Shown one piece after another: positions 1-64,000 of a stretch of DNA of 64,000 nt. This stretch comes from a virus. The notes beneath the pieces were generated by a model. That model was given only the letters and a program-made list of their open reading frames with translations. It made no database searches and was not told the origin of the DNA. The position numbers were made by a program, and so were the translations under genes. The stretch is from the IMG/VR virus record IMGVR_UViG_3300024261_000005; one strand, 5' to 3'. The number at the start of each line of letters is the position of its first letter. Within the stretch, counting starts at the first letter, position 1.

Positions 1-686
1 TCGCCACGAGTTAAATGATGATAAACATAGACATCGCCTTCTCCAAAAGCCATTACATGAATTCCATTTTTCCCATACGCTTCTTTCCAAGCCGATATCA
101 ATTCTAAGCTTGGAGGGTTGTCTTCGCCCTCAAGCAGTTCTAAAATTTGATCTTTTAAATCTGTTTGAACAGTAGGTTCTTCTACTGGTTGTGGCTCCAC
201 CACAGGCTCTGCAACTTTTGGCTTAATGTTTTCTTCAAGAGCTTTTAATTCATCATCAAGATTCATAGAAATCTTCTCCTCAATATTTATATTTTCTTCA
301 ATTAAAGTTTTAATAATAGTTTGACTGGGTATTTCCTCCTCCACTTTTGGTGGTGGCGGAGGAGGCGGTTCTACTGGTTTCTTCCGACTTAAGCGCGCTT
401 TACGCTTTTTTATTGCGGCATCCTTTTTCTTTTTCAATCGATCTTTCCTAGCAGTTTCAGCTGAAAGCACCTCGTCTTTAGCAGAGGCTGCTTTTTCAAT
501 TTCCAATCGCTGATCTTTTTCTTTCTGCGTCTCCTCAGGTATTGGAATAAATGCCGTAGGAGGCAGACTTTTTATAATCTGCTCGGCAGTAGGAGAACTT
601 CTTTGTAAGGCGTTAAGAGCTTTTTCATTTAAAGGCTCTCCAAACATTACTAAATCTGAATCTAACTTCTTGCCTTTAAGCGCCAT
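1..686 (-). CDS. Partial CDS running off the left edge; C-terminal part resembles a tail assembly chaperone
   Basis: Hand translation from ATG 686 (MALKGKKLDS...) stays open to position 1. In-frame internal ATG at 266 has a GAGGAG SD. Lies directly downstream of the tube genes. Confidence 0.6.
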   Translation of the reverse strand, partial: MALKGKKLDSDLVMFGEPLNEKALNALQRSSPTAEQIIKSLPPTAFIPIPEETQKEKDQRLEIEKAASAKDEVLSAETARKDRLKKKKDAAIKKRKARLSRKKPVEPPPPPPPKVEEEIPSQTIIKTLIEENINIEEKISMNLDDELKALEENIKPKVAEPVVEPQPVEEPTVQTDLKDQILELLEGEDNPPSLELISAWKEAYGKNGIHVMAFGEGDVYVYHHLTRG

Positions 687-692
687 GTAACC

Positions 693-1163
693 TCATTTGT
701 TTTTGTATTCTAATGATCTACCTAAAAAACCATATTCTTCTAATATAACTTGTTCGGATATTTGTACAGTTTGCCCGCGTGAAATCAAATAACAAGTTTT
801 AATTATTATGTCGCTTTGATCTCCAAAGCTAACCTTAATATCAAATGCACTTGTTAAGAAACCATTATAAGACATCACGGGGCTTCCCATCGTATTAGCT
901 GGTTCTTTTAGTATGTCTGTTAAGATATAATCTGGTTTGACATAATTTACAACAAAATTTCCTTGAACAATTTCCCTTCCAGGGAGCATGGCATCGAATT
1001 GCGTAGATGCATACCCGTATATTGGTTGCTGAGAGTTCTGAATACTATAGCTTATTCCTGCACACTCTAGAACGTCCTGATATTTATGATCACCTGAATC
1101 TGCATTACTAAAAGCTATGTTTACATTAGCACCTGAAAAATATTCGTAATTATAAAAACTCAT
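693..1163 (-). CDS. Tail tube-like protein (paralogue 4)
   Basis: YFSGANV...ISYSIQNSQQPIYGY...GREIVQGNFVVN pattern shared with the neighbouring tube paralogues. Confidence 0.65.
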   Translation of the reverse strand: MSFYNYEYFSGANVNIAFSNADSGDHKYQDVLECAGISYSIQNSQQPIYGYASTQFDAMLPGREIVQGNFVVNYVKPDYILTDILKEPANTMGSPVMSYNGFLTSAFDIKVSFGDQSDIIIKTCYLISRGQTVQISEQVILEEYGFLGRSLEYKNK

Positions 1164-1165
1164 GG

Positions 1166-2107
1166 TTAAGCTCCGTATTCATCAAGCAACACCTCTACAC
1201 TTCCAAATTGATTCGGAGTCCTAGCAGGCTGATTGTTTTTATGCCTATTAATTAAGCTTCTATAGTACGGCTCATAAAGTTGGCTGCCCTTGTTATTTTC
1301 ATACGCTTTAATTATCTCATTACTACTGCTTTTATTTAAATCTGTAAAAGGGCGTATATCCTGAGCTACAAATTGGCAGACTACTTCAGTTACCATATCA
1401 TTAACAGAAGTCACAATACCTTCGTTTACGAATTCAACACCCTCTAGCATCATTGATGCTCCTGGGTCTGCTTGACCATTCCTAGCTACTTCAGTTTGAT
1501 ACCTTAGCATTATATTCATTGGAGATATTAATGTTGATATTTTATTATCAAATTTAATCTTGTTCTTACCATGTCCAGAACCAACACCTTTTGTTGTTAA
1601 GTCTCTGGACCAACCAACAAGATTACTATAAATGTTAGCAGGATCTTTTGCGGCCAACATCCTTAATGGATGATCTTCTATTACTAAAAACACTATAGTT
1701 CCAGCAATAGTTCTAATACCACGAGTGTATCCAGAGACACCTCTTTCGCCAATTCTCCTTACGGGAGACTTGGCTTCATGTATCGAAATGGATATCGTAG
1801 CCATTTGAGTCATTTTGACGGGAGAGAAAAAGTTTGCATTAGTTTCAAATGAAGTTTTTAAGCTATCTCGAGTTTTTATTTGTTGCGTTGAGTTTATAGG
1901 AAGTGGGAAAAGCGGCGGACCAACTTCAGGTATACTTATTGGTGATCTTGGCTGAGCCAAATTCCCCTCAAATGAAATCTGAGATTTTCTCTGTGCCTCT
2001 AATGTATCTGTTATATGATCCCGTAACCCTTCACTTCCAGGAAAGAAAGCATAAGCATCACAGTCTGATCCAGAATAGCTATATGTGTAGTCAGCGTTTG
2101 AACTCAT
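1166..2107 (-). CDS. Tail tube-like protein (paralogue 3)
   Basis: YSYSGSD...TISISIHEAKSPVRRIG...YTRGIRTIAGTIVF...EGIVTSVNDMVTE aligns by eye with the 300-aa tube protein. Confidence 0.65.
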   Translation of the reverse strand: MSSNADYTYSYSGSDCDAYAFFPGSEGLRDHITDTLEAQRKSQISFEGNLAQPRSPISIPEVGPPLFPLPINSTQQIKTRDSLKTSFETNANFFSPVKMTQMATISISIHEAKSPVRRIGERGVSGYTRGIRTIAGTIVFLVIEDHPLRMLAAKDPANIYSNLVGWSRDLTTKGVGSGHGKNKIKFDNKISTLISPMNIMLRYQTEVARNGQADPGASMMLEGVEFVNEGIVTSVNDMVTEVVCQFVAQDIRPFTDLNKSSSNEIIKAYENNKGSQLYEPYYRSLINRHKNNQPARTPNQFGSVEVLLDEYGA

Positions 2108-2116
2108 TTGATACTC

Positions 2117-3889
2117 CTACTCTTCATCTGGTACCGCTTCATCACCATCATGGCCTCCCGTCAAGTCATCGCTTGTTGGGTCGTTTTGAACTAAAGGGTC
2201 TGGATCTATATCGTCGGGGATGCCATCATTATCATCGTCGGAGTCTACATTGTCTGGGAAATTGTCGCCATCAGAATCAACAGGTTCTTCGATGCCATCA
2301 TGGCCACCCGTCAAGTCATCGTCATCAACCTCTCTTGGAACATCAGGCTGAGGGTCCATTTCATCAATAATGCTATCATTGTCTCGATCAAATGGAAAGT
2401 CATCATCTTCATCTGGGATTCCATCACCATCAGTATCGACAGGTTCTTCAATGCCATCATGGCCACCCGTATCGTCTCTTGCTGGATCATCCTGAATGTT
2501 CGGGTTCGGGTCATCTCCATCTAAAAGACCATCGTTATCGTCATCAGGATCTTGGTTGTCTCCAACCCCGTCGCCATCAGTATCTTGAGATTCATTAGGA
2601 TTCCCTGGAAGAGCGTCATCTTGATTTAAAATTCCATCTCCGTCATCGTCCTCATCGTCTTCGAAGACATGGTCATCATCAAAAAGTTCATTTACTTGAT
2701 CCTCACTTAGTTCGTCCCCAATGTTTAGGTAACCTGGCTCTGAAGTTAAAATACTGCCAGGGTAACGAGACTCAGGAACTTGCTTGATACTTGAACCACC
2801 AGGGCCAGACCCTTCAGATCCATGCAGATCGAAGCTCCTCCAAGGTAAAATCGTCTTTGCTACGAAATTCAATGAATAAGGCAGAGTCATCGCATCTATA
2901 CTTAACTCTGTATTAACTGATAATATCTCACATCCATAGATACGCATCTGAGCCGACTGGCCGTACTCATTAACAGCCACGATAACAATATCAAAAGGCA
3001 ATATTTGGTCTAGGTACTCTGGCTTAGCCACAACATAATTATTACCTAAGTTAGATAAGTCATACTTTTCATCTTGCAGGAATGCATAATTAGTCAAAGA
3101 CTTACTGTTTACCGTTTTGCTTATCGTTCTTACAGTGGGTTTAAGTGTTGCGTTATACGCGTCTACTTTTTTATTCCACTCAACTATGTATTTCAGATGA
3201 TCCTCATAGGCGTCCTCATAATGAAGAAAACTGTTTACAAAGTCTTCAGCCATCATGATGAAACCACCACTATAAATTAAACTTTCCGCTACTGCCCCTA
3301 TGCAATCAGTTATCGCTATTTTAACCAAATTGACAAAAGCAGGTACAGCTGCAAGCCCTCCTGAAAGTATTGAAACTGCTACCGTTTCCATGACTCCAAC
3401 AATAGCTCCTTTCACACATTCCTCTGCAGCGACACCAAAACTGCCACCGGGAAGTACCTTAAAGGAAATGAACACGTCGTATATATATTCCCACTTGCCT
3501 CTAGTTTCTGGAGCGTGTCTTCTTCTTAATACAGGCTGGGTTGTCTGTTGATGCTGAACGGTTTTCTTTTCGTCGAGCTCTCTTAGAAAGAGCTCGTCTT
3601 TATCCAAAAGCGCTTTTTCCCCATCAAAAGATTTCATATAGAGAGGGTCTACATCTAATAATAGTCCCCTTATTATCCCATTGATGCCACGCTTACCTCT
3701 AGCAAAGGAAACGGGATCTACTGATCCCATAATATAATTCGGCGCTTTTTCACGCTGAATCATATAGCTCACATACTGCATGCTACCCACTTGAGCACCA
3801 TTAATGATAACTCGAATATCAACACCAGAAAATGAACTATATGATTGCGACAAAGATGTCGACCCAGACATAGAACCTCCACGCAGCAA
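2117..3889 (-). CDS. Tail tube paralogue with hydrophobic insert and C-terminal acidic DxDxDG (thrombospondin type-3-like, Ca-binding) repeats
   Basis: N-terminal and middle blocks nearly identical to the 300-aa tube protein; C-terminal DTDGDG/DSDGD/DDDNDG repeats. Real start probably ATG 3871. Confidence 0.7.
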   Translation of the reverse strand: MLRGGSMSGSTSLSQSYSSFSGVDIRVIINGAQVGSMQYVSYMIQREKAPNYIMGSVDPVSFARGKRGINGIIRGLLLDVDPLYMKSFDGEKALLDKDELFLRELDEKKTVQHQQTTQPVLRRRHAPETRGKWEYIYDVFISFKVLPGGSFGVAAEECVKGAIVGVMETVAVSILSGGLAAVPAFVNLVKIAITDCIGAVAESLIYSGGFIMMAEDFVNSFLHYEDAYEDHLKYIVEWNKKVDAYNATLKPTVRTISKTVNSKSLTNYAFLQDEKYDLSNLGNNYVVAKPEYLDQILPFDIVIVAVNEYGQSAQMRIYGCEILSVNTELSIDAMTLPYSLNFVAKTILPWRSFDLHGSEGSGPGGSSIKQVPESRYPGSILTSEPGYLNIGDELSEDQVNELFDDDHVFEDDEDDDGDGILNQDDALPGNPNESQDTDGDGVGDNQDPDDDNDGLLDGDDPNPNIQDDPARDDTGGHDGIEEPVDTDGDGIPDEDDDFPFDRDNDSIIDEMDPQPDVPREVDDDDLTGGHDGIEEPVDSDGDNFPDNVDSDDDNDGIPDDIDPDPLVQNDPTSDDLTGGHDGDEAVPDEE

Positions 3890-3946
3890 GAGAAAATATT
3901 TTATATATTATCTATAGCACTTATTGCGAGGAGTTATCTATATCAA

Positions 3947-4849
3947 TTATGAATTATGACTGTATTCGAAGTTAGAGGTTGGAGAGTCATCCCCACCTCT
4001 AACTTTTGGATTCTTCTGATTGGCATAAAGCTCATCTCTAGCTGACGTACCCTTCTCCGAGCCATTCAGTGCAAAGCTTCTCCAAGGTAAAATCGTTCGG
4101 CAAACATAAGTCATCTGGTTCTCAATAACGATATCATCAATAGAAAAACCAGAACCCTCATTGAGTATTTCACAACCGTAAAGTCGCATCTGAGCCGATT
4201 GACCATACTCATTTGCAGCAACAATAGTTACGTCAAATGGTAGTATTTGATCTACATAAAACACTTTTGCAACGCTATAATTACTACCAAGGTTAGTTAG
4301 GTCATATTTTTCTTGCGGATCAAATCTTTGAGTTGGGCCTCCAGAGAACGATACACCTGTTCCGGTTGCTCCTGATCGGTTCTTCAAGGCTCTTCCTGCT
4401 GCAGTTCCACCAATGGTTTTCAAGCCTACAGTGCCTGTTTCATTATGTGCCTCATTCAGTGCACTAGTATTAGAACCTGGGAAAACATTTCCACGCCCCG
4501 CTTTACGGGAAAGAGCATTTACAGTTGTATTTGCAGCATTTAGATCTCCACTACCATAACTTGGGAAGATCTCATCCGTGTCGCCAAGATAACGCTCTCC
4601 AGCAAATGATGGTGTATAAAGCATATGTACATCCATCATAAGTGAAATCATCGTACCAGCAATACCACGCTTACCACGAGAATAAGATACGGGATCAACA
4701 GATCCCATAACATAGATAGGTGCCTTCTCACGCTGGATAGCATAAGACAATGCTTGCATGCTCCCAGCCTGCTGGCCATTAATTATTACTCGAATATCTA
4801 CACCTGAATAAGATGTATAGGTTCTACTTAAATCTAATGAAGTTGCCAT
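3947..4849 (-). CDS. Major tail tube protein
   Basis: Immediately downstream of the sheath gene; SGVDIR...QREKAPIYVMGSVDP.S.SRGKRGIAG and GCEILNEGSGFSIDD motifs. Confidence 0.75.
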   Translation of the reverse strand: MATSLDLSRTYTSYSGVDIRVIINGQQAGSMQALSYAIQREKAPIYVMGSVDPVSYSRGKRGIAGTMISLMMDVHMLYTPSFAGERYLGDTDEIFPSYGSGDLNAANTTVNALSRKAGRGNVFPGSNTSALNEAHNETGTVGLKTIGGTAAGRALKNRSGATGTGVSFSGGPTQRFDPQEKYDLTNLGSNYSVAKVFYVDQILPFDVTIVAANEYGQSAQMRLYGCEILNEGSGFSIDDIVIENQMTYVCRTILPWRSFALNGSEKGTSARDELYANQKNPKVRGGDDSPTSNFEYSHNS

Positions 4850-4874
4850 AATATATCTCCTTTATTGTTTTGAA

Positions 4875-7802
4875 TTAAATGCCACTTGCAGGTGGCTCAA
4901 GAGTAAGGTCGATTTCAACAGCTTCAATAGACAATGGTGGAATAAATCTTACAGACATTCTAATGATACCATTAATGCGATCCAAACGAGACCCTCTAAG
5001 CTGAACAGCAAGCTGCTGAGCGTAGCCACGTTGAACCAGACCCTTAGAGACGCCATCAAGTCTTTGCGCAAGGCTTCCAATCTCAGCATCAGTGTAGGCA
5101 CTGCCAATAACGCTTAAGCATTCTTGTCGAAGTCGACTAAGTATACCATTAGCAGCGAGTATCGATGATATTTTAGTATAATCAGAAGTTCTAAGTGCTG
5201 CTGTGTATATAGAAGAGATGACGCCAGTTTGGTCAATCATACAAATGCGCAAAGCTGCAAGGTTGTTCAGTATCGCTCTTGGAGTTCGCTGCTGTGCATT
5301 GAAGCCCTGCAGTCTTCCACGAATTGGTCCAATTGGCTCAGTTCCAGGCTCTTGAATTGCAAGTATACCAGCAATCATTGGAGCAGCGCTGCCAAGATAT
5401 GCATTTTGATTTTGCATTCGAATCTTCTTGTTATTCGCAGGGAACGAAAACTTCGGATCGTTAAGCAATCCATAAGCCCCAACAACAACCGCATGCTTGC
5501 CTAAGTCAATGGGGTTACCCATCGCATCAAGCGCCTCGTCTGTGTCGTCGATACCGTAAGGCGTTTCATTTGGCAGTAAAGCTCCATTAGTTAAGATAAC
5601 TCCACCAAACGCAGCCCCACCACGATAAGTGGTTGAGCCAGCAAGCAACTTAGTACCTAGGACACCTGTGCCGTTTGCAGTTACAATTACATCTCCATTA
5701 GTTTGGATCTGATACTCTGCAGGGTTTCCCGCCCAAGCAGAGACTCCATTTCGACTCCTCGAAGGAGCAGTCGTCGGTACAATCGCAACAGTCTGAGAGT
5801 AGTTGGTTGAAGCGAGATACGCTGCACTAGCAGCTTGATGCAAGAAGGAGATCTCTCTCACCTCTACATTAGCAGCAATCAGAGAGATGCCACTAACCGT
5901 TTCTACAGTTCCATCAGCAGCATAGACTGGATCTGTAAAAGTAAACAGTCTACTCATCGCTGCTTCAGGAATTAGATTTCCTGTAAGCTCAAAATGATTC
6001 ATAAAGAAGGGGTCTAGAGGAAATTCTCTAGAACTACTCAGTTCTGAATTTAACAAGAAAGTGCTAAGTTGGGCACTTCCATTAGTCAACGATGGACGCA
6101 ATCGCAATACATACTCATCATCACCAGAATCAAACTTTTGTGTACCAAATGTTAATTTAGCAAATGGTGTCTGTACTTCAATTACTGCTTGGTGACTAGC
6201 AGCTTTATAAGCATCATACTCTGCAGAGCTTTGACCTTCAGCATTTACTTCAATCCATGCAGCACCAATATAAGCAATATGGTCTTGTTCATTTAAAAAA
6301 GTGCGGTCATCAAAACCGTCACCTGCACCTGCGTTTTCATTATTGTCACTAAATACGCCAAAAGCGTCAGCTTTTAAAGTATCGTATTGAGCTTGGGTAA
6401 ATCCAATAGCATCTACGCCACTTCCTGCAAAAGCGCCTAGTGCTTCGAATTCAGCTTCATTGCGGCCTTTTGCATCAACTTCAGCAGGCATGTCAGCATC
6501 AAAATCAACATGACACTCGACCAGGCCTTTGCTAGTGAAGAATGACTCCACTTCAGTAGGGGTACCTGGAGCTCCAGGATGTAAATGGAATTCAACCAAA
6601 TTTAATGCGTCACCAAGAAGCTCTTGAGTTGCGTCTAGCTCATATTGAATACCATCATAGGTGTAATCGTTGCGCACATTGCTGTTATCAAAGGGGTTTT
6701 TACGAGCGGACATGAAGATGTTTGGACGACCATTAAAGACGTATTTCCACATATATCCAAGATTATGTTTCTGCCAAGATAGCTGCTTTTTAAAATCCAT
6801 CCCGGCGTCGATTTCTACTGGTTGAGCATCCGCATAGCACCTGTCACAGTGCAAGAATGAGATATTTTCAAATTCTAACTCTTCGTACGCCACTTCATTG
6901 GCTGCATATCTCTCACAACTAGAAATGAAATCGCCAGCGCTACCTGTAGTAGAATGGAAAGAGATCTCGCTTCCAACGTTTGCCACATTATATTCTGATA
7001 ATGTTTGATCAGTTAAATCAAATTCATCGACAATTTTGATTTCTGTTTTCCAGCCGTCAGCAATAATAGCTCCACCTGTTGCACTGTCGCCACTTAACCG
7101 GAGGGAAGTGGCTGTTCTATACGCGCTTCTAATGTCTGCAAGATCGTAGATGTTTTCTAAAGTTACAGTGCTCAAAGCTGACGAATCAAAGCTGTTAGGA
7201 GTCCACAAGAACATTCCTGCAGGAATGTTAATATCGACATCAAAAAGTGACTCTGCAATCTGATCAGCAATGATCCCTTCACTGTCATATACGGGACGAG
7301 CAGTTTCGTTATTGTAAATTACAACTCTTTGTCGAATCAAAGATCCCTCACGGAATGGTTGAAGCAGAACTGAAAGTTGATTAACTGTACTCTGAAGCTC
7401 AGCGGCACTGTCCTCCTCCCTCGTTGCATAAGGAGTTATGGTGAGCCAAGCCTCCTTTTCATGCAGTCCGTTGGTTGCCTTCTCTATAGCGAAATGAAAA
7501 GGCTTTGCACCAATACGCATAATACTTACAGGGACTGTTTCGTTTGCAACTTGTTGCGCTGCTGCGATCATTCTGGTTACGTCTGAATCAGAACCAAACT
7601 CTTGAGCAAACCTTTGGACTGAAGCAAGGCTAGCGCTTGTTCGAAATGGCTGGTTCTCTAGGCCTTGTTTGCCAGTGGCCGTCATTAACAGCCCAGGACC
7701 AGCAGGAGCAGCAACACTTTCGTTACGTCTCATGTTGTTATCATTGTAGGTGGCTGTAATCTCACCTGCAATGTTTGTATACTTTAAATTCTGGTACGAC
7801 AT
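4875..7802 (-). CDS. Contractile tail sheath protein
   Basis: 975 aa, upstream of the tube genes; sheath-like C-terminus (RINGIIRMSVRFIPPLSIEAVEIDL). Confidence 0.75.
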   Translation of the reverse strand: MSYQNLKYTNIAGEITATYNDNNMRRNESVAAPAGPGLLMTATGKQGLENQPFRTSASLASVQRFAQEFGSDSDVTRMIAAAQQVANETVPVSIMRIGAKPFHFAIEKATNGLHEKEAWLTITPYATREEDSAAELQSTVNQLSVLLQPFREGSLIRQRVVIYNNETARPVYDSEGIIADQIAESLFDVDINIPAGMFLWTPNSFDSSALSTVTLENIYDLADIRSAYRTATSLRLSGDSATGGAIIADGWKTEIKIVDEFDLTDQTLSEYNVANVGSEISFHSTTGSAGDFISSCERYAANEVAYEELEFENISFLHCDRCYADAQPVEIDAGMDFKKQLSWQKHNLGYMWKYVFNGRPNIFMSARKNPFDNSNVRNDYTYDGIQYELDATQELLGDALNLVEFHLHPGAPGTPTEVESFFTSKGLVECHVDFDADMPAEVDAKGRNEAEFEALGAFAGSGVDAIGFTQAQYDTLKADAFGVFSDNNENAGAGDGFDDRTFLNEQDHIAYIGAAWIEVNAEGQSSAEYDAYKAASHQAVIEVQTPFAKLTFGTQKFDSGDDEYVLRLRPSLTNGSAQLSTFLLNSELSSSREFPLDPFFMNHFELTGNLIPEAAMSRLFTFTDPVYAADGTVETVSGISLIAANVEVREISFLHQAASAAYLASTNYSQTVAIVPTTAPSRSRNGVSAWAGNPAEYQIQTNGDVIVTANGTGVLGTKLLAGSTTYRGGAAFGGVILTNGALLPNETPYGIDDTDEALDAMGNPIDLGKHAVVVGAYGLLNDPKFSFPANNKKIRMQNQNAYLGSAAPMIAGILAIQEPGTEPIGPIRGRLQGFNAQQRTPRAILNNLAALRICMIDQTGVISSIYTAALRTSDYTKISSILAANGILSRLRQECLSVIGSAYTDAEIGSLAQRLDGVSKGLVQRGYAQQLAVQLRGSRLDRINGIIRMSVRFIPPLSIEAVEIDLTLEPPASGI

Positions 7803-7810
7803 AATAACTC

Positions 7811-8542
7811 CTATGGGTTATGTGTGTTTTTAGGTAGGATTTTTAAATCAATAAGTACTTGTCTGATGATTGAATAAGCTTTTGCATCAAATTCTCTGAA
7901 CCTTAAGAAGAACCTAATTGGCCTAGAGAAAACTCTCTGCCCATTAATGCTCATATAGTTGTCGGATAGTCTTTCTTTCCAGAAAAATCGTTCTGCACCT
8001 TTTAATTCAAAAACAAATGCTGAATTTATAAAAAGCTTTTCGAGCCAAATGGCTCTTTTGTTTGCTATCTTATTAGATGTTGCCCAGCAGTTAAATTCAA
8101 TTACATGATCTACAGGTCTAGATTCTACTGTAATTATCTTGTTTGGCATGTTCGGGCGAGCCTCTTGATGAGAGTATGTTGCTTTTCTGTGCGGCCTGTC
8201 AGTGCCTTTGGTATTCATCAGCCCAGGCTTCCTTTCAACTAGCTTGAAAGTTATTACTTCGTCACCGTAATTATCCATCGACTCTGGGGGGTACTCTTCC
8301 ACTAGTTTTACCAACCTGCTAGCTTTAACACCTTCTCTTTCTTGAGAGTCTGCTAATAGCTTTTGAGCGATATCAAAAAATATATCTAATGTTAATGGCG
8401 CTGTATTCACCATAAACACTCTATCCAAATTTATATTATAGGGATTTGTAATGACAAACTCTTCAGGCGCAAGCATCTCAGTAGAAATGCGGCCAGCACT
8501 ATCCACGACATTGATGAGTATTTGGTCATTATTTCGAGCCAT
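7811..8542 (-). CDS. Putative tail terminator/neck protein
   Basis: Position between head-completion genes and sheath; IEFNCWA motif. Confidence 0.5.
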   Translation of the reverse strand: MARNNDQILINVVDSAGRISTEMLAPEEFVITNPYNINLDRVFMVNTAPLTLDIFFDIAQKLLADSQEREGVKASRLVKLVEEYPPESMDNYGDEVITFKLVERKPGLMNTKGTDRPHRKATYSHQEARPNMPNKIITVESRPVDHVIEFNCWATSNKIANKRAIWLEKLFINSAFVFELKGAERFFWKERLSDNYMSINGQRVFSRPIRFFLRFREFDAKAYSIIRQVLIDLKILPKNTHNP

Positions 8543-9093
8543 TAGATATTCTCTCTTATGGAATTGTCTTCTCTGCAGTATACTGCGATGTATTCGACTC
8601 TTCCATTATCTGCACGGTATTTTTGAATAGTTTCTGGTTTGTAAATTGTTTCTCTTTTGTATGGTACTAACACGTTTCCTTCAATATCAAGAGACAACTC
8701 AATTATTTTATCTCTATAAGAGATTTTTTCGTCATATCTTAAATAAAAGATTTTGTAATCAGTTCGAATTTCTCCTGGATACACCCTTTTGATACGATTT
8801 CCCTTACCTCCATCAGCCCCAACCATCGCTGAATAACATCGACTAAACTCTTCATCCCAAATGTACTTTTCACCTAAACAATATTTACATCGACTTTCTG
8901 AGTCGGGCTCGTCACTTAATTTTGATACGCAGGCACATTTGATCAAAGCACCATCATCAGATTTTCTTGCTTTACGCAATAGCACCAAATGGTTATGAGG
9001 CTTGCATCCTCCAATACCAAAGACAATATCATCAAATTCTTTTCGTAAGTCTATCTCGCAGGAGCTAGTTTTATTAAAACTTCTAATAGACAT
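8542..9093 (-). CDS. Putative head-closure/neck protein with Cys motifs
   Basis: CAC...CKYCLG motif; position in neck module; overlapping stop/start with the next gene. Confidence 0.5.
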   Translation of the reverse strand: MSIRSFNKTSSCEIDLRKEFDDIVFGIGGCKPHNHLVLLRKARKSDDGALIKCACVSKLSDEPDSESRCKYCLGEKYIWDEEFSRCYSAMVGADGGKGNRIKRVYPGEIRTDYKIFYLRYDEKISYRDKIIELSLDIEGNVLVPYKRETIYKPETIQKYRADNGRVEYIAVYCREDNSIRENI

Positions 9094-9096
9094 AAT

Positions 9097-10152
9097 TTAC
9101 CCTTTCTTATGTCTGTAATCCAACCCCCTAAAGGGGGTGAATCCATGCTTGTACTTAGTACCTCCAGGAACTCTATACTTTGAATTCTGTGTAGGCTGAA
9201 CATAACCTTCGACCCAGGGGTCATGCCACTCCCTGGAGTTCTTATATCCTTTTCTTGACCTACCTTTTTCAGCGTGCTGTGGCCCGAGTCCTTGCCCGTT
9301 GACAATGCAGCCACCAGCATTTACTACACGCCACCATTCGTCCCGCTCTGCTTTCAACTCTTTAATAAGATCGGCTAAGTCAAAATCTAGCGAATCTTTA
9401 TTTTCAATTAATAAGTCACCTAATTGCTTCTTTTTACCATCGTTCCCATATGTACCGATTGGCATCGAAAGTAATCTTAATCCAGCATCGTACATTACGA
9501 ATCTAGTTCTAGCGAAATAATATCGTTCTGAAGTTGGCCTGACCCCAGTGATATTGTCTGCTTCCAACGAGGACCAATGTATTGATAGCGCAATCGTATC
9601 GTCAGTAACATTAGCGACCCAAGCACCCAGCTCCATTTTGAGCATCTCAACAGAAGCATAAAATGGGTTGTACTCAGTAGTAAAAAATAACTCTAAGGTT
9701 TTAGCTAAGGAATTTCCTTCGGTATCTTTCAACCCCTCTAAAGTTATGAATACCAAACTATTAAAATCCAACCCGCATTTTGGTTGGGCTATCAGGCCTC
9801 CGCTAGTTACTTCAAACCCACCCTCAAAGGTGACGTTTTCTCCAAGCAGAGAAACGGTCCAGGAATCTTTCCAAACCCCACTTACTGTGGGGGTGTAATC
9901 AAAGTACCAATAGCCAGTATCAATCTTGGTAACTTGCAATCCGGGATCAATAATATTTCCGCTAGGGTCTGTTAGCGTAACTGTAGCTCCAACAGGATCT
10001 ACAGGTGCCCCATTCAAATCAGTAAAAAGCATTTTTAATTTAACTGCTTCATTAATTTGGATCGTGCTTCTATTACACTTTATCAAGACTTTCTTAACTG
10101 GGACTTTAATTGGAGTGCCACAATCATCATTACTAGTATTTGAACAACTCAT
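9097..10152 (-). CDS. Putative head-tail adaptor with N-terminal Ig-like domain
   Basis: Beta-rich N-terminus (TGYWYFDYTP..GVWKDSW) plus helical C-terminus; synteny. Confidence 0.5.
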   Translation of the reverse strand: MSCSNTSNDDCGTPIKVPVKKVLIKCNRSTIQINEAVKLKMLFTDLNGAPVDPVGATVTLTDPSGNIIDPGLQVTKIDTGYWYFDYTPTVSGVWKDSWTVSLLGENVTFEGGFEVTSGGLIAQPKCGLDFNSLVFITLEGLKDTEGNSLAKTLELFFTTEYNPFYASVEMLKMELGAWVANVTDDTIALSIHWSSLEADNITGVRPTSERYYFARTRFVMYDAGLRLLSMPIGTYGNDGKKKQLGDLLIENKDSLDFDLADLIKELKAERDEWWRVVNAGGCIVNGQGLGPQHAEKGRSRKGYKNSREWHDPWVEGYVQPTQNSKYRVPGGTKYKHGFTPFRGLDYRHKKG

Positions 10153-10161
10153 GGGATTCTC

Positions 10162-11355
10162 CTAAAATTCTAAAGTAATTTTATTGTCAGAAACTGATAT
10201 TATTTTATATATTTTTTCTGGCCTGCCAGATCTAGTAGACTTTGGGCCGTCAAAAATTCCGCTTACGGACTGAGACTCAATCTTTATATTTTCTTGAGTA
10301 GCTGTAGCTGCATCAATATTATTGTTAAATGTTAAAACTATTTTATTTAAATTCAAATCCACATTAATGTCCCCAGTCGAAGGCTGCATTGAAGCTAACT
10401 CTAGATACGCCCCCACTGCTTCATTCTGCTGGTTGGGTATCAGTAAGCCATCTGGAGCAATAGGGCTTGTTGACGTATACTCAGGATAGACAAAAATAGA
10501 TTCTGTCCCAGTACTGAACGTTACTAAATTTGAGACACTCAGCAAATCCTCTTTATTTGCTTCCACGATGAAGGCCTCGTTTAATAAATATTCGCCCCCA
10601 GTGAATTTTATTAATATACCACGATCAGTTATCCGCCATCTTTGAACGCACCTGCTTAAGCGTGAATTGTAATTACTGGAAGCTGGTTGTGGTTCTGCCT
10701 CGTCGTCAAACCACCATTTAAATTTGGCCGCTGAACCACTGCCTGCTTCCACGATTTTTAAATTCAATGAAGCTGTAACTTCATTGTTTTTTGGCTCAAA
10801 GCTACCAGAAGACTTTATTCTCGCATCTCCTGTTTTAACTCCACCAACCAGCGTATAAGCGTCGTAAACTGTTCTCTCTGAGACACAATTGCTTTGACTG
10901 TATGCTTGTATCTCTGCAGGGATGTTCGCAATGTTATTTAAACTCTCTCCGCAAATAAATAAATTATATTCTGTATTAATTCTAAGAGGCTGTTTTGGCG
11001 TTATGACCAGAACGGAGTATTTTGCTCCAACACTCTTTTCGTAAATCTCTTGGTCATCCTCTACTTTTAATTCCGCAAGGTTGTTAACTAAGTATGTCGA
11101 ATACTCACAACTGACATAACCTTTGAACATCGGAGAGGTCAGAAAGAACGGGTTAGTTCCATCAGACTGATTTAACCACAAGCCGTTATCTGGCCCAGAA
11201 GTTACATCGGAATCAGGACCATATATAATCACACTCTCTTTTGCAGTTTTTAAATCTATTGCCCTGTCGAATACTAAAACTATTTCCTGTCCAATAGGAA
11301 ATTCTGCTTCAGAGTTCGTCGGGTAGCTTTCATCTGCTTTCAATACTATCGCCAT
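10162..11355 (-). CDS. Virion protein with Ig-like (Big_5/SbsA-type) domains
   Basis: YP...PIGQEIVLVFDRAID, ITPKQPL..NTEY and IVLTFNNNID patterns. Confidence 0.55.
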   Translation of the reverse strand: MAIVLKADESYPTNSEAEFPIGQEIVLVFDRAIDLKTAKESVIIYGPDSDVTSGPDNGLWLNQSDGTNPFFLTSPMFKGYVSCEYSTYLVNNLAELKVEDDQEIYEKSVGAKYSVLVITPKQPLRINTEYNLFICGESLNNIANIPAEIQAYSQSNCVSERTVYDAYTLVGGVKTGDARIKSSGSFEPKNNEVTASLNLKIVEAGSGSAAKFKWWFDDEAEPQPASSNYNSRLSRCVQRWRITDRGILIKFTGGEYLLNEAFIVEANKEDLLSVSNLVTFSTGTESIFVYPEYTSTSPIAPDGLLIPNQQNEAVGAYLELASMQPSTGDINVDLNLNKIVLTFNNNIDAATATQENIKIESQSVSGIFDGPKSTRSGRPEKIYKIISVSDNKITLEF

Positions 11356-11513
11356 TGGGGGGCTCCTTTTAAAGACTGAGTTTATTATAGGTAACTTGTC
11401 TGCATTCAGCCACCTTATCGTTCTAGCTTTAAATTATACTCTTCTTTATGTTCTAAATTAAAGCTTTCCATAATAATGGCCTTTAATTCTAAAAATTCGT
11501 CCCCCACAACGAC

Positions 11514-11546
11514 AAAAGGGGGAAGACTTACGTCTACTCCCCCTCT
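11514..11546 (-). terminator. Rho-independent terminator after the major capsid gene
   Basis: Minus strand GGGGGAGTAGAC-GTAA-GTCTTCCCCC followed by TTTT. Confidence 0.65.
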
Positions 11547-11581
11547 CGTTACAAGTGCTTTTTACGTTAATGAACTATCTC

Positions 11582-12913
11582 TTAGAGATTAGCCTTTACG
11601 TCTGCTTCTGTTATGTCAGTAAGATCACCAACAGCAGCATTCACTGCACCGTCATATTCGTTTGCAACACGCTTAACGTTCTTGAAAACGCCAACGCCTT
11701 GACCCTCATGTGCGACAGCAAAGCCGTAACGCTCACGGATCTTAACCTTGACAGTCTCAGTACCTTCATCGCGCCACTCGACAGTAGTAGCCTCTTCATC
11801 AACAAGATGGAAACCAACATTACCACTTGAAAGAAGGAAGATGTCACCAGTCTCACTCTCAGGATCATAAGGACAAAGAGGTGAAACAATGATCTGGAAT
11901 CCAAATGGGAAGTACGAAGGTATTTTTGGAGCAGAGGTAGCGTTCTGGCTTCTTCCTTCAACGGAAGTAGCAGCGCCACCAGTTCCAACACCTGAAGTAC
12001 CAATTCCACGAGGATTCACAGTACGAACACCACGAGAAGGTCCACGACCACCTAGTGCGCCGTTGCTCCAAGGATCTTGACTTCCTGGATCACCAGTGTA
12101 CATATTGAAGATAGAGCCTCCACCATGTGCAAGCATCATGGTCTTGAGGACAGGATCCTGCAAGAAGGTGTAGTAAAATAATGGATGCATAAGTAGAGTG
12201 TCAGGGCTGAAGCCTTCCTCTGCCATATGAGCCATACCGCGCATCAGGTTCTCCATAGTCATAGAGCCGTTTGCCTTCAATGCTGCGCCAGTTACCCCAC
12301 GGCCACTACATACACCGTAAAGTGAACTAGAAGGTTGAAGGTTATCAAAGAGTGCGGTTCCAAGTTGCTTAAGGAAAGCGACAGCTTTTTGCTCCTTATG
12401 GCGAACCATTGCGTTACCCATGAGCTCAAGGTTTTTAGCCATGATATCAAAAGTACTATAACGAAGTGCCTCATCGGTGAAAGAAGCAGCGATACCACTC
12501 TTGCCGATGTAAGCTGTTGAAACAGCGCCACCCATTTGGAAGTTAACCTCAGGATAGGTGCCTGACTCCTGTACGTCGGAAGCATAAACTGCACCCATAG
12601 CTCCAGTAAGAATTTGAGTATTCAAACCTTTTGCTTGTACACGACTAAATAGTGGAGTGATAACCATACGAGGCTCTACGGGCTCACGAATGAGAATCTC
12701 CATAGATTGTTGAAGGAGAGGTGCGATTTCAGAAGATGAAATTGCGTCACGGTTCTTAGGAGAGATTACATTAACAAACTCGTTCCAAGTTACCGTCTCT
12801 TCCGTATCAGGAAGAGCGCCTCTGTTAGAAATCATATCTGCTACATAACGTGCAGCAGCCTTTTTATTGTTAGGAAGCTCTAAGCGCGTTCCGTCGGTCA
12901 TTTTAAATGCCAT
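11582..12913 (-). CDS. Major capsid protein (HK97 fold)
   Basis: 443 aa; V.ESGTYPE, KSGIAASFTDEALRYS, LLMHP and C-terminal IRERYGFAV motifs; downstream of protease; followed by a terminator. Confidence 0.85.
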   Translation of the reverse strand: MAFKMTDGTRLELPNNKKAAARYVADMISNRGALPDTEETVTWNEFVNVISPKNRDAISSSEIAPLLQQSMEILIREPVEPRMVITPLFSRVQAKGLNTQILTGAMGAVYASDVQESGTYPEVNFQMGGAVSTAYIGKSGIAASFTDEALRYSTFDIMAKNLELMGNAMVRHKEQKAVAFLKQLGTALFDNLQPSSSLYGVCSGRGVTGAALKANGSMTMENLMRGMAHMAEEGFSPDTLLMHPLFYYTFLQDPVLKTMMLAHGGGSIFNMYTGDPGSQDPWSNGALGGRGPSRGVRTVNPRGIGTSGVGTGGAATSVEGRSQNATSAPKIPSYFPFGFQIIVSPLCPYDPESETGDIFLLSSGNVGFHLVDEEATTVEWRDEGTETVKVKIRERYGFAVAHEGQGVGVFKNVKRVANEYDGAVNAAVGDLTDITEADVKANL

Positions 12914-12939
12914 GATAAGTTCCCTTTATTTTAATGTAA

Positions 12940-14295
12940 TTATTGAATCTTGACGTTGATGATAGCAATTTCATCAGCAACGGTTTCATCAGAAAGAGTG
13001 ATGAGGTCGCTGAATCCCTTAGTTGCAGAACCAGGCATTTGCGCATCAGCTTTAAACTCAGAACCGTTCCAACCAGTACGAACACGCTCAAGAAGACCAC
13101 GAGGCTCTTTCTGGAATGCGAATACGCGACCGATAGTCCACTCATGCTGGTCGCGGAGACTTGCAAGCGCAGCCTCTACTTCAACAGCAGTACCGGCTCC
13201 AGCCGCAGCAAAAGTAACATTTTCAGCAGTAGTCATATCACGAACGACGAAGTTACTATTCACATCAAAGACAACAAAATCACCTGGCTTAGCTTCGCCA
13301 ACAAGATGCATCATCTTCTCATTAACAGATACGGTTGCAGTATAATCGAAAGCAGTCAAGGCTGTAAGTGCAGCTGCGTTTGCATCAACGGGAACATTAG
13401 CAGCCCCAGCAGTCAAGAAGAAGAAAATCCGACCAGCATCTGCATCGAGATACCAATCGCCTGCTCTTGCTAGCAAACTGATATCATTGCGCTCACGACC
13501 AGACCATGCAGCGTTAGCACCAGTCTCCAACAAAACAGGAGTACGACTAGTATTTCCTGCGAGCTTTGAAGTCCAATCATAAGCCATGACGTCAGTCAGG
13601 TCTAAATGACTGTAACGAGTCAACAATTTGAGTGACGCTCCTGTAACCTTTGTGCCATTGTTGAATACATTAGAAGCAGCTGGCTCGCACACATGAGCAA
13701 CACGCATTTGAATATCAGTAAAGAACTGAATCAAGTGTTGCTTCTGGTAGTTAGTAAAGTGAAGATTAGCAGCATCATCACCAGCCCATACATATACATC
13801 ATAAGCTGCAATACCTACAGGTGCTGAAATAAACTGTCGACCAACTGCTTGACACTTGGCGTCAGAATCTGGAGCGTTATTAGCAGCATCAATAACCCAG
13901 CCTTGATCGAGTACTGCTTGGCAGAAAGCCTGCGACTCTACATTGCCAATATCAGCCAACAACAAGGGGTTTCCAGTTCGGATATCAATGACTTTTGCAT
14001 CAACGTCACTGGCATCATAAGTGATGATGACGGCATTTTTTGCTCCATCTGCAAGTCTCTTTAAAAGGCCAGCGGGGACAACACGACCAGATGCATCAAA
14101 AGATACAACCTTGCCTGAAGAGATGACGAAGAAGTCTTTTGACGCTTCGTTTTGCCAAATAGTTGGCAACCATGCTGCAGGCTTCCATTCACCTGCGGGG
14201 ACTGACGCATTCATTTGAACGGTATTATTCGGAGTGATGTTGTCCATCATATCCGTTCTGGTTTTAAACGTACTTTGGAATCGACTAATAGCCAT
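12940..14295 (-). CDS. Capsid-associated structural protein (decoration/cement candidate)
   Basis: Between protease and capsid genes; Ala-rich; strong SD (AGGAG). Confidence 0.55.
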   Translation of the reverse strand: MAISRFQSTFKTRTDMMDNITPNNTVQMNASVPAGEWKPAAWLPTIWQNEASKDFFVISSGKVVSFDASGRVVPAGLLKRLADGAKNAVIITYDASDVDAKVIDIRTGNPLLLADIGNVESQAFCQAVLDQGWVIDAANNAPDSDAKCQAVGRQFISAPVGIAAYDVYVWAGDDAANLHFTNYQKQHLIQFFTDIQMRVAHVCEPAASNVFNNGTKVTGASLKLLTRYSHLDLTDVMAYDWTSKLAGNTSRTPVLLETGANAAWSGRERNDISLLARAGDWYLDADAGRIFFFLTAGAANVPVDANAAALTALTAFDYTATVSVNEKMMHLVGEAKPGDFVVFDVNSNFVVRDMTTAENVTFAAAGAGTAVEVEAALASLRDQHEWTIGRVFAFQKEPRGLLERVRTGWNGSEFKADAQMPGSATKGFSDLITLSDETVADEIAIINVKIQ

Positions 14296-14324
14296 AATTA
14301 TTCTCCTATAGTTTTAATGTTTTA

Positions 14325-16295
14325 TTAAAAATTACTTGGGTTAAAGCCGCGAGGCAAATAGGTAGACTTGGAGTTAAGATAGCTATTAGCAGCATCTTTT
14401 CCATACTCTGATAAAATATTTTTGTATTCTTTAACAATCTTTTGTTCAAAAGAACCCAAGGAAGAGACCTTGTCTTCCTTATTAATGTTTGCGTCTTCGT
14501 CTGCATGCTCAGATGGACTGCTAATTTGATTCATGTTTGTTAATACCTTGTCTGATAGTGAAAATATTTTTTCATCCTTATCATCTAGATTTAATTCATC
14601 TTGAGCTGTATTTTCAACTGTATCTTCATTTTTTTCGCAATTAATATTTAAATCTTCAGTATTATCAGCTGAAACTTTTTTATTTGCTTCGATAAACTCT
14701 ACAACAACTTTAAACTTCTCTTCTAAACTTTTATACATCTCTTGTAAATCTTTTAAGTCAGATTTTAGAATACTAACTTCTGAATCGCATTCTAGCGCTT
14801 CAGCTTTTTCATCAATCAATGTTAAGATTTTAGACTTAATAGTATCCGAAAGTTTAGTTTTGCTTATCAAGTCTTTCGCAGCTGTCACATGTGCGCAGTC
14901 TGGAATTGGGAAAGATCTTTCAGGCCCACAGAATATAGCATCTGGTAGTTCTTTCCTTTCGTCGTTACTCATGGAATTGCCCGACTTCACCATTACGGTT
15001 TGTAAAGCTAAGTCTAAGATATTCCAATCAACGTCTAGAGAGACTTCGTCTGCAGTCTCATCCTCGTCGAAATCACCTTCGTCGGGATCGTCTTGTTTCT
15101 GAAGCTGATTGTCGACTACAAGAGGCTCTGCTTCTGCTACAGCCTCTGTGGAATCAACAACCTCTTCGTCTGGTTGTTCTTTCTCCAATTTCATAATATC
15201 TTCCTTTTGTGTTGGAGGTTCATTCAAATTCTTTTCGCCACTATAGGCTATTTGGATAATTGTAGCTTTTACTTTGGAAGGCGCCTCAACATAAGCGACT
15301 CCTTTAGTATGTAATTCTCTCATAATCTTTTCATCTAGCACTACTCTATGATCATAGTTTTGATCTTCTAACTTAGCGGAATCGATTAGCGCTTCTACCC
15401 CTTGATTCCTCTTAACCCTTTTATACGCTTTTCTCACTGCTTGTAACTCATTTCCGGCTCCTAAATCATAGTTAGAATCACTCATAATAATTTCTTTTGG
15501 AAATATTATGAGATGCTCACTAGAGTTGTCTTCTATTGGTTTACTACTAGATGTATCGATAAGCTCCATCTCTACTACTTGAGAGAGGTCATCTGCTGGA
15601 GTATTTACTACCGACCCTTCTAGTACAATAAAGTCTCCCGTAACAAAAACGCAAGTTTCATCATCATAAGTCTTTCCATGCCTGTGTTCGCACATGCCGT
15701 CACTGACCCAATCCTGATCACAAATACTGCAAATATGTCTGTCTGTAGTAGAGCCCGCACTGAACGTTAAGTATCTCCCATCAAGAAATCTCTTAATAGC
15801 TTCTTCGTCAGTAACGTTTGCTTTGACTCGCATTCGTCCAAGACCGGGCCAATCTTTATTGTTAAGCAAATTTAAATCTTTTAAAGTTTTATAAATTTTC
15901 TGTGGGTCGTCTTCTGTGAATGCATTATGTATGTCCAGCATAGATTTATTTGAATTCAAGAAACTAGCAGCTTCATCATTTAGGCTTTGCCACTCACCAC
16001 CAATAAACCTACCAATAGGCTCTCCATTTTGGTCGTGGTGTTTTAATATCGGCTTTGGGTATGGATTTGTCAACGAGTCAATACCCTTTTGCTGACCTTT
16101 TGTAGAATAAATCCTGTTATTTATTTTTCTACCCGAATGAGACAAGTCGTAAGTAATCACAAGCCCTTTTTGTTTAAACTCAACATTCGACAAAAGATTA
16201 TCGATAAGCGTAATTTTGCTTTTCTTGTCTAAGGAAAGTATTCTTTTGTCAGGATTTATTTGAATGAAATCGTTGTATTTGATGAGCTTACTCAT
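14325..16295 (-). CDS. Prohead protease fused to acidic/coiled-coil scaffold region
   Basis: PILKHHD...PIGR, DGRYLTFSAG, CSIC..CEH and EGSVVNTPAD motifs; C-terminal ERKELPDAIFCGPERSFPIPDCAHV motif and coiled coil. Confidence 0.75.
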   Translation of the reverse strand: MSKLIKYNDFIQINPDKRILSLDKKSKITLIDNLLSNVEFKQKGLVITYDLSHSGRKINNRIYSTKGQQKGIDSLTNPYPKPILKHHDQNGEPIGRFIGGEWQSLNDEAASFLNSNKSMLDIHNAFTEDDPQKIYKTLKDLNLLNNKDWPGLGRMRVKANVTDEEAIKRFLDGRYLTFSAGSTTDRHICSICDQDWVSDGMCEHRHGKTYDDETCVFVTGDFIVLEGSVVNTPADDLSQVVEMELIDTSSSKPIEDNSSEHLIIFPKEIIMSDSNYDLGAGNELQAVRKAYKRVKRNQGVEALIDSAKLEDQNYDHRVVLDEKIMRELHTKGVAYVEAPSKVKATIIQIAYSGEKNLNEPPTQKEDIMKLEKEQPDEEVVDSTEAVAEAEPLVVDNQLQKQDDPDEGDFDEDETADEVSLDVDWNILDLALQTVMVKSGNSMSNDERKELPDAIFCGPERSFPIPDCAHVTAAKDLISKTKLSDTIKSKILTLIDEKAEALECDSEVSILKSDLKDLQEMYKSLEEKFKVVVEFIEANKKVSADNTEDLNINCEKNEDTVENTAQDELNLDDKDEKIFSLSDKVLTNMNQISSPSEHADEDANINKEDKVSSLGSFEQKIVKEYKNILSEYGKDAANSYLNSKSTYLPRGFNPSNF

Positions 16296-16336
16296 TTTGC
16301 CCCCTTGCGTATTAAATATATCTTAATATATTTATA

Positions 16337-17830
16337 TTAGTAGTTTTCAAGTGTTTTCAAGACATCAGCAACATTATTGCTATTTTTTATCTTCTCAAAC
16401 AAACTTATGCTGTCTTCGCCTAGCTTCGGAGAGGATCTTTCACCATGCTGATTTGCTGGTTTTGAAATATTATTAGAAGTGTTTAATTCGGTTGAACTCT
16501 TCACTATTCGCTCTTGCGCTAACGTCGAGTGTAACTTCTTTACATCCTCCTCAGTCAGGGGGCGCTCTCCCAGCTTTGTTCTTGCCTCTGTTTCGCTTAT
16601 CAAATTGTTTAACCACAACTGTACGATTTGGTTCTCTACCTTTATTTTCTCTTCTTTGTCTACCGCACCGAACTTAATGTAAACCATTCTGTCGCTATCA
16701 AACATTGCTTCTTCATAGCCACCTTCACAAAGTAGTTCTGAAATAACATAAGTTTCAATAAAAGTTTTTATATTTCTCTGTAAGGCTTCTACATCTTGTA
16801 TCGCAATTTTCGACAAGGCATTAGCAGTACTTCTATTCGCAGTATCACCTTCACCCATGTCCATGGCTGAAACACCAAGACCTGCGTACACACGCTTCTT
16901 GAAGTAATCCAAGTACTCTTGGATTTTAAGCGCCTTACCTTCGGAGCCAATAGCGTCAATTTTGTGCCTATGATCTGAAACAAAGATTCCACCTGAAGGC
17001 ATATACTCAATCGTATTTCGAACCAAATCTGATTCCTTTACTCCGTCAGGACCATATCTTTCAGGCATCAAATCATTGCCAACCGTGTAGTGATACAAGG
17101 GGTGCAAGTTAGCATCGATCATCTCCTCGATGTTTTCTTCAAGCCTTCTTAGCAGAGCAATGTCTTCTAGTACTGGAAGTAGCTCAGGTGTTCCCATAGT
17201 AAACCCAGCTTTTCTATTTGTGTAGAAATGAATGACATCATCAGGTGAGAACTCTTTGCTCTCTGCACTTGCTAATTGTTTCTGCAAGATCTTTTTAATC
17301 TCACCGTTTTTCTTCACTTTGAACCATAAAGTTTCAAATGGAAGTATAAAATACCCAGCAACAGGCTCTACAGACTTGCCATTCTTGTCTAAGACTTTCC
17401 CTGTAGAGGCATCGCTATTTCTGTTTTTAACCCATGCACAATTTGAATACCTAATTAAGTCATGCGCCAGGTCTGTCATTAATAAATTAAACGGCATACC
17501 AGAAACAGTCTCTATTTCTTTTATTCTTCTTCTTATATAGTTTACTGTCTCTTTATCGTTGCCAACAAACTCCCATCCAGCCAATACAAATCTTTGAACT
17601 TTCTTTTGTATCGCTTTGAACAAAAAAGCATCCGTATCTTGAGCTATCTGTATTTCAGTTAGATCATACTCTGGCTTGAACCAAGATCCTCTATGCCTAC
17701 TTGCGTAAGATAGCGCTCGCCCGTTTACTTTTTTAACTTTAACGCCAGAAATATTCACTCCAGGAATTGGAACATTTCGATCTTTATTAGAGATTGCATT
17801 TAGAATTCCTTCAAAATCATTTGCTTTCAT
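16337..17830 (-). CDS. Portal protein
   Basis: FSPDDVIHF...GTPELLPVLEDI...YFKKRVYAGLGVS...GEGDTANRSTA...ISETEAR pattern; synteny. Confidence 0.8.
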   Translation of the reverse strand: MKANDFEGILNAISNKDRNVPIPGVNISGVKVKKVNGRALSYASRHRGSWFKPEYDLTEIQIAQDTDAFLFKAIQKKVQRFVLAGWEFVGNDKETVNYIRRRIKEIETVSGMPFNLLMTDLAHDLIRYSNCAWVKNRNSDASTGKVLDKNGKSVEPVAGYFILPFETLWFKVKKNGEIKKILQKQLASAESKEFSPDDVIHFYTNRKAGFTMGTPELLPVLEDIALLRRLEENIEEMIDANLHPLYHYTVGNDLMPERYGPDGVKESDLVRNTIEYMPSGGIFVSDHRHKIDAIGSEGKALKIQEYLDYFKKRVYAGLGVSAMDMGEGDTANRSTANALSKIAIQDVEALQRNIKTFIETYVISELLCEGGYEEAMFDSDRMVYIKFGAVDKEEKIKVENQIVQLWLNNLISETEARTKLGERPLTEEDVKKLHSTLAQERIVKSSTELNTSNNISKPANQHGERSSPKLGEDSISLFEKIKNSNNVADVLKTLENY

Positions 17831-17834
17831 AGAT

Positions 17835-19496
17835 CTACCTCAAGTTGGCTTTCACAGTCTGTGTAATTTTTAAGTTATTGTACCCTACCTTGCTTCTAGT
17901 TTCTTTACTATCGGTAAGCCTAGGTATCAAATTGAGTGTAGCTTCCAATTTGGATACTGGCACTTCAATGTAATTCACATTATCTGCAATAGACGCAAAA
18001 GTAAGCTCCTCAACAGGCTCTGACTCAGGGCGTATGTTTATCCAATAAACACTCTTAATAGTATCAAGATTCTTGAAGTGCTTAGCTTCGCTTTTATTCA
18101 GCAAGCTTATATCGATCGAACAAATATAAATCATGCAATTTGGCTTGTGCTCTGCTGATTGCTTTTTTATCCAGCCCTTAATCTTCCCCAAGCTTTGCTG
18201 CAAGTCGCGAGTTCCATAGTAAGGCTCAGCGCCCCCAGCCCAAGTACTAGGAAGCACTTCGTCCAACTTCAAACCACTTTCACCAAAATAAGTACTCTTT
18301 ACCGTGCCTACATCAAAAGTTTCGGTAGACAAACCTACCGAATGATGCTTTAGAAACTCCTTACAAAACGCCTTGCCTTCTTCAGCATAGAACACCTCTA
18401 GGAACTCTGAAAAAGAAAACACTTCCTCACTATCGCTTTTTTCAAATATGGCTTTGAGGCTTTCGTCTAAATTTGTCGTTTCAATTAAACTTCGAAAAAG
18501 TTCTTGAAACGACGAGCCGATAGCTATTAATTTTTTATGTAAAAAAGCTAACGCCAGATAGCCAAACGAATACCCCTTATCGTCGATAATATGTTCTTTA
18601 GCATAATGCGAATCTACATAAGAGTCGACAATACCACTCATTTCTTCTGACGAATACTCTAGTATAAGTTCATCAAATCCATACTGGTCCTGGGTGTATT
18701 TTTTTGGCAGTAATTTTCCTAAAAGCCTAACTATACCTCCACCAGAAAATAAATTAGCAGAAGCCTCAAAGAACCAAAGATGGTCTTCGGCCGTGTCACT
18801 TGTCTCACCTTTAAGACTACCAAAAAAACTTTCATAAAAATGCACAAGAGTGTTATTTAAAACTTGATAAACATGAAATAGTTCATGCGCCAAAGTCATC
18901 CATCCACGACCACGTTTGTGCCATTTTGCATGAAATACTTTTACGTTCGTTAAGTCAATTCTGAGAAGCAAATCCCTGCCAGCATAAAGAGGAGTAAAAA
19001 GAACATCTGCGTTGGCGTTCATAGCTACTTCGGTAGATATAAGAAGATTTCTTTCGCTGTCTGCTTGCGGAAGGTCCCACCCGTCTCTTTCATTTATTAA
19101 GAATAAGTTGGGCATCCAATCTAAAAGCATGGAAGAGTACAAAGATTGCCTGTCTGTTAGGACTTGAGTACCCTGTGGATCAGTGTACCCAGGCACAATA
19201 TGATATGTTAATTTAAAATTATTAATTTTTTGATGTATAAAAAGAATACCTTCAGTACTGGCAGCATCTCGGCTATCAGTAAGAAAATTTGCCTCACTTA
19301 TGTGCGTTGTGTTCTTTCCAGGATGGATAAACAAATGAATCAAGTTGGGTCTCCACCAATTGATTAGCGCACTTCTTATTTCTTCTCTCCAGATGCCATC
19401 CTGAGAGCTGATTTGCGAAAGGTCATCTTCAAAGAATAACGCATATTTAGCTGGTTCTTTTTTTGGCAATTGAGAACTTGTTGCTTTTAAACTCAT
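17835..19496 (-). CDS. Gluzincin zinc metallopeptidase, flagellinolysin-like
   Basis: AHELFH, then WFFEASANLFSGG, then YSFGYLALAFLH. Confidence 0.7.
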   Translation of the reverse strand: MSLKATSSQLPKKEPAKYALFFEDDLSQISSQDGIWREEIRSALINWWRPNLIHLFIHPGKNTTHISEANFLTDSRDAASTEGILFIHQKINNFKLTYHIVPGYTDPQGTQVLTDRQSLYSSMLLDWMPNLFLINERDGWDLPQADSERNLLISTEVAMNANADVLFTPLYAGRDLLLRIDLTNVKVFHAKWHKRGRGWMTLAHELFHVYQVLNNTLVHFYESFFGSLKGETSDTAEDHLWFFEASANLFSGGGIVRLLGKLLPKKYTQDQYGFDELILEYSSEEMSGIVDSYVDSHYAKEHIIDDKGYSFGYLALAFLHKKLIAIGSSFQELFRSLIETTNLDESLKAIFEKSDSEEVFSFSEFLEVFYAEEGKAFCKEFLKHHSVGLSTETFDVGTVKSTYFGESGLKLDEVLPSTWAGGAEPYYGTRDLQQSLGKIKGWIKKQSAEHKPNCMIYICSIDISLLNKSEAKHFKNLDTIKSVYWINIRPESEPVEELTFASIADNVNYIEVPVSKLEATLNLIPRLTDSKETRSKVGYNNLKITQTVKANLR

Positions 19497-19579
19497 TTTC
19501 TAAAAGCCTTCCACAGTTACTTCAGAACTACAATCATCATCACAGACTATAGCCCAATTTGGTTTAGTATTGTTAGACT

Positions 19580-20467
19580 TCATGTAACACCGTATTTTAC
19601 CCAAAGGGTTACTTTAGAAAGAACCCCTCCTATAAGCAGGATTTTACCTTCATCGCCCTCAGCTTCCGCATAATCTTCGTATTCAAATGTAATATCTAAC
19701 AAAGAGTCTGCTTCGTCCGCTAAGAACTTGCTTAAGTCCAAGGAATATTCAAGAGCTATATCTGCAGCTTTGAACTTTAAAGTAAAATCACTCAACAGCT
19801 GGCCGGCTTTGCTTGGTACAGGGATTAATTTTTTTATTTCCTGCACTAATTGTTGCTTGACACTGCCGTCTTCCACTAATGCTTCAATGTTCTTCTCGTT
19901 AATTCTATGCGCTCCACCAGTAGTGGTAGTAAAGTTACCACCAAACAAATATTCGTCAAATCCAATACTCTTTTTAAGCTGAGTCAGCAAGTCGTCAACT
20001 TGAAGTTCTACAGGTTCGCCATCAGCACCATCGATCGTGAAAAAGGGGTCTGGAGCGACTTTGTTTGATTCTATAGTTATTGATGGCGCAACGTGATCTT
20101 TAACGCTTAGGCTTCCCGTAAACTCAAAGCCAAAATCTATTGTAATTGGCGCAGGCTCTTTTGCCTTCGGGACAGCTAGTTTTTTTGGTGGCTTCGGTAT
20201 CAGCTCTGTTGTAACTTCAACCACTTTAACAGTTGCTGCTACTTGCTCTGGCGGTCCAAGCAAAGGCTCTGGCGGTCCAAGCAAAGGCTCTGGCGGTCCA
20301 AGCAAAGGCTCTGGCGGTCCAAGCAAAGGCTCTGGCGGTCCACGCATCCCTTGATCGCCTTGCGAGCCAGGCAGCTCATAACCAAGGTACTCAAGATACT
20401 TGGCATATGCCGCAGCAATAAAGTCCGAATAGGTTTTAGGTTGATAAGCCACTGAGAATTCCTTCAT
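19580..20467 (-). CDS. Hypothetical protein with GPPEPLL repeats
   Basis: Co-directional ORF overlapping the upstream gene. Confidence 0.6.
   Translation of the reverse strand: MKEFSVAYQPKTYSDFIAAAYAKYLEYLGYELPGSQGDQGMRGPPEPLLGPPEPLLGPPEPLLGPPEPLLGPPEQVAATVKVVEVTTELIPKPPKKLAVPKAKEPAPITIDFGFEFTGSLSVKDHVAPSITIESNKVAPDPFFTIDGADGEPVELQVDDLLTQLKKSIGFDEYLFGGNFTTTTGGAHRINEKNIEALVEDGSVKQQLVQEIKKLIPVPSKAGQLLSDFTLKFKAADIALEYSLDLSKFLADEADSLLDITFEYEDYAEAEGDEGKILLIGGVLSKVTLWVKYGVT
20245..20341. repeat. 21-bp perfect tandem repeat, about 4.6 copies, in frame
   Basis: Unit GCTCTGGCGGTCCAAGCAAAG. Confidence 0.95.
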
Positions 20468-22676
20468 AAATGTCGTCTAAATTATTCTTATTTACCTTTA
20501 GCATTGAATTTAAGTCAGAGCATTCAGTTAAATCTATAATTCTAATGTTCTCGTTATCTAATGATTTTACTTTTATGTAGTCTTCTGGCTCCAGTACTTT
20601 TCCGTCATAGTTGAGGGTAGTCGTACTTGTTTCTAGCTGTACGTTTTTATCAGTCTCTTGGATTATCTTTTCTACCAAAGCCTTTTCTTTCCTTACGTTT
20701 TCGCAGCTTAAGCCTTCTTCAAAAAACTTTATTATAAGTCTTATGAATCTGATTAGGTGTGCGATAGCTTGCAAGTCTCCAAGTATCTTAAACTCAGAAG
20801 CTATCACCTCCCCCATAAAAGCTTGTAATGCTTTTAATGTCTGTACTACTTTCGCAACTTCCTCATTCATCCATTTCTTTGTTGTGATTACAGATTCAAT
20901 TATTGTCTTTTCAATAAACTGAAAAGCATCAGACTGATTTAAAGATCTCACCCAACCTTTAGCTCTGTAATCGATCAGGTCTTTTGGTTGGCGATATTCA
21001 TTTTTAATATCCACACCATACTTTGCAAAAGCATAATCCAAGGCGTTCCAATCGCTCTTCTTAACGCTAACGTCTCTTGCACTGACAGTATATTCAGTAC
21101 CTAACCCATCAAGATCTAGATTCATCCTTTTATCAGCCTTCTTGGGCTTTTTAAAATATGGAGTAGTTATTGTTTTTGTCTCAGCTACAAAGTCAAAATT
21201 AAAGAAATCCTTATTCTCTTCAATTGTCTCCTTAGCCAATGCAGCTTCGATCTTCTTCTGATACTTTTCAGCAAGTTGAAAAGAACTGTCGATATACCCT
21301 GGCAGGGCGCGCAGGGTGCCTATCTCTTTGACGAATAGAGTTACGTAATCCTTAAGAATTTCATTTCCAGGTATTTCCAAATACGTAGTAAGTTGACTTT
21401 GCATTAAGTCTGTACTAATCGGATTCCAGGGTCCAACTACAGGATCATCATAATGGTTTACATGGAATACCCAAAATGCGAATTTATCCAATTCTTTTGG
21501 CAGTGTATTTATTTCAAACTCTTTCCTCTTCCTGGCGTCTTCTTTTAGCTGTTCTTCATACTGCTCCCGCAAGTCTTTAGACAATGCGTCATACTCCTGT
21601 TGTAAGTCTACAGAAGGTTTGTCGAACCAGCTGTCTGGCGTGACTTTTTGTATTGCGCTACCGACCTGGTTCACAAGAGAGATCGCATCATTGGTAACTT
21701 TTTCACCAGAAGCGACAACTGCTCTTATCGCACCCATTATGGCTCTGAATGCACTAACAATACAATCCAAGAAGGGATTGACTATTTTTGGAATCACTTC
21801 AACTGCTTGCACTAAAAAATCTAGAACAGCTTTAACCATACCTCCGAAGAGTCCCGTCCAATCAAATCTTATTTTTGCTAAGTCTAAACTGTACTTTATA
21901 AACAATGTAGGTAGTAGCAGGCTCAGCCCTATAAGGTTGCTAGGGCACATGAAGTTTGCGCCGAAGTTTAATAAGAATTTACATAGCGCATCATATAGCA
22001 ATGTAGGGTCCATTGCTTTTAGCATATCGTCTAGAAGCTTTTTTATTTGGCGTAGAAATTTAGTTAAATTAAAGACGAATTCTAATGATGGTAAAGTTAA
22101 GCTCACGTTATAGTCAAGCATGCAGTCCAAGCATTCTTTTAAATCTAGCTTGTATTTTTCACCACCAATATTGACGGTGCCTGCATGATCTTCAATCCAT
22201 TGGTTTGTCTTCCCGACAAACTTTCTACTATACTCGTTTGTAAATCGTTTTTTATATTCATATTCCACTGGCTTTTCGCCCATGAAATCTAGATTCTTTT
22301 TAATGACGCTTGCTTGAGGGTCCCACCACTCTTCAGCAGGATTCCCATCTTTATCAGTTAAGGAGCATTCACTGTAGAAGTGGTCCTCCTCTTCTTCAAC
22401 TATTTTAATTTCCTCCTGGGGGGTCTCCTCTTCTTGCGTATCATTGCGGCCCCCTGTGACTGAATTTACAATCTCCTCCATGGAAGCGTCTGCAGCTATC
22501 AAAGACAATGTGATTGTTGACTCAAGCCCTGTTAGTGGAGACTGGTATCCAGTAAGAAATATCTCATCAGGAGGAGCATCACTCATTCTTACGAACAAGC
22601 CCTCTTCATATGCTTTGACCAGTTCTATTACGTCAAATAGTAATAGATCATCATCGTTTGGCATTCTATCTGTCAT
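20436..22676 (-). CDS. Hypothetical helical protein with hydrophobic segment, probably virion-associated
   Basis: 746-aa ORF in the structural operon. Confidence 0.6.
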   Translation of the reverse strand: MTDRMPNDDDLLLFDVIELVKAYEEGLFVRMSDAPPDEIFLTGYQSPLTGLESTITLSLIAADASMEEIVNSVTGGRNDTQEEETPQEEIKIVEEEEDHFYSECSLTDKDGNPAEEWWDPQASVIKKNLDFMGEKPVEYEYKKRFTNEYSRKFVGKTNQWIEDHAGTVNIGGEKYKLDLKECLDCMLDYNVSLTLPSLEFVFNLTKFLRQIKKLLDDMLKAMDPTLLYDALCKFLLNFGANFMCPSNLIGLSLLLPTLFIKYSLDLAKIRFDWTGLFGGMVKAVLDFLVQAVEVIPKIVNPFLDCIVSAFRAIMGAIRAVVASGEKVTNDAISLVNQVGSAIQKVTPDSWFDKPSVDLQQEYDALSKDLREQYEEQLKEDARKRKEFEINTLPKELDKFAFWVFHVNHYDDPVVGPWNPISTDLMQSQLTTYLEIPGNEILKDYVTLFVKEIGTLRALPGYIDSSFQLAEKYQKKIEAALAKETIEENKDFFNFDFVAETKTITTPYFKKPKKADKRMNLDLDGLGTEYTVSARDVSVKKSDWNALDYAFAKYGVDIKNEYRQPKDLIDYRAKGWVRSLNQSDAFQFIEKTIIESVITTKKWMNEEVAKVVQTLKALQAFMGEVIASEFKILGDLQAIAHLIRFIRLIIKFFEEGLSCENVRKEKALVEKIIQETDKNVQLETSTTTLNYDGKVLEPEDYIKVKSLDNENIRIIDLTECSDLNSMLKVNKNNLDDIYEGILSGLST

Positions 22677-22989
22677 CAGTTACATCTCTGTATTTTCGCC
22701 TCTTATTACGAGGTTGCTCTAAATTGTTTTTGTACTCAATCGCCTTTAATATGGCGCTTTCGCTACCAACTTCAATATTTTCTTCTATCTCTTCTGCTAG
22801 CTCGGGGTTTATACGTCTAACTGCATCAATGAAAGAGTTCATTCTGTTCATAGTTTTTCTTAAGTCCTCAAGAAGTACGAAGTCTCTTGCGATCTTTTTA
22901 AACAACTGTTGATACTGCTCTTCAAGTTCTTTCTCACCACTATCGAAATCATTATCATGGCCTTTTCGCATGTTACTAAATACGCCCAT
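22666..22989 (-). CDS. Hypothetical protein
   Basis: Overlapping ORF in the operon. Confidence 0.6.
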   Translation of the reverse strand: MGVFSNMRKGHDNDFDSGEKELEEQYQQLFKKIARDFVLLEDLRKTMNRMNSFIDAVRRINPELAEEIEENIEVGSESAILKAIEYKNNLEQPRNKRRKYRDVTDDR

Positions 22990-23464
22990 TGTCTAGACCT
23001 TCCTGAATTAAATCTAGTGACTCTGACATTTCAATTAGTTTCTTCAATTCTATTAATGCCATGTAGTCATCATATGTTATTTCTTTTTTAATTCCGCCAA
23101 ATATATTTGTTGCTGATCTTTTCAGCCTGTGGCTTCTGGAGATGTCTAAAGTAAAACTGTTATTAGATCTTTTAATTTTCTCATCTAAGTTTTCTTTTCT
23201 ATCTTTTATTACGCCTAATAATCTCCTCCCCTCTTCTTTAGCTTCCTCAAGTTTTGCTTTTATTATTTTAGCTTCTTTTGAAGTGAAGGGTCTCTCTGGA
23301 TTTTGTCTAAAGTCATGCATCATATCTTCTAATGTTGCATCGACCATATCAATATTCTTTAATGGTGATTCTTTTTCTTTCAGTTCTTCGTTGAAAGATT
23401 TTAATAAATCTTCCTTTTCAAAAAGGAACTTATTGTCAAAAACATCATCAAAAAAGCTTTTCAT
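22976..23464 (-). CDS. Hypothetical coiled-coil protein
   Basis: Overlapping ORF in the operon. Confidence 0.6.
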   Translation of the reverse strand: MKSFFDDVFDNKFLFEKEDLLKSFNEELKEKESPLKNIDMVDATLEDMMHDFRQNPERPFTSKEAKIIKAKLEEAKEEGRRLLGVIKDRKENLDEKIKRSNNSFTLDISRSHRLKRSATNIFGGIKKEITYDDYMALIELKKLIEMSESLDLIQEGLDNGRI

Positions 23465-23901
23465 TAAATCACCCCGTTAACTATTTTTTTATAATATTTT
23501 AAGTTTATTTTAATGTCTTCTTTGTATTGTGGATCAGTATGCCCAGGACAAAACACTCTAGCCCATATAGGGAATAAAGATTCCGTATTTGCTACTTCAG
23601 AAGAGCCTATACCATCTGGTAATAAAAGAGTATTATTAATTAATACATCGCCCCATTCTTTCTCAGTGGGTTGTTCAGAACCATACTTTAATTTTACTGA
23701 CCAGCCAGAACTACTAAAAAGATCACCTTGAGTTAAGTCGGGCATCTCTATTTTTAATTCTATGTTTTCATAATAGAATTCAGGAAACTGGTTTTTGAAA
23801 TAAAACAAAAACTCCTGCTCGCCACCTGTGAAACCATTGTGTTCAGTAATGAAGGGGCCGTTAATTGGTTGCTTCTCAGCATCTAAAACAATTAAGCTCA
23901 T
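23464..23901 (-). CDS. Hypothetical beta-rich protein
   Basis: Overlapping ORF in the operon. Confidence 0.6.
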   Translation of the reverse strand: MSLIVLDAEKQPINGPFITEHNGFTGGEQEFLFYFKNQFPEFYYENIELKIEMPDLTQGDLFSSSGWSVKLKYGSEQPTEKEWGDVLINNTLLLPDGIGSSEVANTESLFPIWARVFCPGHTDPQYKEDIKINLKYYKKIVNGVI

Positions 23902-25532
23902 ATTCTATTTCCTCTATGTGCATTGAAACCACGCCTATAATTTCTTTTATCAGATTGGCCTGTAAAAGCAACACCTGCAAGCATACCACCACCCAAAGTT
24001 AACAATCTATTATTCATTGCTACATTATTCTCTTTATTGGGGTCTAGCAATTTTTGCATCTTTTTCTTACCGAAACCTTTCAATCTTTCGTCATCGCCTT
24101 TCATTGCTGCAATTGATGTAAGGTTTTCACGTCTAGCCTGTGCTCCTGTTACTTGTTCTATTGTTTCTGGTGTTGAAGAATAGCCGCCACTTGCTTTTGC
24201 CTTCAACCTAGTTTGACTGCCAGTGTGTGTTTCCACACTTGATGCAAAATCATCCAATAAAGTGTCTCCTTGAGCAGTTCCCTTTCCTATACCTAAATCA
24301 TTCAAAGTTAACCCGCTACCTTTTTCAATTGAAGACAGTTCTGTTCCTGGAGAATATTGACCTGACACTTCCTTACCAAGTGTTTTCCGAGCACCAGCAG
24401 TAACAGCATCATCCCCCAAAATACTTTTCACCATAGCATTCTCTATGTCTCCCATGCTTCCTGCAACACCCTTAGCAATAGCTCTTGCACCAAAAGCAAC
24501 ACCACCACCGACGGCGGCACCTTCTGTAAAGTCGCCGCCCATTGCAACATTTGCTCCACCAGCTAAACCAGCAACAGCAGCTATACCCATAGCATTACCA
24601 AATCCATGTCCAGACTCTCCACCTATAGCTCTGAGTAAAGCATTTGGACTTGCCGATGCTCCCGCACGATTAAACCCACCATACATACTGCCAAGCTCCT
24701 CTTGGTTCTTCATCATCGCTGACATACCCTCTTCACTTAGCTGGCCACCTTCATTATCTACTTTTTGAATCTCACTTCTAAATGCACTTAAATTAGTAAC
24801 TGCATCATCGCTGGCTCCGCCTCGCTTAAGCACATCTTCAAATGCATCATCATCAGTTGCCTTCCATGCTTGCTTAAGTATATTCGATTCAACACCAGAA
24901 GCTTTTGCACTTGCCTCTCCAGCAAATACACGCTCTGCTCCTGCCATAAATTCAGCACCAGCATTAGCAGCAGCTTTTCCTGAAGTATCTCCTGCAAAGA
25001 TTCGCCAAAAGCTAGAATCAGATGGTTCTAATTCAGCAGCTTGATGAGTGAGGGGAGGTGGGGTCGCTGGTGGCGCTGATGGAGGTGGGGTCGCTGGTGG
25101 CGCTGATGGAGGTGGGGTCGCTGGTGGCGCTGATGGAGGTGGGGTCGCTGGTGGTTGTGGTTTGAGTACAATGCTCGGAGGTTCAACCATGTTGTCGCTT
25201 TTCGCAGGGTTTTTTCCAGCTGCTTGTTTTACAATAGGTGGTGGAATTCGGGAACCGGCTTTCGCCGTCCTTTTTCTTCCCTCTATCTGTTCGCGAGAGG
25301 CCTTCTGCGGAGGCGCTGCTGATGTCGTTTGGGGCTTCTGCGATGGTAATCTTTGAGTTACATCAGGATTAAAGTTTGCTGGTAACACTTGGGTTGAATC
25401 AAAATCTGGACCACTGATCACGCGCGGTGCAGGTGACGAGGGAGCTGGGGCGCCAACTTTCGCACCTTTTGCAGCACCCGTACCAACCGCTTCCTCAAGG
25501 GCCTCTTTCGCTACTTTTATAAGTGGATTCAT
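23898..25532 (-). CDS. Pro-rich/Gly-Ala-rich protein with hydrophobic segments (candidate internal/ejected virion protein)
   Basis: PPATPPPSA repeats; GIAAVAGLAGGA..GAAVGGGVAFG and C-terminal LGGGMLAGVAF segments. Confidence 0.55.
   Translation of the reverse strand: MNPLIKVAKEALEEAVGTGAAKGAKVGAPAPSSPAPRVISGPDFDSTQVLPANFNPDVTQRLPSQKPQTTSAAPPQKASREQIEGRKRTAKAGSRIPPPIVKQAAGKNPAKSDNMVEPPSIVLKPQPPATPPPSAPPATPPPSAPPATPPPSAPPATPPPLTHQAAELEPSDSSFWRIFAGDTSGKAAANAGAEFMAGAERVFAGEASAKASGVESNILKQAWKATDDDAFEDVLKRGGASDDAVTNLSAFRSEIQKVDNEGGQLSEEGMSAMMKNQEELGSMYGGFNRAGASASPNALLRAIGGESGHGFGNAMGIAAVAGLAGGANVAMGGDFTEGAAVGGGVAFGARAIAKGVAGSMGDIENAMVKSILGDDAVTAGARKTLGKEVSGQYSPGTELSSIEKGSGLTLNDLGIGKGTAQGDTLLDDFASSVETHTGSQTRLKAKASGGYSSTPETIEQVTGAQARRENLTSIAAMKGDDERLKGFGKKKMQKLLDPNKENNVAMNNRLLTLGGGMLAGVAFTGQSDKRNYRRGFNAHRGNRI
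25054..25154. repeat. 27-bp tandem repeat, about 3.7 copies, encoding PPATPPPSA
   Basis: Unit GGAGGTGGGGTCGCTGGTGGCGCTGAT. Confidence 0.95.
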
Positions 25533-25535
25533 AAT

Positions 25536-27746
25536 TTACCTCCAGCTTCTTCGTTTTTTACGGCCAAAACGACCACGTTTGGGAGCATGCTGTACTTCAC
25601 TTATTGGACGCATACCTTGCTCAGTACCTTGATAGGAGTTGATTCCTTCAAGTAGGGAGAACTCTTTCTCTTCTTTTATACTACGAGAACGACTTGATTT
25701 TCTATCATTAGGCAACAAACCTTCTCTAATATACTTTTCCCTTATCATTCTGTCTTCTTCTTCGGATCCACCACCCCGCATTATTCGCAACACATTCAGT
25801 GCACCTGGATCAGATTGAAGTTTCTTTTGCTCATAAAGCTCTCGAATTTCATCATTCGGAGATCTATAAAGATTCTTTATGGCTTCAACTTTATGGAAGG
25901 TAGGCATACTTGGAGTCATTTGGTTTCCAGAGTATACTGACTCTTCTAAAACCAACCCACCTAACGCTAGCATGAAAGCGTCGAGTCTATGATCTCCAAC
26001 CTTTTCATTCTGCTTTCCGTATACTGGCTTGTTGTTCTGTTTGTTTCTTTTCTCTACGATGTAGTTGAAGAACTGATCTTTCAAGACAACGTCATCTACT
26101 GGAAATTTAAATAATCCGTCCTGAAGAATTCTAACTGCATTCTCAACTAAAAAATGCTTACCAGATTTTTTAATGTCCTTGTTGGTAATAGGATCTTTAA
26201 GCTTTATGTTGGAACTAAAATTAAATGATACTAAACGATCCGCTATTAAAACTGTCTCTGCCTCTTTAGCCGTCTTGTCTTGTTTGGCCCTAAGAGTATA
26301 GGATTGATATTTTATATCTTCTATGATTGTATGGCCGTATCCTTCGTCCGCATAGATATGGTCTGGTTTCCATTTATAATTAAGATCGATTAACTCTTTT
26401 ATCCACCGCCTAGCAGAGAATTCAGAGTGAGGTACGTTTACTGCATCCAATGCGATCCAAATTCTATCGCTTGGAAAATAACCAATAACATAGAATTCAG
26501 TACCTGCATTTTTATTCCAGTCGATACCTATCGCTATGGTTCTCTCTGTTGCGGACTTTAACCCTAGTTTTTTCTGCAAATGATGCGGAGAATAGGCTTC
26601 GTCGTATGTATAATCCAACCGAGCGCTGTAAATCCAATCTCTCTTGAACACCCCTTGAAGGTCGTCAATAAAGATTGCCATGTACTCCGCCATGAAAGAT
26701 TCTTGGGTTGAATCACGAAGTATCTCTTCTTTTATGGCTTCCCAATGCGGGATTACTGAACTAGGTAAAAAGTCTTCTCTAAAATCATCTCGCTTCAAAC
26801 ACCATTCGTGAAACTTACCTTTCTTACCAATTGGTGTAGATGTGGCGATTAAAATTGTATCAGGCGTTGTGGCCAGAATAGGATTAATAACTTTATCTAA
26901 TACTTCTTCTGGAATCATATCCATCTCATCCAAGTAGACGATAGATGCAGATTGACCACGCATAGTACCACCACCGCTGCCGTCAGATCTCATACCTATT
27001 CCAGAAACAAACCCTTGTATAACCGCACCGTTTTTCATTTCCATTTTAAAAGTTGGCGTCTTTATATATAAGCTATCTCCAGTACCAGAAGTAACTTCTG
27101 CTTTTAACTCTATGTTTCTCTTTAATAGTTTCTCCATCTCTTCAAAGAGATTCGTCAGTTGCGCTTGATAAGGCGTAACGATCATTATCGCCGGCCCCAT
27201 ATAAACTATGTTCCCTTGCGCATCTCTACCTCTATCTAATTTAAGATTGTATGCGTAATACAATAGTTTTAATGCCATCGCAAAAGACTTACCTGAGCGA
27301 CGACCTTCTCTTATTACCATCCTCTTTGAAGTGCATCTTATTTGTTCCTTCTGGTAGCTTCTTAAGAACCATTTATCATCCCTATCAGAAAACCCAAACA
27401 TTAACTCCACCCAAGATGCAGGATCTATTGAAGCCTTTAGTATTCTAGTCGCTTGTTCTTCTGGTATGTTTGTGCTTTTAGAGATCTCTTTTATTTTTGA
27501 TGCAGCACCATCTGGAAGCTTTCTTGGTATGTAACTGCACTTTATCCTGTTGGTGCCATACTTCTTTATCTGCCGTATCTGACAAGTAACACAAGTCTTA
27601 TGAACATCTGTCTTTAGCGAATACTCCCTCTTAAAATATGTTATTAATTCATCGGGTATTATTGCGGCAGGATCTTGATGCTCAATCCCGTACTCGTTAA
27701 CAGAATAAATATTATCATCTATTAATTGTTTTAATTTAGGATGCAT
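25536..27746 (-). CDS. terL: Terminase large subunit
   Basis: LRSYQ, Walker A GRRSGKS, Walker B VYLDE, TSTP coupling motif, nuclease IGIDWN and DHRLDA. Confidence 0.92.
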   Translation of the reverse strand: MHPKLKQLIDDNIYSVNEYGIEHQDPAAIIPDELITYFKREYSLKTDVHKTCVTCQIRQIKKYGTNRIKCSYIPRKLPDGAASKIKEISKSTNIPEEQATRILKASIDPASWVELMFGFSDRDDKWFLRSYQKEQIRCTSKRMVIREGRRSGKSFAMALKLLYYAYNLKLDRGRDAQGNIVYMGPAIMIVTPYQAQLTNLFEEMEKLLKRNIELKAEVTSGTGDSLYIKTPTFKMEMKNGAVIQGFVSGIGMRSDGSGGGTMRGQSASIVYLDEMDMIPEEVLDKVINPILATTPDTILIATSTPIGKKGKFHEWCLKRDDFREDFLPSSVIPHWEAIKEEILRDSTQESFMAEYMAIFIDDLQGVFKRDWIYSARLDYTYDEAYSPHHLQKKLGLKSATERTIAIGIDWNKNAGTEFYVIGYFPSDRIWIALDAVNVPHSEFSARRWIKELIDLNYKWKPDHIYADEGYGHTIIEDIKYQSYTLRAKQDKTAKEAETVLIADRLVSFNFSSNIKLKDPITNKDIKKSGKHFLVENAVRILQDGLFKFPVDDVVLKDQFFNYIVEKRNKQNNKPVYGKQNEKVGDHRLDAFMLALGGLVLEESVYSGNQMTPSMPTFHKVEAIKNLYRSPNDEIRELYEQKKLQSDPGALNVLRIMRGGGSEEEDRMIREKYIREGLLPNDRKSSRSRSIKEEKEFSLLEGINSYQGTEQGMRPISEVQHAPKRGRFGRKKRRSWR

Positions 27747-27748
27747 AG

Positions 27749-28858
27749 TTATCGCCTGTATTGAGAGAATATATCTCTGTTCATGTGAACAATAGATGCT
27801 TCTTGTCCAAATGCTGATCTAGCGTTTGTATGTGACTTATGCATTGATTGTAATGCTCTCTGACGCATAGTAACAGCATTTTGTGTAAAGTGTGCCGAAA
27901 CATCTGAAGCGAAATTCAATCCTTTATTCTTATTCTCTGCTTTGAATCCAGCTTCCAAAGCCGAATAGGTTGACTTAAATAACATTGTACCTGCCATGAT
28001 ACCAATACCTGCAACTCCCGCTTTAAGCGGGGTACCAAACATATATGCACCAGCCTTAGCACCTCCAGCAGCACCAAATATGCTACCCACCATGCCAGCT
28101 ACACCTTCATTTATGTTGAGCCCAAATGCACTATTCAAAAAAGACGCACCACCTTCTGCTGCAGCTCTACCTCCGGCCATACCTGCCATAGCTCCAATAT
28201 AACCACCCATGATAGGCATTATTCTACCCAGCATTGGCGACCCTAATATTGCTCTCTGAGTAGATATACTTCCATCCTTATAACCAGCTAAACCATCCTT
28301 TGCTACACCAAATTCTTTTGCTGCTTTACCTTCATCTAGGATATTATAAAGTATATTACTTTCTTTCATTCCATAATAGTTAGCGAAAGTATCTTGAATT
28401 AAATAATCTCTAAGTCCTTCTGCACCTTCTGTATACGCCGCATGGATACCACCAAGAGCTGTCATTCCTACAGGTAATGCTATAGACAACCCAGTTAACT
28501 TTTGTAGTCCACCTTTAGTTAATTTACCTGTTGCATTTCTTGTAAATACTTCACCTGCATCATCTGTAAAGTTGACTATGGAATCTTTGTTGAAGAGACC
28601 ACCACCACGGGTAACTCTTGCGTTAGTTTGCCCGCCTCTAACAGTGTTATCCAGCCCTGCAGCCTCCACACCTTCTTTAGAAAAGACAGGACCAAAATGT
28701 CTCTCTGCTGCATATGTTTCACCACCGGCACTATAGAACGCTCCCTGCAGCATCTTCGGACCTAGAAGATAAGCAGCCGCCAAAGCGGGGGCAACATTCC
28801 CAAGTGCAGTACCACTGCCTTGTGCCATCTCAGTTCCACTTAAAAGATCTAAATTCAT
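27749..28858 (-). CDS. Gly/Ala-rich multi-hydrophobic protein (candidate ejected/membrane-channel virion protein)
   Basis: Glycine-zipper segments; C-terminal TMRQRALQSM..SHTNARSAFGQEA motif. Confidence 0.5.
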   Translation of the reverse strand: MNLDLLSGTEMAQGSGTALGNVAPALAAAYLLGPKMLQGAFYSAGGETYAAERHFGPVFSKEGVEAAGLDNTVRGGQTNARVTRGGGLFNKDSIVNFTDDAGEVFTRNATGKLTKGGLQKLTGLSIALPVGMTALGGIHAAYTEGAEGLRDYLIQDTFANYYGMKESNILYNILDEGKAAKEFGVAKDGLAGYKDGSISTQRAILGSPMLGRIMPIMGGYIGAMAGMAGGRAAAEGGASFLNSAFGLNINEGVAGMVGSIFGAAGGAKAGAYMFGTPLKAGVAGIGIMAGTMLFKSTYSALEAGFKAENKNKGLNFASDVSAHFTQNAVTMRQRALQSMHKSHTNARSAFGQEASIVHMNRDIFSQYRR

Positions 28859-28860
28859 GA

Positions 28861-31800
28861 TTACATCCTATTGTGTCCAATTGGAGAGTTGAACATATTC
28901 TTATTAGCGGAGAGCTGAAGGCTCTCCATCATAACTTGCCTTTTGTATTTTTGCATTTCTGCTAGCTGATTTTCTCTCTGTTTGTTAACTTTTGCAGCTT
29001 CATGTACGTTTCTTGCCGCCAAAGTATCCTTTACCATATGATAGTTGTTTTCTCTTAAAGATCTAGTATTCAATTTATACTCGTTCTTTTTGGAGCCCCT
29101 ACTCTTTATCATGCTGCCTAGATCACTTTTAATTTGATCCAAACTTGAAAGAATTGAATTGGTGTTATATCCGAAAGATTGTAAATCCAATTCATGTGCA
29201 GAAGAAAACTTTTTATCTGGCCTAAAGATACTAGTGTTATTCTTCGATTGAGAAGCCTTAAATCTTTCAGCGGTTTGAGTAATATCTCCCATGATTTGAT
29301 CAGTTACGCCACCAGCCCTATCTGCTTGATTCATTAAAGAGTAGATAGACATCAAGTTTGCATTTCTTGATACCTTAGAGATGTTCGCTAAAGTGTTGAA
29401 TGTAACCGTCTCTCCACTTGCTTTAGAAATCTCCTTATAGGCTTGGAAATATCCTGTGTTCCACATTCCCCTTTTGGATTCTTGTGCTGATTCTTGTGCA
29501 TCTTCAAAAGCTTTTTGATTATATATCGGCGGCTTGCCTTTGGACTTGTATGGCAAGTAGGCAGCAGCACCACGTTTAACTAGCTCTAAATTTAAATTCT
29601 TTCCATCCACATAGATCATACCTACTTGTCGACCATATGTAGTGTCGCCTTGTCGACCAACAAGTCTTACATCTTTTGCTTTCGCAATTAATTCGCTAGC
29701 TATCGCCTTGGCCTTTTCTGCAAAAGGCTGAGCACGTCTATCTTGGTGAGCAATCTCCGGAGAGTCGATTCCTGCTAAACGTATAGACATTGAATCTTGA
29801 CGACCAGTGCCCATAAAACTCGATAGCGGTGAATTAATATTTCCTTTTCTTTTTATTGAGACCGTATCCGCGTCCTCAACATTTATCTCGAATCTGCTTT
29901 TATCGAACTCATATTCAATAAGATTCTTGCCTCGAACTCCAGTCCCATACCTCTCCTGGTCAATTGGTTTCGCACCACTAAAGATGATATTCCGACTCTC
30001 TTTAGATGTACCCATCTGACGTCTAAAAGCAGTGGATAGGAACCTCTTAAAGAAGAATCCAATATCACCCTGCTCTGAGAAATGTCTAACACCAAATTTT
30101 TGCTGTATGTACTTGTGTCTCTCCCTTCTTAATTTATGATCTTCTAATACTCCTTGTGTATAAGCTGGACCTTGATAGGGCGAACCAAAATCTGTAAAAG
30201 CTTTGTTTAGCATTGAGGCTAAACCAGTTTGTGGCAAACCTTCCAGTCTGCCATATTTTGCCTTAACACTATTTATGTAAGCTTCCTGATCGTTACCATA
30301 GAACTGGCTTTGTGCTTCTAAAAACTGCTCGTAGTTTGGAGCTAAAAGCTCCCCTTGCTCCTCTTTATGAGCAGTCCTGGTAGATAGGACTGCTAATGCT
30401 CCGGTTAGTATTCCATATTTACCTAAATGACTCTTGCCTATTTCTCTCAATCCTTTTGACAAAGTAGGTGACTCTGCTCTTTGAGCAGTTCTACTAACGC
30501 TCTCCGCAGCGCTACTGACCGGTGGTACAACTCTAGGTGTCGGTGGGACGCTGGGAGGTGGTGGCGGAATAGGGCCTGGTGGCTTCACCCCAGGGGTGGG
30601 TCGTGGTGGTGTGGCTGGACTTGGCGGTGTAGCTGGACCTGGTGGCTTTGCTCCAGCACCTGGAGGTGATGGGGGCACAACCCTAGGAGTTGGAACTATG
30701 CTTCTTCTAGAGCCCCTCGGCTTCAGTGGAGGGGTGGCTGGAGTGATAGATGTTCTTTCTATATCTCTACTTCCTATAAACATCTGTATGTTGTCCAAAA
30801 ATTGCTTGGTTACTTGTCCATCTCCAAGTCGCCTTGCAAACATATCTACTACTTTGTCTGAAGCTTCAGCATCTTTTAAAGCAACTTCCCGCATGCTTCC
30901 CTTTGTGGCTTCCACTACTGTACCTGAAGCGTCAAAGAAACTACTATATTTTGTTCTCGCCTCTACAAGTGCTTGAGTCTTGTCGACATGCTTATACTCA
31001 TCCAAGTTCTCAAGATGCTTAAGTACATCATCAACACTTGTAAGATGAACTTGCTTACTCTTTGGGCCTACCTGGACTTTGCTCTTCTCAGTAATGTCGC
31101 CAAGTTTCTTAACTTGCTCTACAACTCTATATCCCGGCTTCTGCTGTCTTGTGACTAAAGATTTATTCTCAGCCATCTCCACCATGCTCTTACCTATACG
31201 TTGTCGAAATCCCAACTCATCTAATCCTGCCGAGACCTCCCCGCCACTTAATTTAGCTTGTTGATTAAAATAGTTCGCCAAACTTCCATAGGCCATGTGT
31301 CGAAAGTAAGCGCCCTTACCCTCGGATGCTTGCCTAAATAATTCCTTACCTTCTGCACCACCTAAGTCCACAAGTCGCTTAGCCTCTAATTGCTCCATTG
31401 ACTCGGAGAATACTCTCGCCTCTGTAACGCTAGTGTCACCTAGCGCCATGTGAGACTCTGCTTCTTTCAAAGATTTAATAGCATCATCCATAGATAGCTG
31501 TCGACCTTCTGTTTCAGCGAGTCGCATCTGCTCTGTGAATCCATATAAGCGGCCTTGAACCTCCATTGATAACGAAGTCGGAGCCTTCTCGTCTATAATC
31601 CCCTGATTTATTAATTGAGACTGTTGTGACTTAACCAAGTCCAAGATGTCTCGTACGTCGCCTTCACCGGTATGCTTTAATACTGCTTCATAAAGCCCAG
31701 AGTAATCTTTACTCTTTAGTGCTTGAGCTTTAATCTTGTTGTACGCCAGGTTAGTAGAATAGAATGGATCACCAGATGTAGCAGACACACCTTCTATCAC

Positions 31801-33045
31801 CCCATAAAAGGGGTTCTTAGTTAGTAGCTCTTTCTTCCCTGCTTTGACTCTGTCTATATTTAAAGTATCCAACTCCTTCTCATATCTGCCGTATTGAAAT
31901 CCTTTGTGAAACTTATCTCTATCTAAAGGTGCCAATCCAGTACCTATAGTTCCACGATGTGCATTTAGGGCTTCAAGTGATTCTTCTGCTAAGTCATTTA
32001 TTTGGCCACCAAATTGTTTCGCCTCAAAAGAGGCATTAGCAATCCAAGTTACTTTCCCTTTGAGTGCGCTAGCTAAATCTCCTGTCATTAAATCTTTTAT
32101 TGATGAAGTGTGCTTCCAGGTTAAACCACCTGTAAATCTTTCACTAATATCGCTAAGATCTCTACCGCTCGCCTTACTGATCATCTCTACGAGCTCGTTA
32201 GTATTTCCGACACCACCACTAGAGATTCTTTCGAATACTCGTCGCTTCTCTATACTCTCAGGAGTTAGTTTACCTGTCGCCCTGTCAGTACCAATTTTAG
32301 CAGTCTCCAACTTAGCTTCATCAGCCATTAACAACGCTTGGAACCTATCCGTCTTGATTAAGTAGTCCTCAACACCAGAGACTACATCTTTTTTGCCTGC
32401 TTCAGGAACAACACCTTCAGCCAAGTCGAATACTGATATCTTGCCTGTAGTGTACTCATTAGCAAGATTCTTTACGGTGTCACCCATAGTAGTAACATCT
32501 TCGCCAGCCTTAATCATATCTATTAAAGTGCTGGCAAACTTACCATCCTTGTGACTTTTAACATCATACCTTCTAGAGGCTAATCTGCGCCCTCTACGAG
32601 ATAGTCCCTGCTCACCACCTTCTTTATCAGTAACTATCAGTTCAGGCGTGGGCCTGAACATAAGACCCTTCTTTTCGGTAGGATCATACAAAGCTATTTG
32701 ATGAATAATATCTGGGCCTCTAAGGCCTGTAGTTTCTATGTCCAGGAAGACAGACTTCTTAATTATTTCATCTCTGGATAGACTTACATTTGGCCCAACA
32801 TTCTTTATATTATATTTTGGAGCACCCGTAGAGTCTGTACCGCTACGTTCCGAAGCATGAATCGAGATTATTTCAGCCTTCTTACCATAGACTGCTTTTA
32901 CCTTCTGAGCTATATCTGCTTCTACTTGCTTTGGAAGTAGGGCGAAGCCGTATTCTTCCTTCTTGCCATTGACAAGTACTTCAACAAAGACATATTGAGG
33001 ACTACCACTAGTGTTGATATAGGTGTGATACTTATTCTTAATCAT
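28861..33045 (-). CDS. Large protein: N-terminal DEDDh exonuclease-like domain, Pro-rich linker, C-terminal SNase/thermonuclease domain
   Basis: VFLDIETTGL, IANASFE, HMALGD; and DADTV..IRLAGIDSPE..YGRQVG..NLELVKRGAA..AQESKRGMW. Confidence 0.75.
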   Translation of the reverse strand: MIKNKYHTYINTSGSPQYVFVEVLVNGKKEEYGFALLPKQVEADIAQKVKAVYGKKAEIISIHASERSGTDSTGAPKYNIKNVGPNVSLSRDEIIKKSVFLDIETTGLRGPDIIHQIALYDPTEKKGLMFRPTPELIVTDKEGGEQGLSRRGRRLASRRYDVKSHKDGKFASTLIDMIKAGEDVTTMGDTVKNLANEYTTGKISVFDLAEGVVPEAGKKDVVSGVEDYLIKTDRFQALLMADEAKLETAKIGTDRATGKLTPESIEKRRVFERISSGGVGNTNELVEMISKASGRDLSDISERFTGGLTWKHTSSIKDLMTGDLASALKGKVTWIANASFEAKQFGGQINDLAEESLEALNAHRGTIGTGLAPLDRDKFHKGFQYGRYEKELDTLNIDRVKAGKKELLTKNPFYGVIEGVSATSGDPFYSTNLAYNKIKAQALKSKDYSGLYEAVLKHTGEGDVRDILDLVKSQQSQLINQGIIDEKAPTSLSMEVQGRLYGFTEQMRLAETEGRQLSMDDAIKSLKEAESHMALGDTSVTEARVFSESMEQLEAKRLVDLGGAEGKELFRQASEGKGAYFRHMAYGSLANYFNQQAKLSGGEVSAGLDELGFRQRIGKSMVEMAENKSLVTRQQKPGYRVVEQVKKLGDITEKSKVQVGPKSKQVHLTSVDDVLKHLENLDEYKHVDKTQALVEARTKYSSFFDASGTVVEATKGSMREVALKDAEASDKVVDMFARRLGDGQVTKQFLDNIQMFIGSRDIERTSITPATPPLKPRGSRRSIVPTPRVVPPSPPGAGAKPPGPATPPSPATPPRPTPGVKPPGPIPPPPPSVPPTPRVVPPVSSAAESVSRTAQRAESPTLSKGLREIGKSHLGKYGILTGALAVLSTRTAHKEEQGELLAPNYEQFLEAQSQFYGNDQEAYINSVKAKYGRLEGLPQTGLASMLNKAFTDFGSPYQGPAYTQGVLEDHKLRRERHKYIQQKFGVRHFSEQGDIGFFFKRFLSTAFRRQMGTSKESRNIIFSGAKPIDQERYGTGVRGKNLIEYEFDKSRFEINVEDADTVSIKRKGNINSPLSSFMGTGRQDSMSIRLAGIDSPEIAHQDRRAQPFAEKAKAIASELIAKAKDVRLVGRQGDTTYGRQVGMIYVDGKNLNLELVKRGAAAYLPYKSKGKPPIYNQKAFEDAQESAQESKRGMWNTGYFQAYKEISKASGETVTFNTLANISKVSRNANLMSIYSLMNQADRAGGVTDQIMGDITQTAERFKASQSKNNTSIFRPDKKFSSAHELDLQSFGYNTNSILSSLDQIKSDLGSMIKSRGSKKNEYKLNTRSLRENNYHMVKDTLAARNVHEAAKVNKQRENQLAEMQKYKRQVMMESLQLSANKNMFNSPIGHNRM

Positions 33046-33823
33046 CTAAAAGAATCTCTTTCGCACCCTCAGGAGCTTCAATAGAATACAGCGCTTCTCT
33101 CAGTTTAGAGATCTCTTCCAATACTCTAGAGCTGTTATTAGATTCGCCCATCTTTAACATGAATTCTGCTTTAGTCTTTCTAGTTTGAATCAGCTTATCC
33201 AACCACTTCTCTCTACGCTTCTCCAACTTATCTATCATATCTATTACAGGGTGCAACTTAGTAGTCTCAGCCCTATCCCCATTCTCATTAAAGCCAGTAA
33301 CATCTGTCATCATAAAGTCTCTACCGTCACCCTTCTTATCTCCTTGAGACAAGACCATAAGACTTCTATTCTTATATAAATCTATTAGAGCCAATTCATT
33401 GACAATAGACATCTCCACAGGATTATTAGGGTCTACATCTAGATGCTGCAGATAGTCTACAATCTTCTGCTCTACATAAAACTTCTCCATCACACACTCC
33501 CTACCTATAGGATACTGTGAGATCTCACCAAAATCTAACTCACCACAATCATCCATATCTGGTATTGGACAGCGCTTTACAAAAGGACACTTTTCGGGAC
33601 CTAAACATATCAAAGGTGCAGATGCATGCACACCACTCTTAATTGCACTAACAGAACGTTTAACGCGCGCCAATTTTTTATTGTCTAATCTAGCTAGATA
33701 GGTAGAGTATTCATCATTGGACTTTGTTATAGTTTCAAAAAATTCGTTCTGACGTAGCTCTTTAGAATCAACTTTAGTAAGAGTATCTTTCATATCACTG
33801 GCCTCCTGATGCTTTGACATCAC
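33038..33823 (-). CDS. Putative terminase small subunit
   Basis: First gene of the morphogenesis operon; Cys cluster (C..EKCPFVKRCP) plus helical LHPVIDMIDKLEKRR..L..TRK region. Confidence 0.5.
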   Translation of the reverse strand: MMSKHQEASDMKDTLTKVDSKELRQNEFFETITKSNDEYSTYLARLDNKKLARVKRSVSAIKSGVHASAPLICLGPEKCPFVKRCPIPDMDDCGELDFGEISQYPIGRECVMEKFYVEQKIVDYLQHLDVDPNNPVEMSIVNELALIDLYKNRSLMVLSQGDKKGDGRDFMMTDVTGFNENGDRAETTKLHPVIDMIDKLEKRREKWLDKLIQTRKTKAEFMLKMGESNNSSRVLEEISKLREALYSIEAPEGAKEILLDD

Positions 33824-33854
33824 TATACACCATTACATAACTCAAAGGAAAACA

Positions 33855-34283
33855 ATGTCTTCTACAGTATACCTACCAAAAACTGAACTATACCCATACT
33901 CAAGACAATGGAACCTATCAAACTTATGGAGGCTTAGTGAAGATTTGCCTGTAACAGAGATGTCGGTGTCTGAGCTATGGGACAATATGTACTCAAAAGT
34001 ATGGTGCTGGCAAAATGAAGACGAAGTAATCAACAATGAATTCTTTCTACATCACATGAAGCGTGTCTTAGATGCAGACTTAAACTACTCAATAATACTC
34101 TCTGAAGAAAACTATATATTTGATGGAGTGCATAGGTTGATGAAGTGTAAGTACTTAGAGATAGAGACAGTAAGTTGCGTGCAATTTACAAAAGACCCAC
34201 TAAGTAACTCTGACCAATCAGAGTTAGAATTTTTAAAAAAACTACAAAAGTCTAGGAAGGCTTTTTCTGAACGTACCACATAA
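33855..34283 (+). CDS. ParB/Srx-like protein
   Basis: ADLNYSIIL...IFDGVHRL motif. Confidence 0.65.
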   Translation: MSSTVYLPKTELYPYSRQWNLSNLWRLSEDLPVTEMSVSELWDNMYSKVWCWQNEDEVINNEFFLHHMKRVLDADLNYSIILSEENYIFDGVHRLMKCKYLEIETVSCVQFTKDPLSNSDQSELEFLKKLQKSRKAFSERTT

Positions 34284-34290
34284 GGAACAA

Positions 34291-34515
34291 ATGAATTATA
34301 CACAAGCGGAACTACCGAGATATGAATTATCTAAATTGAATTTAAATGAGATAAACATAGAAATAGGCGCGCATGAAAAAGTAATAGAGTTCTATGAAGA
34401 CTATCTATTGCGTAAAGGAGAAGATATTTGGGTGAACCAAAGACTAACCCATTTCTATGGACAACTAAGTGAATACATGATAGCTAGAGAGTTACATATA
34501 GAGGTATCAACATGA
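34291..34515 (+). CDS. Hypothetical protein
   Basis: ORF with AAGGA SD. Confidence 0.55.
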   Translation: MNYTQAELPRYELSKLNLNEINIEIGAHEKVIEFYEDYLLRKGEDIWVNQRLTHFYGQLSEYMIARELHIEVST

Positions 34516-34576
34516 TTTTCTTAGCTATATTTGTCGCCTCAATAATACTGCTGTACGTAATAGCGGAGTATATTGC

Positions 34577-35329
34577 ATGAAAAAAATCGCCTGTTTAGCC
34601 ACTGTACAAGAGAGGCAAAGCTCTCTGTTGCAAACAATAGCTTCTATCTACAATCAAGTAGATGAAGTACACGTGTATTTAAACGACTACGAAAGAAAAC
34701 CAGCTATACTTTACGTAAAGGTGTTTAATAACTTCAAAAACGTAAAATTACATTTTGGACCAGAATTAGCTGGTGACTTAGGTGACGCCGCTAAATTTTA
34801 TTTTATAGATAAACTCCCTGAATGTTATTACTTTACATTAGACGACGACCTCTTTTATCCTCAAAACTATGTAAAAAAACATCTAGAGTTTCAAGAATAC
34901 TTTAATAATGAGATAATAACTACATATCACGGGCGCTCTCTATTTAAATTCCCTTTGAAAGGCTTTTACCACCCAGAGCTCTCTTCGGATGTAAAGTGCC
35001 TTCGTGAATCTAAATACCCGCAGTTCACTCAGTTTGGGGGCACCGGCGTAATGTGTATTCCTACTCATAAAATAAAACTCGCTTTAAACGATTTTGGTGC
35101 TGAAAGAAACATGGCAGATGTGTGGGTTGGAATATATTCACAACGCAACAATATACCAATATTAACTTTGCCTCATGCTCAGGGTGAAATAACGCACAAT
35201 AAGATAGACATGAAAACCACTACATACAGTACGTGCAACAAAGCAGATGCACCTAAAGATGTTATCAATAGAGAATTAGACGGATTGAAACTCGTGACCT
35301 ACACGATGAAAGCAGATATGAAACCATGA
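34577..35329 (+). CDS. GT-A fold glycosyltransferase
   Basis: IASIYNQVD, GDAAKF, FTLDDDLFYP, GGTGVM, NMADVW. Confidence 0.8.
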   Translation: MKKIACLATVQERQSSLLQTIASIYNQVDEVHVYLNDYERKPAILYVKVFNNFKNVKLHFGPELAGDLGDAAKFYFIDKLPECYYFTLDDDLFYPQNYVKKHLEFQEYFNNEIITTYHGRSLFKFPLKGFYHPELSSDVKCLRESKYPQFTQFGGTGVMCIPTHKIKLALNDFGAERNMADVWVGIYSQRNNIPILTLPHAQGEITHNKIDMKTTTYSTCNKADAPKDVINRELDGLKLVTYTMKADMKP

Positions 35330-36090
35330 AAATAATGATTGGATTGCCCGCTTGGAAAAGACCTAATGTATTAAGGGTGCACACTTACTATATGACCAAA
35401 TATATAGTTCCGGAATTGAACAGAAGAGGTTTTGAGGTAGACTATTTGGTTGTAGGCAGTAGCAAGACTGAAAGAGACGTTGTCGAAAAGTTTGGTAATG
35501 TCGAATTTTACGAAATGCCAAATATATTGTCTAATAAAAATAACCATATATACAACCAAGCGAAAGCCAGGAATGTAGACTTTTTACTTTGGCTCGGCTC
35601 TGATGACTTTGTGGCTTTAGACTTACTTCTGTTTTCAATAGAAGTCGCTATAAAGAATGAGTACTGGTCATCATTGAAGAACATGTACATGTACGATTCT
35701 TCTTTAAAAGTCATGAAGCATTTTATAGGCTATTTGCCTGGGGCCAGCCTAGTGGAGCATGGTTTGGGCGCAGGCAGGATCTATACTAAGAAAGCATTAC
35801 AAAGCCTACCTGAAGATGTTTTTGGTTACAACAAGATGAGTGGTATGGACGGCTGTCTTAAGCAAGCACTGGATCAACTCAATGTTCCAGTAAATCAAAG
35901 ACTGATTACGTCCAGTCCAAATAAAACTATGTTTAGTTTTAAAACAGAGCAAAACATATGGTCGGTAAATGATTTCCCTCCGCAAATTTTACATACGATG
36001 GATTTCGATTTTAACAGTGCTAATTTTCATTGGCTGGATGATTCTGTAAAAGTGATGTTGGATATGATTGAGCCAAAAAACCTTATGTAG
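35326..36090 (+). CDS. GT2-like glycosyltransferase
   Basis: IGLPAWKRP, LVVGS, LGSDDF, GAGR. Confidence 0.7.
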   Translation: MKIMIGLPAWKRPNVLRVHTYYMTKYIVPELNRRGFEVDYLVVGSSKTERDVVEKFGNVEFYEMPNILSNKNNHIYNQAKARNVDFLLWLGSDDFVALDLLLFSIEVAIKNEYWSSLKNMYMYDSSLKVMKHFIGYLPGASLVEHGLGAGRIYTKKALQSLPEDVFGYNKMSGMDGCLKQALDQLNVPVNQRLITSSPNKTMFSFKTEQNIWSVNDFPPQILHTMDFDFNSANFHWLDDSVKVMLDMIEPKNLM

Positions 36091-36418
36091 AAAAATAAAT
36101 TATTAAATTAAATATTTTAGAAACGCGTTTTTTTAATACGGGTCAAAATGTTGGCCGCAAAAAGTATAATAGTAGGGGTAGGGACAATATACAGGCTGTT
36201 AAATGATAAGTATGGATTATGTTTAGGGATAAGTTAAGCCTATTAGGGGAAGATAGTTATATAGATTATATTTAGGGGTATTTATATTAATGGTAGTTTT
36301 GCACTTTTAAAGTTGCGAGCCTACCCCCGTTTGAGCATGGGTTAAGCTTACCCCCTACACGTCAGTGATAAATCAAACACCTACATCACTGATTTTTTGT
36401 CCCAGAAAGGACATTATT

Positions 36419-36952
36419 ATGGATACTTGGCAAATCATCGTCACAAGCATCATCATCTTTTATATTGCGTTCTTCACTCAATACTTATTCTTAGGATGCT
36501 CTATTTTGGAATTCATCGAGAATAAGAAAATTGAAGCTGAGAACCAAGCCTTCCAGGCATGGAAGCTTGGCTTCATCGCCCCTGGGAAGCTTGCTTACAT
36601 AAATGCAATCGCGTCTCAGCCCTTCTACCTCTTTGAGGTAGCAACCTGGGAGCGAGTACAAGTCTTTCATCACGTTGATGAAGAGTGGTACGATATTGGC
36701 GCTCATGCCTTGAGAGGTTACGTGAAGATCAACAAAGAAGGTGTAATTGGCCTCTCTAAAGGTCGGCATCTCGTGGAGAGTAAGTGTCGTATCATGATTC
36801 GAGTTAATGAGGGTGGGCCTTGCTATATCCTGGACCCTTCACTCAAGGAGGGTGAGAGGAACACGTGGCATGAGCGTTACAAGCCTTATCGTGTGGAGCG
36901 CAGGTTCCAACGTCAGCAGTGGCCAAATCGTTGGGGCGGAACGTCCATCTAA
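36419..36952 (+). CDS. Hypothetical protein with N-terminal TM anchor
   Basis: GAAAGGAC SD before ATG 36419 (track start 36365 less likely). Confidence 0.6.
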   Translation: MDTWQIIVTSIIIFYIAFFTQYLFLGCSILEFIENKKIEAENQAFQAWKLGFIAPGKLAYINAIASQPFYLFEVATWERVQVFHHVDEEWYDIGAHALRGYVKINKEGVIGLSKGRHLVESKCRIMIRVNEGGPCYILDPSLKEGERNTWHERYKPYRVERRFQRQQWPNRWGGTSI

Positions 36953-36974
36953 TCCCCCGCTTATGTTTTTTGGA

Positions 36975-36993
36975 ACCCTTCGGGGGCTTTTTT
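36975..36993 (+). terminator. Rho-independent terminator
   Basis: Short GC stem with TTCG loop followed by T6. Confidence 0.6.
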
Positions 36994-37105
36994 AATTTAC
37001 CCTACTTTAATGGATGATCTAAGCACATCCATCTCTCATGTTGAGGGTAAAGCACATTAGTGCAATGCTTCTACGCAAACTCTAGTTGTCGAAAAGGACA
37101 TCATC

Positions 37106-38227
37106 ATGCGTAACTTATCTATTCTGGCCTTCATTGGCTTCTCTATCATCTTTAGTGGCTGTGGTACAATCCGTACCGCAGCCATTGCGATTCACCATGA
37201 CACCTGTATCGCACACTACAACATGTTTGTGTGCGCTACTCCTGCGCCACCTGCTGCCATCGAGAGCGATAAACCGTGTGTTGGCACTGCTGTACGTAGC
37301 AGTACCAGTGCCACTATGACGACCTTCGGGTCAGTGGGCACTAAGGGTTGTAAACTCCTTCATCAACAACTACAGATAAAATCCCTTAAGAGTAAGGCAG
37401 GGACGAAGTGCAGCATCAACAACAACCAAGAAGTTGTATGCGCTGGGCTGAACGGTCCCATTGCGTTGGCATTCCTTCTTCTTTTCGCTCTCGGTAGAGT
37501 ATTCCCCCGTACAAGAGTAGCGTGCGGTGTTATCGCTATGGTTATTGGCATTGTAACATGTGTGTCAGATGCTAATGCCAAGTGCACTGAGCTCTCATCA
37601 TTTGAAGAGGCCCACAAAACAGGTGACATGTTTGCTCCCATGCGTTTTAATGCTACCGCAAGCATTGCAAAACCGATGCTAGATATGATGTTGAACGAAG
37701 ACGCACAACCGTCAATTCGTAAATTTGCAATTAAAATGATTAACGACCATTATTTTTGCAATGTGGGTAACGACCCTAAGGCGATCATGGAGAAAATAAC
37801 AGCAACCAAAGATTTCCTTAATCTAGAGTGTAAGAAAGAAGGCGATGAAGTTAAGTGTGCCGGCCTTAACCATCCTGGAGCTCTCTTACTCGTTTTATTC
37901 TTCTTCCTGTTAGCTCGATTGGAGGGCAACAGGTCTGTATCCGTAATTGTTCTCAGTGTTATGGGATGCTTGGTGGCTTCTTTTGCCGATGCGGCAACAA
38001 AAGACGGCTGCACCCTCAATAATGAGAGGGTCTATGAGGCTATCGAGAATTCCTGCACGCCTGACATCCTGATGAGCCTGATCGAGGAGGTCGATCTTGA
38101 GTGTACTGAGGAGCACCGTATGGAGGGCGCTTCACTATCCATGGCTGCTGCTGCGGGTGGCCTGCTCCCAAAAGCAGATCTTCGTTTACGCTTTTTAGAA
38201 GCGCTTTGTTGGAAAATGCAACCGTAG
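37106..38227 (+). CDS. Cys-rich lipoprotein with two internal Cys-TM-signal-peptide modules (putative polyprotein)
   Basis: Lipobox FSG|C; repeated CAGLNxP-hydrophobic-R...hydrophobic-AxA. Confidence 0.7.
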   Translation: MRNLSILAFIGFSIIFSGCGTIRTAAIAIHHDTCIAHYNMFVCATPAPPAAIESDKPCVGTAVRSSTSATMTTFGSVGTKGCKLLHQQLQIKSLKSKAGTKCSINNNQEVVCAGLNGPIALAFLLLFALGRVFPRTRVACGVIAMVIGIVTCVSDANAKCTELSSFEEAHKTGDMFAPMRFNATASIAKPMLDMMLNEDAQPSIRKFAIKMINDHYFCNVGNDPKAIMEKITATKDFLNLECKKEGDEVKCAGLNHPGALLLVLFFFLLARLEGNRSVSVIVLSVMGCLVASFADAATKDGCTLNNERVYEAIENSCTPDILMSLIEEVDLECTEEHRMEGASLSMAAAAGGLLPKADLRLRFLEALCWKMQP

Positions 38228-38272
38228 TTGCTCTACTAGTCTTTGAAAGCACACGATTAAGAGACACCTGAA

Positions 38273-38310
38273 GCCCTGAAGTGCACCACTGCACTCCGGG
38301 GCATTTTTTT
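38273..38310 (+). terminator. Rho-independent terminator
   Basis: GCCCTGAAGTGCA-CCAC-TGCACTCCGGGGC followed by A and T7. Confidence 0.7.
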
Positions 38311-38412
38311 AATTTATTCCCTTTAATGGAGAGCTTATAGCGACTCTCCAACCTTCTACCAGAAGGTGCCAATTCTGGCGAGCTATACACCACCAAAGAA
38401 AGGGACGAGAAA

Positions 38413-41400
38413 ATGCGTAACGCCATTATCTCATTCTTCTTCGGCCTGCTGTGGACTACTGTATGCTATTCAGTGTATGTAGCCCCACAAGCAGCGTCTG
38501 TGTCCGTCGTGGATGCAGCGCCAACTTATGTAGCAGAGGCTCCAAAGTCTCTTGCTACCAACCGCACCACACCAGCAACCGTTAAGATTGACCATCTTCG
38601 CAGTACTACCATTAACAGTGGAAGCTCTACCCCTAGTCAGAGTACCTTCCCCATCAACCACAGCGCATTACGTCCTAATAATTGTCGTATTGTGCGCCGT
38701 AGAAAGTTGAAGTCACGAAAAGGTAATCACCTGATTGGTGATGTCTTTATCAAGTTCATTTTCAGTTACCACCGTGTAACTTACATGAGCGACAACTGGT
38801 TATGTTATGAAGAGACGCCTTACACAGAGGCAGACTTCAAAGTGAGCGACCCAGCTAAGGCCCGCAAGAAAGCAAAGAAATCCTGGCGGCAGCTAAAGGG
38901 TGAGGCAACACGTCTTTACCAGAAAGCTGCGGTTTTACGTTTGCGCAATCCAGAATATCCGCCTGCAATAGCTCGTGCGGTGTTTGCCAAAGCACAAAAA
39001 CTTCATCACCGCGCAAATGTTATGAAGAAGGCACTCAAAGAGTCTCAACCAACGGCGCGTCAACAGCGTCTATTCAGACGAGAGCTCTTCAGGGCACAAG
39101 CAAAAACTTGCCAGCAGTTCATTAAAGCTGAGATGGTGAGTAACGTTGATGAAGCCAATGAGCTGATTCAAAAGGTTCTCAGCGGTGATACTAATGGAAC
39201 TGCATTGAGACTATTACAAAAGAATCAATTAGGCCGTATTTACATAAAGCATGGCCTACTGCAAGTAGCGGCAAAAGAGGAAAAGGTTGAGAGACCTACG
39301 AATCCACGAGTCGTACACCACAAAGTAAAGCAAGAAGAAACACCTGTAAGAGTGTGGACGCCATTGATGCGTGCTGCTATCGTTCTTGTCGCACCACTTA
39401 TGTTAGGCATGAGTGCAGACGCAGGTACCCTAGTAGAAGTTGCTTACGCGGGTGCAACCACAGCGACAATACTGAAGATGACCTTGCAGAACATCTTGAA
39501 CACTCCAGCACGTAAGCGTGAAGCGGCGCAAGACGGGTACAATCGCTATGCTGAGCAGTCTATCAAGTCTGCAAAGAGTAGTGAGTGGGATGTCTTCTCG
39601 CTTATGCGCTTTAGCCGTAGTGGCAAGGGTGGAGTGAATCCCAACGGTAAAGCTCACTTAACCGACAAACAAAAGGGCAGATGTGTTCGTATCGTCCAAG
39701 ACAGCATTGGTGGAGCTTACTGTCCGAAGGTAAAGTCATTCGCCAAGATGCTCGGCATTGAGCTCGGCGTTGATAATTGTCTTCGCTACGAGATCGATGA
39801 TCAAATGGATGAGGTACTAAAAGCTGACGTAGTAGAGATACTTATGGCAGCTCGCTTTATTATTCTGTGTGATGGTTTTGCTGTCCACGAGAGTATTGCT
39901 CGTCCATTCATTGAGTACGGTGAGGCGATGTTTGAGAACGCAGTAGGTGTAAGATCTTACTTCCGCTCTTTAGTCACTACACCGTCTTTATACGTGGTCA
40001 ACGAAGATCTACCCATCTTCTTGGCTGACCTAGCCACTTTAATGGGTTGGGTTGAAAACGATGGTGGTGCAGTGCACACGAACCGCCTTTCGATCTCGAT
40101 GCAGTTTAGAGGAATTGCTAAGGTACTCGAGAAGAAATACCATGTTCTCAGTAAGGGCATTTCTACAGGTGCCAAGGTGATCGCTGACATCACTGACGGT
40201 ATTGATAAGCCTAGTTTCGTTAACTACGAGGGCGATGAGCCAGGCCACGTCAAGGGTGAGGTCCGCCTAAGCAAAAAGGTAGACGAATGCATTCGTGTTG
40301 CAGTCGAAGAAGAGTTCAATGCTCTCCACGCTGTGAATGCTGCAACAGAACAACAACTGTGTCTCGTCCATGGCATTGGGATTGAGACCGCCAAGAAGAT
40401 CATCAAAGCACGAGTAGATGCAGGGGGACGATTTACAGACATGGACGCTTTCTACGGTGTGTCTAAACGTCTCGATCCTAATAACCCCGATGCCCTTAAA
40501 GTATTACGCTGGACCTTTGGTCACAAAGAGCGTGTATATAGTGTGGGCTTGTTCCTTGATAAATCTACATTGAAAGGGGCAGATAAAAATGCCTGGGATT
40601 TTGATAAGCTCAACCTTTTCGGCATCAATGGGCAAAATGTTGATTTCTGGGCTATCGCTATCGATCAAATAGGTGGTGAGATTTCATTGGGATGGCAAGT
40701 TGTTCAGCTATTAGATGCCGACTTCATCGGTGGATTGTTTCAGAACCTTGATGGTAGCTATGGGATTGCAGCTGAGAAATTAGCAAAGCAAATTGACAAT
40801 GCTATTGAAGCAGAGCACCCGCTGGTAAAGAAACTCATTAATGCTATCGATGATGAAGGTGGTGAATACGAAGACCTTATGCCAGCTGTGAAGGCCATCT
40901 CTGTCTTGCAGGGCCTTGGCAAGACCGCGTCCAAGCGCATCAGCAATGGTCTCGGTGCAAAGGCGGGCTCCTACTATGTCCAGATGATCGACATGGGTGG
41001 CGACTGGGTCATCATCAAAACACCCAAAGCTAAGGACGGTAAAGGCTTTAAGCGCTGGGCTGCATGTTTCTTCGGCCGCACGCCGAACCAGGGACATGAA
41101 ACTGTGCGTGCTCCCATGGCACTTTCACCATCTTATGTTGGCGCATTCTTGAGGGATTACCTCAAAGATGGACTTGAAGGAGTTGAGAAACATGGCAAAC
41201 AAGCAGAGCAGTTTTGCATGAAACTGAATATTAATTGCGGTCATGACAATGATGCAACTCGTTTACGCTGTCGTGCGATCTTGACTATGTTACCGGGTGT
41301 TATTGATGGCATTGCTCTCGTTGACAGCACTCTTCAACAAAAAGTGTGTGGAGATAACGACGGTGATAGAAATATGATCAGCTTCGATAAGATGCTGGTC

Positions 41401-44400
41401 AGCATCGCCAAGCATATCACCCGTAAACATCCGGCTACGTTCCCTGCGCGTGAGCAGTCAAAGAAATTTGTACTGAACACGTTCGATGACGTGGTCTTGG
41501 AGAAGGGTGGTTGGCTTCGTAGCTTTGATGAATATATGAACACCGGAGACTCTTCAGAGTTACTTCTAGTCTCCAAGTTCCTTTCTGCCCCTGGTGGGAC
41601 TCCAGGACAGGGGAACGTCGGTGGTGTGACGCAATGTGCTGCTGCACCCATGTTGTTCTGCGAATGGCACTGGGTTAAGAAAGGTGGCAAAGACGTTTAT
41701 GAGCCTGTCAATCCAGCTGCTCGTAAGTTAGTCAACTATCTCTATCTGTGTCAGCAGATTGCAATTGATAGGCAGAAATATTACTACCTAGCACCGTCAC
41801 TTCTATTCTGGTTCCTTGCTGACTTGACTGTTGGTGAGGCAGTCATTAAGCAGCTGAAAGCAGGTGGCCATGTAGACTCTAAGTGGCTTCACAGTCATTA
41901 CCCTATTCAGGGTGCTGCTGATATGTCGTTCGAAGAATACCAACAGGCTTGGGAGAATGGTACTCTACCAGAGATCTCAGAAGTAATACCCGGTATGGGT
42001 AAGGGCGCTCTTGGTGGAGAGTCTGTCGCTCCAATGATGTATAATAACGGTCCGCTTTATGTGCACACGGCATGGCAGGTTAATGCCATCAACCTCGGCT
42101 TCGGTTACTTTGACGAGAAAATGATGACTGAGCTTTCTGAGTTCTTCGATAAAGAGACCGCTCAGACTGCTAATTGGGGAGCCATTGTCAAACACCTTGG
42201 TCTCACCATCTCAGCTGAAAAACTGGAAGAAATGTGGGTTTGGCCTAGCTACATCACAGGGTGGGTTGGACTCAATTTCCGGAGCAATCAAGATTTAGCT
42301 CCAGAAACATTCCAATCAGCCCGAATCCACGCAAATAATGTGTGGTTAGAAAAGATGGCAAAAGCTGGACTGAATGCAGATCCTGCAGTTACATTGTCTG
42401 AAAGTCCTCTTGCTGAGGTTCTGAAAGAAGAAGCCGGTGATTACGCTATTGAAATGAAACCGTGGGCTACTCGTTTGCTTGCGACTACTATATACCGTTC
42501 ATATGTCGGTGAAAGTTCAAACGCGGTTGAAGCGATGAGTCAAAGCGCTAGAACCCAAACCGATCATCACGCATCAGGTGCGGACAAGTTGTCGTTCCTT
42601 CGTGCAGCGTTGACATCACGTGACATGAACGTAGAAGTCGCAGATATGTCCGTGATGGATAAGATCAAGAACCTTCGTTTCATCTGGGCTAAAGCTCTTC
42701 AGAATGACAAAATGTCAGATGAGCGACGCTATCAAGTGCTCTGTGCAATGATGCACTTCGGTATCTGTGTAATTAAAGATTGTCTTGATGACATAGAAAA
42801 CGATAAGACCAGTGTTATCGCCACAAATGTGATCTGGGCACTTGAGGATCATACCATTGCTGACATTGCCAAGCTAACTACAAGCGAGGCGTGGAGAGCA
42901 TGGCGCAATGAGAACGATGCAGACCGCAGTACTGCAGTAGCAAAAGAGCGGCGTGAAGCGATGGACAGTGTTCGCAAGTTGATGAATAAAGATGGATTTT
43001 ACCATTGGATTTCAGAGCAAAACCTTAGCACCTTAAAGGCTGAGGATATCGCTACTTGGCTCATCATGGACGGCGAAGAAAGCCACAGTAAGATCATCGA
43101 CTTCATCGGTAGCGATTTCTTTGGTGCTATTGGAGAAGGTTGGGATCGTCAAGAGCTCAAAGAATCTCGCAATAGTGTTGAAGAAGAACTTAACGGTGCT
43201 TTGCAGCATTTGAAGAAAATTCCCGTTGATGACAATTTCATGGATGGGGTTGAAACATATGCTCGAGATCTGATTCAATGGATCCGAGACGATGAGCTAG
43301 AAGCTCAAAGTGGTGAGAAGACTGACGAGGCTCAAATGGCGTGGTATTCTTTGAATGCACGTGAATATGAGCGTGAGGTTGCGTCAATCACTCGACCAAT
43401 CACTTCGATGATTCGTCTTGTGAAGCATCAGATGAGAATCCTCGTTCATAATGTTAACAATGGTGTTAACTTCGAGGACGAGGAAGCAGCTTTCTGGCCT
43501 GCAATCGAAGGAGCCCTCTTCGGCACTCATAAGGAGTTGAATGAGGAAACTGGAGAATGGGAAGAAGTAACTCACGTAGAAAGCCGCATCGTTTACGAAT
43601 TACCAGAGCAACATCTCGCAGAAATGAACCTAGCTGCACTTGAGCAAGGTTATGATGTGGAGATTTTGGTGAATATGATAAATGGTGCTCGCAACTTCTA
43701 CGCAGATGATGAGGGTGAGATTGAGTATCCATCAGAGCCTGAAGAGTATTATCTTACACGAAAAGGGTACATCCATTTGAGCTCTATTATGACGCAAATG
43801 GTTCTTGGAACTAAAAGTCGTGAAGATGTATTGGTATGGCTACTTGCCCAATTTAAAGGCGGTGTAGGTCATGTTACTACTAGTCAACACCTCACTATGG
43901 CGTATGGTCCTGCTGAAGGGCGTGACCACTTCTGGTTCGTAACTTTGGAGCAGTATCCTCAGTTCCACAACGACCTTGTCGTTTGTGAAGTGCAAGCAGC
44001 GTTCGAAGAGTGCTACCCAGAACGTGTGGCTATCGAGTACTTCCATGACGACGATGAAGAGACCCTTGATGCGTTGGAATGCTTTGGTGATCCTCAAAAT
44101 CACAGTGAAGATGATGCGGAGTACTACGAGAATTACTATCGTGAACGATTCGAAGTAGAGCTTTACCTACCACCACTATTTGGTGGCCGTTCTAACTGGG
44201 ATGAGTTGTACGATGGTAAGTACAGTAAGTTCTATGACCAGCAGCTCGTTATGACCCCTTATAAGATGCTACGTACGTATGCATTCATGATGGAGGGTAA
44301 AGATGTGTCTCAAATGAGCCTTCCTACTGAAGTGCGTGATTTCCAGAATGACGTCTTTGGCTACACTGTTGGTGACAGTAAAAAGCAAGATAAGTCACAG

Positions 44401-44940
44401 CAAAGTAGAGAAGCTGACAAACGTACTGGACGTAAGCCTAAACACACAGCTCTAAAGAACAACATGACTAAGAAGTCTTGTGCTACTTGGACATGGGCTG
44501 GAGTTGAGAAACCAATCACTTCAGATCTTGATGTTGATTTTAACGGTTCTGACAACTTGCAGGAGAGTAACAATTTCTGTGATATCAGTGTCCGTGGTTA
44601 CGATAACCATCAGTATGATGAGTGTTGGCGTGGTGCTTACAGCTTGGTGCGTTTTACACCAAGTTTATTGTGGAGCTTCGCTAATGTTATGGAGAGCGGC
44701 GACTTCCAAGAAATCAATGCACGATCTATTGCCAAGGTTGGTACGTCCTCTGTTCGTCGCTACTGTGTGGGTTTCCGTAAGGCTAACTTCACTCAAATGG
44801 TCAAGGGCGTCACAGTAAAGTCTGTAGAGATGAATTCGACAGTGGTACGCGCCCTCTTTGATATCCTTGCGAATGAAGAAGAGTTGGAAATCGGTATGGA
44901 TGCCTTAGGTGGTCCTGACCGTCCATTCACTGTGGATTGA
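38413..44940 (+). CDS. Single-chain two-barrel RNA polymerase (YonO/QDE-1 RdRP-like) with HhH insertion
   Basis: Ordered motifs NDGG, QFR...SKG, GRTP, CGDNDGD (41347-41367), GNVG, QIAIDRQK; HhH VNAATEQQLCLVHGIGIETAKKII. Confidence 0.75.
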   Translation: MRNAIISFFFGLLWTTVCYSVYVAPQAASVSVVDAAPTYVAEAPKSLATNRTTPATVKIDHLRSTTINSGSSTPSQSTFPINHSALRPNNCRIVRRRKLKSRKGNHLIGDVFIKFIFSYHRVTYMSDNWLCYEETPYTEADFKVSDPAKARKKAKKSWRQLKGEATRLYQKAAVLRLRNPEYPPAIARAVFAKAQKLHHRANVMKKALKESQPTARQQRLFRRELFRAQAKTCQQFIKAEMVSNVDEANELIQKVLSGDTNGTALRLLQKNQLGRIYIKHGLLQVAAKEEKVERPTNPRVVHHKVKQEETPVRVWTPLMRAAIVLVAPLMLGMSADAGTLVEVAYAGATTATILKMTLQNILNTPARKREAAQDGYNRYAEQSIKSAKSSEWDVFSLMRFSRSGKGGVNPNGKAHLTDKQKGRCVRIVQDSIGGAYCPKVKSFAKMLGIELGVDNCLRYEIDDQMDEVLKADVVEILMAARFIILCDGFAVHESIARPFIEYGEAMFENAVGVRSYFRSLVTTPSLYVVNEDLPIFLADLATLMGWVENDGGAVHTNRLSISMQFRGIAKVLEKKYHVLSKGISTGAKVIADITDGIDKPSFVNYEGDEPGHVKGEVRLSKKVDECIRVAVEEEFNALHAVNAATEQQLCLVHGIGIETAKKIIKARVDAGGRFTDMDAFYGVSKRLDPNNPDALKVLRWTFGHKERVYSVGLFLDKSTLKGADKNAWDFDKLNLFGINGQNVDFWAIAIDQIGGEISLGWQVVQLLDADFIGGLFQNLDGSYGIAAEKLAKQIDNAIEAEHPLVKKLINAIDDEGGEYEDLMPAVKAISVLQGLGKTASKRISNGLGAKAGSYYVQMIDMGGDWVIIKTPKAKDGKGFKRWAACFFGRTPNQGHETVRAPMALSPSYVGAFLRDYLKDGLEGVEKHGKQAEQFCMKLNINCGHDNDATRLRCRAILTMLPGVIDGIALVDSTLQQKVCGDNDGDRNMISFDKMLVSIAKHITRKHPATFPAREQSKKFVLNTFDDVVLEKGGWLRSFDEYMNTGDSSELLLVSKFLSAPGGTPGQGNVGGVTQCAAAPMLFCEWHWVKKGGKDVYEPVNPAARKLVNYLYLCQQIAIDRQKYYYLAPSLLFWFLADLTVGEAVIKQLKAGGHVDSKWLHSHYPIQGAADMSFEEYQQAWENGTLPEISEVIPGMGKGALGGESVAPMMYNNGPLYVHTAWQVNAINLGFGYFDEKMMTELSEFFDKETAQTANWGAIVKHLGLTISAEKLEEMWVWPSYITGWVGLNFRSNQDLAPETFQSARIHANNVWLEKMAKAGLNADPAVTLSESPLAEVLKEEAGDYAIEMKPWATRLLATTIYRSYVGESSNAVEAMSQSARTQTDHHASGADKLSFLRAALTSRDMNVEVADMSVMDKIKNLRFIWAKALQNDKMSDERRYQVLCAMMHFGICVIKDCLDDIENDKTSVIATNVIWALEDHTIADIAKLTTSEAWRAWRNENDADRSTAVAKERREAMDSVRKLMNKDGFYHWISEQNLSTLKAEDIATWLIMDGEESHSKIIDFIGSDFFGAIGEGWDRQELKESRNSVEEELNGALQHLKKIPVDDNFMDGVETYARDLIQWIRDDELEAQSGEKTDEAQMAWYSLNAREYEREVASITRPITSMIRLVKHQMRILVHNVNNGVNFEDEEAAFWPAIEGALFGTHKELNEETGEWEEVTHVESRIVYELPEQHLAEMNLAALEQGYDVEILVNMINGARNFYADDEGEIEYPSEPEEYYLTRKGYIHLSSIMTQMVLGTKSREDVLVWLLAQFKGGVGHVTTSQHLTMAYGPAEGRDHFWFVTLEQYPQFHNDLVVCEVQAAFEECYPERVAIEYFHDDDEETLDALECFGDPQNHSEDDAEYYENYYRERFEVELYLPPLFGGRSNWDELYDGKYSKFYDQQLVMTPYKMLRTYAFMMEGKDVSQMSLPTEVRDFQNDVFGYTVGDSKKQDKSQQSREADKRTGRKPKHTALKNNMTKKSCATWTWAGVEKPITSDLDVDFNGSDNLQESNNFCDISVRGYDNHQYDECWRGAYSLVRFTPSLLWSFANVMESGDFQEINARSIAKVGTSSVRRYCVGFRKANFTQMVKGVTVKSVEMNSTVVRALFDILANEEELEIGMDALGGPDRPFTVD

Positions 44941-45107
44941 TACACAGTAGGGGTTGAAATTCCTCTATAGCCTTATTGAGTTGTGCGTTACCAACTTGAT
45001 GGTGAATGTTTAGCATGAGTAAGGGGTTCACGTCCCGCTAAGCGTCTAATGCAGACTTACTCAAATTCGTCTTAATCAACCAGCTTGCAACATGAAAGGT
45101 TATACCC

Positions 45108-45536
45108 ATGCAAGAACTACAAGACAAAACCCTGCTGGAGATTGCTAAAGCTTTCAAAGGCTCCTTCATCTACGCCCCAGGTGGCACAGTCAATATTGGC
45201 TGTACTATCTTTGACGGGCCAGCACCTAAAAAGAAAGCTACTCAAGCTCCCAGTGAGGCCCCATCAACACCTAGACGTCGTCATCACAAGAAGGGGGAGG
45301 AAGTTACTGTCCCTCCCAAGGGTCAATCGACCCCACCCCCTTCTTGTGAAAGCGACGAAGATGATAATGGTGTAGAAGCTACCTCTGCTTCTGAAGAGAA
45401 TAACAACTCTGCAGGAAACGAGGCTAGCGAGAACTCTGATGCGTCTAATACTAATGCGTCAGCTCCTCCCTTTAGTGCTTGGGGTGCTCGTCGTCCTCGT
45501 AGTACTCGTAGAGTACCCCCAGCCGGGTCGGCTTAA
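45108..45536 (+). CDS. Hypothetical, largely disordered protein
   Basis: GAAAGG SD; low-complexity Ser/Asn/Glu/Pro content. Confidence 0.6.
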   Translation: MQELQDKTLLEIAKAFKGSFIYAPGGTVNIGCTIFDGPAPKKKATQAPSEAPSTPRRRHHKKGEEVTVPPKGQSTPPPSCESDEDDNGVEATSASEENNNSAGNEASENSDASNTNASAPPFSAWGARRPRSTRRVPPAGSA

Positions 45537-45857
45537 TGCCTTGACTTCTTGCCCTCAACTTCAACCGCTCCACCTTCATAATTGATTTTAACCGCTCCAC
45601 TTTCGACTCTCTATAAGCTTTATAACTAGCTGTTAGCTTATAGTTTCAATTCAAATAGCTTCTTCATCTTTTGCTACATCATCCAGATTCAATACTCCGC
45701 CAGTATAGCTGACTCCGCACGCGGAGCCTGGGTTGCAAGCAACCCGCGCTCGCAAGCTCGCTTGCCTTGGAGTAAAGCAAGGTGATTATTATAATCTTTT
45801 TTTTATTTATTCTAAATATTAAGAAGATTCAACTTTTTTAAGTAAAAGGAGACAGAA

Positions 45858-46328
45858 ATGTCTGATCAATTAAAACTTCACGATGACGCAAATGAGTTAA
45901 GTTTACCCGAGGCACGATTGACACGGCTAAAGGTTTTACGCGACAAGGTTAATGAGAAAGCGGCATGGAATGGACGAGGTGATAAAAAGCCTGCACGTTC
46001 TCTGTTGGTTGTTGATGGTTCTGACGCAGTGCAAATTGCTTCATACCTCGCAGCTAAAGCTCAATCGTCAACAGTTACCTTTGAGGTAGCTGAGCACAAG
46101 CTCCGTGGCATCTTTGATGACCACATCCGTGAGCTTGAGCGTCAAATCGCTGACGCGGAGAAGGCCAACCAGCCCGATCCAATGCAGGCCGTTCGAGAGA
46201 TGCAAGCAGCAATGCAAGCACAGCAAGCCCAATTCATGCAAATGATGGTGGGCATGATGAGTGGTACTTCTCCCGAGGCTCCTGCTCCTGTCGAAACTGC
46301 TCCCGAGGAAACTCCTGCTGAGTCGTGA
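45858..46328 (+). CDS. Hypothetical coiled-coil protein with Gln/Met-rich C-terminus
   Basis: AAGGAG SD. Confidence 0.7.
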   Translation: MSDQLKLHDDANELSLPEARLTRLKVLRDKVNEKAAWNGRGDKKPARSLLVVDGSDAVQIASYLAAKAQSSTVTFEVAEHKLRGIFDDHIRELERQIADAEKANQPDPMQAVREMQAAMQAQQAQFMQMMVGMMSGTSPEAPAPVETAPEETPAES

Positions 46329-46479
46329 TTTTAGCGAAAGCTGCTCTTCGGAGCAGTTAGTAGTAATCTCGTAACACTTAGGCGTGACGAGACGAGACGT
46401 AAAGTCTCAAGCCATATACTTATATATTAAGGCTTAAAACTAATATATATGATTTAGACTTTTATCATAAAAAAGTCGG

Positions 46480-48460
46480 CAAAATCTTAGTTGATGCAAA
46501 CGGACGTAATGTCGCCAGTTAAATCATTGAGTAATGTCGTGCCGGATCCCTATGTGGACGAGGTGCTTGATGAGTCTACGAGTGTTGAGATACACTTGCA
46601 GCATCCATTCTAAATGGATGTCTCTCCGGAGAACGAAACATTTGGATGTAGAAATACATCAGCGCTTGGGGAAGCGCAATAGAAATATCCAACCAAAGCA
46701 CCAACAGAAAGGGAAAAAATGTTGTAGTGTTTTTGATAGGTGGGACTCGAGGCCTCTTCACTGAGGTAATGATATCCACCGTCAGCCGAAATGCTGACCG
46801 CTTAGCACCCTAAGGCTAAGTAGACTTGAGAAGTTTTTGGGTTTCATCACCTAACTGGTATCCTCTACCAGTAAATAAAACAGAGGTTTTGGAGAATAGT
46901 TTAGGGCTATTCTAGGGTTTGCAGCTATATTGCCGCCCACCATTTAAAATAAGTAGTGAATACCCGCTGGAGAGATTAAGCATCTCCAGTCTGCCTTACA
47001 CAGTCTGATTAGTGTATGAGGTAGGAAGGGGAGTGACTCTTAAAGTCAAAAGTGCCAACCGAACAGATAGGTTGGTTCCGAGTTCTCATGCTTGGAGGTA
47101 AGTCATAGTTAATGGGTGCCATCTCTCAGGATCGAGTGCGATGGTAGAAGCGGAGTTAGCAGTAGAGCGATCTTACGGTGTGCGCACACCAAACTGCTAT
47201 AAAGACTCTGTGGAGGAAAGTGTAGTTGAGATGAAAGTCTTGATGAACAACCTCGTTAAAACAATGTAGGCATGACGTCCTGAATACTCTTCTGAGTGAA
47301 TGGGCCTGATGTGTTGCTTTCGGGCAACGAATCATGACGAGTTACCAATCTCATTAAAATTGGTTCCATGAGCTACGAGAATGGCAACATGGGTAATTAG
47401 CTAGGGTGTGCAAGCCGAAGCTGCGGAGAAGGAACTCCGTCAAATCAAACGTCCCGGTATTCATATACAATTGACGCCCGCAACCTGATTGTGGAAATCG
47501 AAAGGTATGATAAGAACCGGGGCTATTAGATACGTAACAACGTACTAGCTCATCATTCGGATGAGCAGGTAGTCAACAACTTCTCAGGGACCATATGGTG
47601 TGTGCACGCACCTCCCTACCGTTATTTCCTAGGAATAACGACAATAAGGTATAGCTTCTAAGGAATATATAAGAAGCTGAACGGATTTAACTCAAAGCGG
47701 TTTGAGTTTCGTCTGAAAAAAGATCCCCATCATGTAAGATCCTACCAGGTCTAAAGGATGGGGGGACGAAGTAGTCAAGGGTTTAAAAACCCCAGTCCCA
47801 GCTACTTCAAACAAGGTGTGTTGGAGGGGTGGAAGAACTGCAAGTATACTTGTGGATCTTCCACCTCAGAAGGCATATCTTGGGCTCAAGCTGTAATACA
47901 GCCTAAGCCACCCCGTCGCCAACGGGGTCAATAAATCGCATAAGGTTCGCTTTATGTTATTCATTGACCTTCTTGGTCATTAATCATGCAGTAGGACCTC
48001 CCTTGACAAGGAGGGCGATCTGCACCAGCGACAGAAGTCAACTGTCCCTGGTTGAGTGGTGGAAAGCTCCCTTTTTATAGCTGAACAATTCCACTCTGTG
48101 ATAGGGTCCTCCCGAGAAAAGGAGCATCTTTGGACCGACCACCCCATATTATATTGTGGGATCTGGAAGGCGACAAGGTGAAGACCCGAACGAGCGCCAC
48201 GATCAAAGTGGCCTCACCTATCAAGCCCCGCATCGAAGTGATGTGGGCCGGAGTAGAGTTCCCCAGTTAGGGTAGAGCTCCTCCGATGAGAAATGTGCGA
48301 TTAGAGCGCGCAGAGTGGGGTAAGGTCCAGCTGATTTAGGGCCCAGGGAGAAAGTCAAAATGTGCGTTTAAAGCACGTGAGAACTGTTTTCCTAGGGGGT
48401 AGAGACTTATTATTTTGGCCAAAAATGACGAGATGTGACAATTTACTTGTCTTTCCTTGT
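46480..48460 (+). ncRNA. Candidate giant structured ncRNA (about 2 kb; boundaries and strand approximate)
   Basis: No credible ORF; dozens of near-perfect hairpins and nested long-range helices containing G-U pairs on the + strand. Confidence 0.65.
47271..47336 (+). ncRNA. Type III hammerhead-like fold with variant core
   Basis: CATGA-C-GTCC...GGGC-CTGATGT-GTTGC(TTTCGG)GCAAC-GAA-TCATG. Confidence 0.45.
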
Positions 48461-48536
48461 CATAATGAGGTTAAAAGTAGCTATAAATACCTAATATATA
48501 AGGGTTTATAGTTATAAAGATAGAAAGTCGGGGTGC

Positions 48537-48624
48537 ACCTAGTCAAACCCTAGTCCAGCCCTACTCCAACCCTACCTCAGCCCTAGTCCAACCCTAGTCC
48601 AACCCTACCTCAAAGCTAGGCAAA
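48537..48624. repeat. 11-bp degenerate tandem repeat, about 8 copies (consensus CCCTAGTCCAA)
   Basis: acctagtcaaa/ccctagtccag/ccctactccaa/ccctacctcag/ccctagtccaa/ccctagtccaa/ccctacctcaa/agctaggcaaa. Confidence 0.9.
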
Positions 48625-48796
48625 CCCAACAATAGGGGCTCTAAAAGCCCCTTTCAGCAGTAAACCTGCTACAGTCCATCTCTCTGTTGCGAGACATATC
48701 TTACTCACTTGTTGTTTAGTGGGGTAGTTTTGTCTCTTTAAGCTACTTGCACAAATGTTAAATTGTGCTTTAGTTTTGTTCCTTATAGAGAGAAAA

Positions 48797-49075
48797 ATGG
48801 ATATGCGCGCCCTTTTAAGAAGTGCGCTATCCCAATCACCACCGAAAGAAAGAGCAAGGCTCATGAATGAACCCTCCCCCAACCTTATAGAGGAACTCAA
48901 AGGTGACTCGATAAAGGACTTCGACAAAGCGAAAGCCTTTATCAAAACCCACCCACAATGGGCTGAGTTCTTCGAGTCTTGGGGCCAGCCAGGATCGCTT
49001 GGTGACCTCATTCTTTTAGTCACCTTTAAAGGTGACATTATTGTGAATTGTCATGTCCATCAGGGCATGCACTAA
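48797..49075 (+). CDS. Hypothetical protein
   Basis: ORF in the track (48755); purine-rich SD-like sequence before ATG 48797. Confidence 0.45.
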   Translation: MDMRALLRSALSQSPPKERARLMNEPSPNLIEELKGDSIKDFDKAKAFIKTHPQWAEFFESWGQPGSLGDLILLVTFKGDIIVNCHVHQGMH

Positions 49076-49085
49076 TTCACACACA

Positions 49086-49135
49086 ACGCCTAGCCCTCTT
49101 GGGGGACTTTGATAGATTCGACTTCTATTAGGTGT
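49086..49135 (+). ncRNA. Mini tRNA-like element (acceptor + one hairpin + T arm)
   Basis: ACGCCTA/TAGGTGT acceptor; ATAGA-TTCGACT-TCTAT T arm. Confidence 0.5.
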
Positions 49136-49139
49136 TTTA

Positions 49140-49277
49140 GGAAAATCCGTAGAGATAGAGAACCAGCAAGTTCTTTATTGAAGCCGTTATAAGTTTTGCT
49201 GAGCTTATATTCGAAAAAAGGATGGTGCTCGCGCGCGGTTATTGCGAGTTGCAGGGGTTCGACTCCTCTGTATTCCG
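49140..49277 (+). ncRNA. tRNA-like RNA with internal kissing-loop domain
   Basis: GGAAAAT/GTATTCC acceptor (one mismatch); AGGGG-TTCGACT-CCTCT T arm; complementary loops CAGCAA/TTGCTG. Confidence 0.55.
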
Positions 49278-49293
49278 TTACATCAGCCTATGG

Positions 49294-49497
49294 GGAGAGA
49301 ATCACTAATCCCGGTATAGTGGTTTGTCTGCAACCTTGACAACTGTGCAAAGAGTCAACAACGTGACGGAAGTAGGACGCCTTAACGTTATTGGAAGTAT
49401 GCATGGTTAGACATCGATTGAGATGTGGTTACCGCCACATGTCCTAAACCTCAATCTAAAGCAGACAGAATAGAAGGTTCGAATCCTTCCCTCTCCA
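49294..49497 (+). tRNA. tRNA-like RNA (possibly Cys-GCA) with about 130-nt structured insert in the anticodon arm
   Basis: GGAGAGA/CCTCTCC acceptor; CACT/AGTG D arm; TTTGTCTGC/GCAGACAGA extended anticodon stem; GAAGG-TTCGAAT-CCTTC T arm. Confidence 0.6.
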
Positions 49498-50261
49498 GCA
49501 GCCCCTTATGAGAACTACTTCTACGTAGTTGGGGTTCAGGCAATTTCAGTAGCCTATATGGTTGTGCGTAAAGCACCTATACTGATAGCAAAGGTTCTCA
49601 AAGAAGAAGAAAATGCGCGCGATATTAAGCAACTGATTTGCTATTGCGTTCATAAATTCTTTTTTAGTCTTTATTATTAATAACTTAGAAGTTTGACGAG
49701 ACAAAACTTTTAAAGATATTGATTTAAAGATTCATTTAATACACCAATTCTTCTTAGAAAGACAAAACATGTTTAAAATTATTTTGTCGGAAAGGACACG
49801 ATTCATGAAACAGTACGAAGCATACTGCAAGGGAATGGCGTATTTTCCGCCAACAGGACTTAATCCAAGATAAGTCAATAGAAGAAGTGTTCGATGTATT
49901 ACACACATTATGTCGTGCAACACGAATGCCAAATCTATTGACATGTATTCTCGCGTACCCTACTGCACGAAAGCACGCACTACGCGTCTTGCAGTATGGA
50001 TGTCCACGCAGTCGTAGAAACCACAACAGTGCAGGTGCATCATGCATCTGCAAAGGAGTAGAAGAATGACTATCGTCATTATAGTAGTGACTGTTACAGT
50101 CACTATAATATTCACAAAATTGTTTGTTTGAGACTGGGCTGAGGAGCCCTCGAAATGCCACCCCTTAAAGGTTTATTAGCTCGTCACTAATTGTAATAAT
50201 GGTATCGTGGTAACTTTAGCCACATGATTAGACCCCCAACTTTTTGCCGAAAGGGCACAAA

Positions 50262-50777
50262 ATGTATTTCTTTCTCTCATCATCCCCGTTTAACAACCCC
50301 CAAACCCTTAAAAATAATGAGGAGACGACACGACGTCTCCTTAAACAACGTGGTGTAGCTCTCCCCCCAGAGGGCTCTCAACATTTCCTCTCACACCTAA
50401 ACGAAATGAACGTGATCGCAATCAGCGACGCGTTCAAAGCCTTCAATGGCAAGGCAGGCGTACATGAGATCACTATCACATCAGACTGTGCTGTCACCCG
50501 CCTCCAGGGACCCAAAATGGGCCAAGAGAATCTCTCAGACGAGGAGAGAACCCTCCATTCTCGTGGCGAAGGACGACCACCGCAACCAGTGGTTATACGA
50601 CCAGCTCCCTTCCAGTACACAGATGCCATTACACTCGTAATCTTCCCAAATGAAGCGGGTAAACTAGTGTTGTGGACTATGCACAGTGGTCCCGCAATGG
50701 ATCCTGACTTCAGCCATGAAGACTGGAGTGCAAACGCCTTGGCATTCACCCCTGAGGAGGTCAACCATGTCGTGTGA
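50262..50777 (+). CDS. Hypothetical protein
   Basis: GAAAGGG SD before ATG 50262. Confidence 0.6.
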   Translation: MYFFLSSSPFNNPQTLKNNEETTRRLLKQRGVALPPEGSQHFLSHLNEMNVIAISDAFKAFNGKAGVHEITITSDCAVTRLQGPKMGQENLSDEERTLHSRGEGRPPQPVVIRPAPFQYTDAITLVIFPNEAGKLVLWTMHSGPAMDPDFSHEDWSANALAFTPEEVNHVV

Positions 50778-50982
50778 TAGCTGTGTAAAAAACGGAGAAA
50801 TCTGTGAAGACCTCTATATGTTTTCGGGTGACTGTAGCGGAATCCACGAGATCGACGATGAAGTCTTCTGTCCTGACTGCTCACCCTGGAGTCGTCAGGA
50901 AGGAAACAGCTCCCACTGGGACGACGATGAGTGGGGTGGAGACCCCGACGATGTAGCAGGCAAGGCATTTACAGGCTACTAA
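50767..50982 (+). CDS. Small Cys-rich (CxxC...CxxC) acidic protein
   Basis: GAGGAGG SD before MSCDSC. Confidence 0.6.
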   Translation: MSCDSCVKNGEICEDLYMFSGDCSGIHEIDDEVFCPDCSPWSRQEGNSSHWDDDEWGGDPDDVAGKAFTGY

Positions 50983-51229
50983 CTTTCCAATCAGACCAGC
51001 ATTTAACTATGCTGCAAACCCTCTAGTAGGGGATTCTTTCAAAAGAAGAGTCTTAAAAGTGTCGAAACCAGTACAATTATGTTTATGTTATCCTTTCTGG
51101 AACATAGTTGTAAGAAGTTATTGAAACACTTCTGTCTCTTGTGGTGAGGCGACATGGTAGGGCGTATGCCCCTGATGACTCCGTTGTGGAGTGATTGTGA
51201 AAATAAAATTCTCAATTCAAGGAGACGAA

Positions 51230-51355
51230 ATGTCTACTAGAACAGTAAACCAACATATCTTTGACTTGCTTGTAAGTCTCGGCTTAGCGAAAGCAGTGTG
51301 TCGAGACCTAGCAATCATAGACAACCAAATAATCAAAAGGAGACGACATGTCTAG
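51230..51355 (+). CDS. Small hypothetical protein (41 aa, below the track cutoff)
   Basis: AAGGAG SD; MSTRTVNQHIFDLL... to TAG. Confidence 0.45.
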   Translation: MSTRTVNQHIFDLLVSLGLAKAVCRDLAIIDNQIIKRRRHV

Positions 51356-51740
51356 TATCCCACAAGTGCACCAGCAAGTGTACGACCTGCTCTCAACTGA
51401 GCAAAAACAATTCTTCTATATCCACTCGTTGTGGCAAGGTGTTTCGTGCATCCGCCTAAAAAGTGGCATAATGAAGGAGTTCGCAGGGAGCGGAGGCGAT
51501 TGTCAAATGCAGACATTCCTCGCCTCTGCGCAACATATCGTTTCTTTAGCACATGACAAAAACATTTGGACTTGCGTTAGGTTCAGTAACAATGGCTATC
51601 AGTCGGTCTTGGTCTACTTGGGAACTCGAAATGTAGACGAGTTCATGAGACTCTCAAAGATTAGACAGATGGAAAGAGCCAACCAAGACCCAGACGCTGG
51701 TGTTTTAGATGATAACGGGAACCCATACGGAGACCGTTAA
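51348..51740 (+). CDS. Hypothetical protein
   Basis: AAGGAG SD. Confidence 0.65.
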   Translation: MSSIPQVHQQVYDLLSTEQKQFFYIHSLWQGVSCIRLKSGIMKEFAGSGGDCQMQTFLASAQHIVSLAHDKNIWTCVRFSNNGYQSVLVYLGTRNVDEFMRLSKIRQMERANQDPDAGVLDDNGNPYGDR

Positions 51741-51813
51741 ACAACAACAACAGGCAAAACATCTTCTCTAAAAGAGCAAAATAACATTCCTTAAACAAAC
51801 AAAGGAAAATATT

Positions 51814-52137
51814 ATGATACTTAAAAGAGTTAAAGATGATTTTAATGCCTTGCCTGGATGGGCAAGGATAATTTTCGTGGGCGGGATGCTAGCAAGCATC
51901 ATTAAGTGGTTTCCAATAATTGAACTGTTGGAACTCTTCTTACTAATCGTGGTTATACCACTTGGATTTCTTACATTCGTAGGCGTGATCTCAAAAGAGA
52001 CCAGCAATACTATTGTTTCTACATGGACAATGGTCTGTAACCTATTAAGAAAAGAAATTAAAGAGGCTGGCCGACCTACAAGCAACCAAAACGGGACAGA
52101 TGAAGAAGTGACAACAAGCACGGAAGTAGAGGCTTAA
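51814..52137 (+). CDS. Membrane protein (2 TM)
   Basis: Hydrophobic segments; SD. Confidence 0.6.
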   Translation: MILKRVKDDFNALPGWARIIFVGGMLASIIKWFPIIELLELFLLIVVIPLGFLTFVGVISKETSNTIVSTWTMVCNLLRKEIKEAGRPTSNQNGTDEEVTTSTEVEA

Positions 52138-52211
52138 AATGGAAGAAGCTCTATTTACTCGGATTATCATCACAATTATCTGTTTCGCAATATTTCTATG
52201 AAAGGTTTTCG

Positions 52212-52484
52212 ATGAAAACACTACTTACAATTATCATCACAATGTTGGCAAACCCAGCATTCGCAGACACACCATGTGAGAAACAAGTATCACATGTTGA
52301 AAGCATTCACAAGCAAATCATCTCACTCGCCAAAGAGTGCGACGAATTACCATTAAGTAAGCAACTGACCTGCTATCAAGTGCTAGCCGGGAATCAAGAG
52401 GCACTCGCAGGCGCACTCTACCATGCAGAAATAATCTGTACAAAAATAGCAATCACAAAACTTCGAAAGGAAGTAAAAAGATGA
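52212..52484 (+). CDS. Small secreted Cys-containing protein
   Basis: Signal peptide ending AFA. Confidence 0.6.
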   Translation: MKTLLTIIITMLANPAFADTPCEKQVSHVESIHKQIISLAKECDELPLSKQLTCYQVLAGNQEALAGALYHAEIICTKIAITKLRKEVKR

Positions 52485-52876
52485 ACATAATCAACAACAT
52501 CGCAACAGGGCTAGAGGAAATCTATCTGCAAAGAGATAAGATCCCTGAGTTATGGACTCGAGTCACAACCTTCTATGCAGAGAATGTATGGAAGGACCTC
52601 ATCGACCTCGGAGAGAAGGTCCACATGGTCAAGCAGACGCATTCTCCAAAGAGTGCAATCGCTTCGACTTTCCTTCCTCGAACCGTGAGAAACTTCAAGC
52701 AGTTCGACAAAGAGATCTCGGAATTTATGGACTCTCCTGAAGAAGAGCCCGAAGCAACAGAAACAGCCGAAAAGCACTCAGCAAAGCTCTTGCATACCAA
52801 CACGAATGGAAAGCCATTCAACTGGAGCGGCGCTGGAGACTACGACAAAGACGCAGTAAACAATGTGGCTGATTGA
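52481..52876 (+). CDS. Hypothetical protein
   Basis: ATGA overlap with the upstream gene; SD. Confidence 0.6.
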   Translation: MNIINNIATGLEEIYLQRDKIPELWTRVTTFYAENVWKDLIDLGEKVHMVKQTHSPKSAIASTFLPRTVRNFKQFDKEISEFMDSPEEEPEATETAEKHSAKLLHTNTNGKPFNWSGAGDYDKDAVNNVAD

Positions 52877-53198
52877 ATTCAGCTTCACATTCTACATAAC
52901 TTTGAGCTTCTTGATGTTTGACAGACATCAAACCTTCGAACAATAAGGAATCACATGACTGCGATTATAATAATTCTATGCCTATTCAACTCAGTCATCC
53001 TCCTTAAATTGGCTTGGCTCCTATCAGAGCCATATTAATCCTAAAACCGCTAAGGTAACATAGCGGTATATAAATAACGAGGCGTCACTCTCATAATGTC
53101 TAATAGGCAGAGAGAACTACACCCACGCCTACAATGGATAAACATGAAGAAAGTAGAATCTTCTTTGTGCCAAGAGTGTTACTTGGGGTGATTTATAT

Positions 53199-53362
53199 GC
53201 GGAAGTAGCTCAAAGGTAGAGCGTCAACCATACCGGGATAAAAGTGGTGATCAAAAGGGCTAGAAATCCTTGCGGTCGCCACTGAAAGACCAAACGTACG
53301 TGCTTTCTAGCGTAGGGGTAATACAAGTTGAAGGCATGCAGGTTCGAATCCTGTCTTCCGCC
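53199..53362 (+). tRNA. tRNA body (Gly-like scaffold) with about 91-nt pseudoknotted insert in the anticodon loop
   Basis: GCGGAAG/CTTCCGC acceptor; GCTC/GAGC D arm; TCAAC/GTTGA anticodon stem enclosing 98 nt; GCAGG-TTCGAAT-CCTGT T arm. Confidence 0.75.
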
Positions 53363-53366
53363 GCAA

Positions 53367-53438
53367 AGACTCTTAGCTCAACGGTAGAGCAGCGGACTTT
53401 TAATCCGTTGGCTCTGGGTTCGAATCCCAGAGGGTCTA
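53367..53438 (+). tRNA. tRNA-Lys(UUU)
   Basis: Full cloverleaf; GCGGA-CT-TTT-AA-TCCGT; no encoded CCA. Confidence 0.92.
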
Positions 53439-53530
53439 TTCTTTATTTCTTTAAATAGGTGTATTATCTCAACTTTCTTTAAAAAAGAGTGGTTGGTGTT
53501 TACGGATAATGCACCTTTTTAAACATGTAA

Positions 53531-53603
53531 GGGCCTATAGCTCAGTGGTTAGAGCTCCCGACTCATAATCGGCAGGTCCCAGGTTCAAATCCTGGTGGGC
53601 CCA
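53531..53603 (+). tRNA. tRNA with CAU anticodon (Ile2-like; Met not excluded)
   Basis: Full cloverleaf GGGCCTATAGCTCAGTGGTTAGAGC..CCGA-CT-CAT-AA-TCGG.. Confidence 0.9.
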
Positions 53604-53698
53604 TTCACCTAAAAGACATAGAACTCAGATGATTATGAAGTAGTAGCATACTGCTTCTCATGTTTCTATTACCGCAAAATCCAAATAAAGGCAAAAAG

Positions 53699-54208
53699 AT
53701 GACAAAGAAATGGGAAACAGAACTACGAGAAAGTCTCGACAGAGAGACTAAATCTCTAAAAGAAACAATCAAAATCAATAGATACCCCACAAACACGGGT
53801 ACGTGTACCTATTTTTTAACCTGCTTCACTCAGGCCAAAAGACGCGGACTGGACGTGTCTGAAGCCGAAGCGCTCATTCAGGCTAATCCATGGATTCAAG
53901 AAGAGAGTCTGGTCGAATGTGATTGGTTCAAGCCATTTCGTAGACTGAAGCTCGACGGGCTAACTGAATCACAAAAGTTAATGCTCATGCTCCAAGCGGA
54001 CGAGCACTTGTGCGTCCTTGAATTCCTAACAAAATCCATCAATCTGCGTGAAAACTGGGTTGAAGGGCTAATTAGAGGGCTTCCAAACAGCCTCACCCTC
54101 TCGAAAGAAAGTGGTGAAAAAGTTCAGCACATGATTCAGGAGGGTCCAATTGAGGGGCCATTCCAAGAGTGGCTCCAAGCTCAAATCTCAAACCTAACAA
54201 CAACTTAA
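53699..54208 (+). CDS. Hypothetical protein
   Basis: Track ORF (53660); likely start at MTKKW. Confidence 0.55.
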   Translation: MTKKWETELRESLDRETKSLKETIKINRYPTNTGTCTYFLTCFTQAKRRGLDVSEAEALIQANPWIQEESLVECDWFKPFRRLKLDGLTESQKLMLMLQADEHLCVLEFLTKSINLRENWVEGLIRGLPNSLTLSKESGEKVQHMIQEGPIEGPFQEWLQAQISNLTTT

Positions 54209-54220
54209 AGGAGGTCCGAA

Positions 54221-54457
54221 ATGGACAAGGAAGCAATACGAGAAAAACTTAACAGAAGCCTGGGGTACAAGTCCCCAGAGCAGCTTCAGTCCATGATGGG
54301 ATTCATCGGAAGCATCAGCAGACAAGGAGAAGTGAAGATTGAAGACAAATGGTGGCCTGAAAAGGACTATCTTGTTGGCCTTCTCAGAGACGGAGGAAAT
54401 GGAGTGCATAAAATGGCTGTACTCTTCCCCGATAAATCCTTCTACACGTTTGGATAA
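54221..54457 (+). CDS. Hypothetical protein
   Basis: AAGGAGG SD. Confidence 0.65.
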   Translation: MDKEAIREKLNRSLGYKSPEQLQSMMGFIGSISRQGEVKIEDKWWPEKDYLVGLLRDGGNGVHKMAVLFPDKSFYTFG

Positions 54458-54459
54458 CC

Positions 54460-54708
54460 ATGTACCATACATTTAGACTCTTCGAGAGAAGTAAGAAAAA
54501 CGGATTCTTAGAAACCAAAGGCTCTGTGATAACTATTAACATGGCGCTAGTTCAAGCAATCCAAATGAAAAACTTCTGCGTCCAAATAGACTCAGACCTT
54601 GAAACCATGACGTTACTTGAAGTTTCATTCACTAGCAAGACGATCATAGTTGAACCACAAAACTATGACGAGTTTCAGCTAATGATGGATCAAATGTCTC
54701 AAAGATAA
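54460..54708 (+). CDS. Hypothetical protein
   Basis: Tightly packed + strand ORF. Confidence 0.55.
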   Translation: MYHTFRLFERSKKNGFLETKGSVITINMALVQAIQMKNFCVQIDSDLETMTLLEVSFTSKTIIVEPQNYDEFQLMMDQMSQR

Positions 54709-54719
54709 AGGCAACTATC

Positions 54720-54986
54720 ATGAAGAAGTGGCTACTGTTGGCAATCGCCCCATACTTATTCTTCCTAATGTTCATTTATGGACCAGAAGAATGGCAGATT
54801 ATCGCTTGGTTAATAGCTTGTTGTAATTTTGCTACAGCAGCATCTTATTATGACAAAACCTTTAAAGCAAGTGAGCGCATAGAAAACGAAACGCTAAGAG
54901 AAATCTTCCTAGCACCATACTCAATAAGCGCAATCTTCCTATACTCTATGGGAGTTATCCCACCACCAACAAAATTAACTCTATGA
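54720..54986 (+). CDS. Small membrane protein
   Basis: Hydrophobic segments. Confidence 0.55.
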   Translation: MKKWLLLAIAPYLFFLMFIYGPEEWQIIAWLIACCNFATAASYYDKTFKASERIENETLREIFLAPYSISAIFLYSMGVIPPPTKLTL

Positions 54987-55002
54987 AGAAAGGAGATCCG
55001 AA

Positions 55003-55431
55003 ATGGACCCTAAAAAGATAGCAAAAAAAGCGATATCAAAAGCCTTCGATAACAATTGCGAGGCAATTGTACTCTATTACATACTCGCAAACATCGGAGG
55101 AACCTTCGGGCTGATAATCCGAAGAGAAATCGAAGAGATTATGGAGATTGAGTTAAACACTGAAGATCCATTTTTCTTTTTAGACTGGCTTCCCATTAAT
55201 CTTAAGAAAGAGCTTGTTGCACTGGCTCAAGAAAAGCTAGTCAAGGCGACATTCATCACAAATGATAAGCCAAAGAGCCTGTACGATAATACTCATTGGC
55301 ACATTGTTGCCAACGCAACAATCAAGACCATAATTGAGTCAAAAGCTCGAAAATGGGCCACGCAAAACAAAGAATGGATGAACCAAAATGACAATCGAAA
55401 TGACAGCGTCACAACAATCCACTTCCTCTAA
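55003..55431 (+). CDS. Hypothetical protein
   Basis: AAGGAG SD. Confidence 0.6.
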   Translation: MDPKKIAKKAISKAFDNNCEAIVLYYILANIGGTFGLIIRREIEEIMEIELNTEDPFFFLDWLPINLKKELVALAQEKLVKATFITNDKPKSLYDNTHWHIVANATIKTIIESKARKWATQNKEWMNQNDNRNDSVTTIHFL

Positions 55432-55744
55432 GCAAACGATTATAGTATGCGAAGAATACGGTTACAAATGGTGGTTGTGGGAATTCCATGGAAGTTTTAT
55501 CAATCTCCAAGAATACTGGGACAAACTAGTTGTCCCCGCAATAAAAACTCAAGGATGTCTATTGGCAATTAGAGGTCTCAAAGGGCACCTAACGTCTATA
55601 AGACCAATCAACTCTCCTATTGACCCAGATAGCTGGGTGCTGCCATCTGGAGACATCCTCAAAATGGCCAAAACTACCCACCATTGTCACATTCACGAAA
55701 GTGATGATAGCTGGTTGGATCTAAAAGGAAGCAACAATGTTTAG
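55388..55744 (+). CDS. Hypothetical protein
   Basis: Overlapping + strand ORF. Confidence 0.5.
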   Translation: MTIEMTASQQSTSSKQTIIVCEEYGYKWWLWEFHGSFINLQEYWDKLVVPAIKTQGCLLAIRGLKGHLTSIRPINSPIDPDSWVLPSGDILKMAKTTHHCHIHESDDSWLDLKGSNNV

Positions 55745-56013
55745 AAACTCCAAGATACAGGCTATCAAGGTGGTTCTTAACCACCTAATGAGAAACATCG
55801 ATTTAGAAATGAGCCTTTTAGAGGGCGAATTGCATACTGAAAACCCACACAAAAGCGAAGCGCTACTTCATTTCGCTCCACAGACCCGCATGCAAACAAC
55901 TCAATAATGAGATCATTGAACACATAATCGAAAACGAGACCCATTATTTCAAAATGTTCTCTGATGAAACATCAAGAGAATCCGGCTTCGTAACCTTTGA
56001 CTAAGGCACCAGA

Positions 56014-56301
56014 ATGACTGAAAATGCAAAAGAAGAACTACTTAACACATTAAAAAAGTTCAAGATACCTGTCGCAAGCATAACCAAAGCAAAAGTTGGC
56101 TTTTCAGCAAACTGGGAGGTTAACTTTTTAACCACATCAGATACCCAAGAACTCCTAGAGTATCTCGATAGAAGTTACGACTCGGGATACGGTTCCCAAG
56201 AATTGCATGGGCACATTGTAATCTCAAAGGAGCTATGGCTCTCTAGAGGGGAATATGATGGCTCAGAATGGTGGAACGTCCACCAATGTCCAGAAATCTA
56301 A
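56014..56301 (+). CDS. Hypothetical phage protein (YDSGYGSQELHG...RGEYDGSEWW)
   Basis: ORF with SD. Confidence 0.6.
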   Translation: MTENAKEELLNTLKKFKIPVASITKAKVGFSANWEVNFLTTSDTQELLEYLDRSYDSGYGSQELHGHIVISKELWLSRGEYDGSEWWNVHQCPEI

Positions 56302-56421
56302 AACAAAGGAAATTCGCAAAGTTCACCTTAAAGAACTAGTGGTCTACCTGAAGCATAATGCTCAAGGTACTGATGTGTTGTCATAAGGCAACGAAACCAA
56401 AAAACAGAAAGAGGTGTCGAA

Positions 56422-56721
56422 ATGACTCCAACCGAATTACTAATCATAGACCAAATGTGGGAACGCTCAATGAGTGTTATGATGCCCAGCATCTTAAATT
56501 TGGCGGGACAAGAAGACTCTAACGAAGAATTAGAAAGTTTCTTGTCTTCAGGAAAGGAAGTCTGGAAGAAAATGATGAGCGAGTATTTATCTAAATCAGA
56601 TATTGAAAACCTAATCAAAGCATTCTACGCATCCTCTCAAATCGACGAGAAAAAGTTGAAACTATTCAACGCGGTTTATACGACTCGAATCATCGAGATC
56701 GCTGAAGAATGTTTCAACTAA
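56422..56721 (+). CDS. Hypothetical helical protein
   Basis: GAGGT SD. Confidence 0.6.
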   Translation: MTPTELLIIDQMWERSMSVMMPSILNLAGQEDSNEELESFLSSGKEVWKKMMSEYLSKSDIENLIKAFYASSQIDEKKLKLFNAVYTTRIIEIAEECFN

Positions 56722-56871
56722 TATTTACAGTGCTCATACTAGTGCTAGCAATAGTATTGGCTAGAGCATTCAAAGAAGAACTATCGTTTCACTTAACCAT
56801 ATTCATGGGTTGGGTGAGTGTATTCGCATTAATAAAAATCGTGCGACTGATCATAGCCTAAAGGAGGCGAA

Positions 56872-57102
56872 ATGCCAGCAACAACAAAAGCAGACAAGTC
56901 AACCATTGACTACTTCCTTGAAAATTACTCTGGCTTTGCAGAAAGAGCAAAAGAGTTAATTGAAACCAACCAAGACCATCAATGGGTATGGGAGTACTCC
57001 TTGTTTTCAGATCCTCAAGATTACAACAAGCTGATTCTCATCGGCATTGATTATGAGCATGGCGAAACTGAAAGGATCAGCCAGTATGAAAAAGGATATT
57101 GA
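56872..57102 (+). CDS. Hypothetical protein
   Basis: AAGGAGG SD. Confidence 0.6.
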   Translation: MPATTKADKSTIDYFLENYSGFAERAKELIETNQDHQWVWEYSLFSDPQDYNKLILIGIDYEHGETERISQYEKGY

Positions 57103-57277
57103 TGCAGCCATAGGAAGATGGCAAGCCCTACACGGCAACCGTCTCAACTGCGACCCAGAGTCTATTGTAGGTTGGTCCTACAAGCTCACAGATGAACAAA
57201 AAGTTGCGCTTATCAAAAAGCAAATACAACTTGAATGTGCTTCAGTTGACGCACATCGAAATCTTCTCAACAGGTAA
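57086..57277 (+). CDS. Hypothetical protein
   Basis: AAGGA SD before MKKDID. Confidence 0.5.
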   Translation: MKKDIDAAIGRWQALHGNRLNCDPESIVGWSYKLTDEQKVALIKKQIQLECASVDAHRNLLNR

Positions 57278-57301
57278 CTAATGTCGAAAGGACAAACTCA
57301 A

Positions 57302-57619
57302 ATGTCAATCATCAATCTCACTCCCCACAATCTGAACATCCACACAAGCAACGGAACAGTAGTAGAAGTACCTCCTTCTGGATCGGTTGCACGAGTTGCA
57401 ACCACGTACACTGCTATTGCATCAATCGGAGATATTGACGTCTTCGATTGCGTATATGGAGAGATTACTGGATTGCCCGACCCAGCAATCAACTCAATCT
57501 TTGTGGTCAGCGGCCAAACTAATGCCGCACTGTCTCATCGCGGAGACGTCTTCTCTCCAGGCGAGTTGGTGCGAGACGAGTCAGGTAAACCGATTGGTTG
57601 CTTGGGCTTAAAAGCCTAA
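57302..57619 (+). CDS. Conserved-looking phage protein (IINLTPH...PSG.VARV...GLP)
   Basis: AAGGAC SD before MSIINL. Confidence 0.65.
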   Translation: MSIINLTPHNLNIHTSNGTVVEVPPSGSVARVATTYTAIASIGDIDVFDCVYGEITGLPDPAINSIFVVSGQTNAALSHRGDVFSPGELVRDESGKPIGCLGLKA

Positions 57620-57921
57620 TCCGCCAGTTGGTGTGACCACCACTTTGAGCGACCAGACGCACCTTCCCCCGCCAGGGGGAAATAGCCCCCGCCAGGGGGC
57701 GTCTATAGCTGTCTCCACTAAGTGCAAAGCACTTTAAAAAAACCTTAAATATGTGACGAGACCTAGAATTGTATAACCTTATATTCAAAACTAAAACTAT
57801 AAAATGTAAAACCCTACAACACTGGCATAAAACAGTAATAGGGCTAGAAAAAAAAGGCCTAATCTATAAGGAGTTCAAGAGAACCGAACTTGGATGGTGC
57901 TTTTACTACTGAGGGAACCAA

Positions 57922-58134
57922 ATGCAAAAGTACTACATGCTACTCCTGCAAGAGTACACAGACGAAAAACTAACTGACAACTTCTACTTAAAGGACACCG
58001 TTTATCCCGGAACAGTAACCTACCCCACTTATGAAGAAGCAAAAAAAGAAGCAAAAAAAATTAACTACGAAACTGGTCCCAACACAAGGATCGAATGCAT
58101 CGTGATACTAAACAATAAGATTGGAAAACAATAA
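57922..58134 (+). CDS. Hypothetical protein
   Basis: GAGGG SD. Confidence 0.5.
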   Translation: MQKYYMLLLQEYTDEKLTDNFYLKDTVYPGTVTYPTYEEAKKEAKKINYETGPNTRIECIVILNNKIGKQ

Positions 58135-58136
58135 AC

Positions 58137-58460
58137 ATGTCACAACAAAGATTTGAATTCATGAAAGACATGAACCCCGACTACGAAGCCTTAGGCGAGC
58201 AAATAGGGATTCTGCTAAACGAAAAGCAATCCGCCTATGGGAATGCCTTCGGAAATATGTCTCAAATTTTCAACATAATTTATCCCAACGGAATACAGCC
58301 GCATCAATACGATAACGTACTTACAATAGTTAGGATGATGGATAAGATCTTTAGAATCGCCAACCTTCCAGAAACCGGAAAAGACTCCATGGAAGAAGAC
58401 CCGTGGAAAGATATCGCTGGCTACGCAATGCTAGCGCTACAAAATATTGAAGAGCCCTAA
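58137..58460 (+). CDS. Nucleotide-modification-associated domain (Nmad1/DUF1599-like) protein
   Basis: KQSAYGNAF...RMMDKIFRI...EDPWKDIAGYAML. Confidence 0.65.
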   Translation: MSQQRFEFMKDMNPDYEALGEQIGILLNEKQSAYGNAFGNMSQIFNIIYPNGIQPHQYDNVLTIVRMMDKIFRIANLPETGKDSMEEDPWKDIAGYAMLALQNIEEP

Positions 58461-58739
58461 GTGATGAAATTCTTAGACGCCTTCATATTCTATTTTGGTA
58501 TATATGGAATCTCTTGGTCAATGATATACGCAAAGCCGCTACAACCAATAAAGCGCTTCTTCACTGGAAGAAGCAAAACATTACACGACTTACTTGAATG
58601 TATCGTCTGCACGTCATTCTGGGTCGGACTACCCTTTACATACCTCCACTTCAATAACGAGCCATGGACAACACAAGTGCTAGTACTATTTAGTACCGTA
58701 ACTTTCACTTGGCTACTTTCAAACTTACTAGAGGATTAA
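58461..58739 (+). CDS. DUF1360-like small membrane protein
   Basis: LLECIVCTSFW flanked by TM segments. Confidence 0.55.
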   Translation: MMKFLDAFIFYFGIYGISWSMIYAKPLQPIKRFFTGRSKTLHDLLECIVCTSFWVGLPFTYLHFNNEPWTTQVLVLFSTVTFTWLLSNLLED

Positions 58740-58743
58740 TATA

Positions 58744-59169
58744 ATGCTAACAGCAAAACAAAGATACACCTTAAACTTAATTAACAAAATCGACACTGCC
58801 CACTTTACTACAGAAGGAGTATATCTTGCACAAGGTAACAGTAAGCAGTTATCAAAAAAAGCGCTTACAGGACACTTAACCATGCTGCTAAAAAAAGACA
58901 AAATATATAAAGTCAGAAGAGGCAACTATGCGCTCGCAACACCAGCAGCACCCATTTTAAACTTAGATGCTTTGACATCGTCAAGCAGCCCACTCTCATC
59001 AAGTGAATTACCATCATTCTTGGCACACGAAGACATTGAGAAGCTTCTGGAATGGAAGAGCCAAAGCATCGGTGCCACTTACAAAGAGATAGAGCGCTTA
59101 CAACTAAAAGTAATTAAGCTAGAGAAACAAAAAACAACAATAAGCAATATTAAAGTAAAATTCTGCTGA
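58744..59169 (+). CDS. Putative winged-helix + coiled-coil protein
   Basis: LTGHLTMLLKKDKIYKVRRGNY. Confidence 0.5.
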   Translation: MLTAKQRYTLNLINKIDTAHFTTEGVYLAQGNSKQLSKKALTGHLTMLLKKDKIYKVRRGNYALATPAAPILNLDALTSSSSPLSSSELPSFLAHEDIEKLLEWKSQSIGATYKEIERLQLKVIKLEKQKTTISNIKVKFC

Positions 59170-59182
59170 AAAGGATGCTAAA

Positions 59183-59584
59183 TTGACTATTAATCATAAA
59201 AAAAACTTACACCGCATATCAAAAATGAAGAGTCGACTTATTGAAACTCAAAAAAAAGAATTCACAAGACGAGAGTTCATGCGAACGACAGATACTTCTT
59301 CCTATTATTTTAATCAAGCACTGCACGCAGGGCTAATTATAGATACTGAAGAGGTCTTTCTCAACAGGGCCGGATCGCCAATCATTTATCGGTTAGCAGA
59401 TGCATTTTTAAGCTACGCAGAAACTAAACAAAGTTACTCCTTAGATAAGGAAGATCTTGATATGCTTCTTACCGCTAAGAGCACAAAAGTAGCAAAACTG
59501 AATGACTCTATCCGTACGATGGAGAATCAAGTGATCAAACTAAAAAAACAAAAAGCTCTCCTAGCAAACATTAAGTTGTCGTAA
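59183..59584 (+). CDS. Putative winged-helix + coiled-coil protein, paralogous C-terminus to the previous gene
   Basis: Shared ED...LL..KS...I...VIKL.KQK...NIK tail. Confidence 0.5.
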   Translation: MTINHKKNLHRISKMKSRLIETQKKEFTRREFMRTTDTSSYYFNQALHAGLIIDTEEVFLNRAGSPIIYRLADAFLSYAETKQSYSLDKEDLDMLLTAKSTKVAKLNDSIRTMENQVIKLKKQKALLANIKLS

Positions 59585-59742
59585 CATGGATTTTCATAAC
59601 ACTAGAATGGGTCAAAAATTCTTTTCACATGATGTCCCCGAGCTATTAGAGACACTGAAAAAGATAGCCGAGATCCTCGAAAACAATGAACCTCTAAAAC
59701 CAAAAAAAGAGTTCGACAACAGGCTCTTGGATAAAGATCCTA

Positions 59743-60276
59743 ATGAAGCAAAAATATAAACAACAACAAAATTTCTTATTAAAAGATGAAATTAAATATT
59801 TAAATTCTAAACTTCATCATATTCAATGGCGAGAAAAAAGTACTACAAGCTCCACATGGGTAAGTGGCGGTTTTGAAACCATAATAAATCCGCACCCAGA
59901 GTGGATACTTCCACTACTAGGACACATGCAGTCTTTATTCAAGATAGAGTTCAATTATGTACTGTATTCAAAGTACAGCTCACTAAATCACTCATCTGCA
60001 CCAAGCCAAAACAATGACTTTTACCTCGGAGAGTCTCCTGTGACTCCAATCTTGGGTGTTGGGAGTTCAATCCCGCTCGAAATTACAAGCAAGTACACAG
60101 ACGAGACAGAACGACTGGAACTTAAAGATAACGATTTATTCTTAATAAATCCCAAGCAACAAAACAAATGGCTGATTGCCATCCCTAAGGGCAACCTACT
60201 AGTGGAACCACACTATTCGCTTTCTTTTAGAAAGGTAATTCACTCCAGCGGAGATGAAGCATACTCCAACCTATAG
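59743..60276 (+). CDS. AlkB-like 2OG-Fe(II) dioxygenase fold, apparently lacking metal ligands
   Basis: FNYVL..KY, ILGVGS, L.DNDLFLI, QQNKW..AIPK, YSLSFR. Confidence 0.55.
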   Translation: MKQKYKQQQNFLLKDEIKYLNSKLHHIQWREKSTTSSTWVSGGFETIINPHPEWILPLLGHMQSLFKIEFNYVLYSKYSSLNHSSAPSQNNDFYLGESPVTPILGVGSSIPLEITSKYTDETERLELKDNDLFLINPKQQNKWLIAIPKGNLLVEPHYSLSFRKVIHSSGDEAYSNL

Positions 60277-60292
60277 GTAAGAAGAAAATATC

Positions 60293-60487
60293 ATGTCAAA
60301 GAAGTGCCCTGAAATTCAAATCAATTCAGTTCAAGATACCTACAAAGTAATATCAGAAGCAGACGAGGTTTTTTATTTCGAAGCCACCTCTGCTGACGAA
60401 GCTGAACTATTATACAATGAGGCATATCTCTTCCCAAAAGAGCCTCACACACACATTCACAAAATAATAAAACTAAAAGAGGCTTAA
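60293..60487 (+). CDS. Hypothetical protein
   Basis: Packed + strand ORF. Confidence 0.5.
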   Translation: MSKKCPEIQINSVQDTYKVISEADEVFYFEATSADEAELLYNEAYLFPKEPHTHIHKIIKLKEA

Positions 60488-60490
60488 TCT

Positions 60491-60790
60491 ATGAAAGATA
60501 TGCTGGAAAGAACAATTAGCCCCGGCGACTTCTTTCTCATCCCTGGAGGGAATGTGCGCTACGGAGGGTTAGTATTGGAAATTGGAATAGTATTAGCTTT
60601 AACAGAAAAAAGAATGAAAACTTTAATTACAAGATTTGATAAAATCAAACTCAAACCCACAACAAAGACCTCTACTAAAGTATTTAAAATTAGCCCTGCT
60701 GAAATTATCAAAGATCTAGATAACGTTTTAGTGCCCGCGATAATTGAATTGCAAGCTAAGTACAAAGAATACAGGCTCAGCACAATGTAG
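60491..60790 (+). CDS. Hypothetical SH3-like protein
   Basis: MKDML.RTI.PGD pattern; GAGG SD. Confidence 0.55.
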   Translation: MKDMLERTISPGDFFLIPGGNVRYGGLVLEIGIVLALTEKRMKTLITRFDKIKLKPTTKTSTKVFKISPAEIIKDLDNVLVPAIIELQAKYKEYRLSTM

Positions 60791-60828
60791 TGTCGCTTTT
60801 GCTTGTGTAAAAAAAAGAAAGGTTATAA

Positions 60829-61092
60829 ATGACAAAAACAGAAGCAATCATCCTGGTAGTCTTCCTCACTTCAATCACTTTCATGCTCTATAAAAAGAAT
60901 GAAAGCTACCACAACCAGAAAAAAGATTATTACGACTGCTACAATAAGGTCACGAAGCTAAGCCTAAGCCCCATGAATGCATATGATTATAGCATGATAG
61001 AAAAGACTACTATGATAGATCAGTTGCAATGTAAGAAATCAAAGTATACCGATCATTATGTTAAATTAATTAAGAAAGCATATAAAAGATGA
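60829..61092 (+). CDS. Membrane-anchored hypothetical protein
   Basis: N-terminal TM; SD. Confidence 0.55.
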   Translation: MTKTEAIILVVFLTSITFMLYKKNESYHNQKKDYYDCYNKVTKLSLSPMNAYDYSMIEKTTMIDQLQCKKSKYTDHYVKLIKKAYKR

Positions 61093-61370
61093 AAATCTAT
61101 AATTTTAACCCTCCAAATCCATTCATGAAAAAAACTTATCAAGTTGAAAAAACATCATCATCAACCAGCACTGTTCATGTTAAAAGCGCCTTTCTCGGCG
61201 CTTGGTCATTTCCGCTAAGTGAGATAGACCACAAGACACTATGCAATAAGATAAACAGGTATTGTAACGAATCTATAATGCTTCAAGATCTATTTTCCGA
61301 AATGTCTCCAAATCAACGAGAGAGTTTTTTAACGAAACCAACGATGCACGATGTCTTTGAAGAGGACTAA
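61089..61370 (+). CDS. Hypothetical protein
   Basis: ATGA overlap with the upstream gene. Confidence 0.55.
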   Translation: MKIYNFNPPNPFMKKTYQVEKTSSSTSTVHVKSAFLGAWSFPLSEIDHKTLCNKINRYCNESIMLQDLFSEMSPNQRESFLTKPTMHDVFEED

Positions 61371-61371
61371 A

Positions 61372-61704
61372 ATGAAAATTAAGAGAATATTATTAATATT
61401 TTCAATCGTTTTCTTTTCGCCTACACTCAGCGTTGAAGAGTTAAAAATCCACAGTAGTAGCAGTAGTTATGCCACTCCAAATAATTACGGTCTATCTGAA
61501 GAAGATATTGCTTATATTAAAGAAACCTTCAAGAAGAAACAATACAATGATATTTCGAAATTGCCCTCCGTTACTCCTCGACCTAAAGTTACGGAATTTT
61601 TTAAAATCTTAAGAGTACAAAATAGCGATAATTGGTTCTCCGCTTATCTACTTCTGCTGAAAATAGTCCCTGACCTATTTATAGAAAATGAGTTAGGATG
61701 CTGA
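61372..61704 (+). CDS. Secreted/membrane hypothetical protein
   Basis: GAGGAC SD before MKIKR; signal-like N-terminus. Confidence 0.5.
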   Translation: MKIKRILLIFSIVFFSPTLSVEELKIHSSSSSYATPNNYGLSEEDIAYIKETFKKKQYNDISKLPSVTPRPKVTEFFKILRVQNSDNWFSAYLLLLKIVPDLFIENELGC

Positions 61705-61718
61705 ATTAAGGCCTGCTA

Positions 61719-62858
61719 ATGCTTAAAATAAAATCTACTATATGCTTAAACATGATAGTGAAAAATGAAACAAAAACCTTACCGAGGTTATTTGAATCAT
61801 TAAAAAACATTATTGATACTTACGTAATCGTTGATACTGGAAGTACGGACGGTACGCAAGAATATATCACCAATTATATGGATGAACTGGGTGTGCCTGG
61901 CCAACTTTATGAACGGCCTTGGGTCAATTTTGGTGTCAATCGACAAATAGCATTAGACTTAGCTACAGGCACTGCAGACTATGCTTTAATCATAGATGCA
62001 GATGAAGAACTTATCGTTAAAAATTTTGAATTCTTTAAAAATCTAAATTTAGACAAGTATAGCCTTATAAAAGAATTGTCATCAATAGAAATTCAAATCC
62101 CTGCATTAGTTAGAATTTCAAACTCCAACGAGCAAGGGTGGGTCTGGAGTGGCGTTGTCCATGAATTCTTAACTTGTCCCCCAGGTGCCTCTTCGGAAAA
62201 TGTCCCTAAAGAAACCGCCTACATACATAGTCATTTGTTCGAGGGCTGTAGATCGCAAAACGTTACAGTAAGAGAGAAGTATTTAAAAGACGCAAAATTG
62301 CTTGAAGCGGAATTAATGCGAAATCCAAGCGACACAAGATCGATTTTTTATCTTGCTCAAAGCTATAGGGATGCAAATGAGCCTGACAAGGCAATTGAAA
62401 ATTATTTAAAACGAGCTGAAGCAGGAGGCTGGACCGAAGAAGTGTTCTATTCCTACTACCAATTAGGGCTGTTGACACTTCATGTAAAAAACGATGTTAA
62501 AAAAGCAGAAGGATACTTTCTAGATGCAGCTAAGGCAAATCCACGACGCTATGCAGAAGTGGCCTACCCTCTTGTAAAGCATTACAGAGCGATAGAGGAC
62601 CACTCGAGTGCAGTATTCTGGGGCTGGTCTGCGCTACCGTCAATGAAACTCCAAGAGGAGCAACTATCTGGCAGCTGGCTGTTCTGTCAGAAAGATGTTT
62701 ATGACTGGAGGCTAAAAGATGAACTATCTCTAGCCTTGTATTATTTTAATGCAAAGCCAATTTCTGAAAAGCTTATGAAAGAACTATTAACCGAAGTTCC
62801 TCCTGAACAAAAACAAAGGATCATAAACAACCTTTACTTCTTTAAAGAAGTAAAGTAA
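61719..62858 (+). CDS. GT2 glycosyltransferase with TPR repeats
   Basis: ICLNMIVKNE, VDTGSTDGT, IDADE, GVVHE; TPR FYLAQSYRD. Confidence 0.9.
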   Translation: MLKIKSTICLNMIVKNETKTLPRLFESLKNIIDTYVIVDTGSTDGTQEYITNYMDELGVPGQLYERPWVNFGVNRQIALDLATGTADYALIIDADEELIVKNFEFFKNLNLDKYSLIKELSSIEIQIPALVRISNSNEQGWVWSGVVHEFLTCPPGASSENVPKETAYIHSHLFEGCRSQNVTVREKYLKDAKLLEAELMRNPSDTRSIFYLAQSYRDANEPDKAIENYLKRAEAGGWTEEVFYSYYQLGLLTLHVKNDVKKAEGYFLDAAKANPRRYAEVAYPLVKHYRAIEDHSSAVFWGWSALPSMKLQEEQLSGSWLFCQKDVYDWRLKDELSLALYYFNAKPISEKLMKELLTEVPPEQKQRIINNLYFFKEVK

Positions 62859-62873
62859 CAATATTCTTCTTAC

Positions 62874-62921
62874 GGATTATAAGGCAATTTTTAAGCTGAG
62901 GTTCAATTCCTCAGCAATCCA
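62874..62921 (+). ncRNA. Mini tRNA-like element or tRNA remnant (acceptor + T arm only)
   Basis: GGATT.../...AATCC-A; CTGAGG-TTCAATT-CCTCAG. Confidence 0.45.
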
Positions 62922-63076
62922 GTTTTGGGCTGTTCTGTTCTGTTTATCTCCTTTCCTGAACAGTATCGCGGGTTGGTTACCCCTTGACGTGCGACAAGCC
63001 AATAAATCGCACACCTATCTTTTGAACTAAGGACAATATAATAAATGTATTGTTATTACGATTATTTTAGCCAATT

Positions 63077-63367
63077 ATGTCTCTGTTTAGAGCTGTATTC
63101 ACATCATTCTTAACCAAGATAAAGCGTTTAAGGAAATCCAGTATGTTAAAAATGTTATTACTTGGGGCTTTGTTAGCCCCCAGCAAACCTATAGACAAAT
63201 GCAAAAAATACCACAATAAATTCATGACCGCGCTGCACAAAAGCTTAGAGCTTGAGTGCGAAAGACACCCTGAAAAATATTACACCGTTTGTGTAAAGGT
63301 GGTAAAGCAACTCAAAGAGTATAACGAATTAAGGTCTAAGTATTGTTACGAAGATTTAACAAAATGA
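63077..63367 (+). CDS. Hypothetical Cys-containing protein (start may be 63143)
   Basis: AAGGA SD before MLKMLL. Confidence 0.5.
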   Translation: MSLFRAVFTSFLTKIKRLRKSSMLKMLLLGALLAPSKPIDKCKKYHNKFMTALHKSLELECERHPEKYYTVCVKVVKQLKEYNELRSKYCYEDLTK

Positions 63368-63558
63368 GTACGCCAAAAAAGCAAAAATATAAACTTGTAA
63401 CTGCATCTACCGCAAAGGCGTTAGAGGAAAAAGTAACTGCTCTGCTTGAAGAGCAGTGGCAGCTTTCTGGAAATGCACAGCTAGAAATGGCTGATAGCGC
63501 AGGTGCATTTAATTATATGATCAAGGAATATTTACAAGCTATGGTTAAGACATTTTGA
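63364..63558 (+). CDS. DUF1737-like small protein
   Basis: YKLVTA...LEEKVTALLEEQWQLSG...YLQAMVK. Confidence 0.55.
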   Translation: MSTPKKQKYKLVTASTAKALEEKVTALLEEQWQLSGNAQLEMADSAGAFNYMIKEYLQAMVKTF

Positions 63559-63655
63559 ATATCTTCCCCCTTCCAATAAGCAATATAGAATCAGTAATAT
63601 CCCTAATTATACTAATTCTCTTAGCTTACTATTTCTACATACAAAAGGAAGACAA

Positions 63656-63859
63656 ATGAAAAGAAACTTTTTTGATCGGCTCGGCCATTTTAAATGGTCG
63701 ATACACAATCTCATAGCACACCCTCTAATGGAACTCCTACATCTCATAGGACTCCCTACCTGGGGTTACAGATTGCATGACTTTACTATACCCGAACCAG
63801 CTCACTCCCTAGAACATGAGCATGAAATTGACTTTAATGAAGGACATTCTGAAAGATGA
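63656..63859 (+). CDS. Hypothetical His-rich protein
   Basis: AAGGA SD; WSIHNLIAHPL. Confidence 0.6.
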   Translation: MKRNFFDRLGHFKWSIHNLIAHPLMELLHLIGLPTWGYRLHDFTIPEPAHSLEHEHEIDFNEGHSER

Positions 63860-64000
63860 CTCCTGACTATGAACATGGAGATCTATTAATCCGTCGCGTT
63901 CGAAACGGCTGGCTTGTAGCTGCTGGCGATGGAGACAAAGTCGAAATATATGTATATGAAGATGAAGAGAATCCAAATTGGATTGCTGAATCGTTATACA

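What the first reader, a model, noticed from the sequence alone, without database searches (positions are those of the whole stretch)
36300..53610. Candidate new system: YonO/RdRP-type polymerase next to a giant structured RNA and a family of tRNA-scaffolded RNAs
Seen: a 2175-aa two-barrel polymerase gene followed, after two small genes, by about 2 kb of ORF-free hairpin-dense sequence, an 11-bp array and at least four tRNA-shaped RNAs with abnormal interiors, all on one strand. Known: SPbeta YonO is a DNA-dependent RNAP related to eukaryotic QDE-1-type RdRPs, and phages encode large ncRNAs (GOLLD, ROOL) near tRNAs, but those are under 1 kb. Inference: the RNA may be a product, template, scaffold or regulator of this polymerase, forming an RNA-centred early module.
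Basis: partly seen in the sequence, partly recalled or inferred. Interest (0 to 1): 0.9.

Follow-up and report, generated by a model that had tools for sequence, protein, structure and literature searches.

The report
Phage polymerase beside ribozyme-punctuated RNA locus
A roughly 160-kb marine phage carries a giant QDE-1/crAss-type RNA polymerase gene followed by about 3.3 kb of conserved non-coding DNA that appears to encode a new large structured RNA with hammerhead-type junctions and tRNA-shaped modules, but nothing yet shows that the polymerase and the RNA work together.

Summary
ORF 38413-44940 (2175 aa) folds like QDE-1, RDR2, crAss phi14:2 gp66 and Thermus-phage RNA polymerases, and keeps an invariant DxDGD motif. 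After two small genes comes a stretch with no long reading frame under codes 11, 4 or TAG=Q. Every related contig with enough downstream sequence has the same gap.

It is not featureless hairpin DNA. It is bounded by two copies of the box TGACGAGAYG. That box occurs only twice in a complete 161.8-kb relative, and it sits promoter-like before genes in distant relatives. The first unit (about 2.0 kb) contains two hammerhead-type three-way junctions, a conserved module (M2) and a 3' domain, all with compensatory base changes on the + strand. The second unit holds the 11-nt array and T-arm or tRNA-shaped RNAs whose anticodon loops are replaced by 91-130-nt structured inserts.

The window's two hammerhead cores are non-consensus, and Rfam recognises none of these elements. 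The central 1.6 kb differs between close relatives, and both RNA types occur with both polymerase clades, so a specific polymerase-RNA partnership is unproven. The best reading is two ribozyme- and tRNA-punctuated non-coding transcription units in the early region.

The parts
38413..44940 (+). Gene for a 2175-aa single-chain two-barrel RNA polymerase (QDE-1 / crAss gp66 type). The DxDGD motif is at residues 981-985 and a helix-hairpin-helix at 641-684.
   Evidence: ORF. The motif is invariant in 19 homologues. AF2 model of residues 470-1400 has pLDDT 78 and pTM 0.77. Foldseek gives QDE-1 E 2e-5 and gp66 (6vr4) 5e-3. VIA-align gives Z 10.6 to QDE-1 and 10.2 to P74 gp62 / P32 gp64. BFVD hits include crAss-like and phi14:2 proteins. 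Weak HHH_3 match.
45108..45536 (+). Small gene s1 (142 aa, low complexity), no known family.
   Evidence: ORF. No Pfam or PHROG hit. 31-64% identical in clade-I relatives.
45695..45805 (+). Conserved structured element between s1 and s2: a CUCCG/CGGAG hairpin, two GCAA-loop hairpins, then a U-run.
   Evidence: Aligned in 8 loci, including those with clade-II polymerases.
45858..46328 (+). Small gene s2 (156 aa), no known family.
   Evidence: ORF. No Pfam hit, and only one marginal PHROG match to a family of unknown function (phrog_18532, E 0.0099). 47-87% identical in clade-I relatives.
46384..46400 (+). Box 1, GTGACGAGACGAGACGT: a promoter-like signal at the start of RNA unit 1.
   Evidence: Only two TGACGAGAYG sites in the window. 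Present at the same place in 12 related loci. Promoter-like position in L031 and L032. Only 2 copies in a complete 161.8-kb relative.
46384..48425 (+). RNA unit 1: about 2.0 kb, non-coding, multi-domain.
   Evidence: No ORFs under three codes. The 5' and 3' ends are conserved in all relatives, while the middle is variable.
46534..46641 (+). HH1: type-III hammerhead-type junction. A 2-bp stem II closes three hairpins. The predicted cleavage site is after C46538. The window copy has U at core position 3.
   Evidence: Motif scan. Seven-locus alignment with 94.8% of cells paired, against about 42% in slid controls, and 7 pairs with double changes. Recognised by model R1 in six relatives at 20-43 bits, and in the window at 14 bits, E 0.08.
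47073..47270 (+). Block shared with locus L009 (81% identity, including an exact 34-mer).
   Evidence: blastn; k-mer comparison.
47272..47335 (+). HH2: compact type-III hammerhead-type junction with a variant core (CUGAUGU ... GAAU, that is U9 and U15.1-A16.1).
   Evidence: The same variant occurs in L009. The family alignment of 19 copies has 12 of 13 pairs with compensatory changes. The MFE fold gives stems I and II.
47358..47444 (+). M2 module, homologous by structure to a module of the type-A RNAs and of L009 and L010.
   Evidence: Nine-sequence alignment: 94.9% paired, 10 pairs with double changes, and G-U pairs that are invariant (cols 70-89) or near-invariant (cols 47-68, 7 of 9).
48205..48420 (+). 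Conserved 3' domain of unit 1. It has a 67-nt-spaced duplicated hairpin specific to the window and ends in a U-rich tract.
   Evidence: Seven-locus alignment with 10 of 30 pairs showing double changes. Direct repeat D2.
48426..48502 (+). Box 2 (TGACGAGATG) plus an AT-rich box (CTAATATATAAG at 48491-48502): the start of RNA unit 2.
48538..48607 (+). Array of 11-nt units (CCTAGTCCAAC), 6.4 copies.
   Evidence: TRF; repeat family D1. The stretch containing it (window 48355-48850) is 82% identical in L019 and L030; the array itself was not examined in the relatives.
48755..49075 (+). Orphan 106-aa ORF, doubtful as a gene. The region folds strongly (z -7.5).
   Evidence: No tblastn match in any relative; folding z-score.
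49140..49277 (+). Multi-hairpin RNA ending in a canonical T arm, with no full acceptor or D arm.
   Evidence: T-loop motif; fold. It lies in the 49080-49620 stretch that is 93% identical to L019.
49294..49497 (+). tRNA-shaped RNA with acceptor, D and T arms and an anticodon stem. The anticodon loop is replaced by a 130-nt two-hairpin insert.
   Evidence: ARAGORN with introns allowed. The MFE fold is a cloverleaf. The insert is almost invariant in L019.
53199..53362 (+). tRNA-shaped RNA with a 91-97-nt structured insert in the anticodon loop. No U33 would remain after removing the insert.
   Evidence: Rfam tRNA model, 46.8 bits; ARAGORN.
53367..53603 (+). Ordinary tRNA-Lys(UUU) at 53367-53438 and tRNA-Met(CAU) at 53531-53603.

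Best explanation
This is the early-region RNA module of a roughly 160-kb marine myovirus.

Shown: a 2175-aa protein with the fold and DxDGD motif of QDE-1/crAss-gp66-type two-barrel RNA polymerases. It is followed by two small genes and about 3.3 kb of non-coding, + strand, structure-conserving sequence. That sequence is split into two units by two copies of the box TGACGAGAYG.

Inferred: each box is, or lies next to, a phage-specific promoter. Unit 1 (about 2.0 kb) would be transcribed as a long precursor. Its 5' leader would be removed by the HH1 hammerhead, leaving a 5'-OH at G46539. The second hammerhead-type junction (HH2) may split it further, into pieces of about 0.74 and 1.15 kb. Unit 2 (about 1.2 kb) carries a C-rich 11-nt repeat tract and T-arm/tRNA-shaped modules. 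These modules would recruit RNase P, RNase Z and the CCA enzyme, so that the structured inserts are released as stable tRNA-scaffolded RNAs.

The end products are most likely structural, decoy or sponge RNAs acting on host factors early in infection. The fast-changing central cassette fits an arms-race role.

The polymerase most likely works as a DNA-dependent transcriptase, as gp66 and YonO do. It is the only RNA-polymerase candidate seen in this work. That it reads these two boxes is possible (about one in three) but not shown.
For: Polymerase fold and motif.

No ORFs under three genetic codes.

A syntenic gene-free gap in all relatives with enough downstream sequence, including distant ones.

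Compensatory changes and strand-specific G-U pairs: HH1, M2 and the 3' domain.

Hammerhead family: 19 copies, all but one weak hit on the gene strand, 12 of 13 pairs covarying, G10.1-C11.1 invariant. One copy has U3/A8, the natural covariation reported in PMC3088659.

The same class also sits in the 5' UTRs of protein genes, at window 56336-56404 and L022 15695-15764. This fits a leader-trimming role.

Box TGACGAGAYG: exactly two copies in the window and in the complete genome G001, both at the unit borders. In L031 and L032 there are 5-6 copies of the 10-mer (6-8 of the 9-mer core GACGAGAYG), all on the gene strand. Most of them, including the one before the polymerase gene, lie between a terminator hairpin with a T-run and the next start codon.

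tRNA bodies with inserts recur in L004 and L028. The insert-bearing region is 93% identical to L019, against about 80% in the flanks.

No Sigma70_r2 match in G001.
Against: Rfam 15 gives no hammerhead hit at E<=10, even for the canonical-core copy in L003.

Both window hammerheads have non-consensus cores (U3 with G8; U9 with U15.1-A16.1). According to PMC3088659, the U15.1-A16.1 variant gives low activity.

MFE folds reproduce the three-way junction for only some copies.

Folding z-scores are only modestly below those of coding controls.

The promoter role of the box rests on position alone. It keeps the same sequence across polymerases that are only 24-31% identical, which is unusual for a polymerase-specific promoter.

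RNA middle type and polymerase clade assort independently.

The 11-bp period and the neighbouring AT-rich tracts would also suit a DNA-level role.
Confidence: 0.6

Rival explanations
1. One unprocessed giant (2 kb or more) ornate RNA works physically with the neighbouring polymerase, as its dedicated product, its template for RNA-dependent synthesis, or its scaffold or regulator.
For: Gene order is conserved across polymerases that are 24-88% identical. The conserved 5' and 3' ends could be a common handle. The box flanking the RNA is otherwise absent from a complete genome. QDE-1 relatives can copy RNA, as shown by the PDB entries 7y7p and 7y7q listed.
Against: Hammerhead-type junctions lie at the 5' end and in the middle, and a second box splits the region. 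The apparent long-range closing helix is no better than noise and is not conserved. Both RNA types pair with both polymerase clades. The polymerase-s1-s2 block is swapped without the RNA. The closest characterised phage relatives (gp66, P23-45-type enzymes, YonO) are DNA-dependent, from established knowledge.
Confidence: 0.15
2. The region is mainly a DNA element, such as a replication origin or protein-binding control region. In this reading the phased 11-bp iterons and AT-rich tracts are unwinding or binding sites, and the RNA structures are secondary.
For: The 11-bp period matches one helical turn, with 6.4 copies. Two inverted copies of the unit, 11 nt apart, lie 1.6 kb away at 46902-46921. 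Conserved AT-rich boxes follow each TGACGAGAYG. In G001 the locus lies about 10 kb from a genome end that carries direct terminal repeats.
Against: Compensatory changes that keep pairing, and G-U pairs that would be A-C on the other strand, point to selection on the + strand RNA. The hammerhead core positions are conserved. Full tRNA cloverleaf bodies are present. The array is only 70 bp of the 3.3 kb.
Confidence: 0.12
3. The stretch is decayed coding sequence or a junkyard of degenerate ribozyme and tRNA relics with no current function.
For: Non-consensus hammerhead cores in the window. An orphan ORF at 48755-49075 and a split gene at 49806-50069. The variable middle.
Against: The gap is kept in every relative at similar length. 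Modules show compensatory substitutions. The insert-bearing tRNA-like region is more conserved (93%) than the neighbouring genes. No frame is open in any code tested.
Confidence: 0.05

Closest known systems
Virion-packaged RNA polymerase gp66 of crAss-like phage phi14:2 (PDB 6vr4), with its fold relatives QDE-1/RDR2, Thermus-phage P23-45/P74 polymerases and SPbeta YonO
   Same: A single chain of about 2.2 kb-scale protein size (2175 aa here, against 2166 residues in chain 6vr4_A). It has a two-barrel catalytic core and a DxDGD motif. It is phage-encoded and unrecognised by Pfam.
   Different: No sequence-level similarity, even with a profile. The host phage is a myovirus related by its portal to the 0305phi8-36 / ME3 jumbo phages, not a crAss-like podovirus. 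The family is rare, with 25 clusters among 1.84 billion representatives. Template preference, promoters and packaging are untested.
Clustered hammerhead ribozymes in phage and prophage genomes (Perreault et al. 2011, PMC3088659)
   Same: Several type-III hammerhead junctions on the gene strand of a phage, some just upstream of start codons. Two-base-pair stems II, U3-A8 covariation and U15.1-A16.1 variants are all described there.
   Different: Here two junctions lie inside a long non-coding unit rather than flanking genes. HH1 carries three extra hairpins on stem II. U9 and U3-with-G8 cores recur. The Rfam models do not score any copy.
Large ornate phage-associated non-coding RNAs GOLLD and ROOL
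   Same: Large, multi-domain, phage-borne, of unknown function, lying close to tRNA genes and including tRNA-like parts (PMC12286853 and PMC5737381 for the classes; this locus).
   Different: No match to their Rfam models. The unit is about 2 kb rather than under 1 kb, and it is probably cut by ribozymes. The central part is replaced between close relatives. It is flanked by a dedicated box motif.
Intron-bearing tRNA genes and the laboratory 'tRNA scaffold' for expressing RNAs
   Same: Complete acceptor, D and T arms with extra sequence in the anticodon loop.
   Different: The inserts are 91-130 nt, too short for group I introns by general knowledge, and have no group I match. ARAGORN's best cloverleaf fits place them at positions 33/34 and 38/39, not at the canonical 37/38 site. 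Removing them leaves no U33 in the 53199 element. The insert sequence itself is strongly conserved, as expected for a functional cargo rather than an intron.

Membership tests
Two-barrel (double-psi beta-barrel) single-chain RNA polymerases of the QDE-1 / gp66 / YonO type | Metal-binding DxDGD loop in the catalytic barrel | tested here: met
   GDNDGD at 980-985. D981, D983, G984 and D985 are invariant in 19 homologues down to 16% identity.
Two-barrel (double-psi beta-barrel) single-chain RNA polymerases of the QDE-1 / gp66 / YonO type | Fold of the catalytic core matches solved members | tested here: met
   Foldseek: QDE-1 E 2e-5, RDR2 6e-4, gp66 5e-3. VIA-align: Z 10.2-10.6 over 430-460 residues, standing above multisubunit RNAP subunits at Z about 7. 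TM-scores are low (0.2-0.3) because the domain arrangement differs.
Two-barrel (double-psi beta-barrel) single-chain RNA polymerases of the QDE-1 / gp66 / YonO type | Sequence-profile membership (Pfam RdRP family or PDB sequences) | tested here: not met
   No Pfam polymerase family, no PHROG, and no PDB hit with either the sequence or a profile.
Two-barrel (double-psi beta-barrel) single-chain RNA polymerases of the QDE-1 / gp66 / YonO type | Template-directed RNA synthesis, and choice of DNA or RNA template | not testable with these tools
   Needs the purified enzyme.
Hammerhead ribozyme, type III | Three-way junction with stems I, II and III kept by covariation | tested here: met
   19 copies, 96.3% of cells paired against 48% or less in slid controls, and 12 of 13 pairs with double changes. 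For HH1 alone.
Hammerhead ribozyme, type III | Consensus core C3 U4 G5 A6 N7 G8 A9 / G12 A13 A14 / A15.1-U16.1 / H17, with a G10.1-C11.1 pair | tested here: inconclusive
   Fully met in HH1 of six relatives and in L003 17566-17629. L022 has the U3-A8 covariation. The window's HH1 has U3 with G8. The window's HH2 has U9 and U15.1-A16.1. The copy at 56336 has U9.
Hammerhead ribozyme, type III | Match to the curated covariance models | tested here: not met
   No Rfam 15 hit at E<=10 on 121-nt windows around two copies, nor in the wider scans.
Hammerhead ribozyme, type III | Self-cleavage giving 5'-OH and 2',3'-cyclic phosphate ends | not testable with these tools
   Needs in-vitro transcription or end-specific RNA-seq.
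tRNA | Cloverleaf with acceptor, D and T arms and a conserved T loop | tested here: met
   53199-53362 scores 46.8 bits with RF00005. 49294-49497 and 53199-53362 are found by ARAGORN when introns are allowed.
tRNA | Seven-nucleotide anticodon loop with U33, or an intron of a known type at a known site | tested here: not met
   The loops are replaced by 91-130 nt. ARAGORN's best cloverleaf fits place the junctions at 33/34 and 38/39. There is no group I intron match.
GOLLD / ROOL large RNAs | Match to the family covariance model | tested here: not met
   No hit at gathering score or at E<=5.
Iteron-type replication origin | Phased direct repeats next to an AT-rich tract and an initiator protein | tested here: inconclusive
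   A phased array of 11 bp x 6.4 and AT-rich boxes are present. No initiator gene was identified, and origin activity is not testable.

The most novel reading that the evidence does not exclude
The TGACGAGAYG boxes are promoters read by the giant two-barrel polymerase. In this phage lineage that enzyme has become a dedicated non-coding-RNA polymerase whose only two promoters in the whole genome drive a ribozyme-processed 2-kb RNA and a set of tRNA-scaffolded RNAs. Together these would form a self-contained RNA-producing module, delivered early, that acts against host defences.
Probability: 0.15. Interest if true: 0.9.

Novelty: new variant of a known kind. Interest (0 to 1): 0.66.

Why it matters
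Very few large structured RNAs are known from phages, and none has an established function. This locus adds a family that Rfam does not contain. It is roughly twice the size of GOLLD or ROOL, it has ribozyme-type junctions and tRNA-shaped carriers built in, and it has sharply defined borders.

It lies beside a rare, unannotated branch of the QDE-1/crAss-type polymerases. It is flanked by a box that occurs nowhere else in a complete 162-kb genome. That makes a direct test possible: does this polymerase start at this box?

The tRNA bodies carrying conserved 91-130-nt cargoes would, if expressed, be a natural counterpart of the laboratory tRNA-scaffold trick. The recurrent U3, U9 and U15.1-A16.1 cores offer a natural series for asking how much deviation a hammerhead tolerates.

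Tried and rejected
Alternative genetic codes (TAG=Q, code 4) do not open a frame in 46.3-48.7 kb.

Rfam found only tRNAs, both at gathering score and at E-value thresholds, on the window and on six loci.

One viral-contig scan was wasted on a mistyped pattern. The corrected 29-mer found nothing. A 17-mer from the 3' domain gave four contigs (L012-L015) with no similarity to any reference, so these are chance matches. The HH1 pattern found only the three IMG/VR contigs already known to carry the polymerase.

A 25-mer from the type-A RNA has no match in 185,579 species genomes, so there is no prophage or host clue.

PDB sequence and profile searches with the polymerase found nothing meaningful. 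INPHARED tblastn found no relative.

A candidate long-range helix, 46850-46868 with 48253-48271, is no better than other windows and is not kept in L001.

The initial impression was that the RNA is far more conserved than the proteins. This was withdrawn once L019 and L030 showed that neighbouring coding DNA is equally conserved, and that the polymerase block is the outlier.

RtcB and Sigma70_r2 are absent from the complete relative G001. The T7-type polymerase search is uninformative because its control did not ring.

No complex prediction was attempted, because no protein-protein claim is made.

Full report
SETTING. The window is part of a tailed phage. The minus-strand genes at 1-33.8 kb include a large terminase, portal, major head protein and tail sheath. 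The portal is 31-36% identical to those of the jumbo myoviruses Bacillus phage 0305phi8-36 and Acinetobacter phage ME3. The polymerase protein occurs on contigs up to 161.8 kb. A relative in IMG/VR is a complete 161,781-bp genome with direct terminal repeats. The related contigs come from marine and other aquatic metagenomes. No whole genome is held for the window itself.

THE POLYMERASE. ORF 38413-44940 encodes 2175 residues.
- Sequence searches: Pfam sees only a weak helix-hairpin-helix at 641-684. PHROGs, PDB sequences and INPHARED see nothing. A 19-sequence profile also finds no solved relative.
- Rarity: a full HMMER scan of 1.84 billion representatives gives 25 clusters, most about 1,700-2,300 aa long plus a few short fragments.
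- Motif: all homologues examined keep DNDGD. D981, D983, G984 and D985 are invariant down to 16% identity.
- Fold: an AlphaFold model of residues 470-1400, built on that alignment, has pLDDT 78 and pTM 0.77. Foldseek ranks QDE-1 first (E 2e-5), then plant RDR2, the virion polymerase gp66 of crAss-like phage phi14:2 (5e-3), and the Thermus-phage enzymes P32 gp64 and P74 gp62.
- Second alignment: re-alignment gives Z 10.2-10.6 over 430-460 residues for these. That stands above the largest subunits of cellular polymerases at Z about 7.
- Viral models: in the viral model library the best matches are uncharacterised phage proteins, crAss-like proteins and phi14:2 gp66.
It is not supported by any sequence family. 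Its template, promoters and location in the virion are untested.

THE POLYMERASE IS THE VARIABLE PART. Among close relatives there are two polymerase clades. Clade I is the window, L001, L003, L004, L010 and L011, at 65-90% identity to one another. Clade II is L007, L009 and L019/L030, at about 28% identity to clade I. Yet L030 matches the window at 66-90% nucleotide identity both upstream (28.6-38.4 kb) and downstream (from 45.7 kb). No match lies between 38392 and 45691. So the polymerase with its two small genes behaves as an exchanged block. This corrected my first impression that the RNA is exceptionally conserved. Its conservation is similar to that of neighbouring coding DNA.

THE NON-CODING REGION IS REAL AND SYNTENIC. 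No ORF of 100 aa or more lies between 46329 and about 48615 on either strand, or before 48755 on the + strand. Recoding TAG or TGA does not open one. Gene calls on related contigs leave the same gap of 1.2 to over 2.9 kb after the polymerase and two small genes. Distant relatives (polymerase 24-32% identical) show ORF-poor stretches at the same place. Folding energies are moderately low on the + strand: mean z about -2.9, against -1.8 on the minus strand and -1.6 in coding controls.

BORDERS. The 9-mer GACGAGAYG occurs at two places in the 64-kb window, a tandem pair at 46386/46391 and one copy at 48427. Each is followed within about 60 nt by CTAATATATAWG. The same box lies just after the second small gene in 12 related loci, including L024, L025 and L028.

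In two distant relatives from IMG/VR (L031, L032) the 10-mer TGACGAGAYG occurs 5-6 times (6-8 for its 9-mer core), always on the gene strand. Most copies sit between a hairpin-plus-T-run and the next start codon, including in front of the polymerase gene. That is where a promoter should be.

In the complete genome G001 the 10-mer TGACGAGAYG occurs exactly twice. Both copies are at the borders of the large RNA. G001 has no Sigma70_r2 match. The T7-type polymerase search was uninformative. I read the box as a promoter, or as part of one. This rests on position only.

UNIT 1 (46384-48425). The 5' 170 nt and the 3' 300 nt align with all relatives. The central 1.6 kb has no nucleotide similarity to the 'type A' RNAs of L001, L003, L004, L007, L011 and L019. 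It shares blocks with L009 (81% over 199 nt, including an exact 34-mer) and with L010. Three parts show selection on RNA structure.

1. HH1 (46534-46641) has the type-III hammerhead layout: stem III, cleavage nucleotide C, stem I hairpin, CUGAUGA, stem II, GAA, stem III.
 - In six relatives every consensus core position is present. Stem II is two pairs (G10.1-C11.1, U-A) closing three hairpins.
 - On seven sequences, 94.8% of cells pair against about 42% when partners are slid. Seven pairs carry double changes.
 - The window copy has U at position 3.

2. HH2 (47272-47335) is a compact junction of the same class, with CUGAUGU and U15.1-A16.1. L009 has the same variant with all three stems changed.
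 - A covariance model of five compact copies finds 19 copies in 340 kb. All but one weak hit are on the gene strand.
 - Copies found that were not used to build the model include all HH1 copies, a copy 85 nt after the polymerase stop in L022, and a third window copy at 56336-56404, about 20 nt upstream of a ribosome-binding site.
 - In that alignment 12 of 13 pairs show compensatory changes and G10.1-C11.1 never varies.
 - L022 reads UUGAAAU, that is U3 with A8. This is the natural covariation of the C3-G8 pair reported by Perreault et al. (PMC3088659).

3. M2 (47358-47444) aligns by structure with a module of type A, L009 and L010. It shows 94.9% pairing, ten pairs with double changes, and G-U pairs that are invariant or nearly so; on the other strand these would be mismatches.

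The 3' domain (48205-48420) has ten of thirty pairs with double changes and ends in a U-rich tract.

Against membership in the hammerhead class:
- Rfam's models give nothing at E<=10, even on the consensus-core copy in L003.
- MFE folding reproduces the junction for only some copies.
- The window's own cores deviate. The cited paper found low but detectable activity for a U15.1-A16.1 variant.

UNIT 2 (48426 to about 49650). After box 2 comes the array of 6.4 units of 11 nt. Next is an orphan ORF with no relative anywhere, in a strongly folding stretch. Then come a hairpin cluster ending in a T arm (49140-49277) and a complete tRNA body with a 130-nt two-hairpin insert (49294-49497). This stretch is 93% identical to L019, more than its surroundings, and the insert is almost unchanged.

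A second tRNA body with a 91-97-nt insert lies at 53199-53362, next to normal tRNA-Lys and tRNA-Met. Similar insert-bearing tRNA bodies occur inside the RNA regions of L004 and L028. The inserts are not at the canonical intron site and have no group I signature. At 53199, removing the insert would leave no U33. They look like cargo on a tRNA scaffold rather than introns.

HOW IT LIKELY WORKS. The following is shown:
- a polymerase of the gp66/QDE-1 fold;
- two box-delimited non-coding units;
- hammerhead-type junctions with covariation;
- tRNA-shaped modules with conserved inserts.

The following is inferred. The boxes start transcription. HH1 trims the leader, as the same class appears to do for at least two protein genes. 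HH2 may split unit 1. RNase P and RNase Z would cut at the tRNA-like bodies. The products would be stable structured RNAs that act on host factors, and the replaceable central cassette would reflect an arms race.

That the polymerase makes these RNAs is possible. It is the only candidate phage polymerase seen, and the box is phage-specific. But the box is unchanged across polymerases of 24-31% identity, and RNA type and polymerase clade assort independently. I put this at about one in three.

ALTERNATIVES. A DNA-level role (origin or binding array) is suggested by the 11-bp phase, the AT-rich boxes, and an inverted pair of units at 46902-46921. It cannot explain strand-specific covariation. 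A single unprocessed giant RNA bound to the polymerase remains possible, but the one candidate closing helix failed the conservation check. Decay is unlikely, given the conserved length and structure.

NOVELTY. Each ingredient has precedent: gp66-type polymerases, hammerhead clusters in phages, large phage RNAs near tRNAs. None of the sequences here belongs to a curated family, and the combination is not described in the papers I could search. That combination is a box-delimited 2-kb RNA unit with internal hammerhead-type junctions, plus tRNA bodies carrying conserved cargo, beside a rare polymerase branch. I did not test that note.

Noticed in passing
window 56336-56404 (+): A third hammerhead-type junction (41.8 bits with model R1, core CUGAUGU). 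It lies about 20 nt upstream of the ribosome-binding site and ATG at 56423, so it is probably a 5'-UTR leader-trimming element of a protein gene.
   Followed up: partly
window 45695-45805 (+): A conserved structured element between the two small genes: a CUCCG/CGGAG hairpin, two GCAA-loop hairpins that vary in sequence between loci, then a U-run. It is kept at 74-97% even in loci whose flanking small genes are unrelated. It may be a small RNA or an attenuator.
   Followed up: partly
window 38392-45691 compared with L030: The polymerase and both small genes form the only block without nucleotide similarity between otherwise 66-90% identical phages. This suggests cassette-like replacement or very fast evolution of the polymerase module.
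   Followed up: partly
window 49806-50069 (+): The homologue of a 100-aa protein of relatives (L011 12606-12908) is split in the window by a stop or frameshift, into a 22-codon start and a 60-aa remainder.
   Followed up: no
window 62860-62925 (+): An acceptor-stem plus T-arm minihelix (GGAUU ... CUGAGGUUCAAUUCCUCAG ... AAUCC) with no D or anticodon arm, just after the gene ending at 62858.
   Followed up: no
window 46902-46921 and 48544-48563: Two UAGGG units 11 nt apart in unit 1 are 85% complementary to the 11-nt array of unit 2. This could be RNA-RNA pairing between the units, or inverted protein sites on DNA.
   Followed up: no
L032 8016-8080 and L031 7804-7880: In distant relatives the TGACGAGACG box is followed directly by T-arm-like hairpins (GGTTCGATTCC). 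The box therefore drives tRNA-like RNAs there too.
   Followed up: no
L022 15695-15764: A hammerhead-type junction 85 nt after the polymerase stop, with U3 and A8 (UUGAAAU). This is the compensating form of the C3-G8 core pair.
   Followed up: partly
window 38413-39480: The polymerase begins with a hydrophobic segment and a very basic, low-complexity N-terminal region of about 470 residues that lies outside the modelled core. Its role (targeting, packaging, ejection) was not examined.
   Followed up: no

Follow-up and report, generated by a model that had tools for sequence, protein, structure and literature searches.

The interval from 46449 to ~48440 of the window (the whole 64-kb stretch of DNA that was analysed) is supported as the gene of a giant structured non-coding RNA (ncRNA), and our verdict is that this marine-phage RNA constitutes a new giant RNA family in the genomic niche of GOLLD and ROOL. 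The region is non-coding, is conserved, and contains compensatory base pairs on one strand, the generic marks of a structured ncRNA. Large ncRNAs of unassigned function are few, and every one that has been solved to date uncovered new RNA biology; GOLLD, ROOL and OLE proved to form RNA-only cages or dimers. Members of the marine-phage family, which stems from uncultured phages abundant in the ocean, are two to three times the size of these three. The features of the locus are listed in Table 1.

Table 1. Features of the ncRNA locus and its flanks, in window coordinates; names beginning with L denote homologues.
Feature	Position	Strand	Remarks
GC hairpin between the stop codon of the upstream gene and the GACGAGAC repeat	46339-46358		
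GACGAGAC repeat, candidate transcription-unit boundary signal	46381..46403	+	Upstream of RNA
AT-rich hairpin (AAGCC...GGCUU)	46409-46435	+	
Candidate promoter-like AT-rich hairpin and TAATATATAT element	46409..46449	+	Abuts conserved start
Proposed giant ncRNA gene, type A interior, ~2.0 kb	46449..48440	+	Conservation, fold, ORF-free
Conserved 5' domain, ~190 nt	46449..46641	+	Covariance model R1, independent folds
P1 hairpin of 5' domain	46457-46477	+	
Invariant 20-mer ACGGACGUAAUGUCGCCAGU	46500-46519	+	Enclosed by long covarying helix
Invariant string GAUGAGUC, 5' domain	46569-46576	+	
Invariant string GAACGAAAC, 5' domain	46631-46639	+	
Site of optional ~50-nt hairpin module	~46656		Carried by L027, L015, L038
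Palindromic-loop hairpin, loop GCGC	47177-47190	+	
Three-way junction, hammerhead-like core (CUGAUGU ... GAA)	47271..47336	+	
Site of extra ~208-nt multi-hairpin module	47366..47367	+	In L008, L027, L015; absent here
Hairpin GGUGUG-UGCA-CGCACC	47597-47612	+	Palindromic apical loop
Hairpin CGUUAUU-UCCUAGGA-AAUAACG	47620-47640	+	Palindromic apical sequence
Palindromic-loop hairpin, loop UAUA	47841-47852	+	
Conserved 3' domain, ~125-200 nt	48222..48418	+	Covariance model R2, independent folds
Hairpin Ha, 3' domain	48226-48247	+	
Twin-bulge hairpin Hb	48248-48285	+	GUAGAG on both strands
Duplicated Hd hairpin	48295-48309 and 48354-48384	+	Motif GYGCGWUUARAGCRC
U-rich tail CCUAGGGGGUAGAGACUUAUUAUUUUGG	48391-48418	+	
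Candidate 3' end hairpin AUGACGAG...CUUGUCAU	48425..48463	+	Contains GACGAGAUGUGAC motif; after U-rich tail

Coding potential, neighbourhood and extent

The longest open frame between 46329 and 48754 was 77 codons (code 11), which upheld the ORF-free gap claimed in a preliminary description of this DNA. With one stop codon reassigned, the longest frame in the same interval was at most 193 codons, and a long ORF was absent under the alternative genetic codes tried. When periodicity was analysed against the homologue L008 (90% identical), substitutions in the RNA region were distributed evenly over the codon positions, as 17/23/25 (p 0.45) and 27/32/25 (p 0.63), compared with 10/3/48 (p 3e-13) in a coding control, and indels of 1-2 nt were numerous.

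A scan of the 64-kb stretch with Rfam 15 at gathering score gave zero matches in the RNA, cmscan of 46300-48800 at E<=10 returned a chance miRNA match and nothing relevant, and zero relevant matches were obtained at E<=1 in homologues L008, L038, L018 and L034. The Rfam models for group I/II introns, RNase P, tmRNA, rRNA, OLE, HEARO and raiA were all unmatched. The preliminary description had recognised no intron, rRNA or RNase P core and had named cmscan as a check, in which the lack of a full-length match would speak for novelty; on both counts these scans agree with it. A blastn search of 50,697 GenBank phages and a scan of viral contigs with the 3'-domain pattern also gave zero matches. 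The sole match of a pattern scan of genome contigs, in Enterococcus hirae (L039), lacked any other motif and was rejected as chance.

Approximately ten distinct homologues were found on marine metagenome contigs, all at one syntenic site, two small genes downstream of a polymerase-like gene of 2000+ aa; these variants form four to five sequence groups, which limits statistical power. The gene upstream of the RNA differs between relatives. Terminase and portal genes are present in the window, and the carrier belongs to a lineage of marine tailed phages that is uncultured and has genomes of ~160 kb. The 2175-aa neighbour protein had zero matches in PDB or PHROG and a weak HHH match only in Pfam, and the flanking small proteins were without Pfam or PHROG family. 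In L044 the first 700 nt of the RNA are 71% identical (DNA) while the polymerase-like core is 35% identical (protein), and the RNA is kept; in L045, with a polymerase-like core 36% identical, the 3' domain is still present in the syntenic gap of 3 kb (model R2, E 3.3e-35). The RNA is better conserved than the adjacent polymerase-like gene. ARAGORN placed tRNA-Lys at 53367 and tRNA-Met at 53531, both downstream of the RNA, and no tRNA or tmRNA inside it; with Rfam included, tRNA was absent from every variant. T-arm-like hairpins lie downstream on the same strand as the RNA at 49117, 49258, 49478 and 53343, and one is present in the 3' quarter of the RNA in 7 of the 10 variants, the RNA of this stretch being without it.

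The 5' limit was set at 46449, the point where conservation begins. The 3' limit is uncertain and may be 48418, where the U-rich tail stops, 48463, with the end hairpin included, or a position no further than ~48660. We infer the ends from conservation and flanking motifs, and the + strand and expression of the RNA are inferences too. The unit delimited by conservation, about 46449 to 48420-48463, is slightly wider than the 46480-48460 first given, and the AT-rich flanks described for it were found. The motif GACGAGACRWGAC has 8 matches in the 64-kb stretch versus 3.05 expected (0 of 100 shuffles reached 8); its + strand sites include 46381-46403, 48427, 49695 and 60100, none lies inside the RNA, and the boundary motif occurs at both flanks of the RNA in homologues too. 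A U-rich 'CUUUAUUAUU' tract again accompanies GACGAGAC at 49670-49707. The stem of the AT-rich hairpin at 46409-46435 covaries, with GUC/GAC in L038 in place of GCC/GGC. Eight variants share a conserved TAAtAyATATG block upstream of the RNA; in L008 and L034 the upstream sequence is dissimilar right to the conserved start. A sigma-70 consensus scan gave no + strand promoter at the proposed ends, nor was a canonical intrinsic terminator found there on this strand. As a genome-wide phage promoter, TAATATATA was rejected, being unenriched (33 matches versus 22.8 expected).

Conserved terminal domains and a variable interior

Relative to dinucleotide shuffles, the fold of the region had a z of -5.79 (46480-47479) and -8.89 (47480-48460). 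Windows of 300 nt across the region gave a mean z of -3.2 and a minimum of -7.0, against baseline means of -0.7 in the structural-gene arm and -1.6 in the 2175-aa ORF. The + strand folded more stably than the - strand in five of seven 300-nt windows between 46300 and 48399, with a clear advantage in the four most structured. Consensus folding energy of the homologue alignment was likewise low (z -9.5 to -30 versus column shuffles) and was lower on the + than on the - strand in 4 of 4 alignment blocks; conserved G-U pairs in the 5' and 3' domains would become A-C mismatches if read on the opposite strand. Adjacent stretches called as ORFs also reached z of -3 to -5.

Besides P1 and the long helix, the 5' domain contains three more hairpins. 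Covariance model R1 matched 10 of 10 variants (E 1e-23 to 1e-74), and in its alignment 96.2% of cells pair and 19 of 55 pairs carry a compensatory change, compared with 10.6±1.6 compensatory pairs in shuffles (0 of 500 reached 19) and 1-4 in slid controls. Single-sequence folds of the variants, run independently, recovered a matching series of 5' hairpins. For the 3' domain, model R2 was built from type-B relatives only, with no type-A sequence; it matched this stretch at 48222-48326 (E 1.6e-15) as well as every variant. In its alignment 92% of cells pair and 14 of 31 pairs show compensatory change, shuffles giving 8.5±1.6 (0 of 500 reached 14) and slid controls 1-4, and independent folds agreed with the structure.

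The region had been presented as a candidate giant 'ornate' RNA, open to checking by folding energy against dinucleotide shuffles and by covariation among homologues. The folding energy proved far better than that of shuffles, compensatory changes exceeded controls in both terminal domains, and the four local hairpins named in that account were all found in place. Local hairpins and junctions were supported, whereas long-range helices were not. About 50 local hairpins and small junctions follow one another along the RNA. Long-range helices given by RNAalifold had broken pairs and few compensations and were poorly supported, and therefore a globular 'ornate' fold is not established; the hairpins of the RNA could be independent of one another, like beads on a string. 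Taken along the whole RNA, compensatory pairs were barely more numerous than in the RNAalifold result on column-shuffled alignments. A test on the MFE structure of the RNA of this stretch alone gave a pair retention equal to that of slid controls, with double changes alone enriched, which shows that an MFE taken from a single 2-kb sequence models the RNA poorly. The one long-range pair singled out earlier, 46572-46579 with 46820-46827, did not hold up. Both strands are present, but double compensation was zero, mismatches occur in L027, L015 and L038, and the 46572-46579 strand is invariant even in relatives without the 3' partner. Visual inspection of a 5'-3' closing pair formed by CCCUNNGGG motifs showed it to be inconsistent across variants, and it was discarded. 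RNAduplex analysis of the 5' against the 3' domain paired the entire sequences with each other and was hence uninformative.

Interior types A (2.0-2.3 kb, as in this stretch) and B (1.4-1.7 kb) are non-alignable, and the type is independent of the phage backbone, the cassette being swapped between backbones. Whole hairpin modules are gained and lost in the interior among relatives, and both RNA ends are kept through every insertion and deletion. The 208-nt module was found nowhere else among the loci compared; the idea of a MITE or repeat array was rejected, with zero internal repeats and this module unique to its site. At the three-way junction, CAUGA/UCAUG is replaced in L008 by CGUGA/UCACG and GUCC/GGGC by GUCC/GGAC, and the junction is missing in L038 and L044.

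GNRA and UUCG tetraloops are frequent in the RNA. Palindromic tetraloops numbered 15 of 81 across 8 variants, compared with 6.25% expected, with one switch from palindrome to palindrome: the UGCA tetraloop (47603-47606) is GCGC in L008, L027 and L038. In L038, moreover, UCUAGA stands in place of UCCUAGGA; the stems of these two hairpins are compensated. The surplus of palindromes suggests that the RNA may self-associate through its apical loops. Palindromic loops can also be produced by DNA-level template switching.

Proposed function and competing readings

We consider it probable that the locus is a stand-alone ~2.0-kb structured ncRNA gene, transcribed as one unit, whose product is a scaffold or decoy in tRNA and translation take-over. 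Transcription would run co-directionally with the small-ORF/tRNA-like genome arm and cover a single unit, bounded by the AT-rich promoter-like element and by the U-rich tract with the GACGAGAC hairpin. The RNA is read as one unit because the boundary motif flanks but never interrupts it and both ends are always retained. The gene product would act as RNA or as an RNP component during infection, with the conserved terminal domains as the working core or as handling signals and the interior as a supply of exchangeable specificity. Its most likely mode would be that of a large scaffold or decoy RNA tied to phage tRNA and translation take-over, as proposed for GOLLD and ROOL.

More tentatively, and in our estimate unlikely, the RNA would represent a hitherto unrecognised giant class (1.4-2.3 kb) in which the 5' and 3' domains fold together into a universal two-part core and the interior is a payload swapped between phages by recombination. 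Such an RNA would either self-assemble through palindromic kissing loops, giving a particle of higher order, or mimic tRNA as a decoy for host defences that target tRNA or translation. If true, it would be the largest non-ribosomal functional RNA of bacteria and phages.

A rather improbable alternative is an RNA operon, a 2-kb precursor cut into small structured RNAs (sRNAs, tRNA-like decoys), with the 5' and 3' domains as separate genes and the interior as a variable set of others. The support for local hairpins and junctions but not for long-range helices, the independent gain and loss of whole modules, and the presence of unrelated interior types between ends common to all would be expected of such a precursor, and putative RNase P/Z substrates (tRNA-like units) lie directly downstream, with T-arm-like hairpins in most variants. 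However, neither the boundary motif nor the upstream AT-rich element has a copy inside 46404-48426, ARAGORN and Rfam gave no tRNA in any variant, and the terminal domains always co-occur in fixed order whatever the interior.

There is a slim chance that the transcript serves the DNA element beside it, as a long structured leader of the downstream genes or, for an origin at the 11-bp CCCTA array (48527-48629), as a replication primer or regulator RNA resembling ColE1 RNA II. A length of 2 kb with two conserved structured ends far exceeds the needs of known leader or primer RNAs, the GACGAGAC hairpin stands between the RNA and the array, and L038 and L034 keep the RNA although their array is irregular or missing. 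On the other side, the RNA ends ~60-100 nt before an AT-rich hairpin and the array of 7-8 direct-repeat units of 11 bp, L040, L044, L045, L008 and L018 share a conserved block at 48483-48547, and a terminator-like hairpin (GGGGCUCUAAAAGCCCC-UUU) at ~48636-48660 means that the unit could run on.

A role at the DNA level without functional RNA, in which cruciforms or protein-binding palindromes mark an origin, packaging site or recombination hotspot, is very improbable. The hairpins at 47177-47190, 47620-47640 and 47841-47852 are perfect DNA palindromes and the interior acts as a recombining cassette, but the strand asymmetry of folding energy in single sequences and alignments, the many conserved G-U pairs (A-C mismatches on the opposite strand), the frequent GNRA/UUCG tetraloops and the compensatory changes that maintain ~50 different stems, needless for DNA binding, all argue for RNA.

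Two sites resemble a hammerhead core: the invariant CUGAUGAG and CGAAAC of the 5' domain, and the three-way junction at 47271-47336, which has hammerhead topology. A hammerhead requires the core C3-U4-G5-A6-N7-G8-A9 and G12-A13-A14, surrounded by three helices, together with pairing of A15.1 to U16.1 and an H17 that can be cleaved. In the 5' domain of this stretch C3 is a U (CUUGAUGAG), no U16.1-H17 partner strand follows GAAAC in type A or B, and stem III, the A15.1-U16.1 pair and the cleavage site all depart from this core; at the junction A9 is a U and the 15.1-16.1 pair is flipped. The Rfam models Hammerhead_1, _3, _II, HH9 and HH10 gave no match at E<=10. We give next to no credence to a known catalytic RNA (hammerhead or other self-cleaving RNA with large insertions), a group I/II intron remnant or a pseudogenised protein gene, as hammerhead pairing fails at both candidate sites, Rfam ribozyme and intron models are unmatched (E<=10 here, E<=1 in four homologues), flanking exon halves are missing because the upstream gene varies between relatives, and a codon signal is absent.

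Likeness to GOLLD and ROOL

GOLLD and ROOL are phage and prophage RNAs found near tRNA islands, and self-assembly of GOLLD is mediated by palindromic loops (10.1101/2024.12.08.627333). Like GOLLD (RF01998), the marine-phage RNA is phage-borne, adjacent to tRNA genes and very large for an ncRNA; in both, one part is universally conserved and the remainder variable, with tRNA-related modules inside or beside the variable part. The two differ in that RF01998 is unmatched at E<=10, in length (~0.8 kb for GOLLD, 1.4-2.3 kb for the marine-phage RNA) and in layout, GOLLD having a conserved 3' and a variable 5' part whereas the marine-phage RNA is conserved at both ends and variable in the middle. GOLLD forms a homo-oligomeric nanocage through kissing loops; in the marine-phage RNA the palindromic tetraloops and the UGCA to GCGC switch give an indirect hint of such assembly. 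A further difference is the carriers, here uncultured marine phages of ~160 kb.

With ROOL (RF03087) the RNA shares a phage or prophage origin near tRNA islands, richness in hairpins and the lack of a known protein partner. The RF03087 model was unmatched (Rfam gathering score and E<=10 here, E<=1 in homologues), the marine-phage RNA is three to four times longer, and in it pseudoknots and long-range helices are without covariation support. Fixed ends around a swappable modular middle are an architecture not described for GOLLD or ROOL. The ten natural variants, among them two with the optional 50-nt and 208-nt modules, constitute a ready-made deletion series with which the reason for the association of giant RNAs and tRNA islands in phages could be probed.

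Coding potential and folding of the gene-free region

The segment from 46449 to about 48440 on the + strand is a proposed gene for a very large structured non-coding RNA of uncultured marine phages, a new family. The preliminary description, made from the sequence alone, had noted a gene-free region here. Indeed, a 156-aa ORF that stops at 46328 is separated from the next plausible ORF, at 48755, by a gap whose longest frame is 77 codons; reassignment of TGA, TAG or TAA as sense gave no frame above 193 codons there. Relative to the homologous locus L008, whose RNA is 90% identical, 1-2-nt indels were frequent and substitutions were spread evenly over codon positions (17/23/25 and 27/32/25; p 0.45 and 0.63), unlike those in a nearby real ORF used as coding control (10/3/48; p 3e-13). 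The region is thus non-coding.

The sequences quoted in the preliminary description were all found in place, and folding against dinucleotide shuffles gave z-scores of -5.79 (46480-47479) and -8.89 (47480-48460). In 300-nt windows, the mean z was -3.2 across the RNA region (extreme -7.0), compared with -0.7 in the structural-gene arm and -1.6 in the 2175-aa ORF upstream, and the + strand was the more stable in most windows (e.g. -6.8 vs -3.6 and -4.3 vs -0.9). Consensus folding of five type-A sequences in four blocks of ~500 nt gave energies with z of -9.5, -11, -20 and -30 against column-shuffled alignments, the + strand being lower in all four.

Full-length compensatory-pair counts only modestly exceeded those found by RNAalifold in shuffled alignments, and with the window-only MFE as test structure enrichment was seen in double changes only. 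The long-range helices predicted by RNAalifold contained broken pairs and few compensations. Similarly, the pairing of 46572-46579 with 46820-46827, proposed earlier to close a multibranch domain, had no double compensation and was mismatched in three relatives, and its 5′ strand did not vary even among RNAs of type B, in which the partner is missing. Because such helices were unsupported, the firm picture is one of about 50 local hairpins and small junctions. The original observation is confirmed and its interpretation as a giant ornate RNA supported as regards a very large structured non-coding RNA; this support does not extend to a global "ornate" fold. Separately, z was strongly negative on both strands (-3.6 and -4.9) at 45100-45399, inside a 142-aa ORF (45108-45536).

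Homologues, terminal domains and interior types

The window encodes a terminase large subunit, a portal protein and a giant SNase-domain protein. The terminase shares only 24-28% identity with its counterparts in cultured jumbo myoviruses, and the window's relatives are marine metagenome contigs of about 158-162 kb; the source is an uncultured marine tailed phage. About ten distinct versions of the RNA were recovered by two routes: neighbour-gene and motif searches (loci L003/L034, L006/L018, L008, L027/L015 and L038) and retrieval of contigs encoding relatives of the 2175-aa protein (L040, L041, L044, L045 and L046). In every homologue the giant gene is followed by two small genes and then a 1.2-3-kb gene-free gap holding the RNA relative; L047 (giant protein 32% identical) had neither such a gap nor an RNA match. 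The giant protein, a putative two-barrel RNA polymerase in the preliminary reading, matched nothing in PDB, PHROG or Pfam save a sub-threshold HHH_3 hit (24.2 bits; cut-off 27), and its relatives keep their length (about 1950-2270 aa) down to 28% identity. In L044 the polymerase-like core of this protein is 35% identical and the first 700 nt of the RNA are 71% identical at the DNA level; the RNA is better preserved than the surrounding proteins.

Conservation begins sharply at UGAUUUAGAC (46449), and in L008 and L034 the upstream sequence differs right up to this point. The 5′ domain that follows, which also contains the invariant strings GAUGAGUC and GAACGAAAC, was matched by its covariance model R1 at E 1e-23 to 1e-74. 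In the structural alignment from R1, 96.2% of cells pair, and 19 of 55 pairs carried compensatory double changes; shuffles gave 10.6±1.6, none of 500 reaching the observed count, and slid-partner controls 1-4. L045 was excluded from these statistics because a run of N (about 10100-10300) breaks its 5′ domain. Independent single-sequence folds of ten variants reproduced the hairpin series. A weak R1 match at 35480-35665 (12 bits, E 0.1) is probably due to chance.

The 3′ domain model R2, built from type-B relatives only, matched the window (E 1.6e-15) and all other variants. Here 92% of cells pair and 14 of 31 pairs were compensatory (8.5±1.6 in shuffles, 0/500; 1-4 in slid controls), so that homologue covariation supports both ends of the RNA. 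One hairpin module of this domain is duplicated in the window type.

Two kinds of interior, which cannot be aligned with each other, occur between these ends: type A, of 2.0-2.3 kb (window, L008, L027/L015, L038, L044), in which whole modules are optional, and type B, of 1.4-1.7 kb (L018, L040, L034, L041, L046, L045). The giant gene of L040 is 87% identical to that of the window, yet its RNA is type B; L044 is very distant, yet its RNA is type A; and L008 combines its closely similar RNA with different upstream genes. The interior type is thus uncoupled from the phage backbone and, since it is, the interior behaves as a cassette swapped by recombination between fixed ends.

Coordinates of the RNA and associated features
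Feature	Position	Strand	Remarks
2175-aa ORF	38413-44940		always precedes the RNA
GACGAGAC(N)GAC motif	46381-46403	+	just upstream of the RNA
5′ domain, ~190 nt	46449-46641		in all variants
Invariant 20-mer	46500-46519		5′ domain
~50-nt hairpin module	about 46656		in L027, L015, L038
~208-nt multi-hairpin block	47366		in L008, L027, L015
3′ domain	48222-48418		universal among variants
GACGAGAC(N)GAC motif	48427-48439	+	just downstream of the RNA, within hairpin 48425-48463
11-bp tandem array, 7-8 units (CCCTAGTCCAA-like)	48527-48629		directly 3′ of the RNA
Hairpin GGGGCTCTAAAAGCCCC, then TTTC	48636-48660		conserved in L008, L018
GACGAGAC(N)GAC motif	49695-49707	+	after tRNA-like cluster
GACGAGAC(N)GAC motif	60100-60112	+	after another tRNA-like element

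Comparison with known RNAs and possible role

Membership in the GOLLD, ROOL, OLE, HEARO, ribozyme or intron families was rejected because Rfam 15 models gave no relevant match in the window at gathering score or E<=10, and none in four homologues at E<=1. Both hammerhead-like motifs failed the core and pairing requirements. The literature searched contained no account of such a large phage RNA.

In resemblance, GOLLD and ROOL are the closest. Both are large, occur in phages and prophages, often by tRNA islands, and combine conserved with variable parts; the GOLLD linker sometimes contains tRNAs, and cage assembly is mediated by covarying palindromic loops (10.1101/2024.12.08.627333). Three features hint at likeness. 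Downstream of the window's RNA come tRNA-like hairpins and two tRNAs. In 7 of 10 variants, the window's RNA not among them, the 3′ quarter includes a canonical T-arm-like hairpin whose stem covaries. Palindromic tetraloops are also frequent (15 of 81, three times chance), with one palindrome-to-palindrome switch. ARAGORN called no tRNA within any RNA variant. The main rival reading is a precursor cut into smaller RNAs. The favored reading is that the RNA would act as a scaffold or decoy linked to the phage tRNA and translation programme; this scaffold or decoy might possibly self-associate.

Candidate flanking signals and neighbouring RNAs

The GACGAGAC(N)GAC motif had 8 matches in the window against 3.05 expected (0/100 shuffles had as many), none inside the RNA, and homologues carry it on both RNA flanks. 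A similar U-rich CUUAUUAUU tract precedes it twice, at 48405 and 49670. The four + strand sites in the table all fall where an apparent transcription unit ends or begins, the only such places at which the motif lies on that strand. We infer that the motif is a transcription-unit boundary signal, possibly one for termination or processing that is particular to this phage lineage. Upstream of the RNA lies a covarying hairpin rich in AT, together with a TAATATATAT block. Scans for sigma-70 and terminator consensus sequences gave nothing convincing on the + strand. The hairpin GGGGCTCTAAAAGCCCC resembles an intrinsic terminator and falls below the scan's T-run rule; either the unit itself or a short downstream RNA could truly end here. 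Because of this hairpin, the transcription unit may continue through the 11-bp array, whose block start (GGGTGCACCTAGTCAA) is kept in L008 and L018, where the array is irregular; the array is absent from L038 and L034.

ARAGORN and Rfam both called two tRNAs, at 53367 and 53531. Additional T-arm-like hairpins (5-bp stem, UUCRANY loop) occur on the + strand at 49117, 49258, 49478, 53343, 59938, 59967 and 62902, consistent with the tRNA-shaped RNAs with unusual interiors described earlier. Across 49000-50800 the + strand z stays at -4 to -5, and the - strand is about 0 for 50200-50800. This stretch includes the listed ORFs 50244-50777 (+) and 50378-50968 (-), which matched no Pfam or PHROG family, and may contain further structured RNAs.

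Follow-up and report, generated by a model that had tools for sequence, protein, structure and literature searches.

A phage gene with a tRNA body and a structured, possibly kissing-hairpin module in its anticodon loop

Background

What does a phage encode in a gene whose tRNA body is nearly perfect and whose anticodon loop is 98 nt long? Such a gene may be a tRNA interrupted by an intron, a tRNA gene in decay, or the source of an RNA that uses the tRNA shape for another role. The tRNA clusters of phages have long been known for small stable RNAs of unknown role, for example species 1 and 2 of phage T4, and more recently they were found to hold tRNA genes bearing unexplained inserts. The gene discussed here belongs to the virus record IMGVR_UViG_3300024261_000005 of IMG/VR, from which a stretch of 64,000 nucleotides, called the window in this work, was analyzed as a whole. 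It was first noticed from the letters of the DNA alone, and this original prediction proposed two options, a small intron of a novel type and a tRNA mimic with a functional domain, for example one that evades anticodon nucleases.

Results and discussion

A tRNA-shaped gene in a phage tRNA cluster

The candidate gene is located at 53199-53362 on the + strand of the window, with the coordinates and the sequence given in the original prediction. The Rfam tRNA model (RF00005) aligns to it end to end, covering all 71 model positions (1-71) with 46.8 bits (E 9e-9), while the gathering score of the family is 29 bits. This alignment places 97 nt as an insertion in the anticodon loop, which totals 98 nt (53229-53326), in agreement with the predicted loop in both coordinates and sequence. 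ARAGORN missed the gene in its default mode; with introns allowed (-i) it reported 'tRNA-Val(tac), 91-nt intron'. The following parts form the body of the gene and the loop that joins it to the insert:

53199-53228, + strand: 5' part of the tRNA body, comprising GCGGAAG, U8, the D arm GCTC-AAAGGTA-GAGC (with G18 G19), G26 and TCAAC (Rfam, ARAGORN -i)
53229-53230, + strand: 5' side of the internal loop between the anticodon stem and the module, comprising C32 and 'position 33', which is A in the window and C in the related locus L001 (alignments)
53321-53326, + strand: 3' side of the same internal loop, AUACAA, with an invariant UACAA after a first A that one read-derived variant replaces by G
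53327-53362, + strand: 3' part of the tRNA body, comprising GTTGA, AGGCAT, the T arm GCAGG-TTCGAAT-CCTGT, CTTCCGC and the discriminator C (Rfam, ARAGORN)

All four standard stems are found, namely the acceptor stem (GCGGAAG/CTTCCGC), the D stem (GCTC/GAGC), the anticodon stem (TCAAC/GTTGA) and the T stem (GCAGG/CCTGT, with one G-U). The elbow nucleotides U8, G18 and G19 are also present, as is a T loop of sequence TTCGAAT. With a four-stem cloverleaf, these elbow nucleotides and a score above the gathering value, the candidate belongs to the tRNA family RF00005, and the claim of a near-perfect body with four canonical stems is borne out by both programs. Two non-standard features escaped the original prediction: the variable loop has 6 nt (AGGCAT) and the discriminator base is C (C73). 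The base at position -1 is T. Signals of isotype include the anticodon remnant UAC, which points to Val, the acceptor GCGG..., which is nearest to phage tRNA-Gly (E 0.2), and C73. When the two exons are joined, BLAST against phage tRNAs finds no significant match; the best full-length ones are to phage tRNA-Gly, not Val, at 74-76% identity and E 0.2, so that the body may be called Gly-like, as originally done, only in a loose sense.

The gene is part of a same-strand tRNA cluster of a tailed phage, together with two tRNA genes downstream:

53367-53438, + strand: tRNA-Lys(UUU), 73.7 bits, which starts 4 nt 3' of the candidate
53531-53603, + strand: tRNA with anticodon CAU (Met or Ile2 type), 70.2 bits

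The reverse strand of the CAU tRNA (53531-53603) resembles a plastid trnI-CAU region. The window also contains genes for a portal protein (16337-17830) and a large terminase (25536-27746), the latter bearing only a distant likeness to the terminases of large Bacillus and Acinetobacter phages. An affiliation with crAss-like phages through a protein of 2175 aa was considered and dropped, since tblastn found no match for it in known phages. Because DNA of the window was found in more than 20 seawater or marine metagenome runs, and is without a close relative in known phages, IMG/VR or GTDB, we regard its source as an uncultured marine phage.

Fold of the insert

The minimum free energy (MFE) fold and the centroid fold concur in a three-way junction for the insert, formed by a closing helix, arm A and arm B. 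The folding energy of the 98-nt loop has z = -3.4 against dinucleotide shuffles. The elements of the predicted fold are:

53231-53320, + strand: the module proper, 90 nt from the first to the last base of the closing helix (MFE and centroid fold)
53231-53234 with 53317-53320, + strand: closing helix P0, UACC with GGUA, 4 bp extended by GG/CC; in L001 the 5' strand is UAUC, G-U paired
53243-53283, + strand: arm A, with a 10-bp outer stem, a 2x2 internal loop, a 5-bp inner stem and the 7-nt loop CUAGAAA
53295-53316, + strand: arm B, a short hairpin with the pair C53295-G53316, UACGU (53297-53301) paired with GCGUA (53310-53314), and the 8-nt loop GCUUUCUA
53304-53310, + strand: UUUCUAG, in or next to the arm B loop, the exact 7-nt complement of the arm A loop (53260-53266) and invariant

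The outer stem of arm A is the helix of AGTGGTGATC (53243-53252) with GGTCGCCACT (53274-53283) that the original prediction had named; it was found again with 10 bp including two G-U. The inner stem pairs 53255-53259 with 53267-53271, and the entire 7-nt loop CUAGAAA between them is complementary to the downstream strand. A complement of at least 7 nt between a loop and a distal strand arose in 4 of 1000 dinucleotide shuffles (0.4%). The pairing of this loop with a downstream segment, originally read as a pseudoknot, is thus retained for seven exact pairs, while an eighth pair claimed with them, G53259-C53311, competes with the inner stem of arm A. Since the downstream strand is able to form part of a second hairpin, a point absent from the original prediction, the pairing of the arm A and arm B loops may equally well be a kissing-loop pair or a pseudoknot.

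Relatives of the locus

In phages of the INPHARED collection, blastn for distant and near relatives matched ordinary tRNAs only. No match was obtained in IMG/VR with exact and gapped patterns of the insert, nor with the neighbouring proteins and their alignment, and the patterns of the tRNA halves retrieved only unrelated phages there (L005-L011). GTDB genome contigs, searched with a tRNA-half pattern and by protein alignment, gave no match. Four loci were found in JGI metagenomes, and the RNA is present in just two of them, complete in L001 and partial in L004. The insert of L001 is 93% identical to that of the window; L004 covers the first 111 nt and is identical to L001 over them. Homologues of the neighbouring genes occur at 66-99% identity, the more distant of them at 66-79% on contigs of up to 27.6 kb. 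Read contigs of a marine run from 2019 contained the L001 haplotype again, and a third haplotype with two further changes, which come from a low-depth read contig (X21). In the window and the fetched loci, a covariance model of the module (R1) matched only the candidate and its counterparts in L001 and L004. The original prediction would have been undone by relatives carrying an unconserved random insertion, and what was found is a relative that keeps the insert.

Natural variation and constraint

All stems of the tRNA body are identical between the window and L001. The D loop changes from AAAGGTA to AGTGGTTA, keeping GG, and one base of the variable loop differs (C53335T). In the insert there are seven changes, and the four that fall in modelled helices each leave a standard pair: 53233 (C-G to U-G), 53243 (A-U to G-U), 53255 (A-U to G-U) and 53275 (U-G to U-A). 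The first is the one change in P0, and the other three are one-sided changes in the stems of arm A. In arm B, L001 has a G-U pair in place of the G-G mismatch 53296/53315. The two read-derived changes fall in unpaired bases. All 34 of the modelled pairs therefore remain standard pairs in L001, and none of the nine natural substitutions (seven in L001 and two in X21) breaks a predicted pair. When the same nine substitution types were assigned at random to bases of matching kind, 0.7% of trials left every pair unbroken, or 1.5% when the loop-loop pairs were left out (P 0.007-0.015). The divergence of the insert is 7%, compared with about 20% at synonymous sites of the adjacent gene (pS 0.20) and 14% at four-fold sites. 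Over the same evolutionary distance tRNA-Lys has accumulated many substitutions, including compensatory ones in the acceptor, anticodon and T stems. The pair-preserving changes, the slow divergence and the invariance of the body stems beside a changed tRNA-Lys indicate that the tRNA-shaped element is maintained, module included. The two full haplotypes contain no double compensatory change in the module, and with these two haplotypes its structure is supported rather than proven; the loop-loop pairing is invariant, so natural variation does not probe it.

These data bear on whether the gene is simply a dead tRNA gene that suffered a random or mobile insertion and is now decaying. Such a fate would explain the non-canonical loop left after excision, C73 and the 6-nt variable loop, and it would suit the narrow distribution, with nothing in INPHARED, IMG/VR or GTDB genomes. 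It would also suit the 4-nt direct repeat at the ends of the insert. This ATAC repeat does stand at both ends in the window, as originally noted, but L001 reads CTAT...ATAC, and because its 5' copy differs the repeat is not a conserved boundary mark. Decay is further contradicted by body stems that stayed invariant while tRNA-Lys changed heavily, by an insert that evolves three times more slowly than synonymous sites, by the intact pairing after nine changes, and by a fold and a loop complementarity above chance. A repeat or mobile element was rejected, as BLAST and the covariance model detected no further copy of the insert, be it in the window or in the fetched loci, which is not the behaviour of a repeat element. 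We consider a dead gene very unlikely indeed.

A further reading is that the gene encodes a tRNA-shaped RNA that is charged without decoding, or one that acts as a conformational switch. Here UACAA would continue the stack of the anticodon stem's 3' strand, where it could still be read by a synthetase, and the module would block ribosomal use or would toggle with an alternative 15-bp hairpin (53299-53314 with 53322-53338). This hairpin replaces the anticodon stem in the unconstrained MFE fold, whose energy of -55.9 kcal/mol is within 1.1 kcal/mol of the -54.8 kcal/mol calculated for the cloverleaf with the module. The change C53335T keeps the alternative pair as G-U, and UACAA is invariant. 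However, energy minimisation often gives wrong folds for real tRNAs, and the loop-loop pairs, uncounted in both energies, favour the cloverleaf form. Among bacterial synthetases C73 suits only HisRS, which needs G-1, where the candidate has T. Charging or switching of this kind thus appears very improbable.

Known intron and RNA classes

Searches of 52900-53700 with the intron, ribozyme and riboswitch families of Rfam gave no match at E up to 10. Group I introns of bacterial tRNA genes (Leu UAA, fMet, Ile and Arg) likewise lie inside the anticodon loop, and a cut after U34 in the candidate would match the group I site of tRNA-Leu. Group I introns have about 200 nt or more, while the insert has 91 nt, and the earlier judgement that it is too short for a standard one agrees with the lack of an Intron_gpI match at E up to 10. 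There is no core of the P3-P7 type or P3-P8, and no terminal G: five excisions would leave a loop of 7 nt, and the last base removed in them is A, A, U, A or C. Introns spliced by proteins, as in archaea and eukaryotes, were discarded after an exhaustive scan that found no bulge-helix-bulge at the anticodon stem. The best candidate for this motif has 8 of 10 pairs in a place unrelated to the anticodon stem, and next to the UACC/GGUA helix there are 2 nt on one side and 6 nt on the other, where the motif has 3-nt bulges. An archaeal host with such introns was set aside as well, given the lack of the motif and the bacterial-type Shine-Dalgarno contexts of the genes.

None of the small self-cleaving ribozymes (hammerhead, twister, pistol, hatchet, HDV-like and hairpin) was matched in Rfam at E up to 10. 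Inspection by eye showed that G8 and the C3 U4 context of a hammerhead are missing from the junction strands GAUAAA and GAAAGA, that the helices are not in the order of pistol or HDV, and that a preQ1-type fold does not fit either. ARAGORN with -m found no tmRNA, and the candidate has an intact D arm and anticodon stem, which tmRNA does not. Mimicry of a Cas12a repeat by UUUCUAGCGUAG was discarded because the lengths of stem and loop do not fit. The insert is outside the known intron and ribozyme classes.

Is the insert spliced?

The joined form that splicing would create is ...GTCAACC(A) directly followed by TACAAGTTGA.... U33 is nearly universal in tRNAs. Excision of the insert with a 7-nt loop restored gives CAUACAA in the window, and the remark that this product is without U33 was correct; in L001 the products are CAUACAA and CCUACAA, and U33 is in none of them. 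The base at 'position 33' differs between haplotypes, being A or C when taken from the 5' copy and A or G when taken from the 3' copy, and never U. Neither directly nor after excision does the candidate have the loop of a functional decoder, that is, 7 nt with U33 and a purine at 37.

The gene might nevertheless be a working tRNA-Val(UAC) gene that is interrupted, at position 33/34 or beside it, by a small intron of a new kind, and the product would do without U33. The closing helix would hold the ends of the intron close to each other, and its removal might be carried out by a host or phage endonuclease and an RNA ligase or by an unrecognised ribozyme activity. The insert is in the anticodon loop, home of all known tRNA introns, and ARAGORN models it in this way. 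UACAA corresponds exactly to positions 34-38 of tRNA-Val(UAC) and is invariant in all haplotypes, while the variable bases 53230 and 53233 would be intronic if the 5' cut is after C32. The tRNA body is complete and conserved and has the G18 G19 and the standard T loop on which a genuine tRNA depends. The codon usage of the phage is also suggestive: 32% of its Val codons are GUA and 32% of its Ile codons are AUA, and as the neighbouring tRNAs read A-ending codons (AAA, and AUA if CAU is Ile2), one for Val(UAC) would round off the set in a sensible way. Finally, inserts outside group I whose removal restores perfect phage tRNAs have been published for Lak megaphages (PMC6784885).

Several observations count against this intron. 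No excision yields U33, and the base in its place varies. C73 is not the discriminator of ValRS, which in E. coli is A73, and a variable loop of 6 nt is atypical as well. Rfam gives no intron or ribozyme match at E up to 10, the excisions end without a terminal G, there is no bulge-helix-bulge, and no mechanism is known from bacteria or phages that fits. The search for an RNA ligase or endonuclease that the original prediction had suggested came out negative, as Pfam detected no RNA ligase, RtcB, kinase-phosphatase or splicing endonuclease among the 59 ORFs of the window, which holds less than half of the phage genome. The joined form was found in none of two RNA and two DNA runs (Logan contigs), with the 3' half lacking cover in the RNA runs, and no insert-free allele was found in these runs either; all DNA contigs and loci carry the insert. 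One contig from an RNA library runs unbroken over 53083-53295, across the 5' junction, and may be DNA carry-over. The joined exons have no significant match among phage tRNAs and are nearest to tRNA-Gly, not Val, and the insert-bearing neighbour RNAs give no canonical loops either. An intron is a serious alternative, though we hold it to be rather unlikely.

A proposed stable RNA on a tRNA scaffold

At a probability of roughly one half, our preferred reading is that the gene encodes a stable, tRNA-shaped, non-decoding small RNA, in which a tRNA scaffold bears a kissing-hairpin module. Of the two possibilities in the original prediction, a novel intron or a tRNA mimic, both are compatible with an insert that is conserved, structured and outside known classes, and we lean to a tRNA-shaped RNA with a functional domain. 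This is because the candidate has no canonical loop, a variable position 33, C73 and a 6-nt variable loop, and because the same design is seen in non-decoding neighbours and in T4 species 1 RNA. No observation favoured the more specific idea of the original prediction, that such a domain evades anticodon nucleases.

The RNA would be transcribed together with the neighbouring tRNAs and released by the tRNA-maturation enzymes of the host, with RNase P acting at the 5' end, followed by 3' trimming and CCA addition. We infer this maturation from the whole cloverleaf and the elbow nucleotides, which are kept. The tRNA body may act as a natural 'tRNA scaffold' that provides processing, stability and a fixed geometry, and the RNA would be left unspliced. 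Its active part would be the 90-nt module on the anticodon stem, with a three-way junction and arm loops that may pair over 6-7 bp. This loop-loop pairing could lock a compact fold, or could pair copies of the RNA with one another, and the module may bind a partner, either a protein or another RNA.

Significance

The candidate links the stable RNAs of phage tRNA clusters with insert-bearing tRNAs, as a conserved cloverleaf that would serve as carrier of a kissing-hairpin module. If it is unspliced, phages use the 'tRNA scaffold' trick that molecular biologists devised independently, and the module is a handle on binding partners, for example host enzymes or defences directed at tRNA. If it is spliced, bacteria or phages own a tRNA splicing route that is neither group I nor based on an endonuclease and bulge-helix-bulge.

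Comparison with known systems

The structured introns called 'enigmatic' in tRNA genes of Lak megaphages (Devoto et al. 2019, Fig. 4 and Table S6; PMC6784885) are alike in several respects. They have about 80-130 nt, are not of group I, lie in the anticodon loop, are highly conserved and have no known splicing route (PMC6784885). In contrast to the candidate, a tRNA look-alike is nested in them, and an acceptor-like stem together with a canonical T arm (GGTTCGAATCC) lies at the intron's 3' end; ATTGGTTCGAATCCAAT is present in the Lak example. Once they are removed the loop is a standard one, and alleles free of the insert are known. A Lak-type intron was rejected for the candidate, where ARAGORN detects no nested tRNA, the sole hairpin of the insert with 5 bp and 7 nt has the loop CUAGAAA, removal leaves no U33 and no insert-free allele was found.

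The engineered 'tRNA scaffold' for recombinant RNA, following the approach of Ponchon and Dardel and used in PMC3753655 and PMC3401473, is similar in that a structured RNA is grafted on the anticodon stem and the product is stabilised by tRNA processing and fold. It differs in being a laboratory design, and no natural counterpart is described in the literature that we searched.

In its plan the candidate resembles the species 1 RNA of phage T4 (rnaC, NC_000866, 70908-71046), which is transcribed from the tRNA region and has an unknown role (PMC3014915). In rnaC a T arm and an acceptor-type stem are combined with two hairpins, whose tips carry UUGACG and CGUCAA. Both RNAs are found in a phage tRNA cluster, a few bases from their neighbours, with two hairpin tips that are exactly complementary, and rnaC abuts its neighbours as closely as the candidate abuts tRNA-Lys. 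The candidate shares with it the tRNA cluster, the T arm, the acceptor stem and the two hairpins with complementary loops. However, rnaC has no D arm or anticodon stem, whereas the candidate has a full cloverleaf that holds the hairpins as a closed module. The covariance model R1 did not match the T4 locus at E up to 10, and there is no sequence similarity; the relation is thus a resemblance of plan, and homology was not detected.

Two other elements of the window, about 4 kb upstream of the candidate, are also comparable. The stretch 49140-49277 likewise unites a T arm and an acceptor-type stem with a pair of hairpins, whose loops are CAGCAA and UUGCUG, and a second insert-bearing tRNA shape is reported by ARAGORN, with introns allowed, at 49294-49497. 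In the metagenome locus L002 the position of the latter is taken by a different tRNA-like element. It is conceivable, although we would put it forward only tentatively and think it unlikely, that the candidate, these two elements and T4 species 1 RNA form one undescribed class of phage tRNA-cluster RNAs. In such a class the tRNA body may scaffold modules that close or assemble through complementary hairpin loops, maybe together with an adjoining 2-kb structured RNA. Alternatively, the kissing-hairpin module may represent a third kind of tRNA intron in the bacterial world, with its own route of removal.

Tandem tRNA-like RNAs and their apparent exchange

Upstream of the insert-bearing tRNA (53199-53362, plus strand), the window carries further tRNA-shaped RNAs, listed here with their counterparts in L002, a related metagenome locus.

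tRNA-shaped RNAs at 49086-49497 and in L002
49086-49135, plus strand (L002 2600-2650): mini tRNA-like element
49140-49277, plus strand: tRNA-like RNA with T arm AGGGG-TTCGACT-CCTCT, an acceptor-type stem and two hairpins
49294-49497, plus strand: tRNA-shaped gene with a 130-nt anticodon-loop insert, the second in the window (ARAGORN -i)
L002 2687-2842: a different tRNA-like element, located where the window has 49148-49499

The mini element lacks D and anticodon arms. Its parts are an acceptor-type stem of 7 bp (ACGCCTA/TAGGTGT), a T arm (ATAGA-TTCGACT-TCTAT) and a small GC hairpin. It is kept in L002, where a G to A change makes a G-U pair A-U. In 49140-49277, the two hairpins have loops of 6 nt each, and CAGCAA in one is exactly complementary to UUGCUG in the other. 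The gene at 49294-49497 is labelled Gly(gcc) by ARAGORN -i, with an ambiguous splice register; its insert ends, CTGC and GCAG, lengthen the anticodon stem to 9 bp, and the insert contains hairpins of its own and a long-range complement (TAGGAC/GTCCTA). The L002 element, with T arm GGAGG-TTCCATT-CCTCC and acceptor-type stem GCCACAG/ATGTGGT, stands in place of the window's two RNAs. Since its flanks are 84-89% identical to the window and a different RNA lies between them, these tRNA-shaped RNAs seem, from the sequence comparison, to have been swapped as cassettes.

The region of the 2175-aa protein and the tRNA-like RNAs lie on either side of an ORF-free, hairpin-dense stretch of about 2 kb (46330-48500, plus strand), in which no Rfam family reached its gathering score. 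This stretch is followed at about 48540-48610 by an array of 11-bp repeats (CCCTAGTCCAA-like).

The tRNA cluster and its surroundings

52956-53039, plus strand: conserved hydrophobic micro-ORF of 27 codons (MTAIIIILCLFNSVILLKLAWLLSEPY) with an AAGGA ribosome-binding site
62897-62920, plus strand: T-arm-like hairpin TGAGG-TTCAATT-CCTCA, followed by GCAATCC

The micro-ORF lies immediately upstream of the tRNA cluster. The entire upstream spacer (52928-53198), which holds the hairpin CCGCTA-AGGTAACA-TAGCGG and then TATATAAATA, is 96.3% identical to L001, the related locus with the whole insert-bearing tRNA, a higher conservation than that of synonymous sites (pS 0.20) between the two. All stems of the insert-bearing tRNA are unchanged between window and L001; 4 nt downstream, tRNA-Lys(UUU) (53367-53438; L001 1631-1702) has compensatory changes in its acceptor, anticodon and T stems. 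Either the tRNA-Lys gene evolves much faster or recombination has replaced it. Two stretches of L001 have no counterpart in the window: a gene of about 170 codons (689-1210), which separates the 131-aa gene from the tRNA cluster, and a small ORF (1738-1830) that lies between tRNA-Lys and the CAU tRNA.

On the reverse strand, the CAU tRNA (53531-53604) scored 52.9 bits against the Rfam Plastid-ycf2 5'UTR family, which overlaps plastid trnI-CAU. By this match the phage tRNA lies, at sequence level, near the cyanobacterial/plastid tRNA-Ile(CAU) type, which may be a clue to the host. The hairpin at 62897-62920, right after the glycosyltransferase gene (61719-62858), may be a tRNA-like 3' element.

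Comparison with other phages

L007 3002-3162, minus strand: 161-nt tRNA-shaped gene with a 78-nt interior, acceptor stem CCGACTG/CGGTCGG and T arm GCGGG-TTCGACT-CCCGC

This gene adjoins 15 ordinary tRNAs of an unrelated huge phage (L007, a 255-kb IMG/VR contig). A tRNA array occurs at 560-1100 of L011, a 93-kb IMG/VR contig of another unrelated phage, in which an element of roughly 55 nt (TTTTGCTTGTACCTAAATTCACGGTGTAGGCCGG...GGGTTATCC) is found three times, each after tRNA pieces. One tRNA of 180 nt that ARAGORN models there (692-871) carries a nested T arm (CATTGG-TTCGAAT-CCAATC) within its 84-nt insert; this insert is similar to the tRNA inserts of Lak megaphages with their nested tRNA look-alike. 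The window's RNA at 49140-49277 has the same plan as rnaC, the stable species 1 RNA of the phage T4 tRNA cluster, whose complementary loops are UUGACG and CGUCAA.
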